From positions 1-45,442 of the forward strand of contig JBMOKZ010000379.1 in the NCBI GenBank assembly GCA_049324195.1: 45,442 nucleotides of DNA. Reading direction: 5' to 3'. The position numbers and the translations under genes were made by a program. The DNA is from Candidatus Zixiibacteriota bacterium. GTDB taxonomy: Bacteria; Zixibacteria; MSB-5A5; GN15; FEB-12. Below, in pieces: positions 1-45,442 of the stretch. How positions within the stretch are numbered: position 1 is the stretch's first letter; every line of letters starts with the position of its first letter. The notes beneath the pieces are model-generated. The model was not told where the DNA came from. It saw only the letters and a program-made list of their open reading frames with translations, and made no database searches.

Positions 1-165
1 AACTTTATATACTTTAGAGGTTTATACAAAAAGGAGGTAGTTTATAGCACTACGGTTAATGTTTTTTTGTTTTTAATTTAGTTACATAAAAGGTGTTGAT
101 TTAATCGGCCTTTATAACCGTTGCTTAAACTACTGGTTATGGGCCGGGTCAGAGGCCCGGTACAT

Positions 166-3100
166 ATGAAAGTCTTATTGTATAAATCTTTTTTTATTGC
201 CTTTTTCTTTATCGCCGGAACTCTTTCCTCAAGGGCGACCGACGATATAGAAGTTATCGCTTCCGGCGACGAGACTTTCCAATTCAAGTTTTTCTGTAAT
301 TCCGACTTATCGAATCTTGTCCCGGTTTTTCTGACCGATTCCAGCCGGGTTTTCCAAAAATATGTTAAAGTGGGTATTCCTTACGGTTCCACCGCTCGAC
401 TTCTGGCGGTTGAAAGCCGGTCACCTGAACCTTTCACCTTCGATGAAAATACACGTGTTACTCAGGCTCCGCTGGTAAGTCTGTCGAAACCTCTGACGGT
501 ACGTGACCGCCAGATGGTAACAGTCATTATTTCTCCGGTTCAGGGCAGTGTGACTTATCGAGAAATTGAAATAACGATTGGTTTTTCGAAAGGAGAAGAC
601 CGGACTGACAATCAAGTTCGAACTGATCCGCATTTCGACCGTATTTTCCAGACTATCCTTGCCAATTACGACCGTTTCCGCACCTGGCCTTCCCCGGCGC
701 GGTCCACGCAGGCTCTTGCGGTGGCGGCTGTTGACCATCCCCTTTATAAAGCCGACCAATGGTATAAAATTTATGTTAACGAGACCGGTCTTTATCGTAT
801 CACCGGCTCTCAGTTGAGTGCCGCGGGTGTTTCCCTGACCGGCCTTCAAGCCGACTCCATCAGGATATTCAACAGCGGCGGATTGAAACTGTCCCTGTTC
901 AATGAGGAGCCCCGTCCCGAGTTCGAGGAAATAGCGATCGTGGTCGAGGACGGTGGCGACGGCCTGTTCGGAAACAACGACTATATTCTTTTTTACGGGG
1001 AATCGCTTAACCGCTGGCTTTTCGAGGCGGGTTCGTCCATAAGTCATACCAATAACCAGGTGGCGTCGGAAAACGTTTACTGGCTGTGCACTTCCGGAAC
1101 TTTCGAAATGCCCCCGGTCAGAATGGCGGTCGAGAATGCCACCCCAAGCGGCACGGAGACCGATATTACCTCATCCTGGCGCTGGGTCCGGGTAGAACAG
1201 GATATTTTTCTGGCTCCCGACGACGACGGTCATCTTCGCGATTATTACCGCTGGTACTGGTCCAAGGATACGCTGGTGACGTTTTCGGTTTCTACTCCGG
1301 CGGCAATTCCCGGCGATTCCGCTTATGTCTATATTAAAGCCCGCACCAGCGGGTCTTTGTCGGTGATCGATTACGTGAACCTGAAAATTAACGGGGTTAC
1401 CGGTTTGGATAAAAATTGTACCCGTTTTGAATGTGTTTACAGCACCGAAGCGCTGGTTGACGGGTTGAACAGCGTCGAGCTGCAGTTGACGCCCATCCGT
1501 CCCGAACCGAGCCGGCTTTCGCCTTATTTAGATTATCTGGATATTTCCTATTCTGCCTATCTGGAACCTTCGAACGGTAAACTGGACATGATTTTCGGTG
1601 ACCTGAGCGGTCAGTATCGAATTATCATCAACGACAACTTTTCCTCGGCGCCCTTATTGATAGACCTGACCGACCCGCGTCAGCCGTTCCGCCTGACCGG
1701 TTACCAGCGCAGTGCAGGTATGCTTTATTTCAGCGCCGTGTTTGAAGCCGGGAGCCATAATCGTTTTTACTGCGCTGACCCGACTTTGGCGTTATCCCCC
1801 GAGGCTGTCACTGCGGAAACCGCCTTTGCCAATCTTAGGGAAACCGACCGCCAGGTTGATTTGTTCATCGTCACTCCCCGGGTGTTCGCCAACCGCCTTG
1901 ACGAGTATGTCCAGTACCGGGAGGACGATGGTTACGCGGTGGAAATAGTGACGGTCGAAGATATCATGGACAATTTCTCCTACGGAGTTTACGACCCGGT
2001 GGCGATTCGTGATTTTCTGAAATTCGCTTACGAGAATTCTCCCGACCCGAAACCCTCGTCGGTACTTTTCGTCGGCGACGCCAATTTCGATTTTCTGGAC
2101 AAGCTGGAAACCGGCGTGCCCAACTATGTACCGCTTATGCTGCACGAATACAGCCAGGTCGATTACACTTATAACGACGACAACTATGTTTATTTCGGCG
2201 AGTACGGCGTTCTCGACGAGGACACCAGCTTTATTTTCCATCCCGACCGGGGTTACGAGATGATGACCGCCCGCTGGCCGGTCAGTTCCGTGAGCCAGAT
2301 AAACGTCATTATCGATAAAATAATGAATTACGAATCTCCGGCCAATTTCGGTTTCTGGCGGAACAACGTCACGCTGGTAGCCGACGATGCTTACGAGGGT
2401 ACGACCAACACCTACCAGTATTTCCATGCCGGCGATACCGATACTCTGGCCCGGGAGCATATCCCGCGCCATTTCAATATCGAGAAAATTTATCTCTGGG
2501 ATTATCCGCTGGTCAACCGGGAAAAACCGGAGGTCAACGATAAAATCGTGGAAAGCATCAACGACGGGACGCTGATTGTCAATTATGTCGGTCATGGCAA
2601 CGCGAATGTCTGGGCGCACGAACACGTGTTCCAGCGGCAGTCGGATTTGCCCCGCCTGACCAATCTCGAGATGCTGCCGCTGGTGGTCGCCGCTTCCTGC
2701 GAAATTGGTTTTATCGACAATCCCAAGAGTGAGGGCATGGGTGAGGATTTCCTTACCTGGACCAACGGCGGCGCCATCGGTGTTCTGGCGGCCACCCGTC
2801 TGGTTTATGCCTCCGATAATAAGGATTTTAATCAGATGGTATACGATGTTCTGTTGTACAACGATTCGCTTTCGATTTGTCAATCGATATACACCGCCAA
2901 GCTTCTGCGCCAGTACAATATCGATTCCACCATCTCGAAGCTGGAAAACGACCGGGCTTTCATCTATCTGGGCGGTCCTTTCGTTCGGCTCGGCCGACCG
3001 TTACTGGATATCGAATTCAGCGAACGCCCCGACAGCCTGGCGGCGCTGGCGCGCGTCCGGGTGGCGGGACGGGTGGTCGATGAAAACCTCCAGACCTTGA

Positions 3101-4050
3101 ACCGTAACGGTGTCCTTGAAGTTAACGTCTATGATTCCGAACGGGAAGTGCTTTACCGTGATGAAGGTGCCGATATCATGACCTATCTGGTGCAGGGACC
3201 GCTGATTTATCGCGGCTCGGCCTCGATTACGGCCGGCGAGTTCAATTTTGAGTTCATCAACCCCCTCGATATAAATTACGGCGGACAGGGCGCGAAGATT
3301 GTCGCCTACGCCCTCCTCGACGGTATTGACGGTATTGGTCTGGTTGATTCCATCCCGATTTCCGATTCCATCGTCATCAGTTCCGATTCGGTCGGACCGG
3401 TCATTTCCTTCAATTTCACCGGTCGCGAGAATTTCCTCAGCGGCGACGTTATCACCCCCGGGGAAACGCTCGAAATCACTCTGGTCGATTCCTCCGGGAT
3501 AAACCTGGTTGGCGGTCTGGGACACGGGATAACTCTGGAAATTGACCATAAACCCGAAAATATAATAAACCTTTCCGGCAGTTTTGAATATGACCAGGAT
3601 GATTTTACCACTGGCTCGTTGACCTGCAAGCTGGATGATTTGGGTCTCGGTGAACATCACTTCAAGATAAAGGCCTGGGATAACGCCAATAATTCCTCCT
3701 CGGTGGAATTTTCCGCCCGGGTCGTAGCTCAGGGAGTTCTGGCGATAAACAACCTGTTGAATTATCCCAATCCTATGAGCGAAAATACTACCTTTTACTT
3801 TGAATTAACTCAGCAGGTGGAAAAATTTTCCCTGGAGATCTTTACTCTCTCGGGCAAGAAGATTAAGTATTTTAACCAATATGGCTTAGGTGCCGATAAT
3901 TATCCTAACGGTAATTGTGAAATAACCTGGGATGGAAAAGACGCCGAAGGCGACCGGGTCGCCACCGGGGTCTATATCTATAAAGCCAAGGCTGTTCCGC
4001 TGTCTGGCGAAGCGGTCGAATCATTTGGAAAAGTAGTTGTTATTAATTAA
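166..4050 (+). CDS. porU: PorU-like T9SS C-terminal signal peptidase/sortase (peptidase C25, gingipain family) with its own T9SS C-terminal domain
   Basis: The track ORF starts at TTG 121. I prefer ATG 166 because it gives a classic signal peptide, MKVLLYKSFFIAFFFIAGTLSSRA. C25-type catalytic contexts are visible: LIVNYVGHGNANVW (His) and LPLVVAASCEIGF (Cys). The C-terminal ~95 aa resemble a T9SS sorting domain. The gene lies directly upstream of a PorV-like gene (17-nt gap), which is the conserved porU-porV arrangement. Confidence 0.7.
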   Translation: MKVLLYKSFFIAFFFIAGTLSSRATDDIEVIASGDETFQFKFFCNSDLSNLVPVFLTDSSRVFQKYVKVGIPYGSTARLLAVESRSPEPFTFDENTRVTQAPLVSLSKPLTVRDRQMVTVIISPVQGSVTYREIEITIGFSKGEDRTDNQVRTDPHFDRIFQTILANYDRFRTWPSPARSTQALAVAAVDHPLYKADQWYKIYVNETGLYRITGSQLSAAGVSLTGLQADSIRIFNSGGLKLSLFNEEPRPEFEEIAIVVEDGGDGLFGNNDYILFYGESLNRWLFEAGSSISHTNNQVASENVYWLCTSGTFEMPPVRMAVENATPSGTETDITSSWRWVRVEQDIFLAPDDDGHLRDYYRWYWSKDTLVTFSVSTPAAIPGDSAYVYIKARTSGSLSVIDYVNLKINGVTGLDKNCTRFECVYSTEALVDGLNSVELQLTPIRPEPSRLSPYLDYLDISYSAYLEPSNGKLDMIFGDLSGQYRIIINDNFSSAPLLIDLTDPRQPFRLTGYQRSAGMLYFSAVFEAGSHNRFYCADPTLALSPEAVTAETAFANLRETDRQVDLFIVTPRVFANRLDEYVQYREDDGYAVEIVTVEDIMDNFSYGVYDPVAIRDFLKFAYENSPDPKPSSVLFVGDANFDFLDKLETGVPNYVPLMLHEYSQVDYTYNDDNYVYFGEYGVLDEDTSFIFHPDRGYEMMTARWPVSSVSQINVIIDKIMNYESPANFGFWRNNVTLVADDAYEGTTNTYQYFHAGDTDTLAREHIPRHFNIEKIYLWDYPLVNREKPEVNDKIVESINDGTLIVNYVGHGNANVWAHEHVFQRQSDLPRLTNLEMLPLVVAASCEIGFIDNPKSEGMGEDFLTWTNGGAIGVLAATRLVYASDNKDFNQMVYDVLLYNDSLSICQSIYTAKLLRQYNIDSTISKLENDRAFIYLGGPFVRLGRPLLDIEFSERPDSLAALARVRVAGRVVDENLQTLNRNGVLEVNVYDSEREVLYRDEGADIMTYLVQGPLIYRGSASITAGEFNFEFINPLDINYGGQGAKIVAYALLDGIDGIGLVDSIPISDSIVISSDSVGPVISFNFTGRENFLSGDVITPGETLEITLVDSSGINLVGGLGHGITLEIDHKPENIINLSGSFEYDQDDFTTGSLTCKLDDLGLGEHHFKIKAWDNANNSSSVEFSARVVAQGVLAINNLLNYPNPMSENTTFYFELTQQVEKFSLEIFTLSGKKIKYFNQYGLGADNYPNGNCEITWDGKDAEGDRVATGVYIYKAKAVPLSGEAVESFGKVVVIN
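3730..4047 (+). other. T9SS C-terminal sorting domain (CTD) of the PorU-like protein
   Basis: LLNYPNPMSENTTFYFELTQQVEKFSLEIFTLSGKKIKYF...ITWDGKDAEGDRVATGVYIYKAKAV...GKVVVIN shows the NYPNP start and the GVYIY-type penultimate strand typical of Por secretion tails. Domain boundaries are approximate. Confidence 0.6.
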
Positions 4051-4067
4051 ATAAGTGGAGAATTGAT

Positions 4068-6728
4068 ATGAAAATGAGAAAAGCAATCGTTTCCTCTCTC
4101 GCTCTGATTTTTGTCTTGATGGCGGCTGTGGATGGTTTTGCCGACGTATCAAGCGCCGCGGTGTTGTTTTTGAGAATCGCCGCCGGTTCCAGGGCTTCGG
4201 CAATGGGAGAGTCCTTTGTAGCGGTTGCCGATGATGGTACCACCACTCACTGGAATCCCGCCGGTCTGGGGTCATACCCGCTCGCGGATGACTGGATCGA
4301 AAACAGCCTGCCGGATGAATATCGACCGGTTACGGCTTTTGCCGCCATTCCGAAAAACCGCAGCGGTCTGTCTATAGATTATGATATCTGGGCGCTTACC
4401 AGTAAGGGTCTTGTCCGGTTCGATGGAAAAAACTGGGAATCGTCGGAAACCTTCGATACCAAAACCGACGATGAACTCCAGAAAGTCATTGCCTCTTACT
4501 TTAATACCAAGGATGACGCGAAGCTGGTCCGGATGGTAACGATAGTCGCCGAGGCCAACAGTAAGAGAACCCTTCAGGAAATGACCACCCTGAAAGAAAA
4601 TATTCTCGCGGCAATACCTGCGGATTACAAACACCGTGAAGGCCTGCTGGGGAACCTTGACAGCCTGATGGTCAAGTACAATGAATGCAAGCTGAAATGG
4701 GAAAAAGTCGAGGAAATCGAATCGCAGTACAAGGAAGCCATGAAGGACAGCCTGATGAACATCGACGAAGCGGAGAAAATATACTTCGCCGTGGAAAAGT
4801 CCTGGGCGCGCTGGATACCCGAAGAAATCAAGGTTCCTTATAACGTGTTTTTCGATTCGGATTTGAAAATGATCGCCTCGGCGGGCGATAAATTGCTGGT
4901 CGGAACCTCGGACGGTCTGGTAGCTTTTAACGGTAAAAGCTGGCAGTCCCTAACCGTGGAAAATGGTCTGCCCTCGAACAATATTTTGACGTTCTGTACC
5001 TCCGACCAGAAAATTCTGGTTGGAACCGATTCCGGGCTCGTGGTTTTCGACGGCTTTTCTATCGACACCACCTCGCTGGCCGGCTGCCCGGCCGGAACGG
5101 TGACCGCTATCGGCGCCGACGGTCTGTCCAGTGTTTATGCCGTCGTCGATAACGACCTGTATCATTTTGATGGCAGCGCCTGGTCCAACAGCTTTGTCTA
5201 TACTCTGGAGCTCGAGGATACGCCCGAGAAAATCGCCGAAAAGTTTTCCGTTTACGGAACCGAGACTGAAAAAGAGAAATACCTGGCCAAGCTCGAGACC
5301 TTGAAAACCCCCCCGGCGCCTGTTGAACCCGAAGTCGAAGCGGATACAACCGGTGAAGCCGCCGCTGAGGGAGAGGCGGCCGAGGTGCAGCCGGAAGTCG
5401 CTGAGGCGACCCCGGAAAAGCTGGATGTCGCGGAAATGAGAATCCCCTTTCTTGCGGAATTCAAAGGCCGGGTCACCAGTATTTATGTGGCGTTCGATGA
5501 AACCGTCTGGGTCGGTACTGACTATGGGATCCTGTCGTTCAACGGCGAAAGCTGGCAGATGCCCGGTTATAAGGATTACACTGTCAGGGAGGGTGAAACG
5601 TTCGAGAATTTGATCGCTTTCAAGGAAAACAACACACCCGATGACGCGGAGCTTTATGCCGCCCAGCTGATGGAAATCAACGACCTGCCGGAGAAAACGG
5701 TGAAAGCCGGCGACGTTATGAAAATCTATTCCAACCCGGCCGCTTTACCTGTGAACGGTATTTCCCGGCACGAGAAAAAAATCATGTTCGCCACTCCCGA
5801 AGGCATGATCGAATACGGCGACGGCGCCTGGAGCCGTTCCGGAGCCTTGAATCTCGGTAGCACCGAGATCGTCGGTATTTCCTCGATCGATAACGAAGTT
5901 ATGGTGATGACCGATGAGCGGATAGTTGTCCGGGCCAAGGGACGAACCGAACTCACTTTCATGCACGTCAAGTGGCTTAAAGAACTGGCTGACGACATGT
6001 ACTATGAGTTTCTCTCGTTCGTCACGAGCAAGGGTGACCTGGGGACGTTCGGCGGCAACATCACTTACATTACTTATGGAAGTTTTATTCAGACGACTAC
6101 TTCTCCGGATGAACAGGGTCAGTTTGACGCCTTTGATCTGGCCATCACCCTCGCTTACGGTAATTCGCTGACCCGGCGGCTCAAATACGGTTTGTCGGCC
6201 AAACTGATTCACTCCCATCTCAGTCCTATCGGCGCCGGAAAAGAACAGGGCGACGGTATCTCCTGGGGTTTTGCGGTTGATTTCGGACTGCTCTATCATA
6301 TGACGCCGCGGCTTAACTGGGGTCTGGCAATCACCAATATCGGTCCCAAGATGCAGTATATCGACGCCGGTCAGTCCGATGACTTGCCGCGTAACCTTTC
6401 ATTCGGTTTCGCTTACAAGCTGATTCAGACCGATTATTACAAAATGTTGGTTACGGGCGAATTGAATAAAATCCTGGTCAGCCTGGATGACGGACTGTCC
6501 GAGGAATTCCGCGAAATGGTGATATCCGGAGGTGGTGAATTCACCTACGCCGATTTGCTCGCCGCCCGGGCCGGTTATTATTACGATAAGGAAGGTCAAC
6601 TTAAATATTTGACGCTCGGGTTGGGCCTGACGTTAAAAATCTTTAAATTTGATTTTGCTTATATTCCGAATAATGACGATATTGCCCTGGCGAATACGTT
6701 GCGTATGTCCTTCTCGGTACTGTTGTAA
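4068..6728 (+). CDS. porV: PorV/PorQ-family outer-membrane barrel protein interrupted by a ~550-aa insertion (Reg_prop-like propeller repeats, acidic P/E/A linker, LysM-like stretches)
   Basis: ATG is preceded by GTGGAG, and there is a signal peptide (MKMRKAIVSSLALIFVLMAAVDGFA). It is followed by AAVLFLRIAAGSRASAMGESFVAVADDGTTTHWNPAGLG, the N-terminal signature I associate with PorV/PorQ. The last ~270 aa have alternating-hydrophobic strands (YGLSAKLIHSHL, WGFAVDFGLLYH, WGLAITNIGPKMQY, LSFGFAYKL, LRMSFSVLL). The middle carries six GLxxF(D/N)GxxW-type repeats. Confidence 0.6.
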   Translation: MKMRKAIVSSLALIFVLMAAVDGFADVSSAAVLFLRIAAGSRASAMGESFVAVADDGTTTHWNPAGLGSYPLADDWIENSLPDEYRPVTAFAAIPKNRSGLSIDYDIWALTSKGLVRFDGKNWESSETFDTKTDDELQKVIASYFNTKDDAKLVRMVTIVAEANSKRTLQEMTTLKENILAAIPADYKHREGLLGNLDSLMVKYNECKLKWEKVEEIESQYKEAMKDSLMNIDEAEKIYFAVEKSWARWIPEEIKVPYNVFFDSDLKMIASAGDKLLVGTSDGLVAFNGKSWQSLTVENGLPSNNILTFCTSDQKILVGTDSGLVVFDGFSIDTTSLAGCPAGTVTAIGADGLSSVYAVVDNDLYHFDGSAWSNSFVYTLELEDTPEKIAEKFSVYGTETEKEKYLAKLETLKTPPAPVEPEVEADTTGEAAAEGEAAEVQPEVAEATPEKLDVAEMRIPFLAEFKGRVTSIYVAFDETVWVGTDYGILSFNGESWQMPGYKDYTVREGETFENLIAFKENNTPDDAELYAAQLMEINDLPEKTVKAGDVMKIYSNPAALPVNGISRHEKKIMFATPEGMIEYGDGAWSRSGALNLGSTEIVGISSIDNEVMVMTDERIVVRAKGRTELTFMHVKWLKELADDMYYEFLSFVTSKGDLGTFGGNITYITYGSFIQTTTSPDEQGQFDAFDLAITLAYGNSLTRRLKYGLSAKLIHSHLSPIGAGKEQGDGISWGFAVDFGLLYHMTPRLNWGLAITNIGPKMQYIDAGQSDDLPRNLSFGFAYKLIQTDYYKMLVTGELNKILVSLDDGLSEEFREMVISGGGEFTYADLLAARAGYYYDKEGQLKYLTLGLGLTLKIFKFDFAYIPNNDDIALANTLRMSFSVLL

Positions 6729-6767
6729 CGGGTACCGAGTCTCGCTACCCCGGAAGGAGGAAGTTGC

Positions 6768-9700
6768 TTGCATAGGATGCAGTTTCTGGAGAAGATACTA
6801 TTAGTTTTAATAATATTCACCGGGCTGTCGCTGACAGCCCGGGCTGCTGATGACATCATAATCGGTAAAAAAGTCCCGGCGGAAAAAACCGTTACGGCTA
6901 ATCCTGTCCGCGGATTCGACATTAGCCCCTATCCCAACGAACGTCTTAATATCTCGTCGATGAAAAAAGGTGACAAGGTCTGGGCTCTGCCGTCCCGCGC
7001 GCTGGCCGCCGATTTCGATTCCACTATCAACGTCCTGGTTCTGCGCGTTCAGTTTCAGGAAGAAGTCGAGGATGACCCCAACACCACCGGCAACGGCATT
7101 ATGAACGTCACCCACCCCAAGGAGAACGTGAACGATTCCCTTGCCTATTTCGATTCGGTCGGCCACTGGGTCGATCCCCCGCCGCACGATTCGCTATATT
7201 TCGACGCCCATATGCGGTCGCTCAACCGCTACTGGGAAACCGTCTCCGATTCCGGCCTTCAATTGACCTGGAACATTTTTCCTTCGGGGGCCAATTCCGT
7301 TTATCAACTGCCACATGAGATGAGCTATTACGGCAAGTGCAGCTACGATTCTGTGGTGCTGGGACTTCAGAATTTCTTTATTGACTGCATTGAACTGGCC
7401 GATGAAGATCCTGATATCGCTTTCGCGGATTATCAGGCTATTATCATTTTCCACGCCGGCGCCGACCGTCAGAACGATCTCGGTTATCCGCTCACCTGTT
7501 GTGACCTCTTTACCGGTTATATCCGCTTTATCGATACCGCGCTGGTGGTCGATGATGGCGCCGCTGAGGTCAACTCGGCGGTCATGATGCCCGAGTATTC
7601 CAGTCAGGACAACCGGGCGGTGGCTATCAACGCCGTGATGGCGCACGAGTTTGGTCATCAACTGGGTTTGATTGACCTGTACAACACCTACTCCGCGGCG
7701 CTGATGTCCTGTCTGGGTGATTTTGCTTTGATGGACAATAACGGTTTCAACACCGGTCTGGAGATGCCCGAATGGTTCTCCAAGCCCTGGATCGGGACCG
7801 TCTTTGGCGCCATGCCCATTTACCCCTGCGCCTGGTCGCGGGCTTATCTCGGCTTTGATGAGGTGGTTGATTACAGGCAGGGTTCGGATATTCGGCTGGT
7901 GGCCGCCGAGGCTGCCCGGGAAGGCGTTAAAATCGCCCGTATCCCCATCTCCGAGATGGAGTACTATCTTATCGAGGTCCGGACCGACGATATGGACGGT
8001 ATCGAGGAAGTCGGGGTCAAATGGGACGCCGACGGTACCGGTATTTTCCTCTGGCCCAAAAACGAATATGTCGATTTCAACCGGGAGTACGATGCTCTCA
8101 TCCCCGGTGCGGGGATGCTGATATATCATGTCGATGAATCCGTGGCCTGGATGAATTTCGACGCCTCCGAATACGATACGCTCAATAATTTCGATGACAA
8201 CGACCTGCAATGGGACCGCGAACGTCGGTTTGTCAAGCTGGTCGAGGCCGACGGTATCGAGAATTTCCACGGCTATTATTCGGGCGGCTACGGCGAGGAG
8301 GACGATATGTTCCGAGAGGACAACAACGGTTCGTTTACGCCCAATACCAACCCGCCCGCCATCGATAATTCCGGCAACAACACGCATATTTATATCGAAA
8401 ACATCTCCCGTCTGGATACGCTTTTTCCCGGAGAATCGGTAATTTCGACCCTCGACACCATCATGACTTTCGACCTCGAAACCAGGGGACTGGTGCAGAA
8501 TTTCCCGGTCCGGGTCGGTCCTTACGGTTACAGCGTGATCGCCGATGACCTGAACTATGACGGAAAAACCGAAATAATTACTGCCTGCGGCAACCTGCTG
8601 GCGGTATTCACCGCCGACGGTCATAATTTCCTGATGGAGCAACACGGGTTCGACAGCGGTCATGTCTATTATGACGACGCCGCGGCAATAATCAATCCGG
8701 GGGAATCGTTCGAACCGGACAGCACCGATATTGTCATCCATCTGAATCCCCAGCCCGTACCGCTTTACGTGCGCACCTCAGAAATCATGTCCTGCGCGCC
8801 CGTAACCGGGCAGTTCGATACGACGATGCTGCTCGATAAATACGTCGCGATCGGTTTTCCGACTTCTATCAGCATGGGCGTAGTTTTGTTTTATACGACC
8901 GATGACAACAATCTGGACGGCCGGTCAGACGCCGTCAACGCCATCGGGGCGCCGCTGCCGACCAGAGGATACCCGATTGCCCTTTCGTTCGGAAGTAAAC
9001 TATATGCCCTGACCGATTCCGGGTACGTCTATTTCAAGGAGGCTTTGACGGCTCCCGCGCTGGCATACCCATATTTTAAAAACGAGGAATACTTCGGCAT
9101 CTGCCGTATCAGCGAAAACCGTCTGCTGCTTATGGCGGGGGACACCCTGGGTGACGATAACGAACAAACCAGAATTTACTATATGGGGGGTACGGCCGAG
9201 ACCGTGGATTCGCTGGTGCTCGACGGTTATTACAAATACGGCCCGGTGCTGGTGGATGTCGATAAAGACTACCAGCCGGAAATCGTCGCTTGCACCCCCG
9301 ACGGCGATATCGTTTACGTGACGGTGGACACGACCAGCGTCATGCCCTCGTTCAGTATTCTCGCGCACCGCAAGACCGGTTATCGTTTGACGACCAACCC
9401 GGCAGTGGGCGATGTCGACCTCAACGGCTACCCGGATATAATTATCGGCGGGCAGAACGCCGTGTATGCTTTCAATCAGGACCTGACCCTCAAAACCGGC
9501 TTCCCGATCGAAGTCAATGACCGTTACCCCGACGATATCGTCGCCGCCGCGCCGATCACGACGGACCTTCGGTCCGGAGGCGTCCCGGAAATAATCTTCC
9601 CGACGGAAGTGGGTAATATCAACTCGTTCGGTCCTGACAAAACCTATGGTTTCCCGCTTTCAGCGGGGGAATACGGGCTGGGGTCGTGTGTTTATTTCGT

Positions 9701-10178
9701 CGATTCCTCCTCGGGCGATTCCATAGTCGGACGGCTCGGGTATATCGGCGCCGACGGCTGGTTCTATGCCTGGTCGGTGGACCCGGACACGGCGCATAAT
9801 TACTGGCCCATGATAGGTCGTGACCCCGAAGGCTCGTTCCGGTTTATCAACGACCAGCTCCAGCCGGCGACGCCTACAGCCGGTTTGCTTCCGGAGGAGC
9901 GGTTTTACAATTATCCCAACCCGGTACTGGACGGCGCTACCACCATCACCTACTGGCTTAATGATACTCCGGAGAATATTGCTCTGACGATTTATGATTT
10001 GTCCGGACGTGAGGTAAAAAGTTTCCGCATGGACGAACTCGGCCGGCGCGTTCAGGAAGAAAACGAAGTGGTCTGGAACTGCGGTAACGTCACTCCGGGG
10101 GTGTATCGGTGCCTGATAAAAGTCGATTTCTCCGGAAGCACCGAAACGTCCTTTACCGATATTGCCGTAATAAGATAA
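6768..10178 (+). CDS. Secreted M6-family (immune inhibitor A-like) zinc metalloprotease with FG-GAP/VCBS-like repeats and a T9SS CTD
   Basis: The HExxH site sits in AVMAHEFGHQLGLIDLY. M6-type blocks are present: MEYYLIEVR, GAGMLIYHVDES, VKLVEADG. FG-GAP-like repeats are DLNYDGKTEIITA, DVDKDYQPEIVA, GDVDLNGYPDIIIGG and DLRSGGVPEIIF. SD GGAGG (6756-6760) lies 7 nt before TTG 6768; ATG 6777 is an alternative start. A signal peptide ends in ...LTARAADD. Confidence 0.75.
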   Translation: MHRMQFLEKILLVLIIFTGLSLTARAADDIIIGKKVPAEKTVTANPVRGFDISPYPNERLNISSMKKGDKVWALPSRALAADFDSTINVLVLRVQFQEEVEDDPNTTGNGIMNVTHPKENVNDSLAYFDSVGHWVDPPPHDSLYFDAHMRSLNRYWETVSDSGLQLTWNIFPSGANSVYQLPHEMSYYGKCSYDSVVLGLQNFFIDCIELADEDPDIAFADYQAIIIFHAGADRQNDLGYPLTCCDLFTGYIRFIDTALVVDDGAAEVNSAVMMPEYSSQDNRAVAINAVMAHEFGHQLGLIDLYNTYSAALMSCLGDFALMDNNGFNTGLEMPEWFSKPWIGTVFGAMPIYPCAWSRAYLGFDEVVDYRQGSDIRLVAAEAAREGVKIARIPISEMEYYLIEVRTDDMDGIEEVGVKWDADGTGIFLWPKNEYVDFNREYDALIPGAGMLIYHVDESVAWMNFDASEYDTLNNFDDNDLQWDRERRFVKLVEADGIENFHGYYSGGYGEEDDMFREDNNGSFTPNTNPPAIDNSGNNTHIYIENISRLDTLFPGESVISTLDTIMTFDLETRGLVQNFPVRVGPYGYSVIADDLNYDGKTEIITACGNLLAVFTADGHNFLMEQHGFDSGHVYYDDAAAIINPGESFEPDSTDIVIHLNPQPVPLYVRTSEIMSCAPVTGQFDTTMLLDKYVAIGFPTSISMGVVLFYTTDDNNLDGRSDAVNAIGAPLPTRGYPIALSFGSKLYALTDSGYVYFKEALTAPALAYPYFKNEEYFGICRISENRLLLMAGDTLGDDNEQTRIYYMGGTAETVDSLVLDGYYKYGPVLVDVDKDYQPEIVACTPDGDIVYVTVDTTSVMPSFSILAHRKTGYRLTTNPAVGDVDLNGYPDIIIGGQNAVYAFNQDLTLKTGFPIEVNDRYPDDIVAAAPITTDLRSGGVPEIIFPTEVGNINSFGPDKTYGFPLSAGEYGLGSCVYFVDSSSGDSIVGRLGYIGADGWFYAWSVDPDTAHNYWPMIGRDPEGSFRFINDQLQPATPTAGLLPEERFYNYPNPVLDGATTITYWLNDTPENIALTIYDLSGREVKSFRMDELGRRVQEENEVVWNCGNVTPGVYRCLIKVDFSGSTETSFTDIAVIR
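9900..10175 (+). other. T9SS C-terminal sorting domain (CTD) of the M6 protease
   Basis: FYNYPNPVLDGATTITYWLNDTPENIALTIYDLSGREVKSF...VVWNCGNVTPGVYRCLIKVDF...TDIAVIR has the same NYPNP...GVY pattern as the CTD at 3730-4047. Boundaries are approximate. Confidence 0.6.
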
Positions 10179-10196
10179 ACAACCGAGGAATAGAAA

Positions 10197-11126
10197 ATGG
10201 CTTTTGGGAAAATTATTGTAACGACTGTTTTGTCGATATTGGCTATTGCCGTGGCGGTACCAGCCTTCGAACTGCCAACGTCAGTTTTCGACCGGGAAAA
10301 ACAGGCGCTTAAGTACAGCTACACCAATCTTGGTTTGAACGCCCCGTTCGCTGACGAGTTCGACGATACCGATAATCCCGAAGCTGTCAAACTCGAAGAG
10401 AAAACATCGAAACCGGGTCATAAATCACCCGGGCGAGCGTTTGTTTATTCTCTCGTTCTGCCGGGACTGGGTCAGTACTATTACGGCAGCAAGGTCAAGG
10501 CCGCCTTTTTTCTCGGGACGGAAATCACCGCCTGGACGCTGTGTCTTATATGGCATGCCGACGGTGTTGACCTGACCGACGATTTCGAGGCTTTCAACCG
10601 GGAACACTGGATTGAAGACAGGTACGTTGATTATCTCCAAATGGCATATGGAGAGGAATATACTGATGATGAGGATATCCCCGTCAGCGAGAATGAGGGG
10701 ATTATCCACAATTTGCCCGATACCCGCACCCAGCAATATTACGAGATGACCGGAAAGTACGACCAGTTCGCCTGGGGCTGGGAGGACGCTGTGCTCGATG
10801 GTGACTCTCTTTATGATTTTGATGCCGGGAATCCGCCGCCGAAAATTTATGAAGAAGGCACCACACCGTATTCGGCGCTGCGTTTTGTTTACGAGGATAT
10901 GCGCGAAGACGCCAATAATAAATTCGATAATTCCAAAAAGATGGTCATGGTCGCCATTTTAAACCGCCTGATAAGCGGCTTCGAGGCGTACTTCATGACC
11001 AAACACCGTAACAGTCAGGCGGGGAACGACAACTCGTTTTTTAGCCGGGTCGATTTCGACGCCCGCTTGAAATCGTGTTATGCCGTTAACGATACGCCGT
11101 TTCTTAAGATGACGGTTAAATTTTAA
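10197..11126 (+). CDS. Hypothetical envelope protein, paralogue A of a tandem pair
   Basis: ATG follows AGGAA. The N-terminus is hydrophobic (MAFGKIIVTTVLSILAIAVAVPA). The motif YSLVLPGLGQYYYGSKVKAAFFLGTEITAW is shared with the next ORF. The C-terminus FLKMTVKF ends in Phe, like an OMP beta-signal. I recognise no family with confidence (possibly DUF5683-like). Confidence 0.55.
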   Translation: MAFGKIIVTTVLSILAIAVAVPAFELPTSVFDREKQALKYSYTNLGLNAPFADEFDDTDNPEAVKLEEKTSKPGHKSPGRAFVYSLVLPGLGQYYYGSKVKAAFFLGTEITAWTLCLIWHADGVDLTDDFEAFNREHWIEDRYVDYLQMAYGEEYTDDEDIPVSENEGIIHNLPDTRTQQYYEMTGKYDQFAWGWEDAVLDGDSLYDFDAGNPPPKIYEEGTTPYSALRFVYEDMREDANNKFDNSKKMVMVAILNRLISGFEAYFMTKHRNSQAGNDNSFFSRVDFDARLKSCYAVNDTPFLKMTVKF

Positions 11127-11140
11127 ATCAGGTTGGACCA

Positions 11141-11947
11141 ATGAGGAAACTAATACCGAGTATTATTTTCGTTTTTATTCTCTGTGTCGGTACCGCCGCC
11201 ACGGCGGTGGAGCTTAAATCCACGCCCGTGCAAAACGCTATGGAAATCCAGCTGGCGCTGGCCAGCCGGGGCGATGAATTCGACCAGCTAAACCGGAAGA
11301 AAACCGATGATGTGACCGCCACCGAGAATAAAATCGAAACAGGGACCAACAGTCCCAAAGCGGTCTGGAAAGCCGGTTTGCTTTCCGCGCTGGTGCCCGG
11401 AGCTGGGGAGTTCTATCTCGGTAACAAGGCCAAAGCCCGGTATTTTTTCGCCGCCGAGGCTCTGACCTGGGTGGGTTTTATCGCTTTCCGGACATACGGC
11501 AGCTGGCGCAAAGATGACTATATCGAATACGCCGCCAAATACGCCGACGCCCATATCGGCGACAAAGACGATGAATTTCACGACCTGGTCGGGTTTTACT
11601 CCAGCATCTATGAATATAACACTCTCGGCCGGGTAGGTGACCCGGAACGGGCGTATCTCGAAGACACTCCGGAGAATCACTGGCTCTGGGACAGTCCCGA
11701 GGACCAGGCGACTTACCGGGCGCTCAAGACGAGCAGTAAGGATGCTTATAACCGGGCTAATTTCGCGCTCGGGGTGGCCGCCATCGCCAGAATTATTTCG
11801 GTAATTGACGCGGTGCGCGACGCCCGCAAACAAAACCAGCGCATCGATAAGGAATTTTCCCGGTCAGATAAGATTAATTATAAATTCAGCGTAAATCCGT
11901 TCAGCGAAACCGGACAGGTTAAATTTACCCTTTATGCTCCGTTTTAA
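11141..11947 (+). CDS. Hypothetical envelope protein, paralogue B of a tandem pair
   Basis: Signal peptide MRKLIPSIIFVFILCVGTAATA. The shared motif is LSALVPGAGEFYLGNKAKARYFFAAEALTW. A second shared block is ARIISVIDAV, versus NRLISGFEAY in paralogue A. The C-terminus QVKFTLYAPF ends in Phe. Confidence 0.55.
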   Translation: MRKLIPSIIFVFILCVGTAATAVELKSTPVQNAMEIQLALASRGDEFDQLNRKKTDDVTATENKIETGTNSPKAVWKAGLLSALVPGAGEFYLGNKAKARYFFAAEALTWVGFIAFRTYGSWRKDDYIEYAAKYADAHIGDKDDEFHDLVGFYSSIYEYNTLGRVGDPERAYLEDTPENHWLWDSPEDQATYRALKTSSKDAYNRANFALGVAAIARIISVIDAVRDARKQNQRIDKEFSRSDKINYKFSVNPFSETGQVKFTLYAPF

Positions 11948-11950
11948 AAT

Positions 11951-12913
11951 ATGGCTTTTAAAAAGCTTGTTCTGTTATTGACGGCCGGATGGCTATTAAT
12001 TACGGCCTGTTCCAAACCTCCATCGGATATCCAGGAAAACGCCCCTGTCGCCGTACCGCTTGCCATGCTCGTCGAGAGGGAAATATCCGGGACGGTTCTG
12101 GGTCAGTCCCTGAAAACGCCGATGGGAATAACGGTCGATTATCAGGGACAATTATATGTCTGCGACGCCGGTAATAACCGGCTGCTTCGCTTCGATGAAA
12201 AGTTTATGCCGCAAAGAGAGTACGGCGGTTACGGGAGCCTCGAGGGCCTGTTCAATCATCCCGGATATATTGTTATCGATAACGGGCTGAATCTCTGGGT
12301 CGCCGATGTCGGCAACCGGCGGTTGAGCCGTCACAACCGGGAATTGAATTTCGTCGACGAAATCAAGCTCGTCGATTATGACGAACCGCTCAAGTACGGC
12401 GAACCCTCGGGTATCGCTCTGACGCCCTACGGCGAAATCTGGATGTGTGACCGGGAAAAAGGCCGCCTCGCTATCTTCGATAATGTCGGCCAGTTCGACC
12501 GTTTTATCGGCGAATTCGGATATTCCGGCGGGCAGCTTCTGCAACCGGAAAAAATCATTTCCGATAGCCATGATAATTTCATCGTCTGTGACGCCGGTAA
12601 CCGCCGGATTGCGGTGTATGACCGCTATGGCAATTTTTCTTACGACCTCAGAAATAATGTTTTCGATTATCCGGTGGCGGCGGCGGCGGGGAACGATGGT
12701 AACCTGTGGGTGGTGGATAAAACCGCGGGGCGGGTGTATCTGGTCAGCCGACGCGGGGAAATCCTGTTCGAAACCGGTCCTTCGATTCCCGGGGTGAACA
12801 CCCCTCTCAAGAACCCGTCGGATATTATCGTCCTCAAAGACGGCCGGTTGATAATCTCCGACAGCGGTAATAACCGTCTGCTGGTATGTCAGGTCATGTT
12901 AGATAAACAGTAG
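11951..12913 (+). CDS. NHL-repeat beta-propeller lipoprotein
   Basis: Lipobox LLITAC follows the signal peptide. NHL-type blades repeat: CDAGNNRLLRFD, VADVGNRRLSRHN, MCDREKGRLAIFD, VCDAGNRRIAVYD, VVDKTAGRVYLVS, ISDSGNNRLLVC. The gap to the preceding gene is 3 nt. Confidence 0.75.
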   Translation: MAFKKLVLLLTAGWLLITACSKPPSDIQENAPVAVPLAMLVEREISGTVLGQSLKTPMGITVDYQGQLYVCDAGNNRLLRFDEKFMPQREYGGYGSLEGLFNHPGYIVIDNGLNLWVADVGNRRLSRHNRELNFVDEIKLVDYDEPLKYGEPSGIALTPYGEIWMCDREKGRLAIFDNVGQFDRFIGEFGYSGGQLLQPEKIISDSHDNFIVCDAGNRRIAVYDRYGNFSYDLRNNVFDYPVAAAAGNDGNLWVVDKTAGRVYLVSRRGEILFETGPSIPGVNTPLKNPSDIIVLKDGRLIISDSGNNRLLVCQVMLDKQ

Positions 12914-12923
12914 CCGTGCGGTT

Positions 12924-15900
12924 ATGCCGGGGTATTTCAGGAAAATATCATCCTACATCTTAATCGCTTCCGTAATGTGCGTGTCCGTTGCGGTGGCTGG
13001 AGCCAGAATCCAGCTGGTCGGAAACAATATTCCCAAAAACCTGACTGTGGGCAGCCGTTATATTTTCGCTGGTTCCGACACGCTTTATTTGAACGACCGG
13101 CTGCTGACGTGCGAAGTCGATTACCGTTTCCTGTCCGGGTACGGGTATTTCGATCTGTCGGCGCTGAATTTTTCAGCGAATGATACTCTGACCGTCGTTT
13201 ACACCCCTTTGCCGATCTGGCTTCAGAAGACTTACGGTCGGGCGCTGGAGCCGCTCGCCGCGTCGGCGAGCCGGGCAGTCAAACTTCCTGAGACAATCGA
13301 GGCGGTCGAGCGGATGCAACGTTCTCAAATCGATATTTCCGGAGCCAAATCATTTCGTTTTTCCGCCCGTTCAGCGGGCGCTTCGGAGTTCAGCCAGTCG
13401 CTTGATTTGAATATCGCCGGAGAACTGTCCCCGGGATTGGAAATATCCGGTTCCATTTCAGACCGGGGTTATGACCCCGCCTATGGTACGGCTAACAGCC
13501 GTCTCAATGAAATCGAGAAGATAAATATCCGTTTGAATTCCCGGAGGCTGACCGCCCAGGTAGGGGATATCCGGGTCAAAGCCGTGTCGTCCGATATTGT
13601 CGAAAAAAACGTGTCCGGAGCTTCATTCACACTATCATATCCCGCCTGGGGCGTGCGGGGAATGGTTGCCAGGCCGAAAGGGCTTTTCAGAACTTACAAA
13701 TTTTACGGTCAGGACGGTTTCCAGGGACCTTACCAGATCGGGGAGGGAAGTTCCATTTCACCGGTTGTGCCCGGCTCGGAAACTGTCTGGCTGGACGGCT
13801 CGCAACTGGAACGGGGAGCCAACAAGGATTACACCGTCGATTACGTGACCGGCCGAATTACGTTCAACGTCACCCGGCTTATTGATAGTCGCAGCCGGCT
13901 CGAAGTCGATTACGAGCCGCAGGCGACCGACTACAAGGGCGAGCTGTACGCCGCCAGCGCCGGGACAAAGATGAAGGATTCGCTCTTTTTCCTGACGGTC
14001 GATATCCTGCGCGAAGGGGACGATAAAAACCAGCCGCTTACCGGCGCGCTCTCGGAAAGCGATAAAAATTTGTTAAATGCGGGCGGCGACAGTTCCGTCT
14101 ACCGCTCGGGCGTAACGGCCGATACCTCGGGCAGTTTTATTCTGGTCGCCGACAGCCTGCCCGATTCTATATATCGTTTTGTCGGGGAAGGCAACGGGGA
14201 GTACGACGCGACCTTCAGCTATGTCGGCGACAATGCCGGTGGCTACCGTTTTCTCGGGAACGGTAATTACGAATATGTCGGCGACGGCGCCGGCGATTAC
14301 CGGCCGGTGGTGCTCGTACCCGCCCCGGTGCGAACGGATTATTTTCAGCTGACCACCGGCAGCCGCAGCGCTTTGCTCGGAACGCTTTCCGCCGATATCC
14401 GCACGACCAGCCATGATAAAAATCTTTTTTCGTCCCGTGATGACGGCGATAATACCGCCTGGTATTACGCACTCGGTGCGGCGCGGGACTGGTTCTGGCG
14501 CGACCGCATCAATCGCGTTGAGCTCAACCGGCGTGTGGTCGAAGCTGACTATAAGGTTCGGCAGCGGTTGAACCGGGCGGATTTCAGCCGGGATTTTCTG
14601 TTGCCGGTGAATTATGTCGTGCACGACGACGAAACATTGAACGAAATCAATGGTACGGTCAGCCCTTTACGGCAGTTCACTCTGACATCCTTTTATTCGA
14701 ATCTTGAATATGGAAGCAGTTTTTCAGCCCGCACTGGCGGCGTCAGCGCTGAACTTTATCCGTTGGAAAAACTGACCCTGTCCGGCGGCTGGCGGGGAAT
14801 TGCCTCCGACTATGAGGAGTCTCCGGGCAGCGGTCAGGGTTCGGCGGATAACGTCCAAACCACTCTCGACTACCTTTTCGACGAGCGGTTGCGACTTAAG
14901 ACCGGATTCGAATACGACGACCGCGTCAATGTCTATACGGCTCAAAAGCGGGGTACGCGCTATAACCGGGCCTGGCTCGAACTGGCCGGGAACGGGGTAA
15001 ATGTCCGCTATGAATATTACAACGAGGATACCCTGATGCAGGCGTGGACGGAAACGCTCGAACGCAACCGGGTGACCTCGGCTTTTAACCATCAGCTCGG
15101 CGACCTGGACTACGACCTGACGCTGTCGTATCAATGGCTCAACCAGCCACAGGTCGAAGAGACAAATTTCCTCGGGAGAATGAACCTGCGTTATTACCGT
15201 CCGCAGAACAAACTGCGTCTGGCGAGTTCGTACACCATCTCCGAAGAACTTCGCAACGAGCGGGGGCTGACTTATCTCGAAGTCGGGGAGGGTCTGGGGA
15301 ACTATATCCTCGAAGACGGCGAATATATCAGCGATCCCGACGGGAACTATATCCAGGTTGAGGAAATCCTGTCGGACAACGCCCGGGTGCGGCGGGGACA
15401 GAAAACTTTCGATGTCAGCAAGGATTGGCGGGTGGTGATGGTACGGTTCAATTCCGAGATTGAGGAGGAATTGCTTGACAGCGGCCGGCGTGCGGTATGG
15501 TGGGCGCTTCCGTTTTACAGCGACGAAAACGAACCGTATCTCTATTTTGACCGGCGATACGATGTTGATTTAAGAGCTGTTCCTCTGGGCGGTTTTCACG
15601 CCATCAACATCCATCTCTACGAAAAAACCGAAATAAGGTTCATCAGCGGCGCCTCAAGGAAACTTCGGGACACCCAAATCGAACTTGCGTTCAAACAGAA
15701 GTTACATGAAAGTTATTTCGTGGAAGCCCTGGAGCTGTTCAAGACCGCCCGCGACAGTTATTACAGCGGCGCGGGGAATATCAAGGGTTATAAAATAAAT
15801 CTGACATACCGGCTGCAGACCGCTTTCGGGGAACTAAGCGCGGGCGGCTCGTATCGCCGGGCAGACTCTGACGAGGATGAACGTTCGCGGATAATTTCGC

Positions 15901-16169
15901 TTTTAACCGGCAGCCGCCTTAAAATCGCGACTCGGGGAGAGATCCGAACGGAGCACGAACTTTACCGGCAGGAATTCGATAACCTCACCGGTTCCCCGTC
16001 CTACAAGCTAACCGGCAATAAACCCGGCGAGAAGGGCGCAGAATGGAAGCTCAGTTTTAACTATGGGGTCAGTGGCGGCCTGAGAATAAATCTGTCGGTG
16101 TCGGGTCGTCACGCCGACAACCGCACCGCTCGTATTACCGGTCGAGGGGAGGTGGTCGCCGGGTTTTAG
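12924..16169 (+). CDS. Large (1081 aa) uncharacterised secreted protein, probable outer-membrane beta-barrel
   Basis: Signal-like N-terminus MPGYFRKISSYILIASVMCVSVAVAGA. The sequence is rich in Y/R/G/D/N with many short alternating strands (LDYDLTLSYQWL, LRLASSYTISE, YKINLTYRLQ, WKLSFNYGVSGGLRINLSVSG). It ends in GEVVAGF, an aromatic terminal residue typical of OMPs. I recognise no family with confidence. Confidence 0.55.
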   Translation: MPGYFRKISSYILIASVMCVSVAVAGARIQLVGNNIPKNLTVGSRYIFAGSDTLYLNDRLLTCEVDYRFLSGYGYFDLSALNFSANDTLTVVYTPLPIWLQKTYGRALEPLAASASRAVKLPETIEAVERMQRSQIDISGAKSFRFSARSAGASEFSQSLDLNIAGELSPGLEISGSISDRGYDPAYGTANSRLNEIEKINIRLNSRRLTAQVGDIRVKAVSSDIVEKNVSGASFTLSYPAWGVRGMVARPKGLFRTYKFYGQDGFQGPYQIGEGSSISPVVPGSETVWLDGSQLERGANKDYTVDYVTGRITFNVTRLIDSRSRLEVDYEPQATDYKGELYAASAGTKMKDSLFFLTVDILREGDDKNQPLTGALSESDKNLLNAGGDSSVYRSGVTADTSGSFILVADSLPDSIYRFVGEGNGEYDATFSYVGDNAGGYRFLGNGNYEYVGDGAGDYRPVVLVPAPVRTDYFQLTTGSRSALLGTLSADIRTTSHDKNLFSSRDDGDNTAWYYALGAARDWFWRDRINRVELNRRVVEADYKVRQRLNRADFSRDFLLPVNYVVHDDETLNEINGTVSPLRQFTLTSFYSNLEYGSSFSARTGGVSAELYPLEKLTLSGGWRGIASDYEESPGSGQGSADNVQTTLDYLFDERLRLKTGFEYDDRVNVYTAQKRGTRYNRAWLELAGNGVNVRYEYYNEDTLMQAWTETLERNRVTSAFNHQLGDLDYDLTLSYQWLNQPQVEETNFLGRMNLRYYRPQNKLRLASSYTISEELRNERGLTYLEVGEGLGNYILEDGEYISDPDGNYIQVEEILSDNARVRRGQKTFDVSKDWRVVMVRFNSEIEEELLDSGRRAVWWALPFYSDENEPYLYFDRRYDVDLRAVPLGGFHAINIHLYEKTEIRFISGASRKLRDTQIELAFKQKLHESYFVEALELFKTARDSYYSGAGNIKGYKINLTYRLQTAFGELSAGGSYRRADSDEDERSRIISLLTGSRLKIATRGEIRTEHELYRQEFDNLTGSPSYKLTGNKPGEKGAEWKLSFNYGVSGGLRINLSVSGRHADNRTARITGRGEVVAGF

Positions 16170-16174
16170 GCGTT

Positions 16175-17815
16175 ATGAAAATGCTTTTACTTGTCATATT
16201 CCTTCTGGTCTGCTGGCCGGCATCAGTTTGCGCCGATGAGGTAAAATTTGTGGGCGAGCCGCCTCACGACGGAAAGATGCTGGGAAACGGTATAAATTTT
16301 CTGCTGCGGCAGGGACTTGATATTGAGGCAATCAGCGATTCCGTGCTCGGATGGTTATCCCGAGACGGTTATCTTGACGCCGGGATAGATATCGATTCTA
16401 ACCGGATTTCCATTACAGCCGGGCGGCGGTTTATTCTGGATAAGCTGGTGGTGGCTGGTGATTCGACGGTGGTTTATCCTAACGGGGACGTTTTCATCGA
16501 GGAGAATATCGACCGTGCCGTGCAGGCGGTGCTCGAGAAATATTATGACCGGGGTTTCTATTATACCCGGGCCAATATTATTTCGGTAAAACGCGAGGAA
16601 AACCGCGTCACGCTGGAACTGGAACTGTTGAAGGGTCCGCTCGTGACGGTCGGGAAAAATATCCTGCGCGGATTGACCCGAACCAGGCCGGACATTGTCC
16701 GTAAGTATTTACCTATCCGCGATGGCGACACTTTGACCGGGGAAACTGTCCGCCGGGCTGAGAACGCTGCGGCCGCCGTACCCTTTGTCGATTTCCGACC
16801 GCCTGTGACCGTACGGGCCGAATCCGGATTCAATCAGGCCGATCTTGTATTCGATTTCGTCGAGAAAAGACAATTCGCTTTTAACGGCGGCGCCGGGTAT
16901 ATCCCCGACGACCCTTCGGGCCTGGTCTGGAATATGGACTTGACCCTGAGCAATCTTTTCGGTGACGGTCGCCGCCTGCGCGTATATTCAGAACGGAAAA
17001 AAAAGGGCCGCAATATCCTCGATTTGTCGTATTCACAGCCGGTTTTCCTGCTGGGGCTGGGGGAGGCCGATTTCAAGGTCGCTACTCGCGATTATCGCGA
17101 CCAGTTTTATGAGTTCGCGCTCGATGGCGCCTATCGCACGGCCTTGAAACCGGGATTTATCACCGGTCTGTCGCTCAGCTGGAAAAGAGTCGAGCCGTCG
17201 ACCATTAACCCGGCTTATTCCCGTTTCACCGCAGGTTTTCTTTTAGAACGCCGGTCGCTTGACAGCGATTACAATCCTGCAAATGGTTACGTCGTCAACT
17301 GGACTATTGCGTTCGCGTATCGGAAGTATGATGAGGATACCCTGATGACGTGGGAAGCGGTATCATACAACGAAACCCGTACGGAGGTCGCCGCCGATTA
17401 TTACCGGAAACTGTTCGGTTCGCTGGTCTTCCATGTCGGAGTCAATTACCGGGGGCTGGAAACCGGCGAGGCTCTGCCGGCGCTGGCGGAACTTTATTTT
17501 GTTGGGGGACCGGGGACGATCCGCGGTTTCCGCAACGAACAATTCTCGGCCCGGCGCACGGCTTTCGGCACCCTGGAACCCCGATGGCGCTTCAGCAACG
17601 GTTATATGTTCCTGTTCTATGACGCCGCTTACCTGAACCGTCATCTCGCTGCCGGTGATGACCGGGTCGCTACCGAGGAGCTATATCGGTATGGTTATGG
17701 TTTCGGACTGGCCCTGAACGATTCGCAACGCTCGCTCAAAGTGGCGCTTGGCTGGAACCGGGATATGCCGCTCAACCAGCCGCGACTTTCGATCGAATTG
17801 TCATCCGACATTTAA
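16175..17815 (+). CDS. Omp85/BamA-TamA family outer-membrane protein (POTRA plus surface-antigen barrel)
   Basis: Signal peptide MKMLLLVIFLLVCWPASVCA. A POTRA-like region (ILRGLTRTRPDIVRKYLPIRDGDTL) is present. The barrel carries the loop-6 type motif YFVGGPGTIRGFRNEQF characteristic of Omp85 proteins. The gap to the upstream gene is 5 nt. Confidence 0.7.
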   Translation: MKMLLLVIFLLVCWPASVCADEVKFVGEPPHDGKMLGNGINFLLRQGLDIEAISDSVLGWLSRDGYLDAGIDIDSNRISITAGRRFILDKLVVAGDSTVVYPNGDVFIEENIDRAVQAVLEKYYDRGFYYTRANIISVKREENRVTLELELLKGPLVTVGKNILRGLTRTRPDIVRKYLPIRDGDTLTGETVRRAENAAAAVPFVDFRPPVTVRAESGFNQADLVFDFVEKRQFAFNGGAGYIPDDPSGLVWNMDLTLSNLFGDGRRLRVYSERKKKGRNILDLSYSQPVFLLGLGEADFKVATRDYRDQFYEFALDGAYRTALKPGFITGLSLSWKRVEPSTINPAYSRFTAGFLLERRSLDSDYNPANGYVVNWTIAFAYRKYDEDTLMTWEAVSYNETRTEVAADYYRKLFGSLVFHVGVNYRGLETGEALPALAELYFVGGPGTIRGFRNEQFSARRTAFGTLEPRWRFSNGYMFLFYDAAYLNRHLAAGDDRVATEELYRYGYGFGLALNDSQRSLKVALGWNRDMPLNQPRLSIELSSDI

Positions 17816-17852
17816 TTGTTGACTCCGACGGTCCGGACTTCTATTGTCCGGT

Positions 17853-18698
17853 ATGGACAAATTGCTGGAAACCTTGAAACTGATAAGAGTAGTCAACTGT
17901 CTGCTGGCTATGGCCGGAGTATATATCGGCGCTTATATGACCTGGACCGTTCCGGTTTATTACGGACCGGTAATGACGGCGATAGCGGCCTTTTTTGTCT
18001 GCGCGGTAGGTAATATCGTCAACGATATCGCCGACATTGAAATCGACCGTATCAACCGTCCCCGGCGGGTCCTGGTGAAAGGGACTCTTTCGCGCTCACG
18101 CGCTGTCAAAACCGCCATAATTTTCGCCCTGACGGCGCTGGTCGCGGCGCTCGCAGTCAATACCGCCTTATTGATTGCGGTGACGGCGGCTCTCGGGCTT
18201 CTTTTGCTCTATAATTTCTATTTGAAAAAGATTCCGGTGGTCGGCAACATTGTCGTTGCTTTGTTATCGGCGCTAACGTTCCTGACGGGCGGGTTGGCGG
18301 TAAATTACCGATGGCTCTTCGAACTTCCCGGACCGCTGGTGCCGGCCGTGTTCGCATTCTTTTTTCACCTGGTGCGGGAAATTTTAAAAGATGTCGAGGA
18401 TATCGACGGCGACCTGCAGGCCGGCGTTAAAACTCTTCCGCAGATAATCGGTGTTTCCAAAAGCCTGTTGACGATTATCGTTCTCTTTTTTGTGCTCGTG
18501 CTCGCCACTTATGTTCCCATTTTGACCGGCTGGTTTGGACGGGCTTATGAAATCCTGGTCGTTTACATAGTCGATTTACCGCTGTTGCTGTTGTTGATTT
18601 TTGTCTGGGGCAATCCCAGCGCCAGGATGCTACGGGTCGGGTCGTATGCGCTGAAGGCGGGGATGGTGCTTGGCCTGGCAGCGTTGATAACAGCTTAA
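17853..18698 (+). CDS. UbiA-family prenyltransferase, resembling (di)geranylgeranylglyceryl-phosphate synthase-type enzymes
   Basis: Polytopic membrane protein with the two Asp-rich UbiA motifs, NIVNDIADIEIDRINRPRR and LKDVEDIDGD. The track start is TTG 17844; ATG 17853 is preferred. Confidence 0.7.
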   Translation: MDKLLETLKLIRVVNCLLAMAGVYIGAYMTWTVPVYYGPVMTAIAAFFVCAVGNIVNDIADIEIDRINRPRRVLVKGTLSRSRAVKTAIIFALTALVAALAVNTALLIAVTAALGLLLLYNFYLKKIPVVGNIVVALLSALTFLTGGLAVNYRWLFELPGPLVPAVFAFFFHLVREILKDVEDIDGDLQAGVKTLPQIIGVSKSLLTIIVLFFVLVLATYVPILTGWFGRAYEILVVYIVDLPLLLLLIFVWGNPSARMLRVGSYALKAGMVLGLAALITA

Positions 18699-18872
18699 TT
18701 AACAAACTCCTTTTAAAATCATAACGATAATCAGAACTTAAGAATTGATATTTTATGCTCTCGTTCGTCAATAAAATAAAACGTTTTGAAAATCGACTAC
18801 GCCTCGCGTCAAATATCGTTGTCGCATCCTTCACCCGGCAAACCTCAAAAGGAACATTTTGTTCTGTGTGAT

Positions 18873-18881
18873 TGTTATAAT
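18873..18881 (+). promoter_or_regulatory. Extended -10 promoter element (TGTTATAAT) upstream of the 107-aa ORF
   Basis: TGnTATAAT is read directly at 18873-18881, about 80 nt upstream of ATG 18960. No good -35 is present. Confidence 0.35.
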
Positions 18882-18959
18882 AAGCAGGACGAAGACAGAA
18901 AAAGAAGTATTAATGCCGGTATTGAATTACCGGTAAGTCCCGAAAAGGTGGTGATTTAA

Positions 18960-19283
18960 ATGAAGTGCAACATCGAAAAACATCTTGATTCCTTTTACAA
19001 TATCAAGGTCATGTTGAAAAATATGCCGAGGGAGTTATGGGACATTTTTCTGCCGGAAAACGTTGAGGGTTTGCCTCAACTGGAAATGAATCTGCTGGCT
19101 TTTAAAATTCGCGAGACGGACCGCAACCGGGTTATGGTGCTGCAAAAATTATGCGGCTTTCCCTTGAGGCCGAACGCCTCTTTGCGTGAAACCCAGGCGA
19201 AAGCCAGACTTCAGGGATTGAGAAAAAAGAAACTTTTGGAGCGCTTGGAAAAGGACGATCAAGACCCCAATACACACGCATAG
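18960..19283 (+). CDS. Hypothetical small protein (107 aa)
   Basis: ATG is preceded by AAGGTGGTGA. A strong intrinsic terminator begins 34 nt after the stop. There are no recognisable motifs; the C-terminal tail is basic (KARLQGLRKKKLLERLEK). Confidence 0.45.
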   Translation: MKCNIEKHLDSFYNIKVMLKNMPRELWDIFLPENVEGLPQLEMNLLAFKIRETDRNRVMVLQKLCGFPLRPNASLRETQAKARLQGLRKKKLLERLEKDDQDPNTHA

Positions 19284-19316
19284 CAATTATGCCTATTGGG
19301 TGATTATTTACCCAGC

Positions 19317-19346
19317 CGGGCTCGTGCAATACGAGCCCGTTTTTTT
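19317..19346 (+). terminator. Rho-independent terminator
   Basis: A 9-bp GC-rich stem, CGGGCTCGT (19317-19325) pairing with ACGAGCCCG (19331-19339), has loop GCAAT and is followed by TTTTTTT (19340-19346). Confidence 0.7.
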
Positions 19347-19531
19347 GTGTGCGTGGTTGTCCATCGGGTCATCCCACCCCACCAAAGGGGCGGACCACCC
19401 CTTTTATGTCATTCCCGGCTTGACTGGGAATTCAGGTTCCCTCGTTTTAATGCCTGCATTGGTACGCGATTTTCGATGTTCCGCGTCGGTCAGCTTCAGA
19501 CAGGACGCCGACTGGTTGTCAGATACTGGCT

Positions 19532-19695
19532 GAGAGATTGCCACGTCGCTTCGCTCCTCGCAATGACGTTTTTGAAAAGAGTTGCAAGTAATTATGATTG
19601 GTCTGTCATGAAAGAATCACGGAAGGTATCTAATAACGTCATCGCGAGCGGAAGCCGAAGGCCCTCAGGCCGCGGGCTGGAGCGTGGCGATCTCT
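19532..19695. repeat. Two diverged, inverted copies of a short GC-rich palindromic element
   Basis: The left copy is GAGAGATTGCCACGTCGCTTCGCTCCTCGCAATGACG (19532-19568). The right copy (19637-19695) is CGTCATCGCGAGCG...GCGTGGCGATCTCTC. Its ends are the reverse complement of the left copy's ends with about one mismatch each, plus ~30 nt of extra internal sequence. Confidence 0.55.
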
Positions 19696-20060
19696 CCGTT
19701 GAGGTCAAGCCGGTTCGGGCGGGTCTTTATAAATCACCTTCGTTTTGATATCATAAGTGTCGGGTTATCCACAACGAAAAATGAAAAAATCGTTATAAGC
19801 CGAATCGATATTACGGGTTGCGGCAAAATGGGTTTGTTTTGTTATTTTCGGGGTCTCTTTATTTTTTTGGTCGTTTCACTCGCAAAATCCCTACGTTGTC
19901 GGTAGCGCTGTTTTGTATATGATCCTGCATATTCTTAGCCTTTTTAAATGAGGGGGAGGAGATAGTATTTTGATGTGGATTGGTGGGGGAAGTGGGGGGG
20001 CTTGATATTATGCATTAATAGTATTGCTAAGCCTATATACCTCAAAAATAAGAAAAGAGA

Positions 20061-20089
20061 TTGCACTTGGGCCAGAAAGTCGATATATT
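20061..20089 (+). promoter_or_regulatory. Sigma70-like promoter of the AT-rich cassette
   Basis: TTGCAC (20061-20066), a 17-nt spacer, then TATATT (20084-20089), 36 nt upstream of ATG 20125. Confidence 0.4.
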
Positions 20090-20124
20090 ATCCATAACAA
20101 TCACTTGGGGAGTTATGTTTTAAT

Positions 20125-20949
20125 ATGACAACTTTATTAGGTGAACCAAAAGAAAAATGGTTTGAAAAGTATAAAGGATATCTACGACCAGATAATCTTC
20201 TTAAGATTGGCGGTGTATTTACGGCGATAATATATGTGATTGGTTATATTGTTGTAACACTAAATCTTTCAAAATACGGGGTTTCAACTTTTGAAATCCT
20301 TAGGCTGCAATATCTAATGGCTGGTTTTTGGTATGTTTATCCTTTTTTTATTACGCTAGTCATGTGCTATATAATAATACCTGGTATTAAATATCTGGAT
20401 TATGTTTGGAAAGAAATAAGTAATTTTATTAAATGGTTAGTGATTTTACTGATATTATTTCTTTTAGTTGCGATAGGAAGCGCATATGGATTTGTAATGG
20501 AAGGTATTAATTTTCAGGCGCACTTGCATTTATATATAATGCCTTTTTGTTTTATGATTGTGATTGTTATAACTGGTAGAATTAAGAAGTTTTTCCTTCC
20601 CCGTAAAAGAAATATTCTGATAGAAGATAATGTTATGAAATGGTTACTTGTTGCATCTTTATTTATAATACCAATATCATATTTAGTCTTTTTTGCTGAT
20701 CAAATATATCCAAATATTCCAAGTAATATTGGGGGTGGGAAATTAATCAATGTGAGTATAACAACAACTAAGAATTTAAATTTAGAAAATATAGCAATTC
20801 AAAGGGAAGATAAATCATTTATTGTAAATTGTAAACTTTTACTTGAAACAAGTGATAGAATAATATTATTACCCTATGACTCTTCAAATACGGCAATCTC
20901 TATTAACAAAGAATGTATAGCTACGATGGTGCTTAATCCAGAGGATTAA
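20125..20949 (+). CDS. Hypothetical polytopic membrane protein (about 5 TM helices plus an ~80-aa soluble C-terminal domain)
   Basis: 274-aa ORF in the AT-rich segment. Hydrophobic stretches include GGVFTAIIYVIGYIVVTL, MAGFWYVYPFFITLVMCYIII, WLVILLILFLLVAIGSAYGFV, LYIMPFCFMIVIVITG and WLLVASLFIIPISYLVFF. The C-terminus is non-hydrophobic. No family recognised. Confidence 0.55.
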   Translation: MTTLLGEPKEKWFEKYKGYLRPDNLLKIGGVFTAIIYVIGYIVVTLNLSKYGVSTFEILRLQYLMAGFWYVYPFFITLVMCYIIIPGIKYLDYVWKEISNFIKWLVILLILFLLVAIGSAYGFVMEGINFQAHLHLYIMPFCFMIVIVITGRIKKFFLPRKRNILIEDNVMKWLLVASLFIIPISYLVFFADQIYPNIPSNIGGGKLINVSITTTKNLNLENIAIQREDKSFIVNCKLLLETSDRIILLPYDSSNTAISINKECIATMVLNPED

Positions 20950-21019
20950 ATAAAAGGTGGCAAAAGAATACAGGTAATATTTAGATGAATCGGGCGACCA
21001 TACTTATAAAAATCTGGAT

Positions 21020-21748
21020 ATGACGGAGAGAAGATATTTAGGCTTAGTTGGGATTATCGTTAATAAAGAGTCTTATGATACAAGTTTCAGGCCAAACCTT
21101 AATGAGTTAAAGCGTAAACATTTTTATTATGATCCTGATAGACCGATAATATTACATCGTAATGATATCATTTATAAAAAAGGACCTTTCTGGAGGTTTA
21201 GAAGCCAGGAATTTAAAGATGTCTTTAACCAAAATATTTTAGAATTCCTAAAAACAGAAAATTATTTAATTATCAGTGTCGTAATCGATAAGAAGAACCA
21301 TATAGAACGCTATGGTGATTTTGCCTTTCATCCATATCATTACTGTTTAACTGCAATTATGGAAAGATATTGTGGCTGGTTAAATTATTTTAATAAGAAG
21401 GGTGACATTATTGCAGAATCAAGAGGGAACAGAGAAGATAATTTATTAAACGATGCTTTTTTAGAGGTGTTTAAAAACGGAACTCAATTCAGGGACTCCA
21501 ATTTTTTTACGAAATCATTAATCGCCGATAATATACATTTCGCTAAAAAGGATAGTAACAGTGCCGGCTTACAAATTGCCGATTTATTAGCTTATCCGAC
21601 AAAACAAGAAATCTTAATTGATAACAATGTCATAGATAAAACAAGTTATGGTTTTAATGATTCTATAAGAAAAGTAATTAAGGATAAGTATAATAGGAAT
21701 TTATTTACAAATAAGATTGTTGGTTATGGAAAAGTTTTTATAAAATGA
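21020..21748 (+). CDS. DUF3800-like protein (N-terminus apparently disrupted; possible pseudogene)
   Basis: NSAGLQIADLLAYP resembles the conserved LQxAD block of DUF3800. The family-typical DESG motif (YLDESGD) is encoded in frame at 20978-20998, upstream of the first ATG and right after an in-frame TAA (20975-20977). Confidence 0.5.
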   Translation: MTERRYLGLVGIIVNKESYDTSFRPNLNELKRKHFYYDPDRPIILHRNDIIYKKGPFWRFRSQEFKDVFNQNILEFLKTENYLIISVVIDKKNHIERYGDFAFHPYHYCLTAIMERYCGWLNYFNKKGDIIAESRGNREDNLLNDAFLEVFKNGTQFRDSNFFTKSLIADNIHFAKKDSNSAGLQIADLLAYPTKQEILIDNNVIDKTSYGFNDSIRKVIKDKYNRNLFTNKIVGYGKVFIK

Positions 21749-22071
21749 AAAGCCCCGCCATAGGCGGAGCCCTTCACGCTGGCCCTACACGAGCCATCCT
21801 TATTTATTAATAATATCGGTTTTTTACATTTTTTGTCAACTTTTTTTCTTCTGTTCATATCATATATACCTATATGTAATACAAATAATAAATCTGGAAA
21901 GTTTCAATATTATAGACCTCTAAAAAATTTTGAAACCAAAACGGTACAATTCAGTATAATTCAAAAAGCTTAAGTGCGGTAACAACTTAAACTTGACATT
22001 AGGCTTACAGTTTATACCTTGCGATGTTTGGAGCGATGTGACCCTTTTGATATTGGAAAGATAACGATAAA

Positions 22072-22932
22072 ATGCCTAAGTTGTTCGGCGTCCTGCTTTT
22101 AGTATTAGTTCTGGCAAACGGAGTTTTTGCCGACGGAATAAATCTCTCCCAGGCGGTCGATAGGACCGAAACGGCCTACGAAAGTACGGTCGATTTCGAG
22201 CTGACTCTTTCCTGGAAGGGTCCCCAGTCGGCCTATTATTTCCCCCAGCCTTTACAGCCGGTTTGCGACCGGATGAAAATACAGAAATTTTCCTCCACTA
22301 TCAGTTCCGCCGGGACCGGGGACGAGGAAATCACCACCAAAAAATATAAATTCACGCTCAAACCGACCGCGGCCGGGATGGCTTATATCCAGCCGGTTAC
22401 AATCAGCTACGTAACCTGGCCTGACAGCATCCCCGGCGAGCTGGTCAGCGAGCCGATGAGCGTGGTCGTGCACGACCCGGTGCCGGTGGTCGAAGAAGAG
22501 GGTCTTCCGATAACGACTATCGTTATAATAATTGTCGCGGTTATCGCGCTGGCGGGTATGGTTTCGGTTGCGCTGTTTTTGCACGCCAAAAAGAAACCCG
22601 CCGTGCCGGTGTCAACGCCGAAAACAAAATTTCTCGAGGCTCTGACCGGTGTGAAAAGCGAGGCTGGAAATAATTTGAAAAAATTTCAAACCGGGTTGTA
22701 TAAAATCCTGTTGACCTATCTTGAGGAGGAGTACCATCTCGAGCTGGCCGGGAAGCCCTCACAGGAAATCATTGAGGCCTTGAACAAGGTGTCGATGGAC
22801 GGTTCGCAGAAGGGTCAGATTTCCGGTTGGCTGATGCGGGCCGAGAAAGAGAAATACAGTCCGGTGGCCGGGGCGCCGGGGGAGACAATAAGATTGGAAA
22901 GCGAATTACGCGGTTTTTTCGAGAAAATATAG
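22072..22932 (+). CDS. BatD-like single-pass membrane protein (short paralogue)
   Basis: Signal peptide MPKLFGVLLLVLVLANGVFA. The ectodomain has the BatD-like pattern (LSQAVDRTETAYESTVDFELTLSW). It has one TM helix (ITTIVIIIVAVIALAGMVSVALFL) and a helical tail. The architecture matches the ORFs at 25755 and 29611. Confidence 0.5.
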   Translation: MPKLFGVLLLVLVLANGVFADGINLSQAVDRTETAYESTVDFELTLSWKGPQSAYYFPQPLQPVCDRMKIQKFSSTISSAGTGDEEITTKKYKFTLKPTAAGMAYIQPVTISYVTWPDSIPGELVSEPMSVVVHDPVPVVEEEGLPITTIVIIIVAVIALAGMVSVALFLHAKKKPAVPVSTPKTKFLEALTGVKSEAGNNLKKFQTGLYKILLTYLEEEYHLELAGKPSQEIIEALNKVSMDGSQKGQISGWLMRAEKEKYSPVAGAPGETIRLESELRGFFEKI

Positions 22933-22956
22933 AATGTAAAAATATACGGAGGTTTA

Positions 22957-23946
22957 ATGGATACCGACATCCAAAAAATACAGGCGGTCGTTGAAAAGGA
23001 ATCGTCGTTCGTGGAGCAGTTGACGGGCCAGATAAGCTCGGTCATTGTTGGTCAGAAATACCTGATCGAGCGGCTCCTGATAGGCATTCTCGGCAACGGC
23101 CATATATTAATAGAGGGGGTGCCGGGGCTGGCAAAGACGCTTTCGGTTAAAACGCTCTCGGACGCCATCCAGACGAAATTTCAGCGGATTCAGTTCACGC
23201 CGGACCTTCTGCCGGCGGACTTAATCGGGACGATGATATACAACCCGCAGAAAGCGGATTTCTCGGTCAAAAAGGGGCCGATTTTCGCCAATATTATTTT
23301 GGCTGACGAAATCAACCGCGCCCCCGCCAAAGTCCAGTCGGCGCTTCTGGAAGCCATGCAGGAACGGCAGGTGACGATCGGCGACAACACTTACCCGCTC
23401 GACGAGCCGTTTCTGGTGCTGGCCACACAGAACCCGATCGAGCAGGAAGGTACCTACCCGCTGCCCGAAGCCCAGGTGGACCGCTTCATGCTGAAGCTCA
23501 AAATCACTTATCCCGATCCCGCCGAGGAACGGGAAATCATGGACCGCAACGCCGAGACCGGATTCAACAAGGTCGCCAAGGTAGTCGCACCGCAGGATAT
23601 CGTTCGGGTGCGCGAGGTCATCAAATCGATATATGTCGATGAGAAAGTGAAAGAATATATCGTCAACGTGATATTCGCCACGCGCGAGCCGGAAAAGTAC
23701 GGTCTGGCGGAATTGAAGAGTTTAATTGCGTTCGGGGCGTCGCCGCGCGCCACGATTTATCTCAATATAGCCGCCAAGGCGCACGCCTTCCTGCGGGGCC
23801 GCGGTTATATCACGCCCGAGGATATCAAAGCCATTGGCGCCGATGTGCTCCGTCATCGGATTTTGCTGACGTACGAGGCCGAAGCCGAGGAAATGACGAC
23901 GGATGACATCGTCCGCCGGGTGTTCGATGCGGTCGAGGTGCCGTAA
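22957..23946 (+). CDS. moxR: MoxR-family AAA+ ATPase
   Basis: Walker A is in LIEGVPGLAKT and Walker B in IILADEINRA. Further MoxR-type blocks are LLEAMQERQVT, FLVLATQNP and GASPRA. RBS ACGGAGG lies upstream. Confidence 0.9.
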   Translation: MDTDIQKIQAVVEKESSFVEQLTGQISSVIVGQKYLIERLLIGILGNGHILIEGVPGLAKTLSVKTLSDAIQTKFQRIQFTPDLLPADLIGTMIYNPQKADFSVKKGPIFANIILADEINRAPAKVQSALLEAMQERQVTIGDNTYPLDEPFLVLATQNPIEQEGTYPLPEAQVDRFMLKLKITYPDPAEEREIMDRNAETGFNKVAKVVAPQDIVRVREVIKSIYVDEKVKEYIVNVIFATREPEKYGLAELKSLIAFGASPRATIYLNIAAKAHAFLRGRGYITPEDIKAIGADVLRHRILLTYEAEAEEMTTDDIVRRVFDAVEVP

Positions 23947-23958
23947 TAGAGAGCGTTT

Positions 23959-24834
23959 ATGATACCGAAGGAACTGTTTAAAAATATCCAACGGATAGAG
24001 ATCCGCACGAAACGGCTGGTCAACGACCTGTTCTCCGGCGAGTACCATTCCACCTTCAAGGGGCAGGGGATGGAATTCGAGGAGGTGCGTCAGTACCAGC
24101 CGGGCGACGATATCCGGCTGATCGACTGGAACGTCACCGCCCGCACCGGTTTTCCGTATGTCAAAAAATACCGCGAGGAGCGGGAACTGTCGGTGGTGCT
24201 TTTGGTGGACGCGTCATCGTCGGGTCAGTTCGGCACCCGGGAACGGTTCAAGAGCGAGACGGCCGCCGAGCTGTGCGCCGTGCTGGCGTTTTCGGCTATC
24301 AAGAACAACGACAAGGTCGGGATGATTATTTTCACCGACCGTATCGAGAAGTTCATCCCGCCCAAGAAGGGGCGGGGGCACGTCCTGCGGCTGATTCGCG
24401 AGATTCTCTATTTCAAACCCGAGGGTATCCGGACCGATATCTCCGGGGCGCTGGAATATTTCAACCGCGTCATCAAACGCAAATCAGTGGTGTTCCTGAT
24501 ATCGGATTTCCTATCGGAGAATTTTTACAAGCCGCTGCAGATAGCCAACAACAAGCACGATATCATCAGCGTCAAAATCACCGACCCGCGCGAAACCAAA
24601 TTCGACAATGTCGGGATGATCGAACTGGAGGACGCCGAAACGGGCGAAGTGCTTTTGATCGACACCGCCTCGAATGCTTTCCGACGCGAATTCTCGGCGC
24701 GGGCCGAGGAAGACAACCTGAGCCTGAAAAAGGGCTTTCAACTGATCAACGTCGATTTTATCAATATTCGGACGGACCAGACGTATATCGTGCCACTGAT
24801 CAATTTCTTCAGGATGCGGGAAAAGAGGCATTGA
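23959..24834 (+). CDS. DUF58 domain protein (VWA-like MoxR partner)
   Basis: YQPGDDIRLIDWNVTAR is the hallmark DUF58 motif. VVLLVDASSS is a VWA-like strand. The gene lies directly downstream of moxR. Confidence 0.85.
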   Translation: MIPKELFKNIQRIEIRTKRLVNDLFSGEYHSTFKGQGMEFEEVRQYQPGDDIRLIDWNVTARTGFPYVKKYREERELSVVLLVDASSSGQFGTRERFKSETAAELCAVLAFSAIKNNDKVGMIIFTDRIEKFIPPKKGRGHVLRLIREILYFKPEGIRTDISGALEYFNRVIKRKSVVFLISDFLSENFYKPLQIANNKHDIISVKITDPRETKFDNVGMIELEDAETGEVLLIDTASNAFRREFSARAEEDNLSLKKGFQLINVDFINIRTDQTYIVPLINFFRMREKRH

Positions 24835-24843
24835 GGAAGTACC

Positions 24844-25758
24844 ATGAGTGACAGAATCGGAAATAAAATTACAACCCTGCTGATAACCGTGACGGCCGTT
24901 CTGGCGCTGTTTGTTTCCTGTCAGAAGACCGATCACGCGGAAACCGTAAAACAGCACAAGGCGCTGGCCGGAGAACTGCGCGACAACAAACTGTACGCCG
25001 CCGCGATCGAGGAATACGAAGCGGTGCTGGCGCTTCCGGATATCGATACCGGAACCCGCGGCAACATTAATTATCTGATTGCCAGGGTCTATTTCGAGGA
25101 TTTGAAGGATTACGAGAAGGCCGCCGCCTATTATCTTCGGGCGCGTTCGTTCGACCCCGAGGGTTCGTTTATCGACGAGGCCTCGCGCAATCTGGTGGCC
25201 TCGCTGGAAAAGCTGGGCCACTATATGGACGCCCGGCGGGAGCTGGATGCGGTGACCGATATCGATTCACAGCCGAAAGACAAGGACGATATCGCGGTGG
25301 CGAGAATCGGAGGTGAGACGGTCTGGCTTTCGCAGGTCGACGAGCAAATTCAGAGCCTTCCGCCCGATGTCCAGAAACAGTTCCTGAGCCGGGAGGCGAA
25401 ACTCGATTTCGTCCGGCAATATGTCGGGGCGGAGTTGCTCTATCATGCTGCGCTCAGGGAAGGCTATGACCGTGACCCGGAAATTGTCAAGAAGAAGGAT
25501 TTAATCGGGAAGCGGCTGCTGGTGGATAAATTCGTGGTGGAAAAAGTCATGCCGGAGGTGAAAATCGACACCCTCGACGTACGTAATTTTTATTTGGCTA
25601 ATAAGGACAGCCGCTACGACAGCGCGCCCTACGATTCGGTGAAGGCGCAGGTGTTTCTGGACTATCAGTCGGACAAAGCCAACGCCGCCTATAGTAACTA
25701 TATCGCCAAACTGGCCGAAGCGCAAAAAGTCGAATTTCTGGATCACAACGTGAAATGA
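24844..25758 (+). CDS. Lipoprotein with TPR-like and SurA-N-terminal-like (chaperone) regions
   Basis: Lipobox ALFVSC. TPR-like stretches are LYAAAIEEYEAVLAL and YEKAAAYYLRARSFDP. VARIGGETVWLSQVDEQI...FLSREAKLDFVRQYVGAELL resembles the N-terminal domain of SurA/PpiD chaperones, but no PPIase domain is evident. Confidence 0.45.
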   Translation: MSDRIGNKITTLLITVTAVLALFVSCQKTDHAETVKQHKALAGELRDNKLYAAAIEEYEAVLALPDIDTGTRGNINYLIARVYFEDLKDYEKAAAYYLRARSFDPEGSFIDEASRNLVASLEKLGHYMDARRELDAVTDIDSQPKDKDDIAVARIGGETVWLSQVDEQIQSLPPDVQKQFLSREAKLDFVRQYVGAELLYHAALREGYDRDPEIVKKKDLIGKRLLVDKFVVEKVMPEVKIDTLDVRNFYLANKDSRYDSAPYDSVKAQVFLDYQSDKANAAYSNYIAKLAEAQKVEFLDHNVK

Positions 25759-26810
25759 ACCGGGTGAACAGGCGTAGCATGAGAAGCAGACGATACATAT
25801 TTATTTTAATCCTGGCGGTTTTGAGCCTGACCGCGGCGGCCATCGCCGAAGAAACGGTCGATACGGTAGCCTCCATCCCGGGAATCGAGATCGAAACCTC
25901 GGTTGACCTCGCTGAAATCTATATCGGTGATTTGATTACTTATACAATAGCGATTACCCATGACAGCATGATCGAGCTGGTGCCGCCGCCGCTGGGCGCT
26001 AACCTGGGGGCGTTCGATGTCAAGGATTACCAGCCGGATATCGAAACGCGCCTGAAAGACGGCCGCATCAGGAGCGAAACCGTGTTCAAACTGAGTACTT
26101 TCACCACCGGTGATTACGTTATTCCGCCGGTGCCGGTGCTGTTCAACATGCCGGACAGCACCAAAAAGGTGTTGCTGGCCGAGCCGGTACCCATTAAGGT
26201 TCTTTCGATGCTGCAGAACGCCGGGGACTCGGTGGATATCAAACCGTTGAAGGCTCAGTATGAGTTCAAGCGCGATTACACGCCTTATTATATCTGGGGT
26301 GCGGTGGCGTTCGTAATCCTTTTGGGCGGAGGGCTTTTAATCTGGTATTTCATGCGCCGGAGAAAGAAGGCTGAGGAGCCGGTGGATTTGCGCCCGCCGT
26401 GGGAGAAGGCGTTCGAGCGCCTGGCGGTGTTGAAAGAGAAAAATTATCCGGCCGAGGGACGTTACAAGGATTATTATTTCGAGTTGACGGAAATCTACCG
26501 GGAGTATCTCGGGCGGATGTATGATATCGACGTTCTGGAAAAGACGACTGCGGAGGTATTGGAGGAGTTCGTTAAAATCGAACTGCCGCCGGAGCTGCTG
26601 GAAAACACGGCCCGGCTGTTCCATCATGCCGACCTCGTGAAATTCGCGAAGCTGATTCCGGTCGCCGACCGGCCGCCGGCTGACCTCGATGCCGTTCACG
26701 GTTATATTGAAACGATACGCGTGGAACACGAGCGCAAGACCGCCCTCGAGATGCGGGTCACGCCGACCGACAAAATCGAACCGCCGGTGGCAAAGGAGGT
26801 GCAGCCGTGA
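25755..26810 (+). CDS. BatD-like ectodomain / DUF4381-like membrane protein of the Bat operon
   Basis: There is a signal/anchor segment. The ectodomain begins IEIETSVDLAEIYIGDLITYTIAITH (BatD-like) and has one TM helix (IWGAVAFVILLGGGLLIWYF). The tail is RPPWEKAFERLAVLKEK...YYFELTEIYREYLGRMY. ATG 25755 overlaps the upstream stop (ATGA); ATG 25779 is an alternative start. Confidence 0.5.
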   Translation: MNRVNRRSMRSRRYIFILILAVLSLTAAAIAEETVDTVASIPGIEIETSVDLAEIYIGDLITYTIAITHDSMIELVPPPLGANLGAFDVKDYQPDIETRLKDGRIRSETVFKLSTFTTGDYVIPPVPVLFNMPDSTKKVLLAEPVPIKVLSMLQNAGDSVDIKPLKAQYEFKRDYTPYYIWGAVAFVILLGGGLLIWYFMRRRKKAEEPVDLRPPWEKAFERLAVLKEKNYPAEGRYKDYYFELTEIYREYLGRMYDIDVLEKTTAEVLEEFVKIELPPELLENTARLFHHADLVKFAKLIPVADRPPADLDAVHGYIETIRVEHERKTALEMRVTPTDKIEPPVAKEVQP

Positions 26811-27853
26811 GCGCCCTGGAATTTTCCGGACTGAGTTTCAGCGTCTTCGACGTGATTGACCTGACCATTCCGCCGCTGGCGATATTCCTGGTCGGAGCGC
26901 TGTTTGTCGCCGGGATGATTTATTATCATCTGCGCGCAAAACGCTTCCGTTCGGCCACGGTCAAATATTCCGATATCCGCATCATCAAACGCGCCGCCCG
27001 GACCAACCGGCAGCGCTATCGTTTTCTGTTGACGGTGTTCCGGGTGCTGGCGGTGGTGCTGCTGATTGTCGCGTTCGCGCGGCCCCGCTCGGGCACCGAA
27101 ATCAAAGAAGTAACCTCCGAAGGTATTGATATCATGCTGGCGCTTGACATCTCGTCGTCGATGCAGGCCGAGGATTTCAAGCCCAACAACCGGCTGTATG
27201 TGGCCAAAGAGGAAATTAAGAAATTCGTCAACAAGCGAGTTAACGACCGTATCGGCCTGGTGGTGTTCGCCCGATATTCTTTCACCCAGTGCCCGTTGAC
27301 GGTCGATTACGGAGTTCTGTTGAATTTTGTGGATCAGGTGGATTTCGGGGCGATCGAGGACGGCACCGCGATCGGCATGGCTATCGCCAACGGCGTTAAT
27401 CGCCTTCGGGATTCCGACGCCAAATCGAAAATCATGATTCTGTTGACTGACGGTGATAACAATGCCGGTGAAATTGACCCGCTGACGGCGGCCAACCTGG
27501 CGGCGGCGTTCGAAATCAAAATATACACCATCGGAGCAGGAAAACCGGGTAACGCGATGTATCCGTATATGGACCCGATTTTCGGTAAGCGGTTCGTCTA
27601 CCGGCCGACCAAAATCGACGAAAAGACACTCAAGGAAATCGCCGAGACCACCGGCGGGAAATATTTCCGGGCGCGTTCCGGCGAGGAACTCGATGAAATT
27701 TATTCCCTGATTGACCAGATGGAAAAAACGGAAATCAAGGAGTCAGCCCATGTTCAATACCAAGAGCTGTTCAGTTACTTCGTCTATGCCGGGCTGTTGT
27801 TACTGGCTCTGGAAATGGTGCTGGCCAACACCTACTTCAAGAAATTACCGTAA
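26807..27853 (+). CDS. batA: VWA-domain membrane protein BatA
   Basis: N-terminal TM segments are followed by the MIDAS motif IMLALDISSSM and then ILLTDGDNNAG. There is a C-terminal TM helix. The GTG start overlaps the upstream stop by 4 nt. Confidence 0.8.
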   Translation: MSALEFSGLSFSVFDVIDLTIPPLAIFLVGALFVAGMIYYHLRAKRFRSATVKYSDIRIIKRAARTNRQRYRFLLTVFRVLAVVLLIVAFARPRSGTEIKEVTSEGIDIMLALDISSSMQAEDFKPNNRLYVAKEEIKKFVNKRVNDRIGLVVFARYSFTQCPLTVDYGVLLNFVDQVDFGAIEDGTAIGMAIANGVNRLRDSDAKSKIMILLTDGDNNAGEIDPLTAANLAAAFEIKIYTIGAGKPGNAMYPYMDPIFGKRFVYRPTKIDEKTLKEIAETTGGKYFRARSGEELDEIYSLIDQMEKTEIKESAHVQYQELFSYFVYAGLLLLALEMVLANTYFKKLP

Positions 27854-27869
27854 GAGGAATGATTAAGAT

Positions 27870-28892
27870 ATGCGCTTTTCGGAACCTGAGAATTTTCTGC
27901 TGTTGATAGTGGTCTTGTTTCTCGGCCTGTTTATGTTCTGGGCTCTTGCCCGGAAGAGGAAACTTCTGGCCCTGTTCGGTGATTTGCCGCTGTTGATGAA
28001 AAACGCCCCTTATATCTCGTTCGCGCGGCAGCGTACCAAGGCGGTACTGCTGGTGCTGGCACTGGTTTTTATCGTTCTGACTCTTACCCGCCTGCAGTTC
28101 GGCACCCACCTGGAACTGCTGAAACGGGAGGGGATCGATTTGATGATTGCGCTCGATGTTTCCAACTCGATGCTGGCGCAGGATATGAAACCCAACCGTC
28201 TGGAAAAAGCCAAGCAGGAAATCCGGAGCATGATTGACCGCCTGAAAGGGGACCGGATCGGACTGATCGCGTTCGCCGGCGAAGCGTTTGTCCAGTGTCC
28301 GTTGACGCTGGATTATTCCGCGGCCGGACTTTTGTTGACCGTGATGGACCAGGAATCGGTTTCGATTCAGGGAACCTCGCTGTCCTCGGCCATCGAAAAG
28401 GCTATGGCGTCCTTCAACCAGAAAGAGAAAAAGCACAAAGTGCTGCTTCTGTTAACCGACGGCGAGGACCACGAGGGCAAAGCGATTGAAGCGGCGGAGG
28501 TCGCCCGTAAAGACGGCATTAAGATCTATACGGTCGGGATCGGCTCCCCGGCGGGCGAACCGATTCCTATTTTGGACCGTAACGGCAAGCAGGTTGGATT
28601 CAAAAAAGACCGCAACGGCGAGGTGATTGTCTCGAAACTCGACGAGTTTACTCTGCAGAAGGTTTCACTCGCCACCGGCGGTAAGTATTATCACGCCACA
28701 GCCGGGGAGATGGAGCTGGACAAGATTTTCGAGGAAATTTCAAAACTGGAGAAAAAAGAACTAGAGGGAACGCTGGTGACCAAATACGACGACCGTTATC
28801 AGTGGCCGCTTTTGATAGCCCTGATGCTGGTTATCGGCGAGTTCTTCATCCCGGAGAGGAAAAAGCCGAACGGGAGAGAATATCATGAATAA
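27870..28892 (+). CDS. batB: VWA-domain membrane protein BatB
   Basis: The MIDAS motif is in LMIALDVSNSM, followed by LLLLTDGEDHEG. TM helices sit at both ends. RBS AAGAGGA lies upstream. Confidence 0.8.
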   Translation: MRFSEPENFLLLIVVLFLGLFMFWALARKRKLLALFGDLPLLMKNAPYISFARQRTKAVLLVLALVFIVLTLTRLQFGTHLELLKREGIDLMIALDVSNSMLAQDMKPNRLEKAKQEIRSMIDRLKGDRIGLIAFAGEAFVQCPLTLDYSAAGLLLTVMDQESVSIQGTSLSSAIEKAMASFNQKEKKHKVLLLLTDGEDHEGKAIEAAEVARKDGIKIYTVGIGSPAGEPIPILDRNGKQVGFKKDRNGEVIVSKLDEFTLQKVSLATGGKYYHATAGEMELDKIFEEISKLEKKELEGTLVTKYDDRYQWPLLIALMLVIGEFFIPERKKPNGREYHE

Positions 28893-29607
28893 GATTGTGA
28901 CATCGACGTTTTTTTCACTGGTTTTTTTAGTGGCGTCGGGTTTCGCCGCTGACGATTATATTGACGCTGTCAAGAAAGGCAATGAAGCTTTTCAGAACAA
29001 GGATTATAAAAAAGCTTTGGAGCAGTACCATATCGCTGAGACCGAGATCCCGGAGTCGTCCGAACTGGATTATAACATCGCCGGGGCGCTTTACGAACAA
29101 GGCAATTACGAAGAAACCGTGGAAAAATACACCCGTGCTCTCAACACCACCGATATCGGTCTGGAGTCTCAGGCCCAGTATAATCTGGGGAACACCTATT
29201 ACCGGATGGGCGACTATGTGAACGCCATTAAAAGTTACGAGAATGCCCTGAACATCGATCCGACCGATGTCGAGGCGAAATTCAATCTCGAACTAGCCCG
29301 CAAAATGCTCAAAGAACAGACCAAACCCGAACAACAGCAACAACAGAATCAGCAGCAACAACAGCAGGACCAGCAGCAACAGAATCAGCAGGATCAAAAG
29401 GACCAGCAAAAAGAAGAGCCGCAACCTCAGCAGAACGAACAACAGGAACAACAGCAGCAGCCACAGCCGCAACCCCGGGACGAGAAAGAGATGTCCCGGG
29501 AGGACGCGGAGCGGATTTTGAACGCCTTGCGCGACGACGAACAGGATTTGCAGAAAAAACTCAAACGTCAACAGGCGACCGGGGATTATTCCGGGAAGGA
29601 CTGGTAA
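28885..29607 (+). CDS. batC: TPR-repeat protein BatC with a Gln-rich low-complexity tail
   Basis: There is a signal peptide. TPR units are AFQNKDYKKALEQYHIAE, GALYEQGNYEETVEKYTRAL and GNTYYRMGDYVNAIKSYENALNIDP. A Q/E/P-rich tract follows (EQQQQQNQQQQQQDQQQQNQQDQ...). Confidence 0.7.
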   Translation: MNKIVTSTFFSLVFLVASGFAADDYIDAVKKGNEAFQNKDYKKALEQYHIAETEIPESSELDYNIAGALYEQGNYEETVEKYTRALNTTDIGLESQAQYNLGNTYYRMGDYVNAIKSYENALNIDPTDVEAKFNLELARKMLKEQTKPEQQQQQNQQQQQQDQQQQNQQDQKDQQKEEPQPQQNEQQEQQQQPQPQPRDEKEMSREDAERILNALRDDEQDLQKKLKRQQATGDYSGKDW

Positions 29608-29610
29608 ACG

Positions 29611-31434
29611 ATGGTTACGGGGTGGTTGAAAATTTTCTCAATTATGCTTTTAGCATTGACCATGTTGACGGCCGGGGTAATTATGGCTCAGGACGAGATC
29701 GGAATATCCGTTTCGCTTGACCGGGACACGATTGGCCTCGATGAACAGGCGGTGCTCGAAGTCGTCGTATCGGGAACCGACCAGAACCTGCCCGCTCCCC
29801 AGATGCCCACGCTGTCAATGTTCGAGGTTTATTCGCAGGGGCGTTCGAGCAATATCAGCATTATCAACGGACAGGTCAGCTCCTCGATAAGTTATCGCTA
29901 TATGCTCCTGCCTTCCAAAACCGGAACCTATCCGATCGACAATATCGCCATCGTTTACAAGAACAAGCGCTATAAGGGTAACCAGGTTGAGTTGACGGTG
30001 CTCGACAAGGGCGTGGCGACTTCGCCGCAGCTCGAGGAAAGCGCCCAGACGACCGAGGGTGACAGCAAGGATTATTTTCTCGAGGCGGTGGTTGACAAGA
30101 CCAATCCTTACGTCGGCGAGCAGGTGACGCTGACCTTAAAATTTTATATCGCGGTGAGATATTACGGTACGCCGGAACTCAAGGAACCCACCACGACGGG
30201 CTTCTGGACCGAAGTGCTCGGCAACCAGACGCCTTATTTCCAGAAGTTGAACAATCGCAACTACAGAGTCATCGAGCGCAAATATGCCCTGTTTCCGACC
30301 CAGACCGGAGAGTTGACCATTGGCCGTGCGACGATTACAACTTCGGTGGCTACCAAAACCGCCAGGCAGCGTGACCCGTTCAACATGAATCTCGACGATT
30401 TCTTCGGCAACTGGGGACAGGAAGTCGAAATTCGTTCCAAGCCGGTGATCATGAACGTAAAACCCTTGCCGATCGAGGGCCGTCCCGACGATTTCACCGG
30501 TACCATAGGTCAGTTCAGTATTGTCGCCAGTCCGGACAAGCTTGAGGTTGAGGTCAATCAGCCGGTCACGGTGACCATCAAGATAAGCGGCACCGGCAAT
30601 ATCAAATCCGTGGCCGAACCGATTATCCCGGATCTGCCCGATTTCCGTATTTACAAAGCCTCCAGCAGCGAAAAATCCTCGCGGCTTAACGATAAAATCG
30701 GCGGCACCAAAATTTATGAAGAAGTTTTCATTCCCAAAAAGCCGGGGAAACTCGAACTCCCCTCGCTGGGTTTCAATTATTTCGACCCCCAGCAGAAAAT
30801 ATACAAGGTGATGAAGACGCCTCCGCTCACCATCGACGTCCGCCAGCCCGAGGGCTACACGGGGACTACCGAAGTCCCGTATCGTCAAACCGGGGTCGTT
30901 CTGGGCAGTGACGCCTCGGATATTCGCTTCATCAAGGAGGCACCGGGTGATTTTACGCCGAAGGGAAGACTGGTGCTTCTGATGCCGCTGTATTTAATCC
31001 TCAACGGATTGTTCGTACTGGTGTTTGTCGGTCTGGTGGTGATCCGGTTGCGCAACGAGAAACTTTCCGGGGATGTCGGTTATGCCCGTTCTCGGCAGGC
31101 GTCGAGAATGGCGCACAAGCGTCTGGCGCGGGCGCGTTCGCTGGCCACGGTGGAAAAGGCCGGTGAATTTTACGCCGAAATCAGTCTGGCTCTGCTGGCT
31201 TATATGGCGGATAAATTGAACATATCGCCGCATGGGTTGACCTCGCAGCGGGTGGCGGACCTTTTGAAGGAGAAGAAAGCCGACACGATTCTTATCGAAC
31301 AGACGGTCGCTTTCCTGAAGCAATGCGATTTCGCCCGTTTCGCTCCGGCTTCGTTGACCCAGGCGGATATTGACCGGGCGCTCGATTCCGCCCGTCAGAT
31401 TATGGTTAAAATGGAAGGGGTTAAGTTTGTCTGA
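29611..31434 (+). CDS. batD: BatD (oxygen-tolerance family) membrane protein
   Basis: There is a signal peptide. The BatD-type module occurs three times (ISVSLDRDTIGLDEQAVLEVVVSG; LEAVVDKTNPYVGEQVTLTLKFY; FSIVASPDKLEVEVNQPVTVTIKISG). It has one TM helix (LYLILNGLFVLVFVGLVVI) and a helical tail. Its position after batC fits the Bat operon. Confidence 0.7.
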   Translation: MVTGWLKIFSIMLLALTMLTAGVIMAQDEIGISVSLDRDTIGLDEQAVLEVVVSGTDQNLPAPQMPTLSMFEVYSQGRSSNISIINGQVSSSISYRYMLLPSKTGTYPIDNIAIVYKNKRYKGNQVELTVLDKGVATSPQLEESAQTTEGDSKDYFLEAVVDKTNPYVGEQVTLTLKFYIAVRYYGTPELKEPTTTGFWTEVLGNQTPYFQKLNNRNYRVIERKYALFPTQTGELTIGRATITTSVATKTARQRDPFNMNLDDFFGNWGQEVEIRSKPVIMNVKPLPIEGRPDDFTGTIGQFSIVASPDKLEVEVNQPVTVTIKISGTGNIKSVAEPIIPDLPDFRIYKASSSEKSSRLNDKIGGTKIYEEVFIPKKPGKLELPSLGFNYFDPQQKIYKVMKTPPLTIDVRQPEGYTGTTEVPYRQTGVVLGSDASDIRFIKEAPGDFTPKGRLVLLMPLYLILNGLFVLVFVGLVVIRLRNEKLSGDVGYARSRQASRMAHKRLARARSLATVEKAGEFYAEISLALLAYMADKLNISPHGLTSQRVADLLKEKKADTILIEQTVAFLKQCDFARFAPASLTQADIDRALDSARQIMVKMEGVKFV

Positions 31435-32188
31435 CCGGATTTTAAAAATATTGACGATGGTTCTGTTTCTGGCAATTTCTGCGGGGTGTTTTGCGGCTTC
31501 AAACGAAAGTGATTTCGAAACCGCAAACAATTTTTTCAGGGACAAAAATTATGATAAGGCAATCGAGCTATACGAAACGATCGCGGCTCGGGGTGTGGAA
31601 TCGGCTCCGCTTTATTTCAACCTGGGCAATGCCTATTTCCGCACCGGCGATCTGGGTCATGCCGTGTTGTATTATATGAAAGCCCGCAAGCTTGACCCCG
31701 GCGACAACGATATTCTGGCCAATCTCGAGTTCGCCAAACAATATACTAATATCCAGATGGAGGGCGTCAAGCTTAACCCGATTACGTCGTTTATGGAATC
31801 ACTGGTCGGCCCCTATCGGCTAAGCCTGCTGGCCTGGGTGTCATCGGCGTTCTTTATCCTCTTCTTTATTCTCCTGAGTCTGCGCTATGGGCTGGGTATC
31901 CGGAATCCCGTGTTGCGGGTCTCAATCGTGACCGTTTTGATATTTCTGCTCGTGTCTTCGTGGCTTACCACATATAAATATCGCAACGATTATCTGACTC
32001 AGCGAGCGGTGATTATCGCCGAAGAATGTCCGGTCACCACCGGGCCGTCGGATGAGTCCGACATCGAACTCGAAGCAGCTCCCGGACTGGTGGTGGAAAT
32101 CCTGTCCGAAAGTGGCGATTATTACAACGTTCTGTTCGAAAACAAGCGTCGCGGCTGGATAAAAAAAGAATTAGTCGCTGAAATATAA
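31427..32188 (+). CDS. batE: BatE: TPR plus C-terminal SH3-like domain membrane protein
   Basis: The track start of 31370 lies deep inside batD. TTG 31427 overlaps the batD stop by 8 nt and gives a good signal peptide (SDRILKILTMVLFLAISAGCFA); ATG 31457 is an alternative. TPR units are FRDKNYDKAIELYETI and GNAYFRTGDLGHAVLYYMKARKLDP. The C-terminal GDYYNVLFENKRRGWIKKELV is SH3-like. Confidence 0.65.
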   Translation: MSDRILKILTMVLFLAISAGCFAASNESDFETANNFFRDKNYDKAIELYETIAARGVESAPLYFNLGNAYFRTGDLGHAVLYYMKARKLDPGDNDILANLEFAKQYTNIQMEGVKLNPITSFMESLVGPYRLSLLAWVSSAFFILFFILLSLRYGLGIRNPVLRVSIVTVLIFLLVSSWLTTYKYRNDYLTQRAVIIAEECPVTTGPSDESDIELEAAPGLVVEILSESGDYYNVLFENKRRGWIKKELVAEI

Positions 32189-32220
32189 CGACTTACATCG
32201 GTTCCTCAGACTTTATTTCA

Positions 32221-32249
32221 TTGACACTAATATTGGAATAACCTATCTT
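32221..32249 (+). promoter_or_regulatory. Sigma70-like promoter
   Basis: TTGACA (32221-32226), a 17-nt spacer, then TATCTT (32244-32249). The predicted TSS lies downstream of the track TTG start at 32251, which supports ATG 32284. Confidence 0.45.
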
Positions 32250-32283
32250 ATTGGTTTGGTATGTGTTGAGTCAGCTGGGTAAT

Positions 32284-33327
32284 ATGAAAGTTTTCTGGAA
32301 GAAAAAGCAGTTCTGGGGCGGGCTGATCGCGGTCGCTCTATTGGCCTATTGCCTTAAGGATATCAAATTAAGCGAAATCAGGGTGTTGTTGACCCGAGTC
32401 AATTATTATTATTTGATTCCGGCAATCGTGTCATCCTTTGTTTTTTTGATATTCAAGGGCATCCGCTGGAAAATGTTGATGTCCCCCCAAAAAAAGATGG
32501 CCACCGGTTGGGCAATCTCGATATATTCCGCCGGCCAGATTTTGAATATTGTCATGCCGGTACTGACCGGGCAGGTCGGACGGATGATTTTGTTTGCCCG
32601 CAAGGAATGTCTCAAGAAGACGGTGGTTTTTTCCACGATTGTGCTTGAGGTGCTTTTCGACGCCGCCACCCTGATCATTTTCGTCTTTTTCACCTCGCTG
32701 GCGTTCGTTTTTCCGGAAGAATACCGGTCGCTGAGCTATATCATTTCGGGGGTTACGGTTGCCGTGGTGGCGGGTCTGTACCTGACTTTGCTAAACCAGC
32801 AGCGGTTGGAGAATATGGGGCGGCGGCACCTGCGCGACCGCTGGCCGGGGCTCTATATCTCGGTAAAGAAGTTCATCCGGTCGTTCACCAAGGGGATGGA
32901 GCTTTTGCGGTCGTCGCAACATATTTTCAGATCCGTCCTGATATCCATCCTCTGCTGGACAACGCATATGCTGGTCATTTATTTCCTGATCCGGTCGTTT
33001 GGATTCGAACTGCCCCTGGCGGCGTCAGCCGTGGTCATGATTATCAATACGGTAGTGTTAATGGTTCCCATCACGCCGGGCAACGCCGGGACGTTTGAGT
33101 TCGCCGTCAGCGCCTCGCTGGCCGCCTTTTCCATCGGCCGTTCCGACGCCGTGCTCTTTTCACTGGCCCTGCATCTTCTGGACCTGTTACCGATATTCAC
33201 GCTCGGGGCGACGTTTATTCATTACGACAAAACTTCCCTCATGGAAATCAAGAGCCGCCACGAGGAAGAGGACCTGTTTGACAATATCTCCGAGGACGGT
33301 ACGGTTATCGAGGAGGAACGGGTATGA
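32284..33327 (+). CDS. Flippase-like / lysyl-phosphatidylglycerol-synthase-TM-family (UPF0104) membrane protein
   Basis: Polytopic membrane protein beginning MKVFWKKKQFWGGLIAVALLAY, with the early FKGIRWKML block I associate with this family. The family call is from memory only. Confidence 0.45.
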   Translation: MKVFWKKKQFWGGLIAVALLAYCLKDIKLSEIRVLLTRVNYYYLIPAIVSSFVFLIFKGIRWKMLMSPQKKMATGWAISIYSAGQILNIVMPVLTGQVGRMILFARKECLKKTVVFSTIVLEVLFDAATLIIFVFFTSLAFVFPEEYRSLSYIISGVTVAVVAGLYLTLLNQQRLENMGRRHLRDRWPGLYISVKKFIRSFTKGMELLRSSQHIFRSVLISILCWTTHMLVIYFLIRSFGFELPLAASAVVMIINTVVLMVPITPGNAGTFEFAVSASLAAFSIGRSDAVLFSLALHLLDLLPIFTLGATFIHYDKTSLMEIKSRHEEEDLFDNISEDGTVIEEERV

Positions 33328-34292
33328 TTCGTTCGTTTTATTATCTGCCCAAAGAGGGGGTCAAGGTAATCGAGGGTATCGCCGATTTTGACAAGCTGAC
33401 GGCCGTCGAGAATTCCATCCTGTGGGTGGATATGTGCAAGCCGACCGACCAGGAATCGTTCGTGCTGACCCACGATTTCAAGTTTCACCCGCTGGCGGTG
33501 GAAGACGTAATTTCAGAAAAATCCCGAACCAAAATCGACGATTACGAAACCTACCTGTTCATGGTTTTCAACCTGGTGGATTTCATCGGGAGGGAGGAGG
33601 ACCTGAAAATAACCGAACTGGACTTTTTCCTGGGGAAAAACAGTCTCGTCACGGTTCATTTCGATGACCATCGGATTTTCGATTATCTTTACAACCGGGC
33701 CGAACGCGACGAACGGCTGATCGCCCGCGGGGCGGATTACCTGTTCCACGCCATTGTCGACACCGTCGTGGACAACTACAACACCATCCTGGATATTCTG
33801 GAATATGAGGTGGACCAGGTCGAGGAAGACGTGCTGGGGGAACACAGCGAGGACACCCTGATGTCGATATTCACCCTGCGAAGGGATATCGTGCAGTTGA
33901 AGCGCAACGTCATGCCGCAGCGGGAGCTTATCAGCCAGATTTCCCGCAAGAATCACCCGCTGATATCGGAGAACCTGACGGTCTATTTCTCCGACATTTA
34001 TGACCACCTGGTTCGCATCAACGACATGGCCGACACTCACCGGGAAATTTTGAATTCCTCCCTCGAAGTTTACTATTCTTCGGTTTCGACCAAAACCAAC
34101 GATGTTATCAAGGTTCTGACCATTTTGACCGCTATTTTCATCCCTCCGACCTTTTTGGTCGGGTTGTGGGGTATGAATTTCAAGTACATGCCCGAACTGA
34201 GCATGGAATACGGTTATTTTATTTCCCTGGGGATTATCGGCATGGTCGTTTTGGCGATGCTTCTGTTCTTCCACAAAAAAAAATGGCTGTAA
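33324..34292 (+). CDS. corA: CorA-family magnesium/cobalt transporter
   Basis: The GMN signature is in FLVGLWGMNFKYMPE, between two C-terminal TM helices. The N-terminal domain is large and acidic. ATG overlaps the upstream stop (ATGA). Confidence 0.9.
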   Translation: MIRSFYYLPKEGVKVIEGIADFDKLTAVENSILWVDMCKPTDQESFVLTHDFKFHPLAVEDVISEKSRTKIDDYETYLFMVFNLVDFIGREEDLKITELDFFLGKNSLVTVHFDDHRIFDYLYNRAERDERLIARGADYLFHAIVDTVVDNYNTILDILEYEVDQVEEDVLGEHSEDTLMSIFTLRRDIVQLKRNVMPQRELISQISRKNHPLISENLTVYFSDIYDHLVRINDMADTHREILNSSLEVYYSSVSTKTNDVIKVLTILTAIFIPPTFLVGLWGMNFKYMPELSMEYGYFISLGIIGMVVLAMLLFFHKKKWL

Positions 34293-34336
34293 ACTGATTA
34301 CCGCGAAACTTTTTTCCACTCCCGTCGTTTAATACC

Positions 34337-34406
34337 TTGACTTTTAGTGATAAAGTTTTATAATAGATACCCGTTGGTAGGTATTCAAACATACTCTCCG
34401 GTATGT
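34337..34406 (+). promoter_or_regulatory. Near-consensus sigma70 promoter plus candidate TetR operator palindromes
   Basis: TTGACT (34337-34342), a 16-nt spacer, then TATAAT (34359-34364). Inverted repeats lie immediately downstream: ATACC (34367-34371) with GGTAT (34380-34384), and ACATAC (34389-34394) with GTATGT (34401-34406). Confidence 0.55.
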
Positions 34407-34447
34407 ATTTTAAGAATATGTTTAATTAACGTTAGGGTGCAATTAGA

Positions 34448-35068
34448 ATGTCCAAAATAAAACAAAGTCCCAAGTTGCCGCCGGAAAAAAGGCGCAAGCA
34501 GCTTCTCCGGGCGGCATACTTCCTGTTTTTGAAAAAAGGCTATCGGATGACGACGACCGATGAAATCGCCCGAAAAGCCGGGTTGACCAAGGGCGCCCTG
34601 TATCATCATTTCAAAAGCAAAGAGGATATGTTGTATATTCTCATCCGCGAAATATCGGACATGATGTGGGAGTCGTTCATTTCCCGTCTCAAGAAAGACG
34701 GCAAGCCGATCGATTTCGTCAGCGCCATGCTGGAACATCATGATGTCGTACCGCGCCCGAAATTCGAGGATATCATCGATATCTACACTCAGGGTTTGCG
34801 GATTCCCCGTCTCAAACGTATGATCGCCAAACAGATGCAGGACGGGGTGCAGTATTTTTGCGAATACGTCGATCGCGTTTATGCCGGAAATAAAATGAAT
34901 TTGAAAGAAGTCGGAATTTTCCTTTTAGCTTTGCACTACGGTCTCTTCTGGATGAAATTATTCATGCCTTCCCTGGTTAATGAAAAAAATCAGCTGAGAC
35001 TTATAGAATGTTGTTTTGATTTCGACCGGTTGCTCATGAAAAAGAAGAAAGGGGTCGTGACGGCATGA
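34448..35068 (+). CDS. TetR/AcrR-family transcriptional regulator
   Basis: The HTH block TTTDEIARKAGLTKGALYHHFKSKEDM is the canonical TetR N-terminal signature. It is the first gene of the efflux operon. Confidence 0.9.
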   Translation: MSKIKQSPKLPPEKRRKQLLRAAYFLFLKKGYRMTTTDEIARKAGLTKGALYHHFKSKEDMLYILIREISDMMWESFISRLKKDGKPIDFVSAMLEHHDVVPRPKFEDIIDIYTQGLRIPRLKRMIAKQMQDGVQYFCEYVDRVYAGNKMNLKEVGIFLLALHYGLFWMKLFMPSLVNEKNQLRLIECCFDFDRLLMKKKKGVVTA

Positions 35069-36402
35069 ACAGATTACGCCTTTCGATTATTTTAAAAACG
35101 ACTGTTTTGTTTCTGGTCTTGTTGTCGATAATGATAGTCCCGTCTGCTGTCGGGGCCGGTTTGACCATTACTGAAGTCCGCAACCGGGCGGTGGAGTACA
35201 ATCGGACTTACCTGTCGGCAAAAGAAGATGTTGCTTTGGCCCAGTCCGAAATCGTCAGGACCCGGGCCGACGCTTTGCCGAATTTGCATTTCAGCGCCGG
35301 TTACACCCGCACTCTTGAAATACCCTCGCAGTTTGTCGAATTCGGTGGTGTCACTCAGGAACTCCGGTTAGGGCTTGATAATTCCTTCAACTATGGTCTG
35401 ACTCTCGAGCAACCGATCTGGCACGGGGGAAAAGTGTTCACGGCCTACAGTATCGCCCGCGAATACAAAAAATACGCCGAAAAAGGGTCCGAGGCGGTCA
35501 AGGCTTCGGTAATTGAAACCGCAGAGATTCTTTTTTACTCGGTCGCTCTCGAAAAAGCCCGCCTGCAAGTGTTCAACAGGGCTTACGAAGCCAATAGCCG
35601 GAATTTCGAAATGGTCGAGATGAAGTATTCCAAAGGGCTGGTTTCACGTTATGAATATCTGCGCGCCCAGGTGGAACGCGACAATCTCCTGCCGCTGATT
35701 ATTAAAGCCGAATCCGATGTCAAACTGGCTGAGAAAAAACTCAAGTCCTTTATCGGTATCGACCTGAACGAGGAAATCAGTATAGTCGAGGAAATCGACG
35801 ATACCTCGCTGGTCAACCTTCCCGCTTTGCCGGAACTGACGAACCGGGCTCTTGAGGACCGTCCGGAGATGACCCGAGCAGAACATCTGACAGCTATTTC
35901 AAAAAAGGCCATTAGAGTCGCGAAAGGGGGATTTTTACCGGATTTCGACGCATTTATGGCTTATGGCTGGAGCGCGCAGTCCAACGATTTTACGCTGGAT
36001 GAAAACACCAGCCGGTCCTGGACCGCGGGGGTGACGGTCAATTTGCCGATTTTCAACGGCGGTCGGACATTTGGAGATGTAAGCCAGCGCCAGGCGCAGT
36101 ATCGGCAGTCGCAACTGGCGGAACGTCAGACCCGGGACGATATTCGGCTCGAAGTCGAAGCGGCTTACGACGCTCTGTTGCAGGCGAAGAAATCACTGGA
36201 TATTCAGGGCTTGACGATTGCCCAGGCGGAGGAAGGTCTTAAAATCGCCAATTTGCGATACGAATCTGGAGTCGGCACCCAGCTTGAGGTACTATCGGCT
36301 CAAGCCGCTCTGACTGACGCCCGGTCGGCTCTGGCCGAGGCGCTGTTCATGTTCCGGCAAGCCAAAGCAGGTTTGAAAAAAGCCACAACCCTTGATATAT
36401 AG
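35065..36402 (+). CDS. TolC-family outer-membrane efflux protein
   Basis: There is a signal peptide. The two-fold repeated OEP pattern is present (YNRTYLSAKEDVALAQSEI...; LRYESGVGTQLEVLSAQAALTDAR). The start overlaps the tetR stop by 4 nt. Confidence 0.85.
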   Translation: MNRLRLSIILKTTVLFLVLLSIMIVPSAVGAGLTITEVRNRAVEYNRTYLSAKEDVALAQSEIVRTRADALPNLHFSAGYTRTLEIPSQFVEFGGVTQELRLGLDNSFNYGLTLEQPIWHGGKVFTAYSIAREYKKYAEKGSEAVKASVIETAEILFYSVALEKARLQVFNRAYEANSRNFEMVEMKYSKGLVSRYEYLRAQVERDNLLPLIIKAESDVKLAEKKLKSFIGIDLNEEISIVEEIDDTSLVNLPALPELTNRALEDRPEMTRAEHLTAISKKAIRVAKGGFLPDFDAFMAYGWSAQSNDFTLDENTSRSWTAGVTVNLPIFNGGRTFGDVSQRQAQYRQSQLAERQTRDDIRLEVEAAYDALLQAKKSLDIQGLTIAQAEEGLKIANLRYESGVGTQLEVLSAQAALTDARSALAEALFMFRQAKAGLKKATTLDI

Positions 36403-36417
36403 AGATGGAATGAATCA

Positions 36418-37470
36418 ATGAAAAAGATTAAACTTTTGACAGCTGTCATTTTGGTAATATTGAGCCTATTGATTATCGCTTCCTGTTCTAAAGAAGAACC
36501 GCAGGAAACATCGCCGGTGGAGGAGAGAAGTCTCGCGGTCCGGGCTTTCCTCGTGGAACGCTCCTCCGAAAACATGTTCAAAACTTTCACCGGCTCGCTG
36601 GAGGGCGAAAAACAGGCTTTCATTTACGCCAAACTGGCTGAATCGGTCGAGAAGGTGCACGTCACCGAGGGCGAGCAGGTCGAAGCGGAAAAAGTGCTCG
36701 TCTCACTGGACAAGTACGGTCCCAGTTCCAGTTATACCGAGACCCGGTCGCTATTCCTCAATTCGGAAAAGAATTTTAACAAGATGGAATACCTTTATAA
36801 GGAGGGAGCCATATCCGAATCGGAATTCGACGCCGCTAAAACTCAGTACGAGGTAAACCGGGCGAATTTCGAGGCGGTCAGCCGGATGATCGATGTTCGC
36901 ACACCTATTGCCGGCACGGTAACTTCGATAAATGTTTCCGAAGGTGATTTTGTCAATATCGGCACGGAACTGGCGACGGTCGCCACCACCGATAGACTGC
37001 GGGTCAAATTCGGTGTCAACTCCGAGGATGTCAAGTATTTCAAAACCGGTTCGTCGGTGATTATCTCTTCGGAGGTTTACGACTATCGTATTGAGGGCCG
37101 GGTGATTTCGGTGGCAGGTTCCGCCGACCCACAGACAAGAGCCTTTCAGATCGAGGTTCTTCTGGATAATACTGAGAAAAAATTCAAACCCGGCATGTTT
37201 GTCCGCATCAGTGTAGTTATCGAAAAACTGGAAGAAGTGATTCTTATCCCGCGTAAAGCGGTGATGATTCTCGATGACCAGCCGACAGTCTTCGTGGTCG
37301 TGGACAGCCGGGCGGTCGGCCGGGTGGTGAACCTGGGCGCCGAGGTTGATGGTTATATCGTCGTAAGCTCCGGTCTGAACCCGAGCGACACGTTAGTAAC
37401 GCTGGGACAGGATTATCTCGAGGATGGCGATTTGGTTAAAATTACAGCCTGGGATGAAAATAAGCGATGA
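36418..37470 (+). CDS. RND efflux periplasmic adaptor (membrane fusion protein) lipoprotein
   Basis: Lipobox LIIASC. The lipoyl/hairpin pattern is present (VHVTEGEQVEAEKVLVSLD ... RTPIAGTVTSINVSEGDFV). The beta-barrel region includes FKPGMFVRISV. Confidence 0.85.
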   Translation: MKKIKLLTAVILVILSLLIIASCSKEEPQETSPVEERSLAVRAFLVERSSENMFKTFTGSLEGEKQAFIYAKLAESVEKVHVTEGEQVEAEKVLVSLDKYGPSSSYTETRSLFLNSEKNFNKMEYLYKEGAISESEFDAAKTQYEVNRANFEAVSRMIDVRTPIAGTVTSINVSEGDFVNIGTELATVATTDRLRVKFGVNSEDVKYFKTGSSVIISSEVYDYRIEGRVISVAGSADPQTRAFQIEVLLDNTEKKFKPGMFVRISVVIEKLEEVILIPRKAVMILDDQPTVFVVVDSRAVGRVVNLGAEVDGYIVVSSGLNPSDTLVTLGQDYLEDGDLVKITAWDENKR

Positions 37471-40400
37471 AACTATCTGAAATATCGATTAAGAGGCCGG
37501 TTTTCGCGACCATGATGGTCGGCGCCCTGCTCGTACTGGGTTTGTTTTCCTATTACGAATTGCCGGTCGAGCTGATGCCCAACGTGGATTTCCCTTATAC
37601 CATGGTCCAGACCGTGTACCCCGGTGCCTCGGCGGAAACCGTCGAGACCGAGGTCACCAAGAATATCGAGGAAGCCATCAATCAGATTTCAGGGGTGCGC
37701 CATATCTCGTCCTGGTCGCGTGAGGGTTATTCGATTACCTTCGTGGAATTCGAGCTGAAAAAGGACGGCGCCGAGGCTACTCAGGATGTTCGGGAAAAAA
37801 TCGCCGGGATCCGCAACGACCTGCCGGATGATATTGAGGAACCGATAATCAGTCAGCTTGATCCCAACGCCGAGGCGATCATGTCGGTAGTTATTTCCGG
37901 CAAGCGCCCGCCGCGGGAACTGACCCAGTTGACCAAGGATAAAATCAAGCCCCGTTTGGAAACCGTGTCGGGAGTGGGCCAGGTCCAACTGGTGGGCGGA
38001 TCGGAACGCGAGATTCGCATCGCCGTTGACCCGGAAAAACTGGAATCCTACGGCGTGACGATTCACGATGTTACTGGAAGTGTCGCCGCCGCCAATCTCG
38101 AGGTTCCCGGCGGGCGGGTCGATGAAGCCTCCCGCGAATACCTTGTACGCATGCAGGGTCGCATCAACCGGGTGTCGGATTTCAACGACGTCATCGTCAA
38201 GAACAAGAACGGGACGCCCATTTACGTCAAGGATATCGGTCGGGTTATCGATACCATCGTCGAGCAGCGGTCGCTGTCCCGTTTCAACGGCGAGCCGGCT
38301 ATCGGGCTGGAGATTATCAAGCAGTCCGGCGCCAACGTCGTCGAACTGGCCCGGCAGGTGCGGGTCGCCCTGGCGCAGCTGGGCGAGGAGCTGCCTCCCG
38401 ATATGGATATCCGCATCGTCAGGGACAATGCCGTTTTTATCGAGGATTCGGTACACGAAATTTTATTCAATATTCGGCTCGGGACACTGCTGGCCGTATT
38501 GGTTATCTTTTTGTTCCTACTGGATTATCGACCGACGATTATAACCGGTGTGTCGATTCCCATCTCGCTGGTGGCGACGTTTACGGCGATGAAGATTCTG
38601 AACTTTACCATCAACACGATGACGCTTATGAGCCTTTCGCTGGCGGTGGGGATATTGATTGACGACGCTATTGTGGTCGTGGAAAATATCTACCGCCATC
38701 TGAGCGAGGGCAAGTCGCCGTTTAAAGCTGCTTTCGAGGGCACCAAGGAAATCGGGTTGGCGGTGATGGCCACCACCTTCTCGATTATGGTGGTGTTTTT
38801 GCCGGTGGCGTTCATGGAAGGAATTATCGGCCGGTTCTTCTATCAGTTCGGGATGACGGTGGCGTTCGCCATTTTCATTTCCCTGTTCGTGGCGTTTACG
38901 CTGACGCCGATGATGTCGTCGCGGATGTTGAAAACGGAAAAGGCCGGGGCCAAAGACGATTTCCTCCGAAACGGCAGTACCACGTTGCTCGGGCGTATCT
39001 GGCATCCGATTTATAAAATTCTCAATTACTGGAATGTCGTTTTCGACGCCGTCAAACCGGTATATCGCAAACTGCTCGCGTATTCGCTGGATCATCGCTG
39101 GCTGGTTATTGTGGTCGCGACGATTACTTTCGTCCTGGCGCTGTGGATGACGAATTTTCTCGGTTCCGAATTCATGAGCCAAACCGACCAGAACCGCCTG
39201 GCGGTCGATGTCGTGACGCCGCCCGGCTCGACTTTGGAAACGACCTCACGGGTGCTGAAACAGGTCGAGGATATCATGACCGGGTTGCCGGAAGTCGAGG
39301 ACAGTTACGTGACCATCGGGGTCGGCAACAATCCGGTAACCGAGGGCCGGGCGCTGTTCAACCTGGTCGCGGCTTCGGAGCGGTTGTTGACAGTAAAACA
39401 ACTGATTGACTCGGTGCGTACTCTGATCACCGACATTCCCGGAGCGGAATTCGCGATCGGGACCGGCGAAGAACAATTCGGCAGCAACAAAACCGTTATT
39501 ATTTCGGTGCGCGGGGAAGACGTCGACGAACTGACGAGTCTGGTACACAAAGTGGAAAGAATCTGCGAAGGAATTCCGGGAACGGTCGATATCGCCAATA
39601 CCCTGCAGGAGGGCAAGCCGGAAATACAGGTCGAGGTCGACCGCAAGCTGGCCGACGACCTGGGTGTGAACCTGGCGTTGATTCACCAGACAGTCCGCGA
39701 TTTTGTCGAGGGCGACGTGGTGACACTGTTCAAGGACGGCGAAGAGGATTACGACGTGCGGGTTCAGCTCGAGGAAAAATACCGGGCCTCGATGACCGAC
39801 CTGGGACGCCTTATGGTCGAGAGCGGCAAGGAAATTCCCGGGCAGGAGACGTTTTTGGTGCCGTTGAACCGTCTGGCCGTGTTTAAAAAAGAAACCTCCA
39901 TCGGTGAATACCTCCGCTATGACCGGCAACGACAGGCTCAAGTGGAAATGAATATCAAATCCGGGTTTTTCGCCGGAACCATTAACAACCAGATTATGGC
40001 AGCGGTCGTCGAACAAATTCAACTTCCGCCCGGGTATGTTATCGAGCCGGTCGGAATGCAGGAATTCATGGTCGAATCGTTCATAAATATATTTAAAGCT
40101 CTGTTGCTGGCGGTAATCTTCATTTATTTCCTGCTGGCTTCGCAGTATGAATCGTTCTTTGACCCCTTCTCGATTATGTTTTCGCTGCCGCTATCGCTTA
40201 TCGGGGCGATTCTGGGGCTGATGGTGTTCAACGATTCTTTGTCAATTATGTCCCTGATCGGGATTGTGTTGTTGATGGGACTGGTGACGAAAAACGCCAT
40301 TCTTTTGATCGATTTTGTGAAACAACAGCGGCAAAAAGGTGTTTTACGGAGAGAATCTATCCTGATTGCCGGCCCGATTCGGTTGCGGCCGATTCTGATG

Positions 40401-40679
40401 ACCTCGCTGGCTACGGTTTTCGGGATGCTTCCGCTCGCGCTGGGGCTCGGCCCGGGCGCGGAACTTCGGGCTTCCATGGCCAGAGCCGTCATCGGCGGGA
40501 TGATTTCATCGACCCTTTTGACTTTGGTTGTCGTTCCCGTTGTATATACCGTTATCGAAGATACGGTGGAGTTCATTCGGAGAGTCTTCAGGAAAATATT
40601 CCGGGGAAAGGAGACTCTCGAAACCGCCGTCAGGAAAGAGGATATCGTTGTTGACACGGAATTTGATACCCCCCAGTAA
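37467..40679 (+). CDS. RND-family (AcrB/AcrD/AcrF-type) inner-membrane efflux permease
   Basis: 1070 aa. The typical N-terminus is [37 protein letters not shown]. The sequence shows 12-TM/two-loop organisation, with [14 protein letters not shown] in TM4. The start overlaps the adaptor stop by 4 nt. Confidence 0.9.
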
Positions 40680-42276
40680 GGGACTTGGATACAAGGAGTT
40701 TTTTCTTGATTTTTTGGCGGGCAAAAACCCGCCAAAAGATTTTTATTTCTCGGACAGTCTCGAAAAGGTCGCCGCTCAGCTCGACAGGATAAATTATGAC
40801 CGCGAGAAAATGACCGCCATCCTGACCCGTCAGAACCGGTCGTTCGGGGCGTCGGAAAAGACCCTGGCGAATATCGAGCGGCTCCGGGACCCCCGGGCGG
40901 TCTGTGTCCTGACCGGCCAGCAAGCCGGTTTTCTGGGCGGACCGCTTTTTTCCGTGGTCAAGATGCTGGGAATTATCAAGTCCGCCCGTCTTTACGAGGA
41001 AAAACTTAACCGGCCGGTTATTCCTATTTTCTGGATTGCCGGCGACGACCATGATTTCGAGGAAGTTAACCACCTGTTTATCCTCAACCGCAAATCAGAG
41101 CCGTGCGAGATATCATACACCACCCTGCCTGAACAGGCGCTGCCCACGGCGGAGATATTTTTTTCCGACAAAGTTGAGTTGGACAAGGCGCTTAATTTGG
41201 CGCGTGAGTGTCTCGGCGAAAGCGATTTCACTCCGGACCTGTTCGCGCTTATCGAGCGCAGTTATACGACCGGAGATACCTTCGTGACCGCGTTCGGCAA
41301 ATTCATGACGGGTTTGATGCGGGATTTCGGACTGGTGTTGTTCAGTCCCGGCGACCCGGAAGTCAAAAGGCACGCCCTCGGTTTTTTCAAGCAGGTGCTT
41401 GAGAAGCAGGACCGTCTGCACGAGGCGATCCAGGCCGCCAATAACCGAATTATAAACGCCGGGTATCAAGTCCAGGTGGAAAAAAAAGAAAACGCCGCAC
41501 ATTTATTTTACAATCTTAACGGCCGTAAGCCGGTCATGCGGGACGGGGATAAATTCACCTGCGGCGAACAGCTCGTCACTCGAGAAAAAATGCTCGCTTG
41601 TATTACTGCATCGCCGGAAAAGTTTTCGCCCGATGTCATGACCCGGCCGGTATTTCAGTCGTACCTGTTCCCGACTCTGGTCCAGAAAGGGGGACCCTCG
41701 GAAATCGCTTACCTGGCGCAGATAAATCCGCTGTTTGCGCTGTTTGACCTGGCGCCGCCGGTTCACCACGCCCGCCCAACTTTTACCATACTGGAAAAAA
41801 GGTTCGAAAAACAGATGAAGGAATATGACATTCAATTTGAGGACCTGACCGGCGACATCGAACAGGTCATCAACCGGGTGATGACGATCTCGTTCCCGGA
41901 CGAATTGGAACAGGACTTCAAGCGGTTGAAAGATGACGTCGCGAAGCGGTTTAACGATTTCTCGCGGAAGTCTCTGGAATTCGATCCCTCGCTGAAAAAT
42001 TTCGCCGGGCAGATTTACGGAAAGATCGATTTTAATCTGAAGGCGTTCGAAAGCAAGGTGTTCGCCTCGCATAAGAGGAAATCGCAGGAAACGCGCGACC
42101 GCATCTATCGTCTCTGGCAGGCTGTTTATCCCAACCGCGGCCTGCAGGAACGAACAATGAATATCACCTATTTTATCGCCCGGTACGGACGCGGGATTAT
42201 TCCATTCCTGTACGAGAAAATGGCCAGCGAGGAAAAATCACACCAGCTTATTAAACTCTCGGAGTTTGGGAGATAG
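40648..42276 (+). CDS. bshC: Bacillithiol biosynthesis cysteine-adding enzyme BshC
   Basis: VLTGQQAGFLGGPLFSVVKMLG and FWIAGDDHDFEEVNH are signature BshC (UPF0747) blocks. The track start at 40528 is implausibly deep inside the RND gene. TTG 40648 follows AAAGAGGA by 5 nt and keeps the conserved N-terminus ([19 protein letters not shown]). The start is uncertain. Confidence 0.75.
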   Translation: MLTRNLIPPSKGLGYKEFFLDFLAGKNPPKDFYFSDSLEKVAAQLDRINYDREKMTAILTRQNRSFGASEKTLANIERLRDPRAVCVLTGQQAGFLGGPLFSVVKMLGIIKSARLYEEKLNRPVIPIFWIAGDDHDFEEVNHLFILNRKSEPCEISYTTLPEQALPTAEIFFSDKVELDKALNLARECLGESDFTPDLFALIERSYTTGDTFVTAFGKFMTGLMRDFGLVLFSPGDPEVKRHALGFFKQVLEKQDRLHEAIQAANNRIINAGYQVQVEKKENAAHLFYNLNGRKPVMRDGDKFTCGEQLVTREKMLACITASPEKFSPDVMTRPVFQSYLFPTLVQKGGPSEIAYLAQINPLFALFDLAPPVHHARPTFTILEKRFEKQMKEYDIQFEDLTGDIEQVINRVMTISFPDELEQDFKRLKDDVAKRFNDFSRKSLEFDPSLKNFAGQIYGKIDFNLKAFESKVFASHKRKSQETRDRIYRLWQAVYPNRGLQERTMNITYFIARYGRGIIPFLYEKMASEEKSHQLIKLSEFGR

Positions 42277-42279
42277 TTT

Positions 42280-43410
42280 ATGAATATCGGCATTACCTGT
42301 TATCCGATTGCCGGCGGGTCCGGTATCGTGGCCACCGAACTGGGCCAGGAACTCGCGGGGCGCGGACACAAAGTGCATTTTATTTCGTACGCCATGCCTT
42401 TCCGGCTGGACCGGTTTCAGACCAATCTTATGTATCACGAGGTCGATACTACTTCGTACCCGCTTTTCAAATTTCCGCCCTATACCTTGACGCTGGCTTC
42501 GAAAATGGCTGAAATCACACGCAATTTCGATTTGGATATTCTTCACATGCACTACGCCATCCCGCACGCCGCCTGCGCTTACCTAGCCAAACAGCTGCTG
42601 GCGTCGCAGAAGGAGAAATTGCCCAAAATTATCACCACTCTGCACGGCACCGATATTACACTTGTTGGCGCCGACCCGTCGTATTACGATATTACCCGGT
42701 TTTCGATCAATACCTCCGATGGCTTGACGGCGGTGTCGAAATACCTGGCCGATGAAACCCGCGAGGTTTTCAAAGTCGAGCAGGATATTCGGGTGATTTA
42801 CAATTTTTTTAACAGTCAGCGTTTCAAACCGGGAGGAAACCAGTGCACCAAAACGGAGTTTGTGGCCGATAACGAGTTTTTAATTTGCCATGTTTCCAAT
42901 TTCCGGCCGGTGAAAAGAATTTCTGATGTCGTGGATGTGTTCGAGAAAATTTCCCAGGAAATACCCTCGAAACTTTTGCTGATCGGCGAGGGTCCGGAAA
43001 CCATCATGGCCCGCCGCCAGATTAACAAAAAGAATCTCAACGATAAAGTGATATTTCTCGGGTCCCAGAGCCGAGTCGAGGCGGTTTTGCCCTGCGCGGA
43101 TTTATGCCTGATGCCGAGTGCCGAGGAATCGTTCGGGCTGGCCGCGCTCGAAGCGTTGGCCTGCGGTGTGCCGGTAATCGGAACTTCAGGGACTGGTTTG
43201 ACGGAGGTGATCGAGGATTACCAGGACGGCTATTTGTTCCCGGTGGGGGACACGACCTCGATGGCGCATGCTGCCGTCTCCCTGCTGAAAAATCCCCAGC
43301 GGCTTTTGGAATTCAAGACGAAAGCGGCGGCCAATGCCCTCAGGAAATTCAACGCCGACAAAATCGTCAGCGAGTACGAGAATTTTTACGAGGAAATAAT
43401 CAATGGCTGA
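42280..43410 (+). CDS. bshA: N-acetyl-alpha-D-glucosaminyl L-malate synthase BshA (GT4 glycosyltransferase)
   Basis: The N-terminus MNIGITCYPIAGGSGIVATELGQELAGRGHKVHFISY is near-identical in pattern to known BshA. The GT4 EX7E region is PSAEESFGLAALEALACGVPVIG. Confidence 0.8.
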   Translation: MNIGITCYPIAGGSGIVATELGQELAGRGHKVHFISYAMPFRLDRFQTNLMYHEVDTTSYPLFKFPPYTLTLASKMAEITRNFDLDILHMHYAIPHAACAYLAKQLLASQKEKLPKIITTLHGTDITLVGADPSYYDITRFSINTSDGLTAVSKYLADETREVFKVEQDIRVIYNFFNSQRFKPGGNQCTKTEFVADNEFLICHVSNFRPVKRISDVVDVFEKISQEIPSKLLLIGEGPETIMARRQINKKNLNDKVIFLGSQSRVEAVLPCADLCLMPSAEESFGLAALEALACGVPVIGTSGTGLTEVIEDYQDGYLFPVGDTTSMAHAAVSLLKNPQRLLEFKTKAAANALRKFNADKIVSEYENFYEEIING

Positions 43411-44155
43411 CACCAGGCTGGATATTCTGGCGATTGCTGCGCATCCCGACGATATCGAAATCACCTGCGGCGGACTGCTTATCAAAGCCGCGAAAAGGGG
43501 ACATAAAACCGGGGCGCTGGATTTGACCGCCGGGGAGATGGGGACGTTCGGTGACGAAACCGACCGGGCCGCCGAAGCCGCCGCGGCCGCTCGTGCGCTG
43601 GGGTTGAGTTTCCGGCGCAACCTGGGGTTCAAAGACGCCGCCGTCGAATACAACCAGCAGAACAAACTCAAAATAGCCCAGGTCATCCGTGACACCCAGC
43701 CGGAAATGGTCATCCTGCCGCACTGGAACCAGCGCCACCCGGACCACCTGGCCTGCCACCGCCTCGGTTACGACGCCTGTTTTTTGAGCGGCTTGAAAAA
43801 AATCGAGCTTGACGGCGAACCGTACCGCCCGCGCAAAATCATTTATGCTTCGTATTACCGTAACGAGGATTATTCGTTTCTGGTCGATATCTCCGACGAG
43901 TTCGAGCAGAAGGTTGAGGCCGTCAAGGCTTATATCTCCCAGTTCGGAGAGGAAACCCAGAACAAAAAGACCGCGGAACTTCTGGAAAACGGCCAGAAAA
44001 ACATCTTCCATCCCGGTATCACCGTGTTCGACCTGATGCACACCCGGGGCCGGTATCTCGGCCAGTTGGTCGGAGTGCGGTATGCCGAGGCCTATTCGGT
44101 CAAGGAGAAGATGCTTATCGACGACCCGCTGGCAATGCCGGTGCGTTCGATTTAG
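43403..44155 (+). CDS. bshB: N-acetylglucosaminyl-malate deacetylase BshB1 (LmbE/PIG-L family)
   Basis: LDILAIAAHPDDIEITCGGLLIKAAKRGHKTGALDLTAGEMGT carries the AHPDD zinc motif. HPDH is also present. The start overlaps the bshA stop by 8 nt. Confidence 0.8.
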   Translation: MADTRLDILAIAAHPDDIEITCGGLLIKAAKRGHKTGALDLTAGEMGTFGDETDRAAEAAAAARALGLSFRRNLGFKDAAVEYNQQNKLKIAQVIRDTQPEMVILPHWNQRHPDHLACHRLGYDACFLSGLKKIELDGEPYRPRKIIYASYYRNEDYSFLVDISDEFEQKVEAVKAYISQFGEETQNKKTAELLENGQKNIFHPGITVFDLMHTRGRYLGQLVGVRYAEAYSVKEKMLIDDPLAMPVRSI

Positions 44156-44232
44156 TTCACCCGCTTTTCTTTTTGTTGCTTCGATATTTCCTTAAACCGT
44201 TATTATGGTTGCATTCTATCTGACGGTAAGTT

Positions 44233-45027
44233 ATGGGACAAGAAATTAAATCACTTGATGACCTGTTGAATATTTCTCCGTATGAAATCGGGTTTTACGT
44301 ACTCGGTTTTATCGGGGTTTATTATCTCGGGAAACTTCTGAAAATCAAAACCAAACCTTACAAATTCAAGAATCCGAAACGAACCGGCCTGGTCGGTTTG
44401 TTGGCGTTCGCGGCCAGTCTGATGCTGTTATATCTGATTTTAATCGGGCTCCGGCCCGACGTAATCTCGGACAATACCCGGATGATGTTCGAGCTGGCGA
44501 ATATTTTCTCGCAAATTATTCTTTTTATCATCGTCGCGTTGCCGATAGTAATTGCGCTCAACCTGACGAGTGAACCACTCAGTTCCACCGGGTTGACCAC
44601 GGTCAATTTGACGGCCTCGCTGGTTATCGGTCTGTTCCTGTCGGCGTTGGTCGTGTTTGCGACGCTGGAGTTACGGCCGCCAGGTCCGGGCATCAAGGAG
44701 GTAATCGTATCGGCAGTGATTTACTGGGGCATTGTCGGGTTCACCGAGGAATTCATTTACAGGGGTTATTTACAGACGCGGTTGATTCTATTGACTGGAA
44801 AAGGATTGGGCTGGGTGCTGACTTCGTTGATTTTCGCGTTTATGCATCTCGGAGTACGCTGTTTCTGGCAGGGTTATACTTTGGAGCAGGCGTTTTACAG
44901 TTGCATAGCGCTGATACCGCTGAGCCTGCTGTTGGGATACGCGATGCTTTGCACGGGTAACCTCATCGCCCCGACGTTGCTTCACCTTTTCGCCAATTTA
45001 GCGGAGACGATGCGGGAGATGGGGTAG
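44233..45027 (+). CDS. CPBP-family (CAAX/Abi) intramembrane glutamic protease
   Basis: Motif 1 is GFTEEFIYRGYL (EExxxR), motif 2 is FAFMH (FxxxH), and motif 3 is LLHLFAN (HxxxN). The protein is polytopic. Confidence 0.8.
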   Translation: MGQEIKSLDDLLNISPYEIGFYVLGFIGVYYLGKLLKIKTKPYKFKNPKRTGLVGLLAFAASLMLLYLILIGLRPDVISDNTRMMFELANIFSQIILFIIVALPIVIALNLTSEPLSSTGLTTVNLTASLVIGLFLSALVVFATLELRPPGPGIKEVIVSAVIYWGIVGFTEEFIYRGYLQTRLILLTGKGLGWVLTSLIFAFMHLGVRCFWQGYTLEQAFYSCIALIPLSLLLGYAMLCTGNLIAPTLLHLFANLAETMREMG

Positions 45028-45136
45028 ATGTTAGGAATTAATAATAGGGTGATTGGGAATTGATATCGAACGTTGATTCTTTTCTGAAAACTTACATCGA
45101 AGAATCGCGAAGCGGACGGTTCCAAATTTAATTAAG

Positions 45137-45230
45137 CGGAAGGGGTGGGAATCGAACCCACCGGGGACAGGACTACTGCCCCCCACACGGCTTTGAAGGC
45201 CGGGACCGCCACCAGACGACATCCGCTTCC
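45137..45230 (-). tRNA. selC: tRNA-Sec (anticodon UCA)
   Basis: The minus-strand 94-nt sequence is GGAAGCGGATGTCGTCTGGTGGCGGTCCCGGCCTTCAAAGCCGTGTGGGGGGCAGTAGTCCTGTCCCCGGTGGGTTCGATTCCCACCCCTTCCG. The anticodon loop is CTTCAAA (the TCA anticodon is + strand 45194-45196). The variable arm is long, about 8 bp (GGGGGCAG/CTGTCCCC). The T-loop is GGTTCGATTCC. The 5' GGAAG and D-arm GTCGTCT resemble E. coli selC as I recall it. CCA is not encoded. Confidence 0.75.
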
Positions 45231-45236
45231 GGTATG

Positions 45237-45265
45237 AGTATATAAAATTCATTTTGGTTTGTAAA
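45237..45265 (-). promoter_or_regulatory. Sigma70-like promoter of selC
   Basis: On the minus strand: TTTACA (45265-45260), a 17-nt spacer, then TATACT (45242-45237). Six further nt lead to the tRNA 5' G at 45230, so the predicted TSS is roughly the mature 5' end. Confidence 0.55.
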
Positions 45266-45421
45266 CCCCAAAGTTGAATGCCGTCGGAAAGGGATTCCCG
45301 ACGGCGCAAAAATATCCCTGCGTCTAAAGTAACTATGTTACAAGTAATTTGAGCCTCACTGTCAGAGGTTGTATGTTGTTGGAACCAAACCTAACAACCA
45401 CCCTTTTAACAGGAGGCTCAG

Positions 45422-45442
45422 ATGGCAACATATACAAGCATG
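45422..45442 (+). CDS. 5' end of an unidentified CDS running off the window
   Basis: ATGGCAACATATACAAGCATG is preceded by AGGAGG, 6 nt upstream. Only 7 codons are visible, so no function can be assigned. Confidence 0.3.

Follow-up and report, generated by a model that had tools for sequence, protein, structure and literature searches.

We found that nine genes of a Zixibacteria genome, all co-directional on the + strand at 166-18698 of the 45,442-nt stretch analysed (the window), include the gene for a predicted giant outer-membrane beta-barrel, whose family had no name before. We favour the reading, to which we give about an even chance, that the nine genes form a composite envelope operon with two separable parts, a T9SS sorting trio and a new module around the giant barrel. 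This module is uncharacterised and occurs in many related phyla, usually without PorU/PorV nearby; here, it is joined to PorU/PorV and a protease. A first-pass annotation of the same DNA had proposed a non-canonical T9SS-associated module at this position; the observation was confirmed, and the interpretation was partly supported.

Composition of the nine-gene block

The ORF calls and searches gave the following features.

166-4050, +, PorU-type T9SS sortase gene (NF033707, PF01364)
4068-6728, +, PorV/PorQ-family barrel gene with an insertion (NF033709, AF2, Foldseek)
6768-10178, +, gene for a secreted M6-like zinc metalloprotease (HEFGH and sub-cutoff models)
10197-11126, +, gene for secreted DUF5683-like paralogue a (PF18935, below cutoff)
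11141-11947, +, gene for secreted DUF5683-like paralogue b (PF18935, below cutoff)
11951-12913, +, NHL beta-propeller lipoprotein gene (NHL, 96.8 bits)
12924-16169, +, giant outer-membrane beta-barrel gene, 1081 aa (AF2 model)
16175-17815, +, Omp85-family gene (PF01103, POTRA)
17844-18698, +, UbiA-family membrane prenyltransferase gene (PF01040)
19317-19339, +, intrinsic-terminator-like hairpin (10-bp stem, 7 G-C pairs, T7 tail)

The gaps between the nine ORFs were, in order, 17, 39, 18, 14, 3, 10, 5, and 28 nt, the same 3-39 nt spacing from which a tight cluster had been deduced earlier. From the NHL gene to the Omp85 gene, gaps or overlaps ranged from -14 to +10 nt in this window and in locus L001. 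No strong intrinsic terminator splitting the block was observed in any of its intergenic gaps, and the hairpin downstream of UbiA was the first and sole strong terminator-like site; terminator-like sites overall were at chance level (29 observed, 25.7 expected from shuffling). A Pfam scan of 20 downstream ORFs detected no further T9SS family, in line with the annotated lack of other canonical T9SS parts, and no PorLM motor or PorKN ring genes were found near the block among the downstream ORFs scanned.

The first gene encodes a PorU, as had been proposed from its C25 peptidase: the product scored 668.5 bits against NF033707 (aa 195-1292), above the NCBIfam cutoff of 420, and matched Peptidase_C25 (PF01364, 267.8 bits) and FlgD_ig (29.3 bits), giving a C25 peptidase that ends in an Ig-like/CTD domain. 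A signal peptide was read off the sequence, and the start is likely the ATG at 166, though the ORF opens with TTG at 121. The second product had been called a PorV-like barrel. The family held (NF033709 for PorV/PorQ, 235.9 bits, cutoff 90; the PorV equivalog NF033710, whose cutoff is 250, was not reached at 174.9 bits), but the protein is more than a plain barrel at 886 aa. In the AF2 model (pLDDT 81.7, pTM 0.75), a conserved N-terminal segment (aa 31-68) and a 14-strand barrel (aa ~628-886) are separated by an insertion of ~550 aa (aa ~75-623, nt ~4290-5936) containing propeller blades, a helical bundle, and LysM-like stretches. The barrel matched F. johnsoniae PorV (8gl6_F; Foldseek E 4e-18, TMt 0.61, 25% identity) and the insertion matched the BT4673 Reg_prop propellers (E 3e-11); furthermore, homologues have precomputed Pfam matches to LysM and Reg_prop. 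Solved PorV has no such insertion, which may be lineage-specific.

In the third product, HEFGH is intact at aa 299-303 (nt ~7662-7676), is retained in 15 of 16 orthologues, TA06 included, and is followed by an FG-GAP region (FG-GAP_3, 21.7 bits). Every M6 model scored below its own cutoff (NF052323, 258 bits with a cutoff of 600; TIGR03296, 61.8 bits; Peptidase_M6, 21 bits). The protein had been described as an M6 protease with a T9SS C-terminal domain. The protease motif was confirmed, whereas the type-A C-terminal domain at aa 1049-1136 (nt ~9912-10175) can be called no more than probable because both tail models remained under their curated cutoffs (Por_Secre_tail, 22.3 against 27; a second model, 21.1 against 23). 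NF052323, NF052324, and NF052325, consecutive NCBIfam models for an M6-like protein, PorU2, and PorV2, were matched below cutoff by the third, first, and second ORFs, respectively, indicating that a PorU-PorV-M6 trio recurs elsewhere. The nearest model of that set is named 'T9SS-dependent M6-like inactivated metalloprotease', whereas the protease of the window falls below its cutoff and is not inactivated. Compared with the PorU-PorV-PorQ-PorZ attachment complex of Bacteroidota, the block is alike in its PorU by curated cutoff, in a barrel matching solved PorV, and in a putatively T9SS-tailed protein encoded beside them; unlike that complex, it has no PorQ or PorZ in the window.

The next two products had been noted as small paralogues with Phe termini, which agrees with our results (27% identity, E 3e-10). 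Against PF18935 (DUF5683, cutoff 26.7), paralogues a and b scored 24.9 and 26.4 bits, and the orthologue of b in locus L005 has an unmarked DUF5683 match. Their C-termini (...TVKF and ...YAPF) carry an OMP-type signal; an aromatic C-terminal residue (F/W/Y) was present in 30 of 31 family members, which also have a signal peptide. The NHL lipoprotein was likewise identified as annotated, with an NHL match of 96.8 bits, the lipobox LITAC, and a six-bladed beta-propeller resembling the 'Pizza' and TRIM71 NHL propellers of the PDB (E 1e-27 to 4e-31). The assignment to Omp85 also stood (PF01103, 51.1 bits; POTRA, 39 bits): the protein has ~3 POTRA domains and a 16-strand-type barrel at a TamA-like size, and the C-terminal F is found in 25 of 31 members. 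It scored 90.6 bits with the BamA model TIGR03303, below the cutoff of 297, and its best PDB sequence matches were BamA POTRA4-5 and the barrel start (E 7e-6). The last product is UbiA (PF01040, 120.3 bits; PRK12884, 176.5 bits, below the cutoff of 269), for which the closest models are archaeal-type and DGGGP-synthase-like.

The giant barrel and its family

In the 1081-aa protein, a signal peptide is followed by a small beta domain at the N-terminal end (aa 27-100). In the AF2 model (pLDDT 81.4, pTM 0.67), DSSP assigned ~36-38 long strands over aa 136-1080, with a beta-sandwich insertion (aa 256-335, nt ~13689-13928); the loop at aa 397-461 is rich in Gly/Tyr and was modelled with low confidence. 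To our knowledge, SprA, the translocon of the T9SS, is the only other protein with a bore of 36-38 strands. The C-terminus is ...VVAGF, and the final F is shared by 78 of 88 family members. No Pfam family was matched in the Pfam copy searched. The protein had been annotated as an orphan putative barrel ending in Phe; the large barrel and its terminus were supported by the model and the family, whereas the orphan status was not, since the family comprises 2982 clusters at 50% identity. At least 588 GTDB species genomes carry a member of the family, which is confined to FCB-superphylum lineages among the named carriers and includes MROS_2604 of Melioribacter roseus.

Gene order across lineages

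The nine-gene order was conserved where barrel proteins share only 23-57% identity, the carriers being two deep Zixibacteria-type clades, Zixibacteria SM23_81, and the phylum TA06. PorU-PorV-cargo adjoins NHL-barrel-Omp85 in ~16 loci of these deep clades and TA06. Flanks vary among genomes with the full order; hence, the block itself is the retained unit. A Bat operon (MoxR/vWA/BatA-D) lies directly downstream in the window's own clade, whereas in the second Zixibacteria-type clade and in TA06 the block is retained without it and has different upstream flanks. When the barrels were arranged in a rough NJ tree, PorU/PorV-linked loci fell on several deep branches, which is compatible with ancestral linkage.

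Most carriers among the 88 loci, however, have the barrel away from porU/porV. NHL is at -1 of the barrel in 36/88 loci from several phyla, Omp85 at +1 in 30/88, and UbiA at +2/+3 in ~20/88. In KSB1, Calditrichota, Latescibacterota, LCP-89, and other lineages, NHL-barrel-Omp85(-UbiA) forms a stand-alone unit with no porU/porV detectable within 10 kb, and its surroundings in the four named phyla are housekeeping genes. The module directly follows rplM-rpsI-rpsB-tsf-pyrH-frr in six loci; elsewhere, urocanase, glgA, RNase G, or mdh adjoins it. The Ignavibacteriales barrel lacks both NHL and Omp85 beside it and is preceded by a TolC/HlyD/ABC/FtsX set, and class IV loci also retain the barrel without an adjoining Omp85 or NHL. 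In the Zixibacteria genome CP070824.1, ~1 Mb separates porU-porV (2.03 Mb) from DUF5683x2-NHL-barrel-Omp85-UbiA (3.07 Mb), and M6 fragments are found at both breakpoints; in the Zixibacteria-labelled locus L022, NHL-barrel-Omp85-UbiA is present and porU/V is missing upstream. These two cases show that the parts are separable. Accordingly, the proposal that the five partners are tied to porU/porV was not upheld as a general rule, although the gene order itself is conserved in Zixibacteria and TA06.

Interpretation of the nine-gene block

In the favoured two-part reading, the PorU sortase, the PorV carrier barrel, and an active M6-like protease (166-10178) would constitute the T9SS sorting trio, with the protease, by its probable tail, being cargo or a fixed partner of PorU/PorV. 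The second part (11951-18698) would be an FCB-superphylum-wide module around the ~36-38-strand barrel, to which the DUF5683-like OMP pair (10197-11947) is attached in this lineage. The NHL gene usually lies a few bases upstream of the barrel gene or overlaps it, and the two products may form a stoichiometric plug/cap complex in the manner of LptE with LptD. The analogy is that of a large barrel and a lipoprotein encoded together, suggesting a lipoprotein in or on the barrel; LptD, however, has 26 strands, LptE and the NHL propeller are unrelated proteins, and no OstA/LptD match was found in the block with Pfam or NCBIfam. The TamA-sized Omp85 could be a dedicated insertase or partner needed by so large a barrel, and the assembled barrel would act as a gated large-bore conduit in general envelope physiology, not specific to T9SS. 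In Zixibacteria and TA06, both parts would be co-transcribed as a surface-biogenesis supra-operon. A T9SS component within a bamA operon offers a precedent: the bamA-skp operon of Bacteroidota also encodes SkpA (PMC10994853). What counts against this two-part reading is that the parts may really work together, because an order kept at ~23% barrel identity and in a second phylum, TA06, with changing flanks is a classic signature of functional coupling. The placement of PorU/PorV-linked loci on several deep branches, the SprA-like strand number with SprA as top Foldseek match, and the repeated TIGR04189 hits described below weigh in the same direction.

In a sharpened form of the proposal in the first-pass annotation, the giant barrel would itself be a T9SS-type translocon, either a compact analogue or a distant homologue of SprA, within an integrated secretion/attachment machine in which PorV docks on the barrel, PorU processes cargo, NHL is the plug, and Omp85 is a dedicated insertase. 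We regard this as unlikely. The ~16 deep loci with both parts adjacent, the tiny gaps in the window, and the location of the barrel gene beside the PorV locus in Zixibacteria and TA06 speak for it, as do a single-chain barrel with a strand number comparable to the 36 of SprA (PMC10994853) and the confinement of named carriers to the FCB superphylum, over which the T9SS tail domain is likewise distributed. In Caldithrix, TIGR04183 proteins are present and Bacteroidetes-type gliding machinery is absent (PMC5317091). The top Foldseek match was indeed SprA (8gl6_A, E 4e-9, TMq 0.23), but TM-scores to SprA chains were only 0.23-0.27, and the ordinary barrel BtuB was nearly equal in E (1.5e-8). TIGR04189 was matched at aa 280-334 (25.9 bits against a cutoff of 200), and several family members independently hit the identical model positions 600-654 (E 1e-7 to 3e-8); across the family, however, the scores are 26-31 bits over ~55 aa, and this stretch also resembles a DUF2460/phage-tail motif. 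The link to SprA, consisting of this motif and a low-TM top match, is thus weak. Furthermore, the giant barrel has less than half the length of SprA/Sov (1081 against ~2400 aa) and hence lacks the large extracellular cap domains of SprA; most carriers have it apart from porU/porV; and motor and ring genes are absent from the downstream ORFs scanned. With the threshold relaxed to E<=10, the family profiles still did not pick up SprA of F. johnsoniae, and SprA, PorV, and Plug are reported from Melioribacter and Ignavibacterium by a single BLAST survey with unstated cutoffs (PMC11705866), so that SprA and the barrel family would coexist there. From the missing profile match and the reported coexistence in Melioribacter, we take the barrel family to be distinct from SprA.

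We also consider it improbable that NHL-barrel-Omp85 is a BAM/TAM- or Lpt-like housekeeping machine for OM biogenesis, placed beside T9SS genes by shared envelope regulation. Omp85 and a BamB-like propeller lipoprotein would then be the active part, and the barrel their main client, an abundant structural porin or envelope tether like SlpA of Deinococcus, or a lipid/LPS exporter. In E. coli, the rpsB-tsf-pyrH-frr block lies upstream of bamA, and BamB-BamA pairs a propeller lipoprotein with an Omp85 protein. Both features recur here, in the six loci with the module after the ribosomal block and in the lipoprotein beside an Omp85 whose best matches are BamA POTRA4-5. The co-located lipid enzyme UbiA, the TolC/HlyD/ABC/FtsX genes before the Ignavibacteriales barrel, and 30-strand SlpA-type barrels in the Foldseek list point the same way. 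However, uppS, cdsA, rseP, skp, and lpxD of the rpsB-tsf-pyrH-frr...bamA-skp supra-operon of Proteobacteria/Bacteroidota are absent from the module loci, and the Omp85 has ~3 POTRA domains, not 5, and falls far under the BamA equivalog cutoff. BamB is an 8-bladed propeller, unlike the 6-bladed NHL lipoprotein, and this Omp85, unlike TamA, has no TamB/DUF490 partner but a giant barrel as its neighbour. Restriction to FCB among named carriers would be odd for a universal function, and the Ignavibacteriales and class IV barrels have no Omp85 or NHL adjoining. The first-pass annotation had itself named lost synteny with porU/porV or an ordinary housekeeping locus as what would count against its reading; the stand-alone modules come close to this, but no gene matches LptD or canonical BamA.

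It is very improbable that the order reflects mere inherited history, that is, unrelated envelope genes in a slowly rearranging Zixibacteria region. The unrelated Bat operon, also kept downstream in the window's own clade, indicates high local synteny, and CP070824.1 tolerates the split; against this, the second clade and TA06 keep the block without the Bat operon and with other upstream flanks, the 3-39 nt spacing contains no strong terminators, and NHL-barrel-Omp85 remain adjacent across several phyla.

Layout of the block and its sorting genes

Nine open reading frames (ORFs) on the + strand span positions 166 (the first frame being open from 121) to 18698.

Genes of the block
166-4050, +: ORF1, PorU
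4068-6728, +: ORF2, PorV-family protein
4290-5936, +: insertion within ORF2 (aa ~75-623) with propeller blades, a helical bundle and LysM-like stretches
6768-10178, +: ORF3, M6-like protease
10197-11126, +: ORF4, DUF5683-like protein a
11141-11947, +: ORF5, DUF5683-like protein b
11951-12913, +: ORF6, NHL lipoprotein
12924-16169, +: ORF7, giant barrel (1081 aa)
16175-17815, +: ORF8, Omp85-family protein
17844-18698, +: ORF9, UbiA

The gaps from ORF1 to ORF9 are 17, 39, 18, 14, 3, 10, 5 and 28 nt, and the tight co-directional packing (3-39 nt) described in the first-pass annotation was thus borne out. Internal terminators might have divided the block. A consensus scan of the window found no strong intrinsic terminator in any of the eight gaps; the first strong terminator-like hairpin, the strongest of the region, was found at 19317-19339. 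Promoter- and terminator-like sites were otherwise near the shuffled expectation, and hence the scan neither proves nor breaks the operon. The 165 nt 5' of ORF1, which are AT-rich and non-coding, form the contig end. A G+C-rich hairpin (GGGCCGGGTCAGAGGCCCGG) was observed at 141-160 in this otherwise AT-rich leader, ending 5 nt 5' of the likely PorU start codon, and could be regulatory.

ORF1 passed the PorU equivalog test (NF033707, 668.5 bits, cutoff 420, aa 195-1292 of 1294) and contains a C25 domain (PF01364, 267.8 bits). Its C-terminal Ig-like region matched FlgD_ig at 29.3 bits (cutoff 27) and Por_Secre_tail at only 17.5 bits. Judged by its sequence, ORF1 is a PorU-type T9SS sortase, as had been proposed.

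The description of ORF2 (886 aa) as a PorV-like barrel held at the family level only. The protein passed the family model NF033709 (235.9 bits, cutoff 90) and missed both equivalogs, PorV NF033710 (174.9 bits, cutoff 250) and PorQ (87.9 bits, cutoff 220); accordingly, ORF2 is a member of the PorV/PorQ family that may be of either type. In the AF2 model (pLDDT 81.7, pTM 0.75), aa 628-886 form a barrel of 14 strands, which Foldseek aligned with the solved F. johnsoniae PorV (8gl6_F; E 4e-18, TMt 0.61, rmsd 4.8, 25% identity). Unlike the solved PorV, ORF2 carries an insertion of ~550 residues between a conserved N-terminal segment and barrel strand 1. The propeller blades of the insertion resemble the BT4673 Reg_prop sensor (Foldseek, E 3e-11), a six-helix bundle occupies aa 137-243, and aa 415-451 form an acidic Ala/Glu/Pro-rich linker of ~37 aa that was modelled with low confidence. 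LysM and Reg_prop Pfam matches are also present on ORF2 homologues. In its composition, a propeller plus a possible peptidoglycan-binding part, the insertion recalls PorE, a separate T9SS protein.

ORF3 had been regarded as an M6 protease with a T9SS C-terminal domain. All of its model matches were below cutoff (NF052323, 258 versus 600 bits; TIGR03296, 61.8 versus 110.8 bits; PF05547, 21 versus 22 bits). FG-GAP repeats are present, as is the HEFGH motif, which 15 of 16 orthologues keep intact. NF052323 is titled 'T9SS-dependent M6-like inactivated metalloprotease'; the sub-cutoff score and the intact motif indicate that ORF3 is related to this inactivated family and is not a member of it. The kinship with M6 proteases stood, and the tail scored short of both models (TIGR04183 / PF18962: 21.1 bits, cutoff 23, and 22.3 bits, cutoff 27). 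The orthologues share conserved terminal strands (...F.DIAVIR / FFKMA.VK), and ORF3 probably carries a T9SS tail.

ORF2, ORF1 and ORF3 matched, again below cutoff, the consecutively numbered models NF052325 (PorV2), NF052324 (PorU2) and NF052323. These matches suggest that PorU, PorV and M6 recur together as a trio, and the ORF3 protease may be more than a casual cargo. No description of PorU2 or PorV2 was present in the papers found.

The giant barrel and its partners

ORF7 is identical to NCBI ACOYVF_13380 and has no Pfam family. It had been taken for an orphan, which proved wrong: when 1.84 billion representatives were searched with a profile, 2982 clusters matched at E<=1e-3 and, of these, 1940 at E<=1e-30, and a 12-sequence alignment (A3), run as the query against one genome for each GTDB species, gave at least 588 confirmed barrel loci. 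Among the best 150 of the 2982 clusters, full-length members have about 1000-1230 aa, and shorter ones match the profile partly. The carriers, named here by their deposited MAG labels, some of which are doubtful, include Zixibacteria, TA06, KSB1, Latescibacterota, LCP-89, Calditrichota, Edwardsbacteria, Ignavibacteria/Melioribacteraceae and 'Bacteroidetes' MAGs, as well as the cultured Rosettibacter primus. The family also takes in MROS_2604 from the cultured Melioribacter roseus P3M-2, and it is represented in Rosettibacter firmus and Ignavibacterium sp.; all these proteins are annotated as hypothetical. We found no paper on the family, which is unnamed and absent from the Pfam copy searched; it is the most interesting element of the block and deserves a family definition.

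The AF2 model of ORF7, calculated from a 65-sequence alignment, had a pLDDT of 81.4 and a pTM of 0.67.

Predicted parts of ORF7 (AF2 model)
aa 27-100: small N-terminal beta domain, then a disordered linker
aa 136-1080: about 36-38 long antiparallel strands (DSSP), mostly pLDDT >90
aa 256-335: inserted small beta-sandwich
aa 397-461 (window 14112-14306): Gly/Tyr/Asp-rich repeat-like loop GEGNGEYDATFSYVGDNAGGYRFLGNGNYEYVGDGAGDYRP, pLDDT <50

The pattern of the loop-bearing segment is kept across the whole barrel family, and the segment could be a plug loop or cap. ORF7 ends in ...VVAGF, and a C-terminal Phe was found in 78 of 88 relatives.

When the model was compared with the PDB by Foldseek, SprA chains came first (8gl6_A, E 4e-9). 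However, the TMq was low (0.23-0.27), and the scores of BtuB, ushers, MtrB and SlpA lay within an order of magnitude of that of SprA; the match is therefore a lead only. With the SprA model TIGR04189, ORF7 scored 25.9 bits (cutoff 200), and the match was confined to positions 603-655 of ~2300. In sequence, ORF7 is linked to SprA solely by a motif at aa 280-334 (26-31 bits, TIGR04189 positions ~600-654), which was reproduced by several distant family members and also resembles DUF2460/phage-tail sequences. Among all PDB sequences, the solved F. johnsoniae SprA was found neither by the whole-family profiles A1 (E<=1) and A3 (E<=10) nor by the motif-region profile A4 (E<=10), and homology to SprA by sequence was rejected. 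Single-chain barrels with more than 30 strands are extremely rare; the 36 strands of SprA are given as the highest number (PMC11705866). The strand count predicted for ORF7 (~36-38) may approach that of SprA, from which ORF7 differs in TIGR04189 score, length and sequence match. The safe statement is that ORF7 is predicted to be a very large barrel, and not that it is a 'SprA homologue'.

Readings of ORF7 as LptD, TamB or a TonB receptor were likewise dropped, since no domain match supported any of them; OstA/LptD domains in particular were absent at E<=0.01 in Pfam and NCBIfam. ORF8 passed the Omp85 superfamily test (PF01103, 51.1 bits, cutoff 24; PF07244 POTRA, 39 bits, cutoff 21.3). Its 546 aa leave room for about three POTRA domains, and its best PDB matches are BamA POTRA4-5. 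It is not BamA, which has five POTRA domains (TIGR03303, 90.6 bits versus a cutoff of 297). Neither ORF7 nor ORF8 bears out an ordinary LptD/BamA locus, and the earlier assignments of ORF8 as an Omp85 protein and of ORF6 as an NHL lipoprotein (six-bladed) were confirmed.

ORF4 and ORF5 are paralogues, as had been recognized (27% identity, E 3e-10). They scored 24.9 and 26.4 bits with PF18935 (DUF5683; gathering cutoff 26.7), and their orthologues have precomputed DUF5683 matches, with one unmarked. Both have signal peptides, and the C-terminus is aromatic in 30 of 31 family members, a feature shared with BAM substrates. No relevant paper on DUF5683 in this context was found. For UbiA (ORF9), the closest NCBIfam models, both sub-cutoff, were archaeal-type (di)geranylgeranylglyceryl-phosphate transferases (176 and 164 bits); UbiA accompanies the barrel-Omp85 pair in about 20 loci of several phyla.

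Gene order across phyla and its interpretation

We compared 89 loci by phmmer with the window proteins and all-vs-all neighbour clustering. Genes in the comparison loci were simple longest-ORF calls, and recurrent neighbours were annotated with Pfam.

Classes of gene order around the barrel gene
Class I, about 16 loci: PorU-PorV-M6-DUF5683 (one or two copies)-NHL-barrel-Omp85-UbiA; Zixibacteria SM23_81, TA06, the Zixibacteria clade to which the window belongs and another deep clade whose barrel shares ~23% identity with that of the window
Class II: only NHL-barrel-Omp85(-UbiA); KSB1, Latescibacterota, LCP-89, Calditrichota and unnamed lineages
Class III: barrel between an HlyD-ABC-FtsX x4 set and NUDIX-pfkB-mtnA, with NHL and Omp85 not adjacent; Ignavibacteriales/Melioribacteraceae
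Class IV: sucC-gatB-tpiA-barrel; 'Bacteroidetes' MAGs

The linkage of the downstream genes to porU/porV held in part: the whole block is kept in deep Zixibacteria clades and TA06, but the class II phyla carry the module with no porU/porV detected within 10 kb of the barrel. The TA06 variant has a normal-sized PorV (328 aa) and one DUF5683-like gene and is without Omp85. At six class II loci the module stands directly 3' of rplM-rpsI-rpsB-tsf-pyrH-frr and 5' of dtd; other neighbours in this class are urocanase, glgA, RNase G or mdh. NHL occupies position -1 in 36 of 88 loci and Omp85 position +1 in 30 of 88. Taken together, these comparisons show that the block is real and conserved and consists of a T9SS sorting trio and a self-standing NHL-barrel-Omp85 module, often with UbiA, that occurs across phyla. 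It is best called a cluster of T9SS sorting genes joined to an uncharacterised giant-barrel module.

In CP070824.1 (Zixibacteria), porU-porV lies at 2.03 Mb, ~1 Mb away from DUF5683x2-NHL-barrel-Omp85-UbiA-Bat, which was located at 3.07 Mb. An N-terminal M6 fragment was found 3' of PorV (locus L006, 12448-12987), and M6 fragments including the tail 5' of DUF5683a (locus L007, 6887-7297). Since fragments stand at both breakpoints, the break runs through the protease gene, and the split is either a rearrangement through that gene or an assembly error. Another Zixibacteria-labelled locus (L022) is without porU/porV upstream. Single observations were also made at two loci. In Zixibacteria SM23_81 an extra gene of ~1027 aa lies between the two DUF5683-like genes (L020, 4831-7914). 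An NHL-barrel-Omp85 locus labelled 'uncultured Alphaproteobacteria' (L060, CAYUIF010000006.1) has the neighbourhood of an FCB-type locus (L045), and its label is probably wrong. A family ('F0') considered as tail-bearing cargo near the barrel was discarded, being a single-linkage mix that included histidine kinases and GGDEF proteins.

Directly after UbiA, the window's clade (L001, L003, L004 and L007) also keeps the unrelated Bat operon, and part of the block conservation is therefore general local synteny. In the second clade and TA06, the block is kept and the Bat operon is not, and the upstream flanks differ; mere historical adjacency of the block genes is accordingly very improbable in our estimation. 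In a rough, midpoint-rooted NJ tree of the barrel, class I is spread over several deep branches, and classes III and IV are nested, which, for so crude a tree, is compatible with an old class I linkage that was later lost. There is about an even chance, we consider, that the trio and a separate giant-barrel module form one envelope operon. On this composite reading, the near-overlapping NHL, barrel and Omp85 genes would encode one complex, in which the NHL lipoprotein might plug or cap the barrel, by analogy with LptE in LptD. The TamA-sized Omp85 would insert the barrel or partner it, and the barrel may be a gated large-bore conduit. The module and PorU/PorV would be co-expressed in Zixibacteria and TA06 as a surface-biogenesis supra-operon; a precedent is offered by Bacteroidota, where SkpA, a T9SS subunit, is encoded in the bamA-skp operon (PMC10994853).

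The block could also be one T9SS-type machine throughout, which we think unlikely. The deep conservation of the linkage between PorU/PorV and the module speaks for it, as do the size of the barrel and its restriction to FCB; furthermore, canonical T9SS explains the FCB phyla outside Bacteroidota poorly, given that Caldithrix has TIGR04183 proteins and lacks Bacteroidetes-type gliding machinery (PMC5317091). However, the barrel stands apart from porU/porV in most carriers, and Melioribacter, which has this barrel, is reported together with Ignavibacterium to have SprA, PorV and Plug in a BLAST survey of unstated cutoffs (PMC11705866). It is similarly doubtful that NHL, the ~36-38-strand barrel and Omp85 are an FCB-wide protein-export translocon, a second giant single-chain class beside SprA, wired to PorU/PorV in Zixibacteria and TA06 as a motor-less compact T9SS-like pathway. 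If true, it could explain the export of tail proteins in FCB phyla without PorKLMN/Gld machinery; no paper treating Zixibacteria and T9SS together was found. A BAM/TAM/Lpt-like housekeeping role of the module is improbable too; if the module is no more than housekeeping, it would still mark an unknown core outer-membrane component in several poorly studied phyla. The propeller lipoprotein and the short Omp85, as conserved partners of the barrel, offer testable hypotheses on the assembly of very large barrels, and the lineage-specific fusion with the porU-porV operon offers hypotheses on the exit of T9SS-tail proteins outside Bacteroidota.

Other features of the window

Features downstream of the block
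18960-19283: 107-aa ORF without Pfam match, 5' of the hairpin at 19317-19339
19950-22050: low-GC island (GC 0.26-0.35 versus ~0.52 around) between UbiA and a BatD-like gene
20125-20949: 274-aa ORF without Pfam match, in the island
21020-21748: DUF3800 protein, in the island
22072-31434: complete Bat-type (aerotolerance) operon
35065-40679: RND efflux set (OEP, HlyD, AcrB)
40528-43410: BshC (bacillithiol synthesis), then a GT4 glycosyltransferase
45136-45230, -: tRNA-Sec

An overlapping 150-aa ORF at 19296-19748, which contains the hairpin, is probably not a gene. UbiA and the BatD-like gene are only ~60-150 nt apart in four other Zixibacteria genomes, and hence the low-GC island appears to be an insertion peculiar to this MAG. 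Its genes had no match in PADLOC, and it has no clear flanking repeats. The Bat operon reads BatD-like, MoxR AAA+, DUF58, TPR, an unknown gene, BatA/vWA, vWA, TPR and BatD. The GT4 glycosyltransferase 3' of BshC is possibly BshA. Finally, the tRNA-Sec gene was detected by ARAGORN and by Rfam (RF01852, 68 bits), and the organism therefore probably uses selenocysteine.

Follow-up and report, generated by a model that had tools for sequence, protein, structure and literature searches.

A Zixibacteria PorV orthologue carrying a propeller and LysM-type modules between its N-terminal signature and its barrel

In current models of the T9SS, PorV plays a central part, receiving cargo from the translocon and handing it over to the PorU sortase; by definition, PorV proper binds the C-terminal domains of its cargo and docks on the SprA/Sov translocon. 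PorV from F. johnsoniae and P. gingivalis (6H3I and 8GL6, chain F) has an N-terminal signature, a 14-stranded FadL-type barrel and a porU partner gene. Canonical PorV is small (~330–400 aa), with its plug placed directly before strand 1. FadL itself has an N-terminal, NPA-containing hatch that plugs the barrel, and we know of no member of the FadL/TodX/TbuX group of channels in which a domain is inserted between hatch and strand 1. PorV has been described as belonging to the FadL family (PMC9143113). There is debate over whether PorV moves as a free shuttle or stays fixed, a newer model placing attachment complexes over the periplasmic PorKN ring in Porphyromonas (PMC12365241).

Wall-binding periplasmic domains are known from other outer-membrane barrels, namely the C-terminal domain of OmpA/OprF and the N-terminal LysM of intimin/invasin; the intimin case demonstrates that outer-membrane proteins can carry a LysM in the periplasm. 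In all of these the domain is terminal. LysM domains are binders of GlcNAc-containing glycans, either peptidoglycan or chitin. Within the T9SS, PorE, which combines TPR, propeller and OmpA_C domains, is a peptidoglycan-binding periplasmic partner of PorP and a proposed wall anchor (PMC9143113, PMC7192894). This lipoprotein is a polypeptide of its own; it includes a CRD, its propeller is five-bladed and of WD40 type, and its OmpA_C domain binds the peptide stem. Propellers of the Reg_prop type are found in hybrid two-component sensors such as BT4673 (3OTT/3VA6) and in PorZ, which is defined by two propellers and a C-terminal sorting domain.

The window analysed here is a 45,442-nt stretch of a Candidatus Zixiibacteriota genome (contig JBMOKZ010000379.1), and all features described below lie on its plus strand. 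The ORF at 4068..6728 (886 aa), here called long PorV, is orthologous to PorV, the outer-membrane protein that works with the PorU sortase in the T9SS, and represents it in Zixibacteria. It scores 235.9 bits, in two stretches, against the PorV/PorQ family model NF033709 of NCBIfam (cutoff 90) and 68.7 bits against Pfam PF19572 (cutoff 27). On the equivalog model for PorV proper, NF033710, it reaches 174.9 bits in three stretches, below the cutoff of 250; its long homologues score similarly (121–195 bits), and its own scores on the PorQ (87.9) and PorV2 (45.1) models are both lower than that for PorV. At 886 aa it also departs from the compact 330–400 aa of PorV proper. The protein begins with a Sec signal peptide (4068..4142; aa 1–25), recognised in the sequence by its basic n-region, followed by a hydrophobic core and a site resembling A-x-A, with cleavage predicted between AAVDGFA and DVSS; the AlphaFold model of the whole protein (mean pLDDT 85.6, pTM 0.79) places a helix at aa 2–21. 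Its present annotation as 'PorV/PorQ family protein' leaves two thirds of the sequence out of view.

A preliminary description of this DNA had proposed that a PorV-type protein, canonically of roughly 400 aa, is split by about 555 aa at 4275–5940 (aa 70–624), and the family matches above bear this out. The insert measures 555–558 aa and separates the N-terminal signature (aa 26–70) from the C-terminal barrel (aa 626–886). In a BLASTP comparison with the 350-aa PorV of a KSB1 genome, aa 3–67 pair with residues 1–64 and aa 626–883 with residues 69–347; hence the insert (aa 68–625, 558 residues) replaces just four residues of the short protein. Canonical PorV likewise has a few linker residues where long PorV has a 555-aa module predicted to be periplasmic. 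Once the insert is removed, the profile aligns with F. johnsoniae PorV (FjPorV; 6h3i_F, 402 aa) in a single stretch (residues 28–394, E = 1.3e-55). The junction between hatch and strand 1 is the only one that spares both plug and barrel. The architecture is as unusual as had been supposed: FadL-family proteins in which plug and barrel are parted by a nested domain are rare, and in the literature searched we found no description of a PorV with a propeller–LysM insert.

Public genomes, which the preliminary description had proposed to search for length variants of PorV, hold both short and long forms. The insert is covered over 100% of its length in more than 90 protein clusters of 850–960 aa from independent assemblies, and it is present in 76 of the 80 genome loci listed. 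Architecture and operon recur together in at least 75 species-representative genomes, nearly all of them Zixibacteria; the loci with the continuous hatch–insert–barrel ORF include contigs of 0.5–2.6 Mb and one complete chromosome. The architecture is well supported, its domains, insertion point, conservation and operon context being seen directly.

The N-terminal signature (4143..4277; aa 26–70) was rightly recognized as PorV/PorQ-like. Its conserved segment G-x-R-A-x-x-M-G-x-x-x-V-A-x-x-D-D...N-P-A-G (aa 31–68) aligns with FjPorV residues 29–66 and matches the short KSB1 PorV at 55% identity, and the signature overall aligns with FjPorV residues 28–66. Its proposed role as a first strand completing the barrel does not hold, since all 14 strands follow the insert and aa 29–70 form only short helices in the AlphaFold model (pLDDT 77–92). 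We read it as most likely a FadL-type plug, or hatch, rather than a barrel strand, from the secondary structure of the model, Foldseek matches to FadL and the published placement of PorV in the FadL family; by analogy, it would be seated inside the barrel. The length of the hatch is constant, 42 aa in 91 of 91 homologues. A phmmer search of the PDB with the 51-aa N-terminal segment returned PorV, along with spurious summed matches to designed WD40 repeats, and did not reach FadL.

The barrel, including the stop codon, occupies 5943..6728 (aa 626–886), starting with RTELTFMHVKW at aa 626. In the model its 14 strands run from E628–635 to E877–885, and NF033709 aligns over aa 624–884. Foldseek matches long PorV to solved PorV (8gl6_F, E = 4.6e-18, TM-score on target 0.61; 6h3i_F, E = 8.8e-16, 0.62) and to other FadL-family barrels (FadL 2r89_A, E = 3.4e-6; TodX/CymD), so the earlier view of this region as a PorV/PorQ barrel stands. 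The FadL/TodX/TbuX channels have the same 14-stranded fold with marginal sequence similarity, the insert-deleted profile reaching TbuX at only E = 0.28. At 261 aa the barrel is shorter-looped than that of FjPorV (~320 aa). Long loops are modelled after strands 1, 5, 7, 9 and 13 and turns of two to five residues after the even strands, a pattern that is classic for outer-membrane barrels. The cargo-contacting residues N87 and F115 of FjPorV belong to its extracellular loops after strands 1 and 3 (PMC10994853); by alignment they map to the loops after strands 1 and 3 of long PorV. Because the insert joins strand 1, which starts at the periplasmic face, the insert would be periplasmic. This placement draws on the number of strands, on the lengths of the loops and on how the loops of FjPorV are assigned, and according to it the insert should hang below the barrel.

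Reg_prop-type blades, a charged helical segment and an acidic linker, all anticipated within the insert, are recovered there by motif statistics, DSSP and pLDDT. The blades form a seven-bladed Reg_prop-type beta-propeller, whose count and closure are given by DSSP on the AlphaFold model. Its first segment (4278..4442) comprises the 'velcro' strand that closes blade 7 (aa 75–80) and blade 1 (aa 88–124; GLVRFDGKNW), with strands E75–80, E88–95, E105–111 and E114–118. DSSP further assigns blades 2–4 to 4854..5186 (aa 263–373; GLVAFNGKSW, GLVVFDGFSI and DLYHFDGSAW), blade 5 to 5454..5561 (aa 463–498; WVGTDYGILSFNGESW) and blades 6 and 7 to 5736..5942 (aa 557–625; GMIEYGDGAW; E564–590 and E601–623). 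The strand that closes the propeller follows directly on the hatch, and the last propeller strand stops four residues before barrel strand 1. Six copies of the motif G-[LIM]-x-x-[FY]-[DNG]-G-x-x-W had been reported. Six are indeed found with a relaxed pattern (aa 114, 283, 323, 363, 487 and 579; 0.01 expected from 5000 shuffles), but the strict pattern fits only three, and the blades number seven.

Comparison with solved propellers points the same way. The closest sequence match in the PDB, over aa 261–325, is the sensor propeller of B. thetaiotaomicron BT4673 (3ott/3va6, E = 5e-5), Foldseek aligns the propeller with 3va6_A at E = 4.3e-10, and the region of blades 2–4 matches hundreds of multi-Reg_prop sensor proteins. 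The best Pfam Reg_prop (PF07494) match, at aa 467–485, scores 18.3 bits (E = 0.0025), under the gathering threshold of 20.4, and precomputed PF07494 matches are present on many homologues. Blade motif and fold are those of the BT4673-type sensors and PorZ, but the insert has one propeller instead of a tandem pair, lacks Y_Y_Y and kinase domains, and carries LysM and helical insertions between its blades. Long PorV falls outside the definition of PorZ. A PorZ-like fusion was rejected: long PorV has no match to NF052228 (cutoff 260), distant homologues have only blade-level matches of 22–43 bits, and the insert is, by topology, on the wrong side of the membrane.

Three LysM-type modules, homologous to one another, emerge after blades 1, 4 and 5. 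Two LysM-like stretches had been reported earlier; their sequence is indeed of LysM type, but both are halves of one domain, module 3 (aa 499–556). This module (5562..5735) is the canonical one, with ~8 extra residues between its helices and the hallmark LysM motifs G-[DE]-T and N-D-L. Its AlphaFold model (pLDDT 85.9; E5–9, H16–23, H28–41, E54–58) has the LysM fold, and its top Foldseek matches are nearly all LysM domains (4uz2, 4xcm, MltD, YkuD, Ecp6), the best six at probability 0.99–1.0. The family profile of module 3 matches the LysM domains of T. thermophilus NlpC/P60 (4uz2) at E = 2.2e-8. Pfam LysM (PF01476) scores 15.4 bits at aa 504–553 (E = 0.018), under the gathering threshold of 20.9, and matches 19 of 62 homologous module segments (best E = 1.4e-6).

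Modules 1 and 2 are interrupted, in the AlphaFold model, between helix 2 and the final strand. Module 1 (4443..4853; aa 126–168 and 246–262) is split by a four-helix bundle, the charged helical segment (4572–4802; aa 169–245), in the order E126–130, H137–163, H169–243 (four helices) and E253–257. Module 2 (5187..5453; aa 374–462) is split by the acidic P/E/A linker (5307–5420; aa 414–451), which is predicted to be disordered; its model contains E375–379, H386–392, H399–413, a stretch with pLDDT < 50 (aa 415–448) and E456–460. By hhalign, module 1 matches module 2 with 96.9% probability and module 3 with 88.6%, and modules 2 and 3 match each other with 96.9%. In canonical LysM domains the sugar groove is formed in part by the loop that leads from helix 2 to the last strand; since modules 1 and 2 are broken at that very loop, they may be structural only. 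Among homologues the bundle varies from 7 to 91 aa and the acidic linker from 0 to 104 aa, and the first half of module 1 (aa 124–168) is present in 91 of 91, at 44–48 aa. The most distant long forms lack modules 2 and 3 and the helical bundle, leaving the propeller and the module-1 half as the constant part.

As an assembly, the insert as deduced from sequence and model resembles PorE (PG1058)–PorP of P. gingivalis, in which helical repeats, a beta-propeller and a peptidoglycan-binding domain also stand in the periplasm on a 14-stranded FadL-family T9SS barrel. Here the assembly is fused in cis, the propeller is seven-bladed and of Reg_prop type, and LysM, a binder of glycan strands, takes the place of OmpA_C. 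The insert would be a functional analogue only, no homology between it and PorE having been found. Long PorV was rejected as a member of the PorE family, Pfam, NCBIfam and the sequence itself giving no OmpA_C, TPR or CRD matches and no lipobox. In OmpA/OprF and intimin/invasin the wall-binding domain is terminal, whereas in long PorV the module is internal, between the lumenal plug and strand 1, with the LysM modules themselves nested in the propeller.

We favour, with modest confidence, the view that long PorV has, in its insert, a periplasmic scaffold of its own by which the PorU–PorV attachment complex is tethered to, or docked on, peptidoglycan. The predicted LysM modules would hold peptidoglycan by its glycan strands, with propeller and helical bundle as scaffold, and the insert would thereby set the position of the PorU–PorV complex with respect to the cell wall and to the other parts of the secretion apparatus. 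It would do in cis the job ascribed to the separate lipoprotein PorE for PorP in Porphyromonas.

A rather less likely explanation is that the insert is a platform for docking proteins in the periplasm, its propeller and bundle binding other secretion components, such as a ring, a translocon, or unfolded cargo or its C-terminal signal before export, and its LysM-type modules degenerate and structural, without wall binding. The invariant core is the propeller, while the bundle and LysM modules 2 and 3 are present in some homologues and absent from others; large insertions break modules 1 and 2, and the LysM scores of long PorV are sub-threshold. Precedents exist in the Porphyromonas attachment complexes, which sit on the periplasmic PorKN ring (PMC12365241), and in PorE, whose TPR and propeller domains have been proposed as protein-interaction scaffolds (PMC7192894). 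Against this, three LysM-type modules are retained across a phylum, module 3 shows both hallmark motifs and resembles LysM domains of known structure, and none of the 91 homologues lacks the module-1 half. Protein docking and peptidoglycan tethering are compatible with each other.

Analogy with Reg_prop sensors and PorZ raises the possibility, which we consider improbable, that the insert senses or handles glycans in the periplasm, binding an oligosaccharide or a lipopolysaccharide-type anchor precursor and coupling this to sorting. Its nearest solved propeller relatives are the BT4673 sensor domains, and distant inserts weakly match the PorZ model (E = 4e-10 and 2.5e-11; 38.7 and 42.8 bits, cutoff 260). 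The likeness is nonetheless at the level of generic blades, long PorV itself has no PorZ match, PorZ acts at the cell surface whereas the insert is periplasmic by topology, and a signalling output domain is absent. The same topology tells against the preliminary suggestion of a surface recognition function added to a cargo shuttle. That the propeller is exposed outside the cell, adding recognition or anchoring there, is very improbable: the proteins that PorV handles are surface proteins, and extracellular proteins often contain propellers or LysM domains, but no result of the analysis points this way, 14 of 14 strands come after the insert, the insert meets strand 1 at the far end from the loops that solved PorV structures place outside the cell, and a folded 555-aa domain would have to be exported through or around the barrel. 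The worry that the ORF is an assembly chimera or a frameshift joining two genes is refuted by its conservation in independent assemblies; more than 90 protein clusters share the same continuous ORF, as do at least 75 species-representative genomes, and the likelihood of such an artefact is negligible.

If the module does bind peptidoglycan, as the wall-tethering view proposes, PorV can work immobilised, and the in trans tethering by PorE in Porphyromonas has been solved in cis elsewhere. A wall-tethered PorV is at odds with the original 'mobile shuttle' model. It would be a better fit to the more recent model that keeps attachment complexes over the PorKN ring. A more speculative extension, which we put forward tentatively and regard as doubtful in its full form, is that Zixibacteria PorV is a wall-anchored station rather than a free shuttle: the module would fix the PorU complex to peptidoglycan, might replace PorE or the PorKN ring and would allow sorting without shuttling, and the hatch/strand-1 junction would be a general permissive site for periplasmic domains in FadL-type barrels. 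A phylum-wide PorV variant with a large, predicted periplasmic module of wall-binding type offers a ready natural test case for the shuttling debate.

The genes around long PorV show that T9SS sorting genes form a conserved operon outside Bacteroidota. Immediately upstream lies PorU, the T9SS sortase (121..4050), a C25 peptidase with a C-terminal sorting domain (NF033707, 668.5 bits, cutoff 420; Peptidase_C25, 267.8 bits), whose stop codon is 18 nt upstream of the PorV start. PorU directly precedes long PorV in essentially all related loci (~76 genomes), as expected of PorV proper. Downstream, 6768..10178 encodes a probable T9SS cargo, an M6-like metalloprotease (HEFGH motif) that carries FG-GAP repeats and, at its C-terminus, a T9SS sorting domain; it scores 258 bits against NF052323 (cutoff 600) and gives weak Por_Secre_tail, Peptidase_M6 and FG-GAP matches. 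This gene directly follows PorV in related loci, including those with a short PorV, where it is found downstream in five of five and PorU upstream in two of five.

Long PorV, an orthologue of PorV in which both plug and barrel are intact, adjoins PorU and bears, at its predicted periplasmic base, a propeller from which three LysM-type modules extend, an arrangement conserved across a phylum. The open reading frame (4068..6728, + strand) encodes 886 aa and lies on a 45,442-bp contig from a metagenome-assembled Zixibacteria genome; an identical protein is on record, named only 'PorV/PorQ family protein' by NCBI. By all sequence and fold criteria tested it belongs to the PorV/PorQ family: the curated family model NF033709 scores 235.9 bits (cutoff 90) and PF19572 68.7 bits (cutoff 27). 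It scores 174.9 against the strict PorV equivalog cutoff of 250, and its architecture is not the compact one of PorV. Both family matches are in two pieces, at the N terminus and at ~aa 624–886. Residues 9–66 of Flavobacterium johnsoniae PorV (FjPorV; 6h3i_F, 402 aa) align with aa 11–71 of long PorV and residues 74–391 with aa 629–882. In a 350-aa PorV from one KSB1 genome, residues 1–64 align with aa 3–67 (55% identity) and residues 69–347 with aa 626–883 (39% identity), so that 558 residues in long PorV stand against four in the short protein. A profile of sequences from which the insert had been removed in silico matches FjPorV residues 28–394 uninterrupted (E = 1.3e-55). The preliminary description had therefore placed the insert correctly, at nt 4275–5940 (aa 70–624).

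Long PorV is neither an artefact nor rare, which disposes of the earlier concern that an assembly chimera or frameshift had joined two genes. Used by itself as query, the insert matched more than 90 protein clusters of 850–960 aa; among those listed, nearly all have the PorV Pfam domain and 100% insert coverage, down to ~23% identity. Scanning species representatives, one genome each, showed the long form in 76 of the 80 loci listed. These comprise Zixibacteria/GN15 and many bins labelled 'Ignavibacteria' by their submitters, and include contigs of 0.5–2.6 Mb and one complete chromosome. At E ≤ 1e-30, an exhaustive HMMER search for the insert gave 63 representative clusters (50% identity), the match beginning at about residue 68–73 in the full-length top matches. 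The hatch segment measures exactly 42 aa in 91/91 aligned homologues. In a complete Zixibacteria chromosome (CP070796.1; locus L044, 5974..8331) the long-PorV gene enters a masked stretch within the barrel, seen as a run of X in the translation; this accounts for the short match there (query residues 3–724) and excludes a real truncation.

An AlphaFold2 model built with 91 homologues is confident (mean pLDDT 85.6, pTM 0.79). All 14 β-strands (residues 628–635 to 877–885) follow the insert, and the N-terminal signature (aa 29–70) forms four short helices only (pLDDT 77–92), so the proposal that this motif supplies the first barrel strand does not hold. FadL-family barrels possess an N-terminal hatch, and as modelled the signature appears to have the character of such a plug. 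PorV itself belongs to the FadL family (PMC9143113; bioRxiv 10.1101/2020.05.13.094771). Foldseek with the barrel gives PorV as best match (8gl6_F, E = 4.6e-18, TM-score on target 0.61; 6h3i_F, E = 8.8e-16, TM-score on target 0.62), with FadL, TodX and CymD below it.

The model also indicates on which side of the membrane the insert lies. Long loops follow strands 1, 5, 7, 9 and 13, strands 3 and 4 form a long hairpin, and even-numbered strands are followed only by turns of 2–5 residues, the usual pattern of loops outside the cell and turns in the periplasm. In the structure of the translocon, N87 and F115 of FjPorV touch cargo from extracellular loops (PMC10994853); by alignment, the corresponding positions in long PorV are the loop that follows strand 1 and the upper end of strand 3. 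Together, the loop pattern and this mapping place the start of strand 1 at the periplasmic face. The insert, which ends four residues before strand 1, would on this topology lie on the periplasmic side. The insertion site would then make sense: as the N terminus must stay the plug and the C terminus the last strand, the junction between plug and strand 1 is a natural position for a periplasmic domain.

Secondary structure assignment (DSSP) on the model identifies a seven-bladed propeller within the insert, made up of blade 1 (aa 88–124), blades 2–4 (aa 263–373), blade 5 (aa 463–498) and blades 6–7 (aa 557–623), blade 7 being completed by a strand (aa 75–80) that leads directly out of the hatch. 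The six motif copies noted from sequence (aa 114, 283, 323, 363, 487 and 579) are real, with six matches to a relaxed pattern against 0.01 expected, but the strict pattern recovers only three. In blades 1–6 the copies coincide with the third and fourth strands, and blade 7 is without the motif. The blades are of Reg_prop type, as had been suggested. The Reg_prop Pfam match in long PorV falls just under threshold (E = 0.0025), the BT4673 sensor propeller matches in both sequence (E = 5e-5) and fold (E = 4.3e-10), and blades 2–4 match hundreds of multi-Reg_prop sensor proteins.

The chain leaves the propeller three times, after blades 1, 4 and 5, each time forming a strand–helix–helix–strand module; the three are mutually homologous (hhalign probabilities of 96.9, 88.6 and 96.9%). 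Module 3 (aa 499–556) is a LysM domain: its family profile matches the LysM domains of the T. thermophilus NlpC/P60 endopeptidase (E = 2.2e-8), and a separate model (pLDDT 85.9) returns almost only LysM domains in Foldseek. Among 62 module segments taken across homologues, 19 give a Pfam LysM match (best E = 1.4e-6); in long PorV itself the scores for LysM, as for Reg_prop, are sub-threshold. The two LysM-like stretches described previously are indeed LysM sequence but constitute the two halves of this one domain. Module 1 is interrupted by a four-helix bundle (aa 169–245), which is the charged helical segment of the preliminary description, and module 2 by an acidic P/E/A linker (aa 414–451) that is predicted to be disordered and whose length in homologues ranges from 0 to 104 aa. 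Because these interruptions lie near the canonical LysM sugar site, modules 1 and 2 may be structural only.

LysM domains bind GlcNAc-containing glycans, and the putative ligand here would be peptidoglycan, the obvious one in the periplasm. We infer that the insert binds peptidoglycan and would thereby hold the PorU–PorV attachment complex to the cell wall or fix its position relative to it, with a scaffold, and possibly a docking surface, provided by the propeller and helical bundle. The main rival is that the insert is purely a protein-docking module. In its favour, the most distant long forms are without modules 2, 3 and the bundle, leaving the propeller and the module-1 half as the constant core; against it stands the match of module 3 to LysM domains. 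A close functional precedent for tethering exists within the T9SS. The lipoprotein PorE, which is periplasmic and combines TPR, propeller and OmpA_C domains, binds a fragment of peptidoglycan; its associate PorP is a PorV paralogue in the FadL family with a 14-stranded barrel (PMC7192894, PMC9143113). By analogy, long PorV would work like PorE–PorP, or like barrels with periplasmic wall-binding domains, while not being a member of those families. That attachment complexes are located over the periplasmic PorKN ring, a recent finding (PMC12365241), likewise shows that the side of these barrels facing the periplasm is important. The architecture is solid, and the function that we infer from it is directly testable. 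Full-text literature searches found no paper linking the T9SS or PorV to Zixibacteria and no description of a PorV containing an inserted propeller or LysM; the architecture would surprise a T9SS specialist.

The gene lies 18 nt downstream of that for PorU, the T9SS sortase (121..4050, +; NF033707, 668.5 bits against a cutoff of 420), and is followed by one for an M6-like metalloprotease (6768..10178, +), an order found in essentially every related locus having enough flank. The M6-like neighbour also accompanies the short PorV genes of KSB1, Handelsmanbacteria and others, two of which additionally have PorU upstream. Long PorV is therefore orthologous to the short PorV found in these groups, its insert having been acquired along the line leading to Zixibacteria. 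The best NCBIfam match of the M6-like protein is the 'inactivated' M6-like model NF052323 (258 bits, cutoff 600). Its HEFGH zinc motif is intact and, given also its FG-GAP repeats and T9SS C-terminal sorting domain, it is probably an active cargo protease.

Use of the hatch/strand-1 junction extends beyond the PorU-linked Zixibacteria protein. Distant PorV-family proteins of 720–1050 aa also run from hatch through a propeller-containing insert to barrel. Two homologues, P0095 (780 aa; locus L084, 946..3288) and P0105 (792 aa; locus L085, 1775..4153), carry such an insert at the same junction and do not adjoin PorU, their flanking genes being unknown ones of ~200 aa and ~1230–1280 aa. Three others (P0160, P0164 and P0171) reach ~1050 aa, with the hatch at aa 33–68 and the barrel from ~aa 789.

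Downstream of the M6-like gene is a conserved cluster (10197..17815, +) whose order is repeated in two loci from distant Zixibacteria (L001 and L002). It encodes two DUF5683-like proteins (10197..11126 and 11141..11947), an NHL-repeat propeller protein (11951..12913), a 1081-aa protein without a Pfam domain (12924..16169) and an Omp85/POTRA protein (16175..17815). The 1081-aa protein, which lies within this cluster downstream of PorU–PorV, is highly conserved in Zixibacteria, with relatives at 40–76% identity, all annotated 'hypothetical', and has no sequence match in the PDB. For 34 of 40 members of its family there is a weak match to a short stretch of TIGR04189, the SprA/Sov translocon model (best E = 2.1e-8; 25.9 bits over aa 280–334 for the protein in the window). 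The 1081-aa protein may be a distant relative of the T9SS translocon, half its size.

Beyond this cluster, a UbiA-family prenyltransferase gene (17844..18698, +) has as its best NCBIfam matches prenyltransferase and geranylgeranylglycerol-phosphate geranylgeranyltransferase models at 176.5 and 164.4 bits, both below cutoff; the latter is an archaeal-type ether-lipid enzyme. At ~20000..22000 GC content falls sharply to 0.29–0.30, compared with ~0.52 elsewhere, across reading frames of 274 aa (20125..20949; no family) and 242 aa (21020..21748; DUF3800), and this stretch is probably a foreign island. Housekeeping context occupies 22072..32188, 34448..40679 and 40528..44155, and includes a Bat/MoxR–DUF58–vWA–TPR–BatD operon, a TetR regulator with an OEP/HlyD/AcrB efflux pump, and bacillithiol-type genes (BshC, a GT4 glycosyltransferase and a PIG-L deacetylase).

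Follow-up and report, generated by a model that had tools for sequence, protein, structure and literature searches.

A predicted giant outer-membrane β-barrel with partial homology to SprA, and its probable Omp85 partner, in Zixibacteria

The T9SS and the outer-membrane biogenesis of Bacteroidota have been studied intensively. SprA forms a 36-strand barrel with a lateral opening that is bound by PorV or Plug, and its known partners are PorV, Plug, PPI, SkpA and SprE. The cargo of the T9SS is processed and attached by the PorU sortase and the PorV shuttle. Of other outer-membrane systems considered below, LptD has 26 strands and BamA carries five POTRA domains. FCB bacteria also contain extra BAM subunits, which correlate with complex outer-membrane proteins (PMC12611786). 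With regard to size, Solan et al. (2021, PNAS, PMC8346858) used sequence and contact maps to predict a superfamily of single outer-membrane barrels that exceed SprA, having 38 or 40 strands; the text of that article gives no taxa, accessions or function for it.

The window analysed here, a stretch of 45,442 nucleotides from Candidatus Zixiibacteriota bacterium, contains a gene at 12924..16169 (+, stop codon included) whose 1081-residue product, denoted X, had been described in an earlier note as an orphan, mid-sized β-barrel lying upstream of a dedicated Omp85 and faintly resembling SprA. The open reading frame list and the translation bear out the position and length given there. They likewise agree with its account of a signal-like N-terminus (MPGYFRKISSYILIASVMCVSVAVAGA, signal-peptide-like), of a strand-rich composition (X is rich in L/G/S/R/A/D/E/Y) and of a terminal ...GEVVAGF, the C-terminus reading ...RGEVVAGF, which is β-signal-like and ends in an OMP-type Phe. 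X has no Pfam match, and its sole NCBIfam match is to the SprA model, TIGR04189. Since full-length SprA, BamA and LptD are also encoded, X is a fourth large barrel of this genome. It is not a housekeeping barrel, SprA, BamA and LptD_2 all being encoded elsewhere.

Gene neighbourhood and partners

The gene for X belongs to a co-directional string of forward-strand genes that includes the PorU sortase (121-4050; NF033707, 668 bits), an enlarged PorV-family protein (4068-6728; PorV_fam, 236 bits), in agreement with the PorV-like product reported before, and an M6-like CTD protein (6768-10178; T9SSA_dep_M6i, 258 bits, below the cut-off). The order of these three is kept in Zixibacteria homologues at 35-38% identity, and X stands beside porV and porU in this group. 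Two DUF5683-like genes (10197..11947, +; weak Pfam DUF5683), whose positions are conserved, lie between the sorting genes and a trio made up of an NHL protein, X and an Omp85 protein. This trio is contiguous in Zixibacteria, Calditrichota, KSB1 and Zhuqueibacterota-type loci.

The upstream member of the trio (11951..12913, +) is a six-bladed NHL propeller (Pfam NHL, 3e-28; Pizza6, TRIM71 and PknD propellers in the PDB). It carries a lipobox, LITAC, in this genome and an ordinary signal peptide instead in loci from other phyla, where its gene adjoins that of X in 20 of 80 cases. An identification of this protein as the T9SS Plug found no support, the protein being a plain NHL propeller.

The downstream member (16175..17815, +), here Omp85x, is a 546-residue Omp85 paralogue with POTRA (Pfam Omp85 and POTRA). 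The stop codon of X occupies 16167-16169 and the ATG of Omp85x begins at 16175, leaving the gap of 5 nt that had been noted previously. Omp85x is not BamA: it scores 84-90 bits against the BamA model TIGR03303, the cut-off of which is 297, and the true BamA is encoded on contig C421 with 427 bits. Where X and Omp85x are unlinked, one clear Omp85x orthologue remains in the genome (235-546 bits, as against ≤114 for BamA), and a non-BamA paralogue that co-occurs with X even at a distance fits the word 'dedicated'. The gene after that of Omp85x, here as in other Zixibacteria and at several loci from other phyla, encodes a UbiA-family prenyltransferase (17844..18698, +; Pfam UbiA, 1e-34).

The setting of X is like that of TamA-TamB, in that a TamA-sized, POTRA-bearing Omp85 lies next to, and co-occurs with, a very large envelope protein; by comparison with TamA-TamB, or with BamA and its clients, a role for Omp85x in inserting X is plausible. 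The earlier suggestion of a TamA/TamB-like pair is nevertheless not supported on the side of X. Unlike TamB, X is predicted to be a closed outer-membrane barrel with a C-terminal β-signal, and not a periplasm-spanning protein of the AsmA/TamB type: it has no Pfam match to AsmA/TamB (DUF490), and its model is an antiparallel hairpin barrel and not a β-taco. No TamB-like gene was seen beside Omp85x in the few kb examined.

There is also some likeness to LptD-LptE. X, too, is a large barrel whose N-terminal domain is predicted to be periplasmic, and its NHL neighbour, which in this genome is a lipoprotein, could lodge inside the lumen or beneath it. Unlike LptD, however, X matches neither the LptD nor the OstA families of Pfam, and lipidation of the NHL partner does not extend to most other phyla. 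LptD itself is ruled out as the identity of X, the LptD_2 and OstA_2 matches of the genome being on other contigs (C111 and C220). A TonB-dependent receptor was likewise rejected, X having no such Pfam match and neither a TonB-box nor a plug domain, as was PorF (PG0534), which is described as a 92-kDa TonB-receptor-like protein (PMC5445135).

Predicted architecture of X

The AF2 model of X (pLDDT 84.1, pTM 0.71) contains, by our count, 38 long antiparallel strands. A second model, of a Melioribacteraceae homologue 26-30% identical to X, has the same 38-strand layout (pLDDT 86.5, pTM 0.73). In order along the chain, the models suggest a signal peptide, a small periplasmic β domain, a flexible linker and then a single antiparallel barrel of about 38 strands. 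The putative signal peptide (residues 1-26; 12924..13001) has a hydrophobic helix that the model places at 3-19, with AVAGA after it and a presumed cleavage site. The small domain (residues 27-103; 13002..13232), predicted to be periplasmic, has six short strands by DSSP and duplicates the SprA-like domain described below. The linker (residues 104-134; 13233..13325) is of low confidence, with pLDDT <50 at 104-132, and has the lowest conservation of the chain, 0.91 bits.

The barrel begins with strands 1-7 (residues 135-261; 13326..13706, assigned by DSSP), which contain a conserved loop at 180-199 (SDRGYDPAYGTANSRL; 2.9 bits per column). Insert 1 (residues 262-336; 13707..13931) is the SprA-like small domain; it bears QGPYQ and GSExVWLDG..RG..DY..DY..GRITF and lies at a conservation peak of 2.8 bits. 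A hairpin formed by strands 8-9 (residues 337-371; 13932..14036, by DSSP) leads to insert 2 (residues 372-469; 14037..14330), an extra-membrane domain that is conserved and contains G-x-G-DY repeats, and in which DSSP gives one helix and eight short strands and conservation is 2.4 bits. Strands 10-38 (residues 470-1081; 14331..16166), for which pLDDT is mostly >90, contain two further conserved loops, 499-509 and 787-808, and run to the β-signal-like C-terminus.

All 18 of the predicted periplasmic turns are ≤5 residues long, and the long loops are without exception on the opposite side. Both models place the two conserved inserts on the predicted extracellular side, and the extra-membrane inserts sum to only about 250 residues. 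In contrast to ordinary porins, X is most conserved in those inserts and loops that are predicted to be extracellular; the two inserts and three loops with the highest conservation lie on the side predicted to face outward, over the first 14 strands and at loop 787-808. These elements would sit outside the cell in a cap-like arrangement.

In Foldseek searches of the PDB with the X model, the matches were exclusively outer-membrane barrels. The best query TM-scores, 0.22-0.26, were with SprA chains, whereas 22-strand TonB-dependent receptors gave better E-values than SprA, their BtuB and PfeA matches reaching query TM-scores of just 0.13-0.17. In other words, Foldseek points to an outer-membrane barrel and discriminates no family. 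With these results and the AF2 model, the proposed β-barrel is upheld, and a soluble β-solenoid, named in the earlier note as the outcome that would speak against it, was not what was found. Confidence in the prediction that X is an outer-membrane β-barrel is good.

Could the single giant barrel be an artefact of modelling, the true fold being a β structure outside the membrane or a set of at least two smaller barrels? The strand number and closure were read from the DSSP strings of the AF2 models, and mean-field covariation, which recovers the local hairpins, connects the first hairpin with the last strand only weakly and with an ambiguous register (4 of the top 50 pairs). Against this, two models from different subfamilies of the family agree with one another, at pTM values of 0.71 and 0.73; short turns and long loops alternate without a break over all 38 strands; no long linker interrupts the chain beyond residue 135; and X combines an OMP-type C-terminal Phe with a signal peptide and an Omp85 partner. 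Moreover, AF2 is reported to reproduce the 36-strand barrel of SprA without templates (bioRxiv 10.1101/2022.10.09.511469). An artefact is, in our judgement, very improbable. 'Mid-sized' was then the wrong description of X, since 38 predicted strands are at least as many as the 36 of SprA; the chain is short because most of the extra-membrane mass of SprA is absent from it. To the 38/40-strand superfamily of Solan et al. (families 002 and 003), the likeness of X is one of strand number (PMC8346858).

Relationship of X to SprA

SprA/Sov (TIGR04189; PDB 6H3I, 6H3J, 8GL6, 8GL8) and X are both giant single-chain outer-membrane barrels of the FCB group. The SprA model (2319 positions, curated cut-off 200 bits) matches X at residues 280-334, over model positions 603-655 only, with an E-value of 1.3e-6 and 25.9 bits; X therefore falls well below the family cut-off, and the SprA of the same genome scores 209-224 bits per fragment. 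The segment WLDGSQLERGANKDYTVDYVTGRITFNV, which the earlier note had quoted, corresponds to residues 289-316 of X. Reciprocally, a profile of the X family matches the genome's own SprA with E 7e-9. Profile comparison by hhalign gives probabilities of 94-97% and E-values down to 4e-11 over 152-231 columns, pairing X 206-366 or 279-586 with SprA 553-711 or 624-865, and runs through the hairpin of strands 8-9. There are weaker colinear matches of X 130-264 with SprA 172-317 (E 9e-5, 60% probability) and of X 487-501 with SprA 762-776. The N-terminal small domain is also matched, X 30-102 aligning with SprA 609-683 (E 4e-12, 97.6% probability).

The SprA-like core of X is in fact a small domain that occurs twice in the protein, and could be a mobile module.

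The two proteins have in common their N-terminal strands, the GSExV..G..L.RG.DY.I.Y..G.ITF small domain and the hairpin that follows it, and in both the conserved elements or cap are on the extracellular side, as predicted in the case of X. The alignments show that the first strands, insert 1 and next hairpin of X share ancestry with the N-terminal part of SprA/Sov, a relationship that is real but partial, and the resemblance which the earlier note had offered as an impression is to that extent genuine. Detectable homology is limited to the N-terminal third of X or less. Insert 2 has no hhalign match in SprA, residues 590-1081 give no signal with the SprA profile, and the C-terminal two thirds of X have no detectable SprA similarity; the remainder of the barrel has diverged past detection. 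PDB sequence searches with X, whether with the single sequence or a profile, returned no matches, SprA included, and literature searches for a SprA paralogue or for a T9SS in Zixibacteria found nothing relevant.

X differs from SprA in several further respects. At 1081 residues it is half the length of SprA (~2000-2600 residues; the SprA reading frames of relatives have 1950-2750), it is without most of the >150 kDa of extracellular mass of SprA, and it has 38 predicted strands to the 36 of SprA. Its partners are its own Omp85 and the NHL protein in place of PorV, Plug, PPI, SkpA and SprE. Because of the N-terminal homology and the diverged remainder, we read X as a stripped-down SprA paralogue, distinct from SprA itself, which is encoded at full length elsewhere in the genome.

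Distribution and possible functions

X is no orphan. There are >235 close homologues in Zixibacteria, and the family profile recovers 3170 clusters at 50% identity from Zixibacteria, Calditrichota, KSB1, Ignavibacteria, Balneolaceae, Chitinophagaceae and Flavobacterium, all of them called 'hypothetical' and none with a Pfam domain. X is a member of a large unnamed family of predicted giant outer-membrane β-barrels in the FCB superphylum. In Flavobacterium the orthologue of X has 1144 residues, as in the WP_160783116.1 family, and is accompanied by an Omp85 candidate of 572 residues. The phyletic distribution, which the earlier note had asked for, is in the genomes sampled nested within those that bear SprA. 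Zixibacteria have SprA in 81 of 81 genomes and X in 73 of 81. In a sample of 121 genomes of Bacteroidota-type phylum, where shared ancestry confounds the counts, all 82 genomes with X have SprA and none of the 25 without SprA has X; X is found in 82 of the 96 SprA-bearing genomes and is missing from the other 14. In the same sample, X is present in all 73 genomes with Omp85x, which occurs in none of the 39 genomes lacking X. X hence coexists with SprA and does not replace it: replacement was rejected for the sampled genomes, SprA being present in every genome with X. The T9SS, for its part, can do without X, as the 14 genomes demonstrate.

The reading that we prefer, to which we assign somewhat less than an even chance, is that X is a SprA-related, T9SS-associated conduit which is assembled or partnered by its dedicated Omp85. 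From gene order and co-occurrence, Omp85x, being TamA-sized, would most likely insert or hold X, and the periplasmic NHL propeller would work with X, perhaps plugging a lumen of ~7 nm or serving as its adaptor. The module may then constitute a second outer-membrane conduit or platform alongside the T9SS, one that in Zixibacteria would be co-transcribed with the PorU sortase and the PorV shuttle. As a matter of speculation, a subset of T9SS cargo, or an anchor glycolipid, could enter X from the periplasm and be handled at the conserved cap.

The tight co-occurrence of X with Omp85x, at unlinked loci too, their nesting within SprA-bearing genomes and the housekeeping neighbourhoods of both genes in Bacteroidota would also suit a biogenesis device, in which X and Omp85x fold and insert large complex outer-membrane proteins of T9SS-bearing FCB bacteria, SprA for example, in the manner of TamA-TamB or of BamA accessory subunits; the correlation of extra BAM subunits with complex outer-membrane proteins in the FCB group (PMC12611786) is in keeping with this. 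But SprA can evidently be built without X and Omp85x, because the 14 SprA-bearing genomes just mentioned lack both, and the conserved surfaces of X are on the predicted extracellular side while clients would arrive from the periplasm. We know of no assembly factor that is itself a 38-strand barrel. We regard a biogenesis role as quite unlikely.

Alternatively, X might be an ordinary very large channel or structural outer-membrane protein without any tie to the T9SS, such as an uptake pore for large substrates, with Omp85x serving only to insert it. The SprA-like segment would then be a small domain common to both proteins, and X would accompany SprA through common descent within the FCB group. 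Among unrelated genes, in Bacteroidota housekeeping ones, the X gene stands alone in Ignavibacteria, Balneolaceae, Chitinophagaceae and Flavobacterium; its detectable SprA similarity is local, and its best Foldseek E-values are with TonB-dependent transporters. To our knowledge, the X family has never been recovered in the extensive gliding and secretion screens of Flavobacterium, which argues against a core T9SS role unless X is essential or redundant. On the other hand, an unconnected channel sits poorly with the retention of X in none of the 25 genomes of the same phylum that lack SprA, with the joining of the module to porU-porV in one operon in Zixibacteria, with the lack of a TonB-box, plug domain or Pfam transporter match, and with a similarity to SprA that runs colinearly into barrel strands. 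Such a channel is, to our mind, unlikely, though less so than the biogenesis device.

Returning to the T9SS-associated conduit, its fullest form would make the X family, with 38 strands, the largest single-chain β-barrel known. It would also be a second channel of the SprA type in the T9SS world, so far overlooked and extending from Zixibacteria to Flavobacterium; its own Omp85 and NHL proteins would build or gate it, and it would handle a step that SprA does not perform, for instance exporting one subclass of the cargo or delivering an anchor for PorU/PorV-mediated surface attachment. This we consider somewhat doubtful. If the prediction of 38 strands is right, X surpasses the 36-strand record of SprA and poses the questions of how so wide a pore is sealed and by what route it is assembled; the strictly co-occurring, private Omp85x offers a natural system in which to study the insertion of giant barrels. 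The family is present in most of the sampled SprA-bearing genomes, including the model genus Flavobacterium, and yet is annotated as 'hypothetical'. Its function is directly testable, since orthologues are carried by members of Flavobacterium and Chitinophagaceae that are in culture and genetically tractable.

Gene X, its relatives and its neighbours

The gene considered here, X, occupies 12924..16169 on the + strand and encodes 1081 amino acids, which begin with a signal-peptide-like segment, are rich in G/S/R/D/Y and end in ...RGEVVAGF; its stop is followed after 5 nt by the ATG for Omp85x, a 546-aa product in which Pfam recognises Omp85 and POTRA domains. An earlier note had read the ORF, the signal-like N-terminus, the C-terminus and the closely following Omp85 gene correctly, but its description of X as an 'orphan' must be dropped. 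A word-indexed search returned >235 homologues that are full-length (about 1080 aa) and come almost all from Zixibacteria MAGs, all 'hypothetical' and none with a Pfam domain. A profile built from 56 of them and searched against 1.84 billion representative proteins gave 3170 clusters at E ≤ 1e-3, and 1989 when the threshold was set at E ≤ 1e-30. With one genome per species and a profile made from distant members, at least 584 members were confirmed among the 600 pattern matches listed, the taxa among these being Calditrichota, KSB1, Zhuqueibacterota, Ignavibacteria/Melioribacteraceae, Chloroherpetonaceae/Thermochlorobacter and 'Bacteroidota'; members occur in Balneola and Gracilimonas, as well as in Panacibacter, Ginsengibacter and other Chitinophagaceae. 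The Flavobacterium orthologue is a 1144-aa 'hypothetical protein' with no Pfam match, whose 90% cluster counts F. anhuiense, F. ginsengisoli and F. crocinum among its 170 members.

X comes seventh in a string of co-directional genes, in the order PorU sortase (NF033707, 668 bits), PorV-family protein (886 aa), M6-like protein bearing a T9SS C-terminal domain, two DUF5683-like proteins, NHL propeller, X, Omp85 and UbiA, and this order, followed by Bat/MoxR genes, is kept around Zixibacteria homologues at 35-38% identity. SprA, the T9SS outer-membrane translocon, lies only about 25-35 kb from X on one contig in several Zixibacteria genomes that are complete or nearly so (G034, G006, G019, G027), a spacing which suggests a wider T9SS neighbourhood. 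Within the PorV-family protein (4068-6728), matches to PorV/PorQ models are confined to residues 31-68 and about 624-884, and the long insert between them has a weak propeller-type match. The M6-like protein (6768-10178) has FG-GAP repeats as well as a T9SS sorting tail, and matches only half of the NCBIfam model 'T9SS-dependent M6-like inactivated metalloprotease' at 258 bits against a cut-off of 600.

The UbiA prenyltransferase (17844-18698) has its best NCBIfam matches, below cut-offs, to geranylgeranylglycerol-phosphate geranylgeranyltransferase-type models; its gene lies 3' of Omp85 in Zixibacteria and at several loci outside that phylum (L019, L026, L077), and because of this recurrence it may belong to the X module. 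Between UbiA and the Bat genes, the stretch 19800-22000 is of low GC (0.30 against about 0.52), contains an ORF of 274 aa and a gene for a DUF3800 protein, and is probably an insertion, since L005 and L006, the syntenic loci in Zixibacteria, lack it. An 'aerotolerance'-type operon (BatD-like, MoxR AAA, DUF58/VWA, TPR, BatA/VWA; 22072-29600) then follows, and holds its position at the same two distant loci.

In Calditrichota, KSB1, Zhuqueibacterota and related groups the NHL-X-Omp85 trio occurs without PorU and PorV, in some cases with UbiA next. The NHL product, a plain six-bladed propeller, has a lipobox (LITAC) in the present genome and an ordinary signal peptide in other phyla; it would appear to be an accessory of X. 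In Ignavibacteria, Balneolaceae, Chitinophagaceae and Flavobacterium, X sits among unrelated genes, and five genomes of this kind each encode, elsewhere, exactly one strong Omp85x orthologue, scoring 235-546 bits on a profile of the X-linked Omp85 against ≤114 bits for BamA. No TamB gene was found beside these in the few kb examined. Flavobacterium-type genomes hold a weaker 572-aa candidate (110-130 bits, against 96-99 for BamA). Taken together, a dedicated Omp85 partner for X is inferred. X might also be a large channel unrelated to the T9SS, with an insertase of its own, a reading we consider unlikely. At one Melioribacteraceae locus (L069, 2626-9976), genes for an HlyD-type adaptor, an ABC ATPase and four MacB/FtsX-type permeases precede X, which may be chance adjacency.

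Partial homology to SprA

The resemblance to SprA suggested in the earlier note, which quoted residues 289-316 (WLDGSQLERGANKDYTVDYVTGRITFNV), proves right in kind for the N-terminal part, where profiles match; over residues 590-1081 no similarity is detectable. The SprA model TIGR04189 matches residues 280-334 (E 1.3e-6, 26 bits against a cut-off of 200) and distant family members at the equivalent position; reciprocally, the X family profile matches the genome's own SprA (E 7e-9). With 12-16 sequences on the SprA side, hhalign gives 97% probability (E 4e-11 to 5e-11) over 152-231 columns, aligning X 206-366 or 279-586 with SprA 553-711 or 624-865. Weaker matches colinear with this one pair the first barrel strands, X 130-264, with SprA 172-317 (E 9e-5, 60%), and X 487-501 with SprA 762-776 (E 0.01). 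The N-terminal domain, 30-102, matches a SprA segment that the main alignment also matches (E 4e-12), which gives X two copies of the small domain. These, the N-terminal domain (13002-13232) and insert 1 (13707-13931), correspond to a single copy in SprA. An NCBIfam phage tail-tube model weakly matches the small-domain segment of one family member (P0176), and members are labelled 'DUF2460 domain-containing' in one entry of UniRef and one record at NCBI.

Profile comparison thus shows X to be partially homologous to SprA at the level of sequence. Membership of the SprA family proper is rejected on score, length and cap, and we read X as a remote, stripped-down paralogue. Full-text literature searches found no paper on a SprA paralogue or on the X module.

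Nor is X one of the housekeeping barrels, as SprA, BamA and LptD are all encoded elsewhere in this genome (completeness 95.5%, fragmented into 421 contigs): SprA is full-length and divided between contigs C384 and C202, BamA is a true one at 427 bits, and LptD is of the FCB type (LptD_2, PF19838, with OstA_2) and split across C220/C111. The fragmented assembly has broken large OMP genes (SprA, LptD_2). PorF of P. gingivalis, a 92-kDa TonB-receptor-like protein (PMC5445135), does not fit either.

A predicted giant barrel

X is predicted with good confidence to be a giant outer-membrane barrel. AlphaFold2, run on the family alignment, gave a model (mean pLDDT 84.1, pTM 0.71) with a small beta domain after the signal helix (residues 27-103), a low-confidence linker (104-134) and, counting back from the C-terminal Phe in the DSSP string, 38 long antiparallel strands, which span residues 135-1080. 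On the termini side each of the 18 connections has ≤5 residues, and the long ones are all on the opposite side; short turns on one side and long loops on the other are the canonical OMP pattern, which fixes the strand parity. The predicted extracellular side carries inserted domains at 262-336 and 372-469 and loops at 180-199, 499-509 and 787-808. A second, independent model, of a Melioribacteraceae homologue (26-30% identical) from 71 locus-derived sequences, has the same 38 strands and inserts (pLDDT 86.5, pTM 0.73), and that the giant barrel is a modelling artefact seems very improbable. Foldseek against the PDB returned outer-membrane barrels only (BtuB, PfeA, MtrB, LptD, SusC, SprA), with the highest query TM-scores for SprA chains (0.22-0.26), none of them discriminating. 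Mean-field covariation (521 sequences, Neff 381) recovered local hairpins and, between residues 145-160 and 1079-1081, a link that is weak and ambiguous in register; with the strands read from a DSSP string and this link weak, closure as a single barrel is a prediction of the model. Conservation among 93 family members peaks in the predicted extracellular elements (2.7-2.9 bits per column) and is lowest in the C-terminal barrel wall (about 1.5 bits), the opposite of the pattern in ordinary porins, and parallels a functional cap. SprA, with 36 strands, has been called the largest barrel known (bioRxiv 10.64898/2026.03.07.710327), which a 38-strand barrel, if true, would exceed; the superfamily of 38- and 40-strand barrels predicted by Solan et al. 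2021 (PMC8346858) may or may not be the X family.

Co-occurrence with SprA and possible role

Among Zixibacteria, SprA is present in 81/81 genomes and X, in single copy, in 73/81. Across 121 genomes from the phylum of a Melioribacteraceae genome, SprA (96), X (82) and Omp85x (73, at E ≤ 1e-45) form strictly nested sets: SprA accompanies X in 82/82 genomes and X is found in 0/25 without SprA, while X accompanies Omp85x in 73/73 and Omp85x is found in 0/39 without X. Since the sampled genomes are mutually related, these counts are suggestive rather than a statistical test. We infer that X is functionally tied to the T9SS. A core role is disfavoured, as 14 SprA-containing genomes, including Flavihumibacter soli, are without X, as the Bacteroidota gene is unlinked to T9SS genes and as the Flavobacterium orthologue is not known to have surfaced in gliding or secretion screens.

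Our tentative reading, which we put a little short of even, is that the package would provide a second SprA-type conduit or platform alongside sorting by PorU/PorV, the X barrel being inserted or held by the Omp85 paralogue; the NHL propeller might plug its lumen, of about 7 nm as estimated from geometry. That X is instead a biogenesis device for giant OMPs is distinctly doubtful. Cultured Flavobacterium, Psychroflexus, Chitinophagaceae and Balneolaceae have members of this family, so that its function can be tested by genetics.
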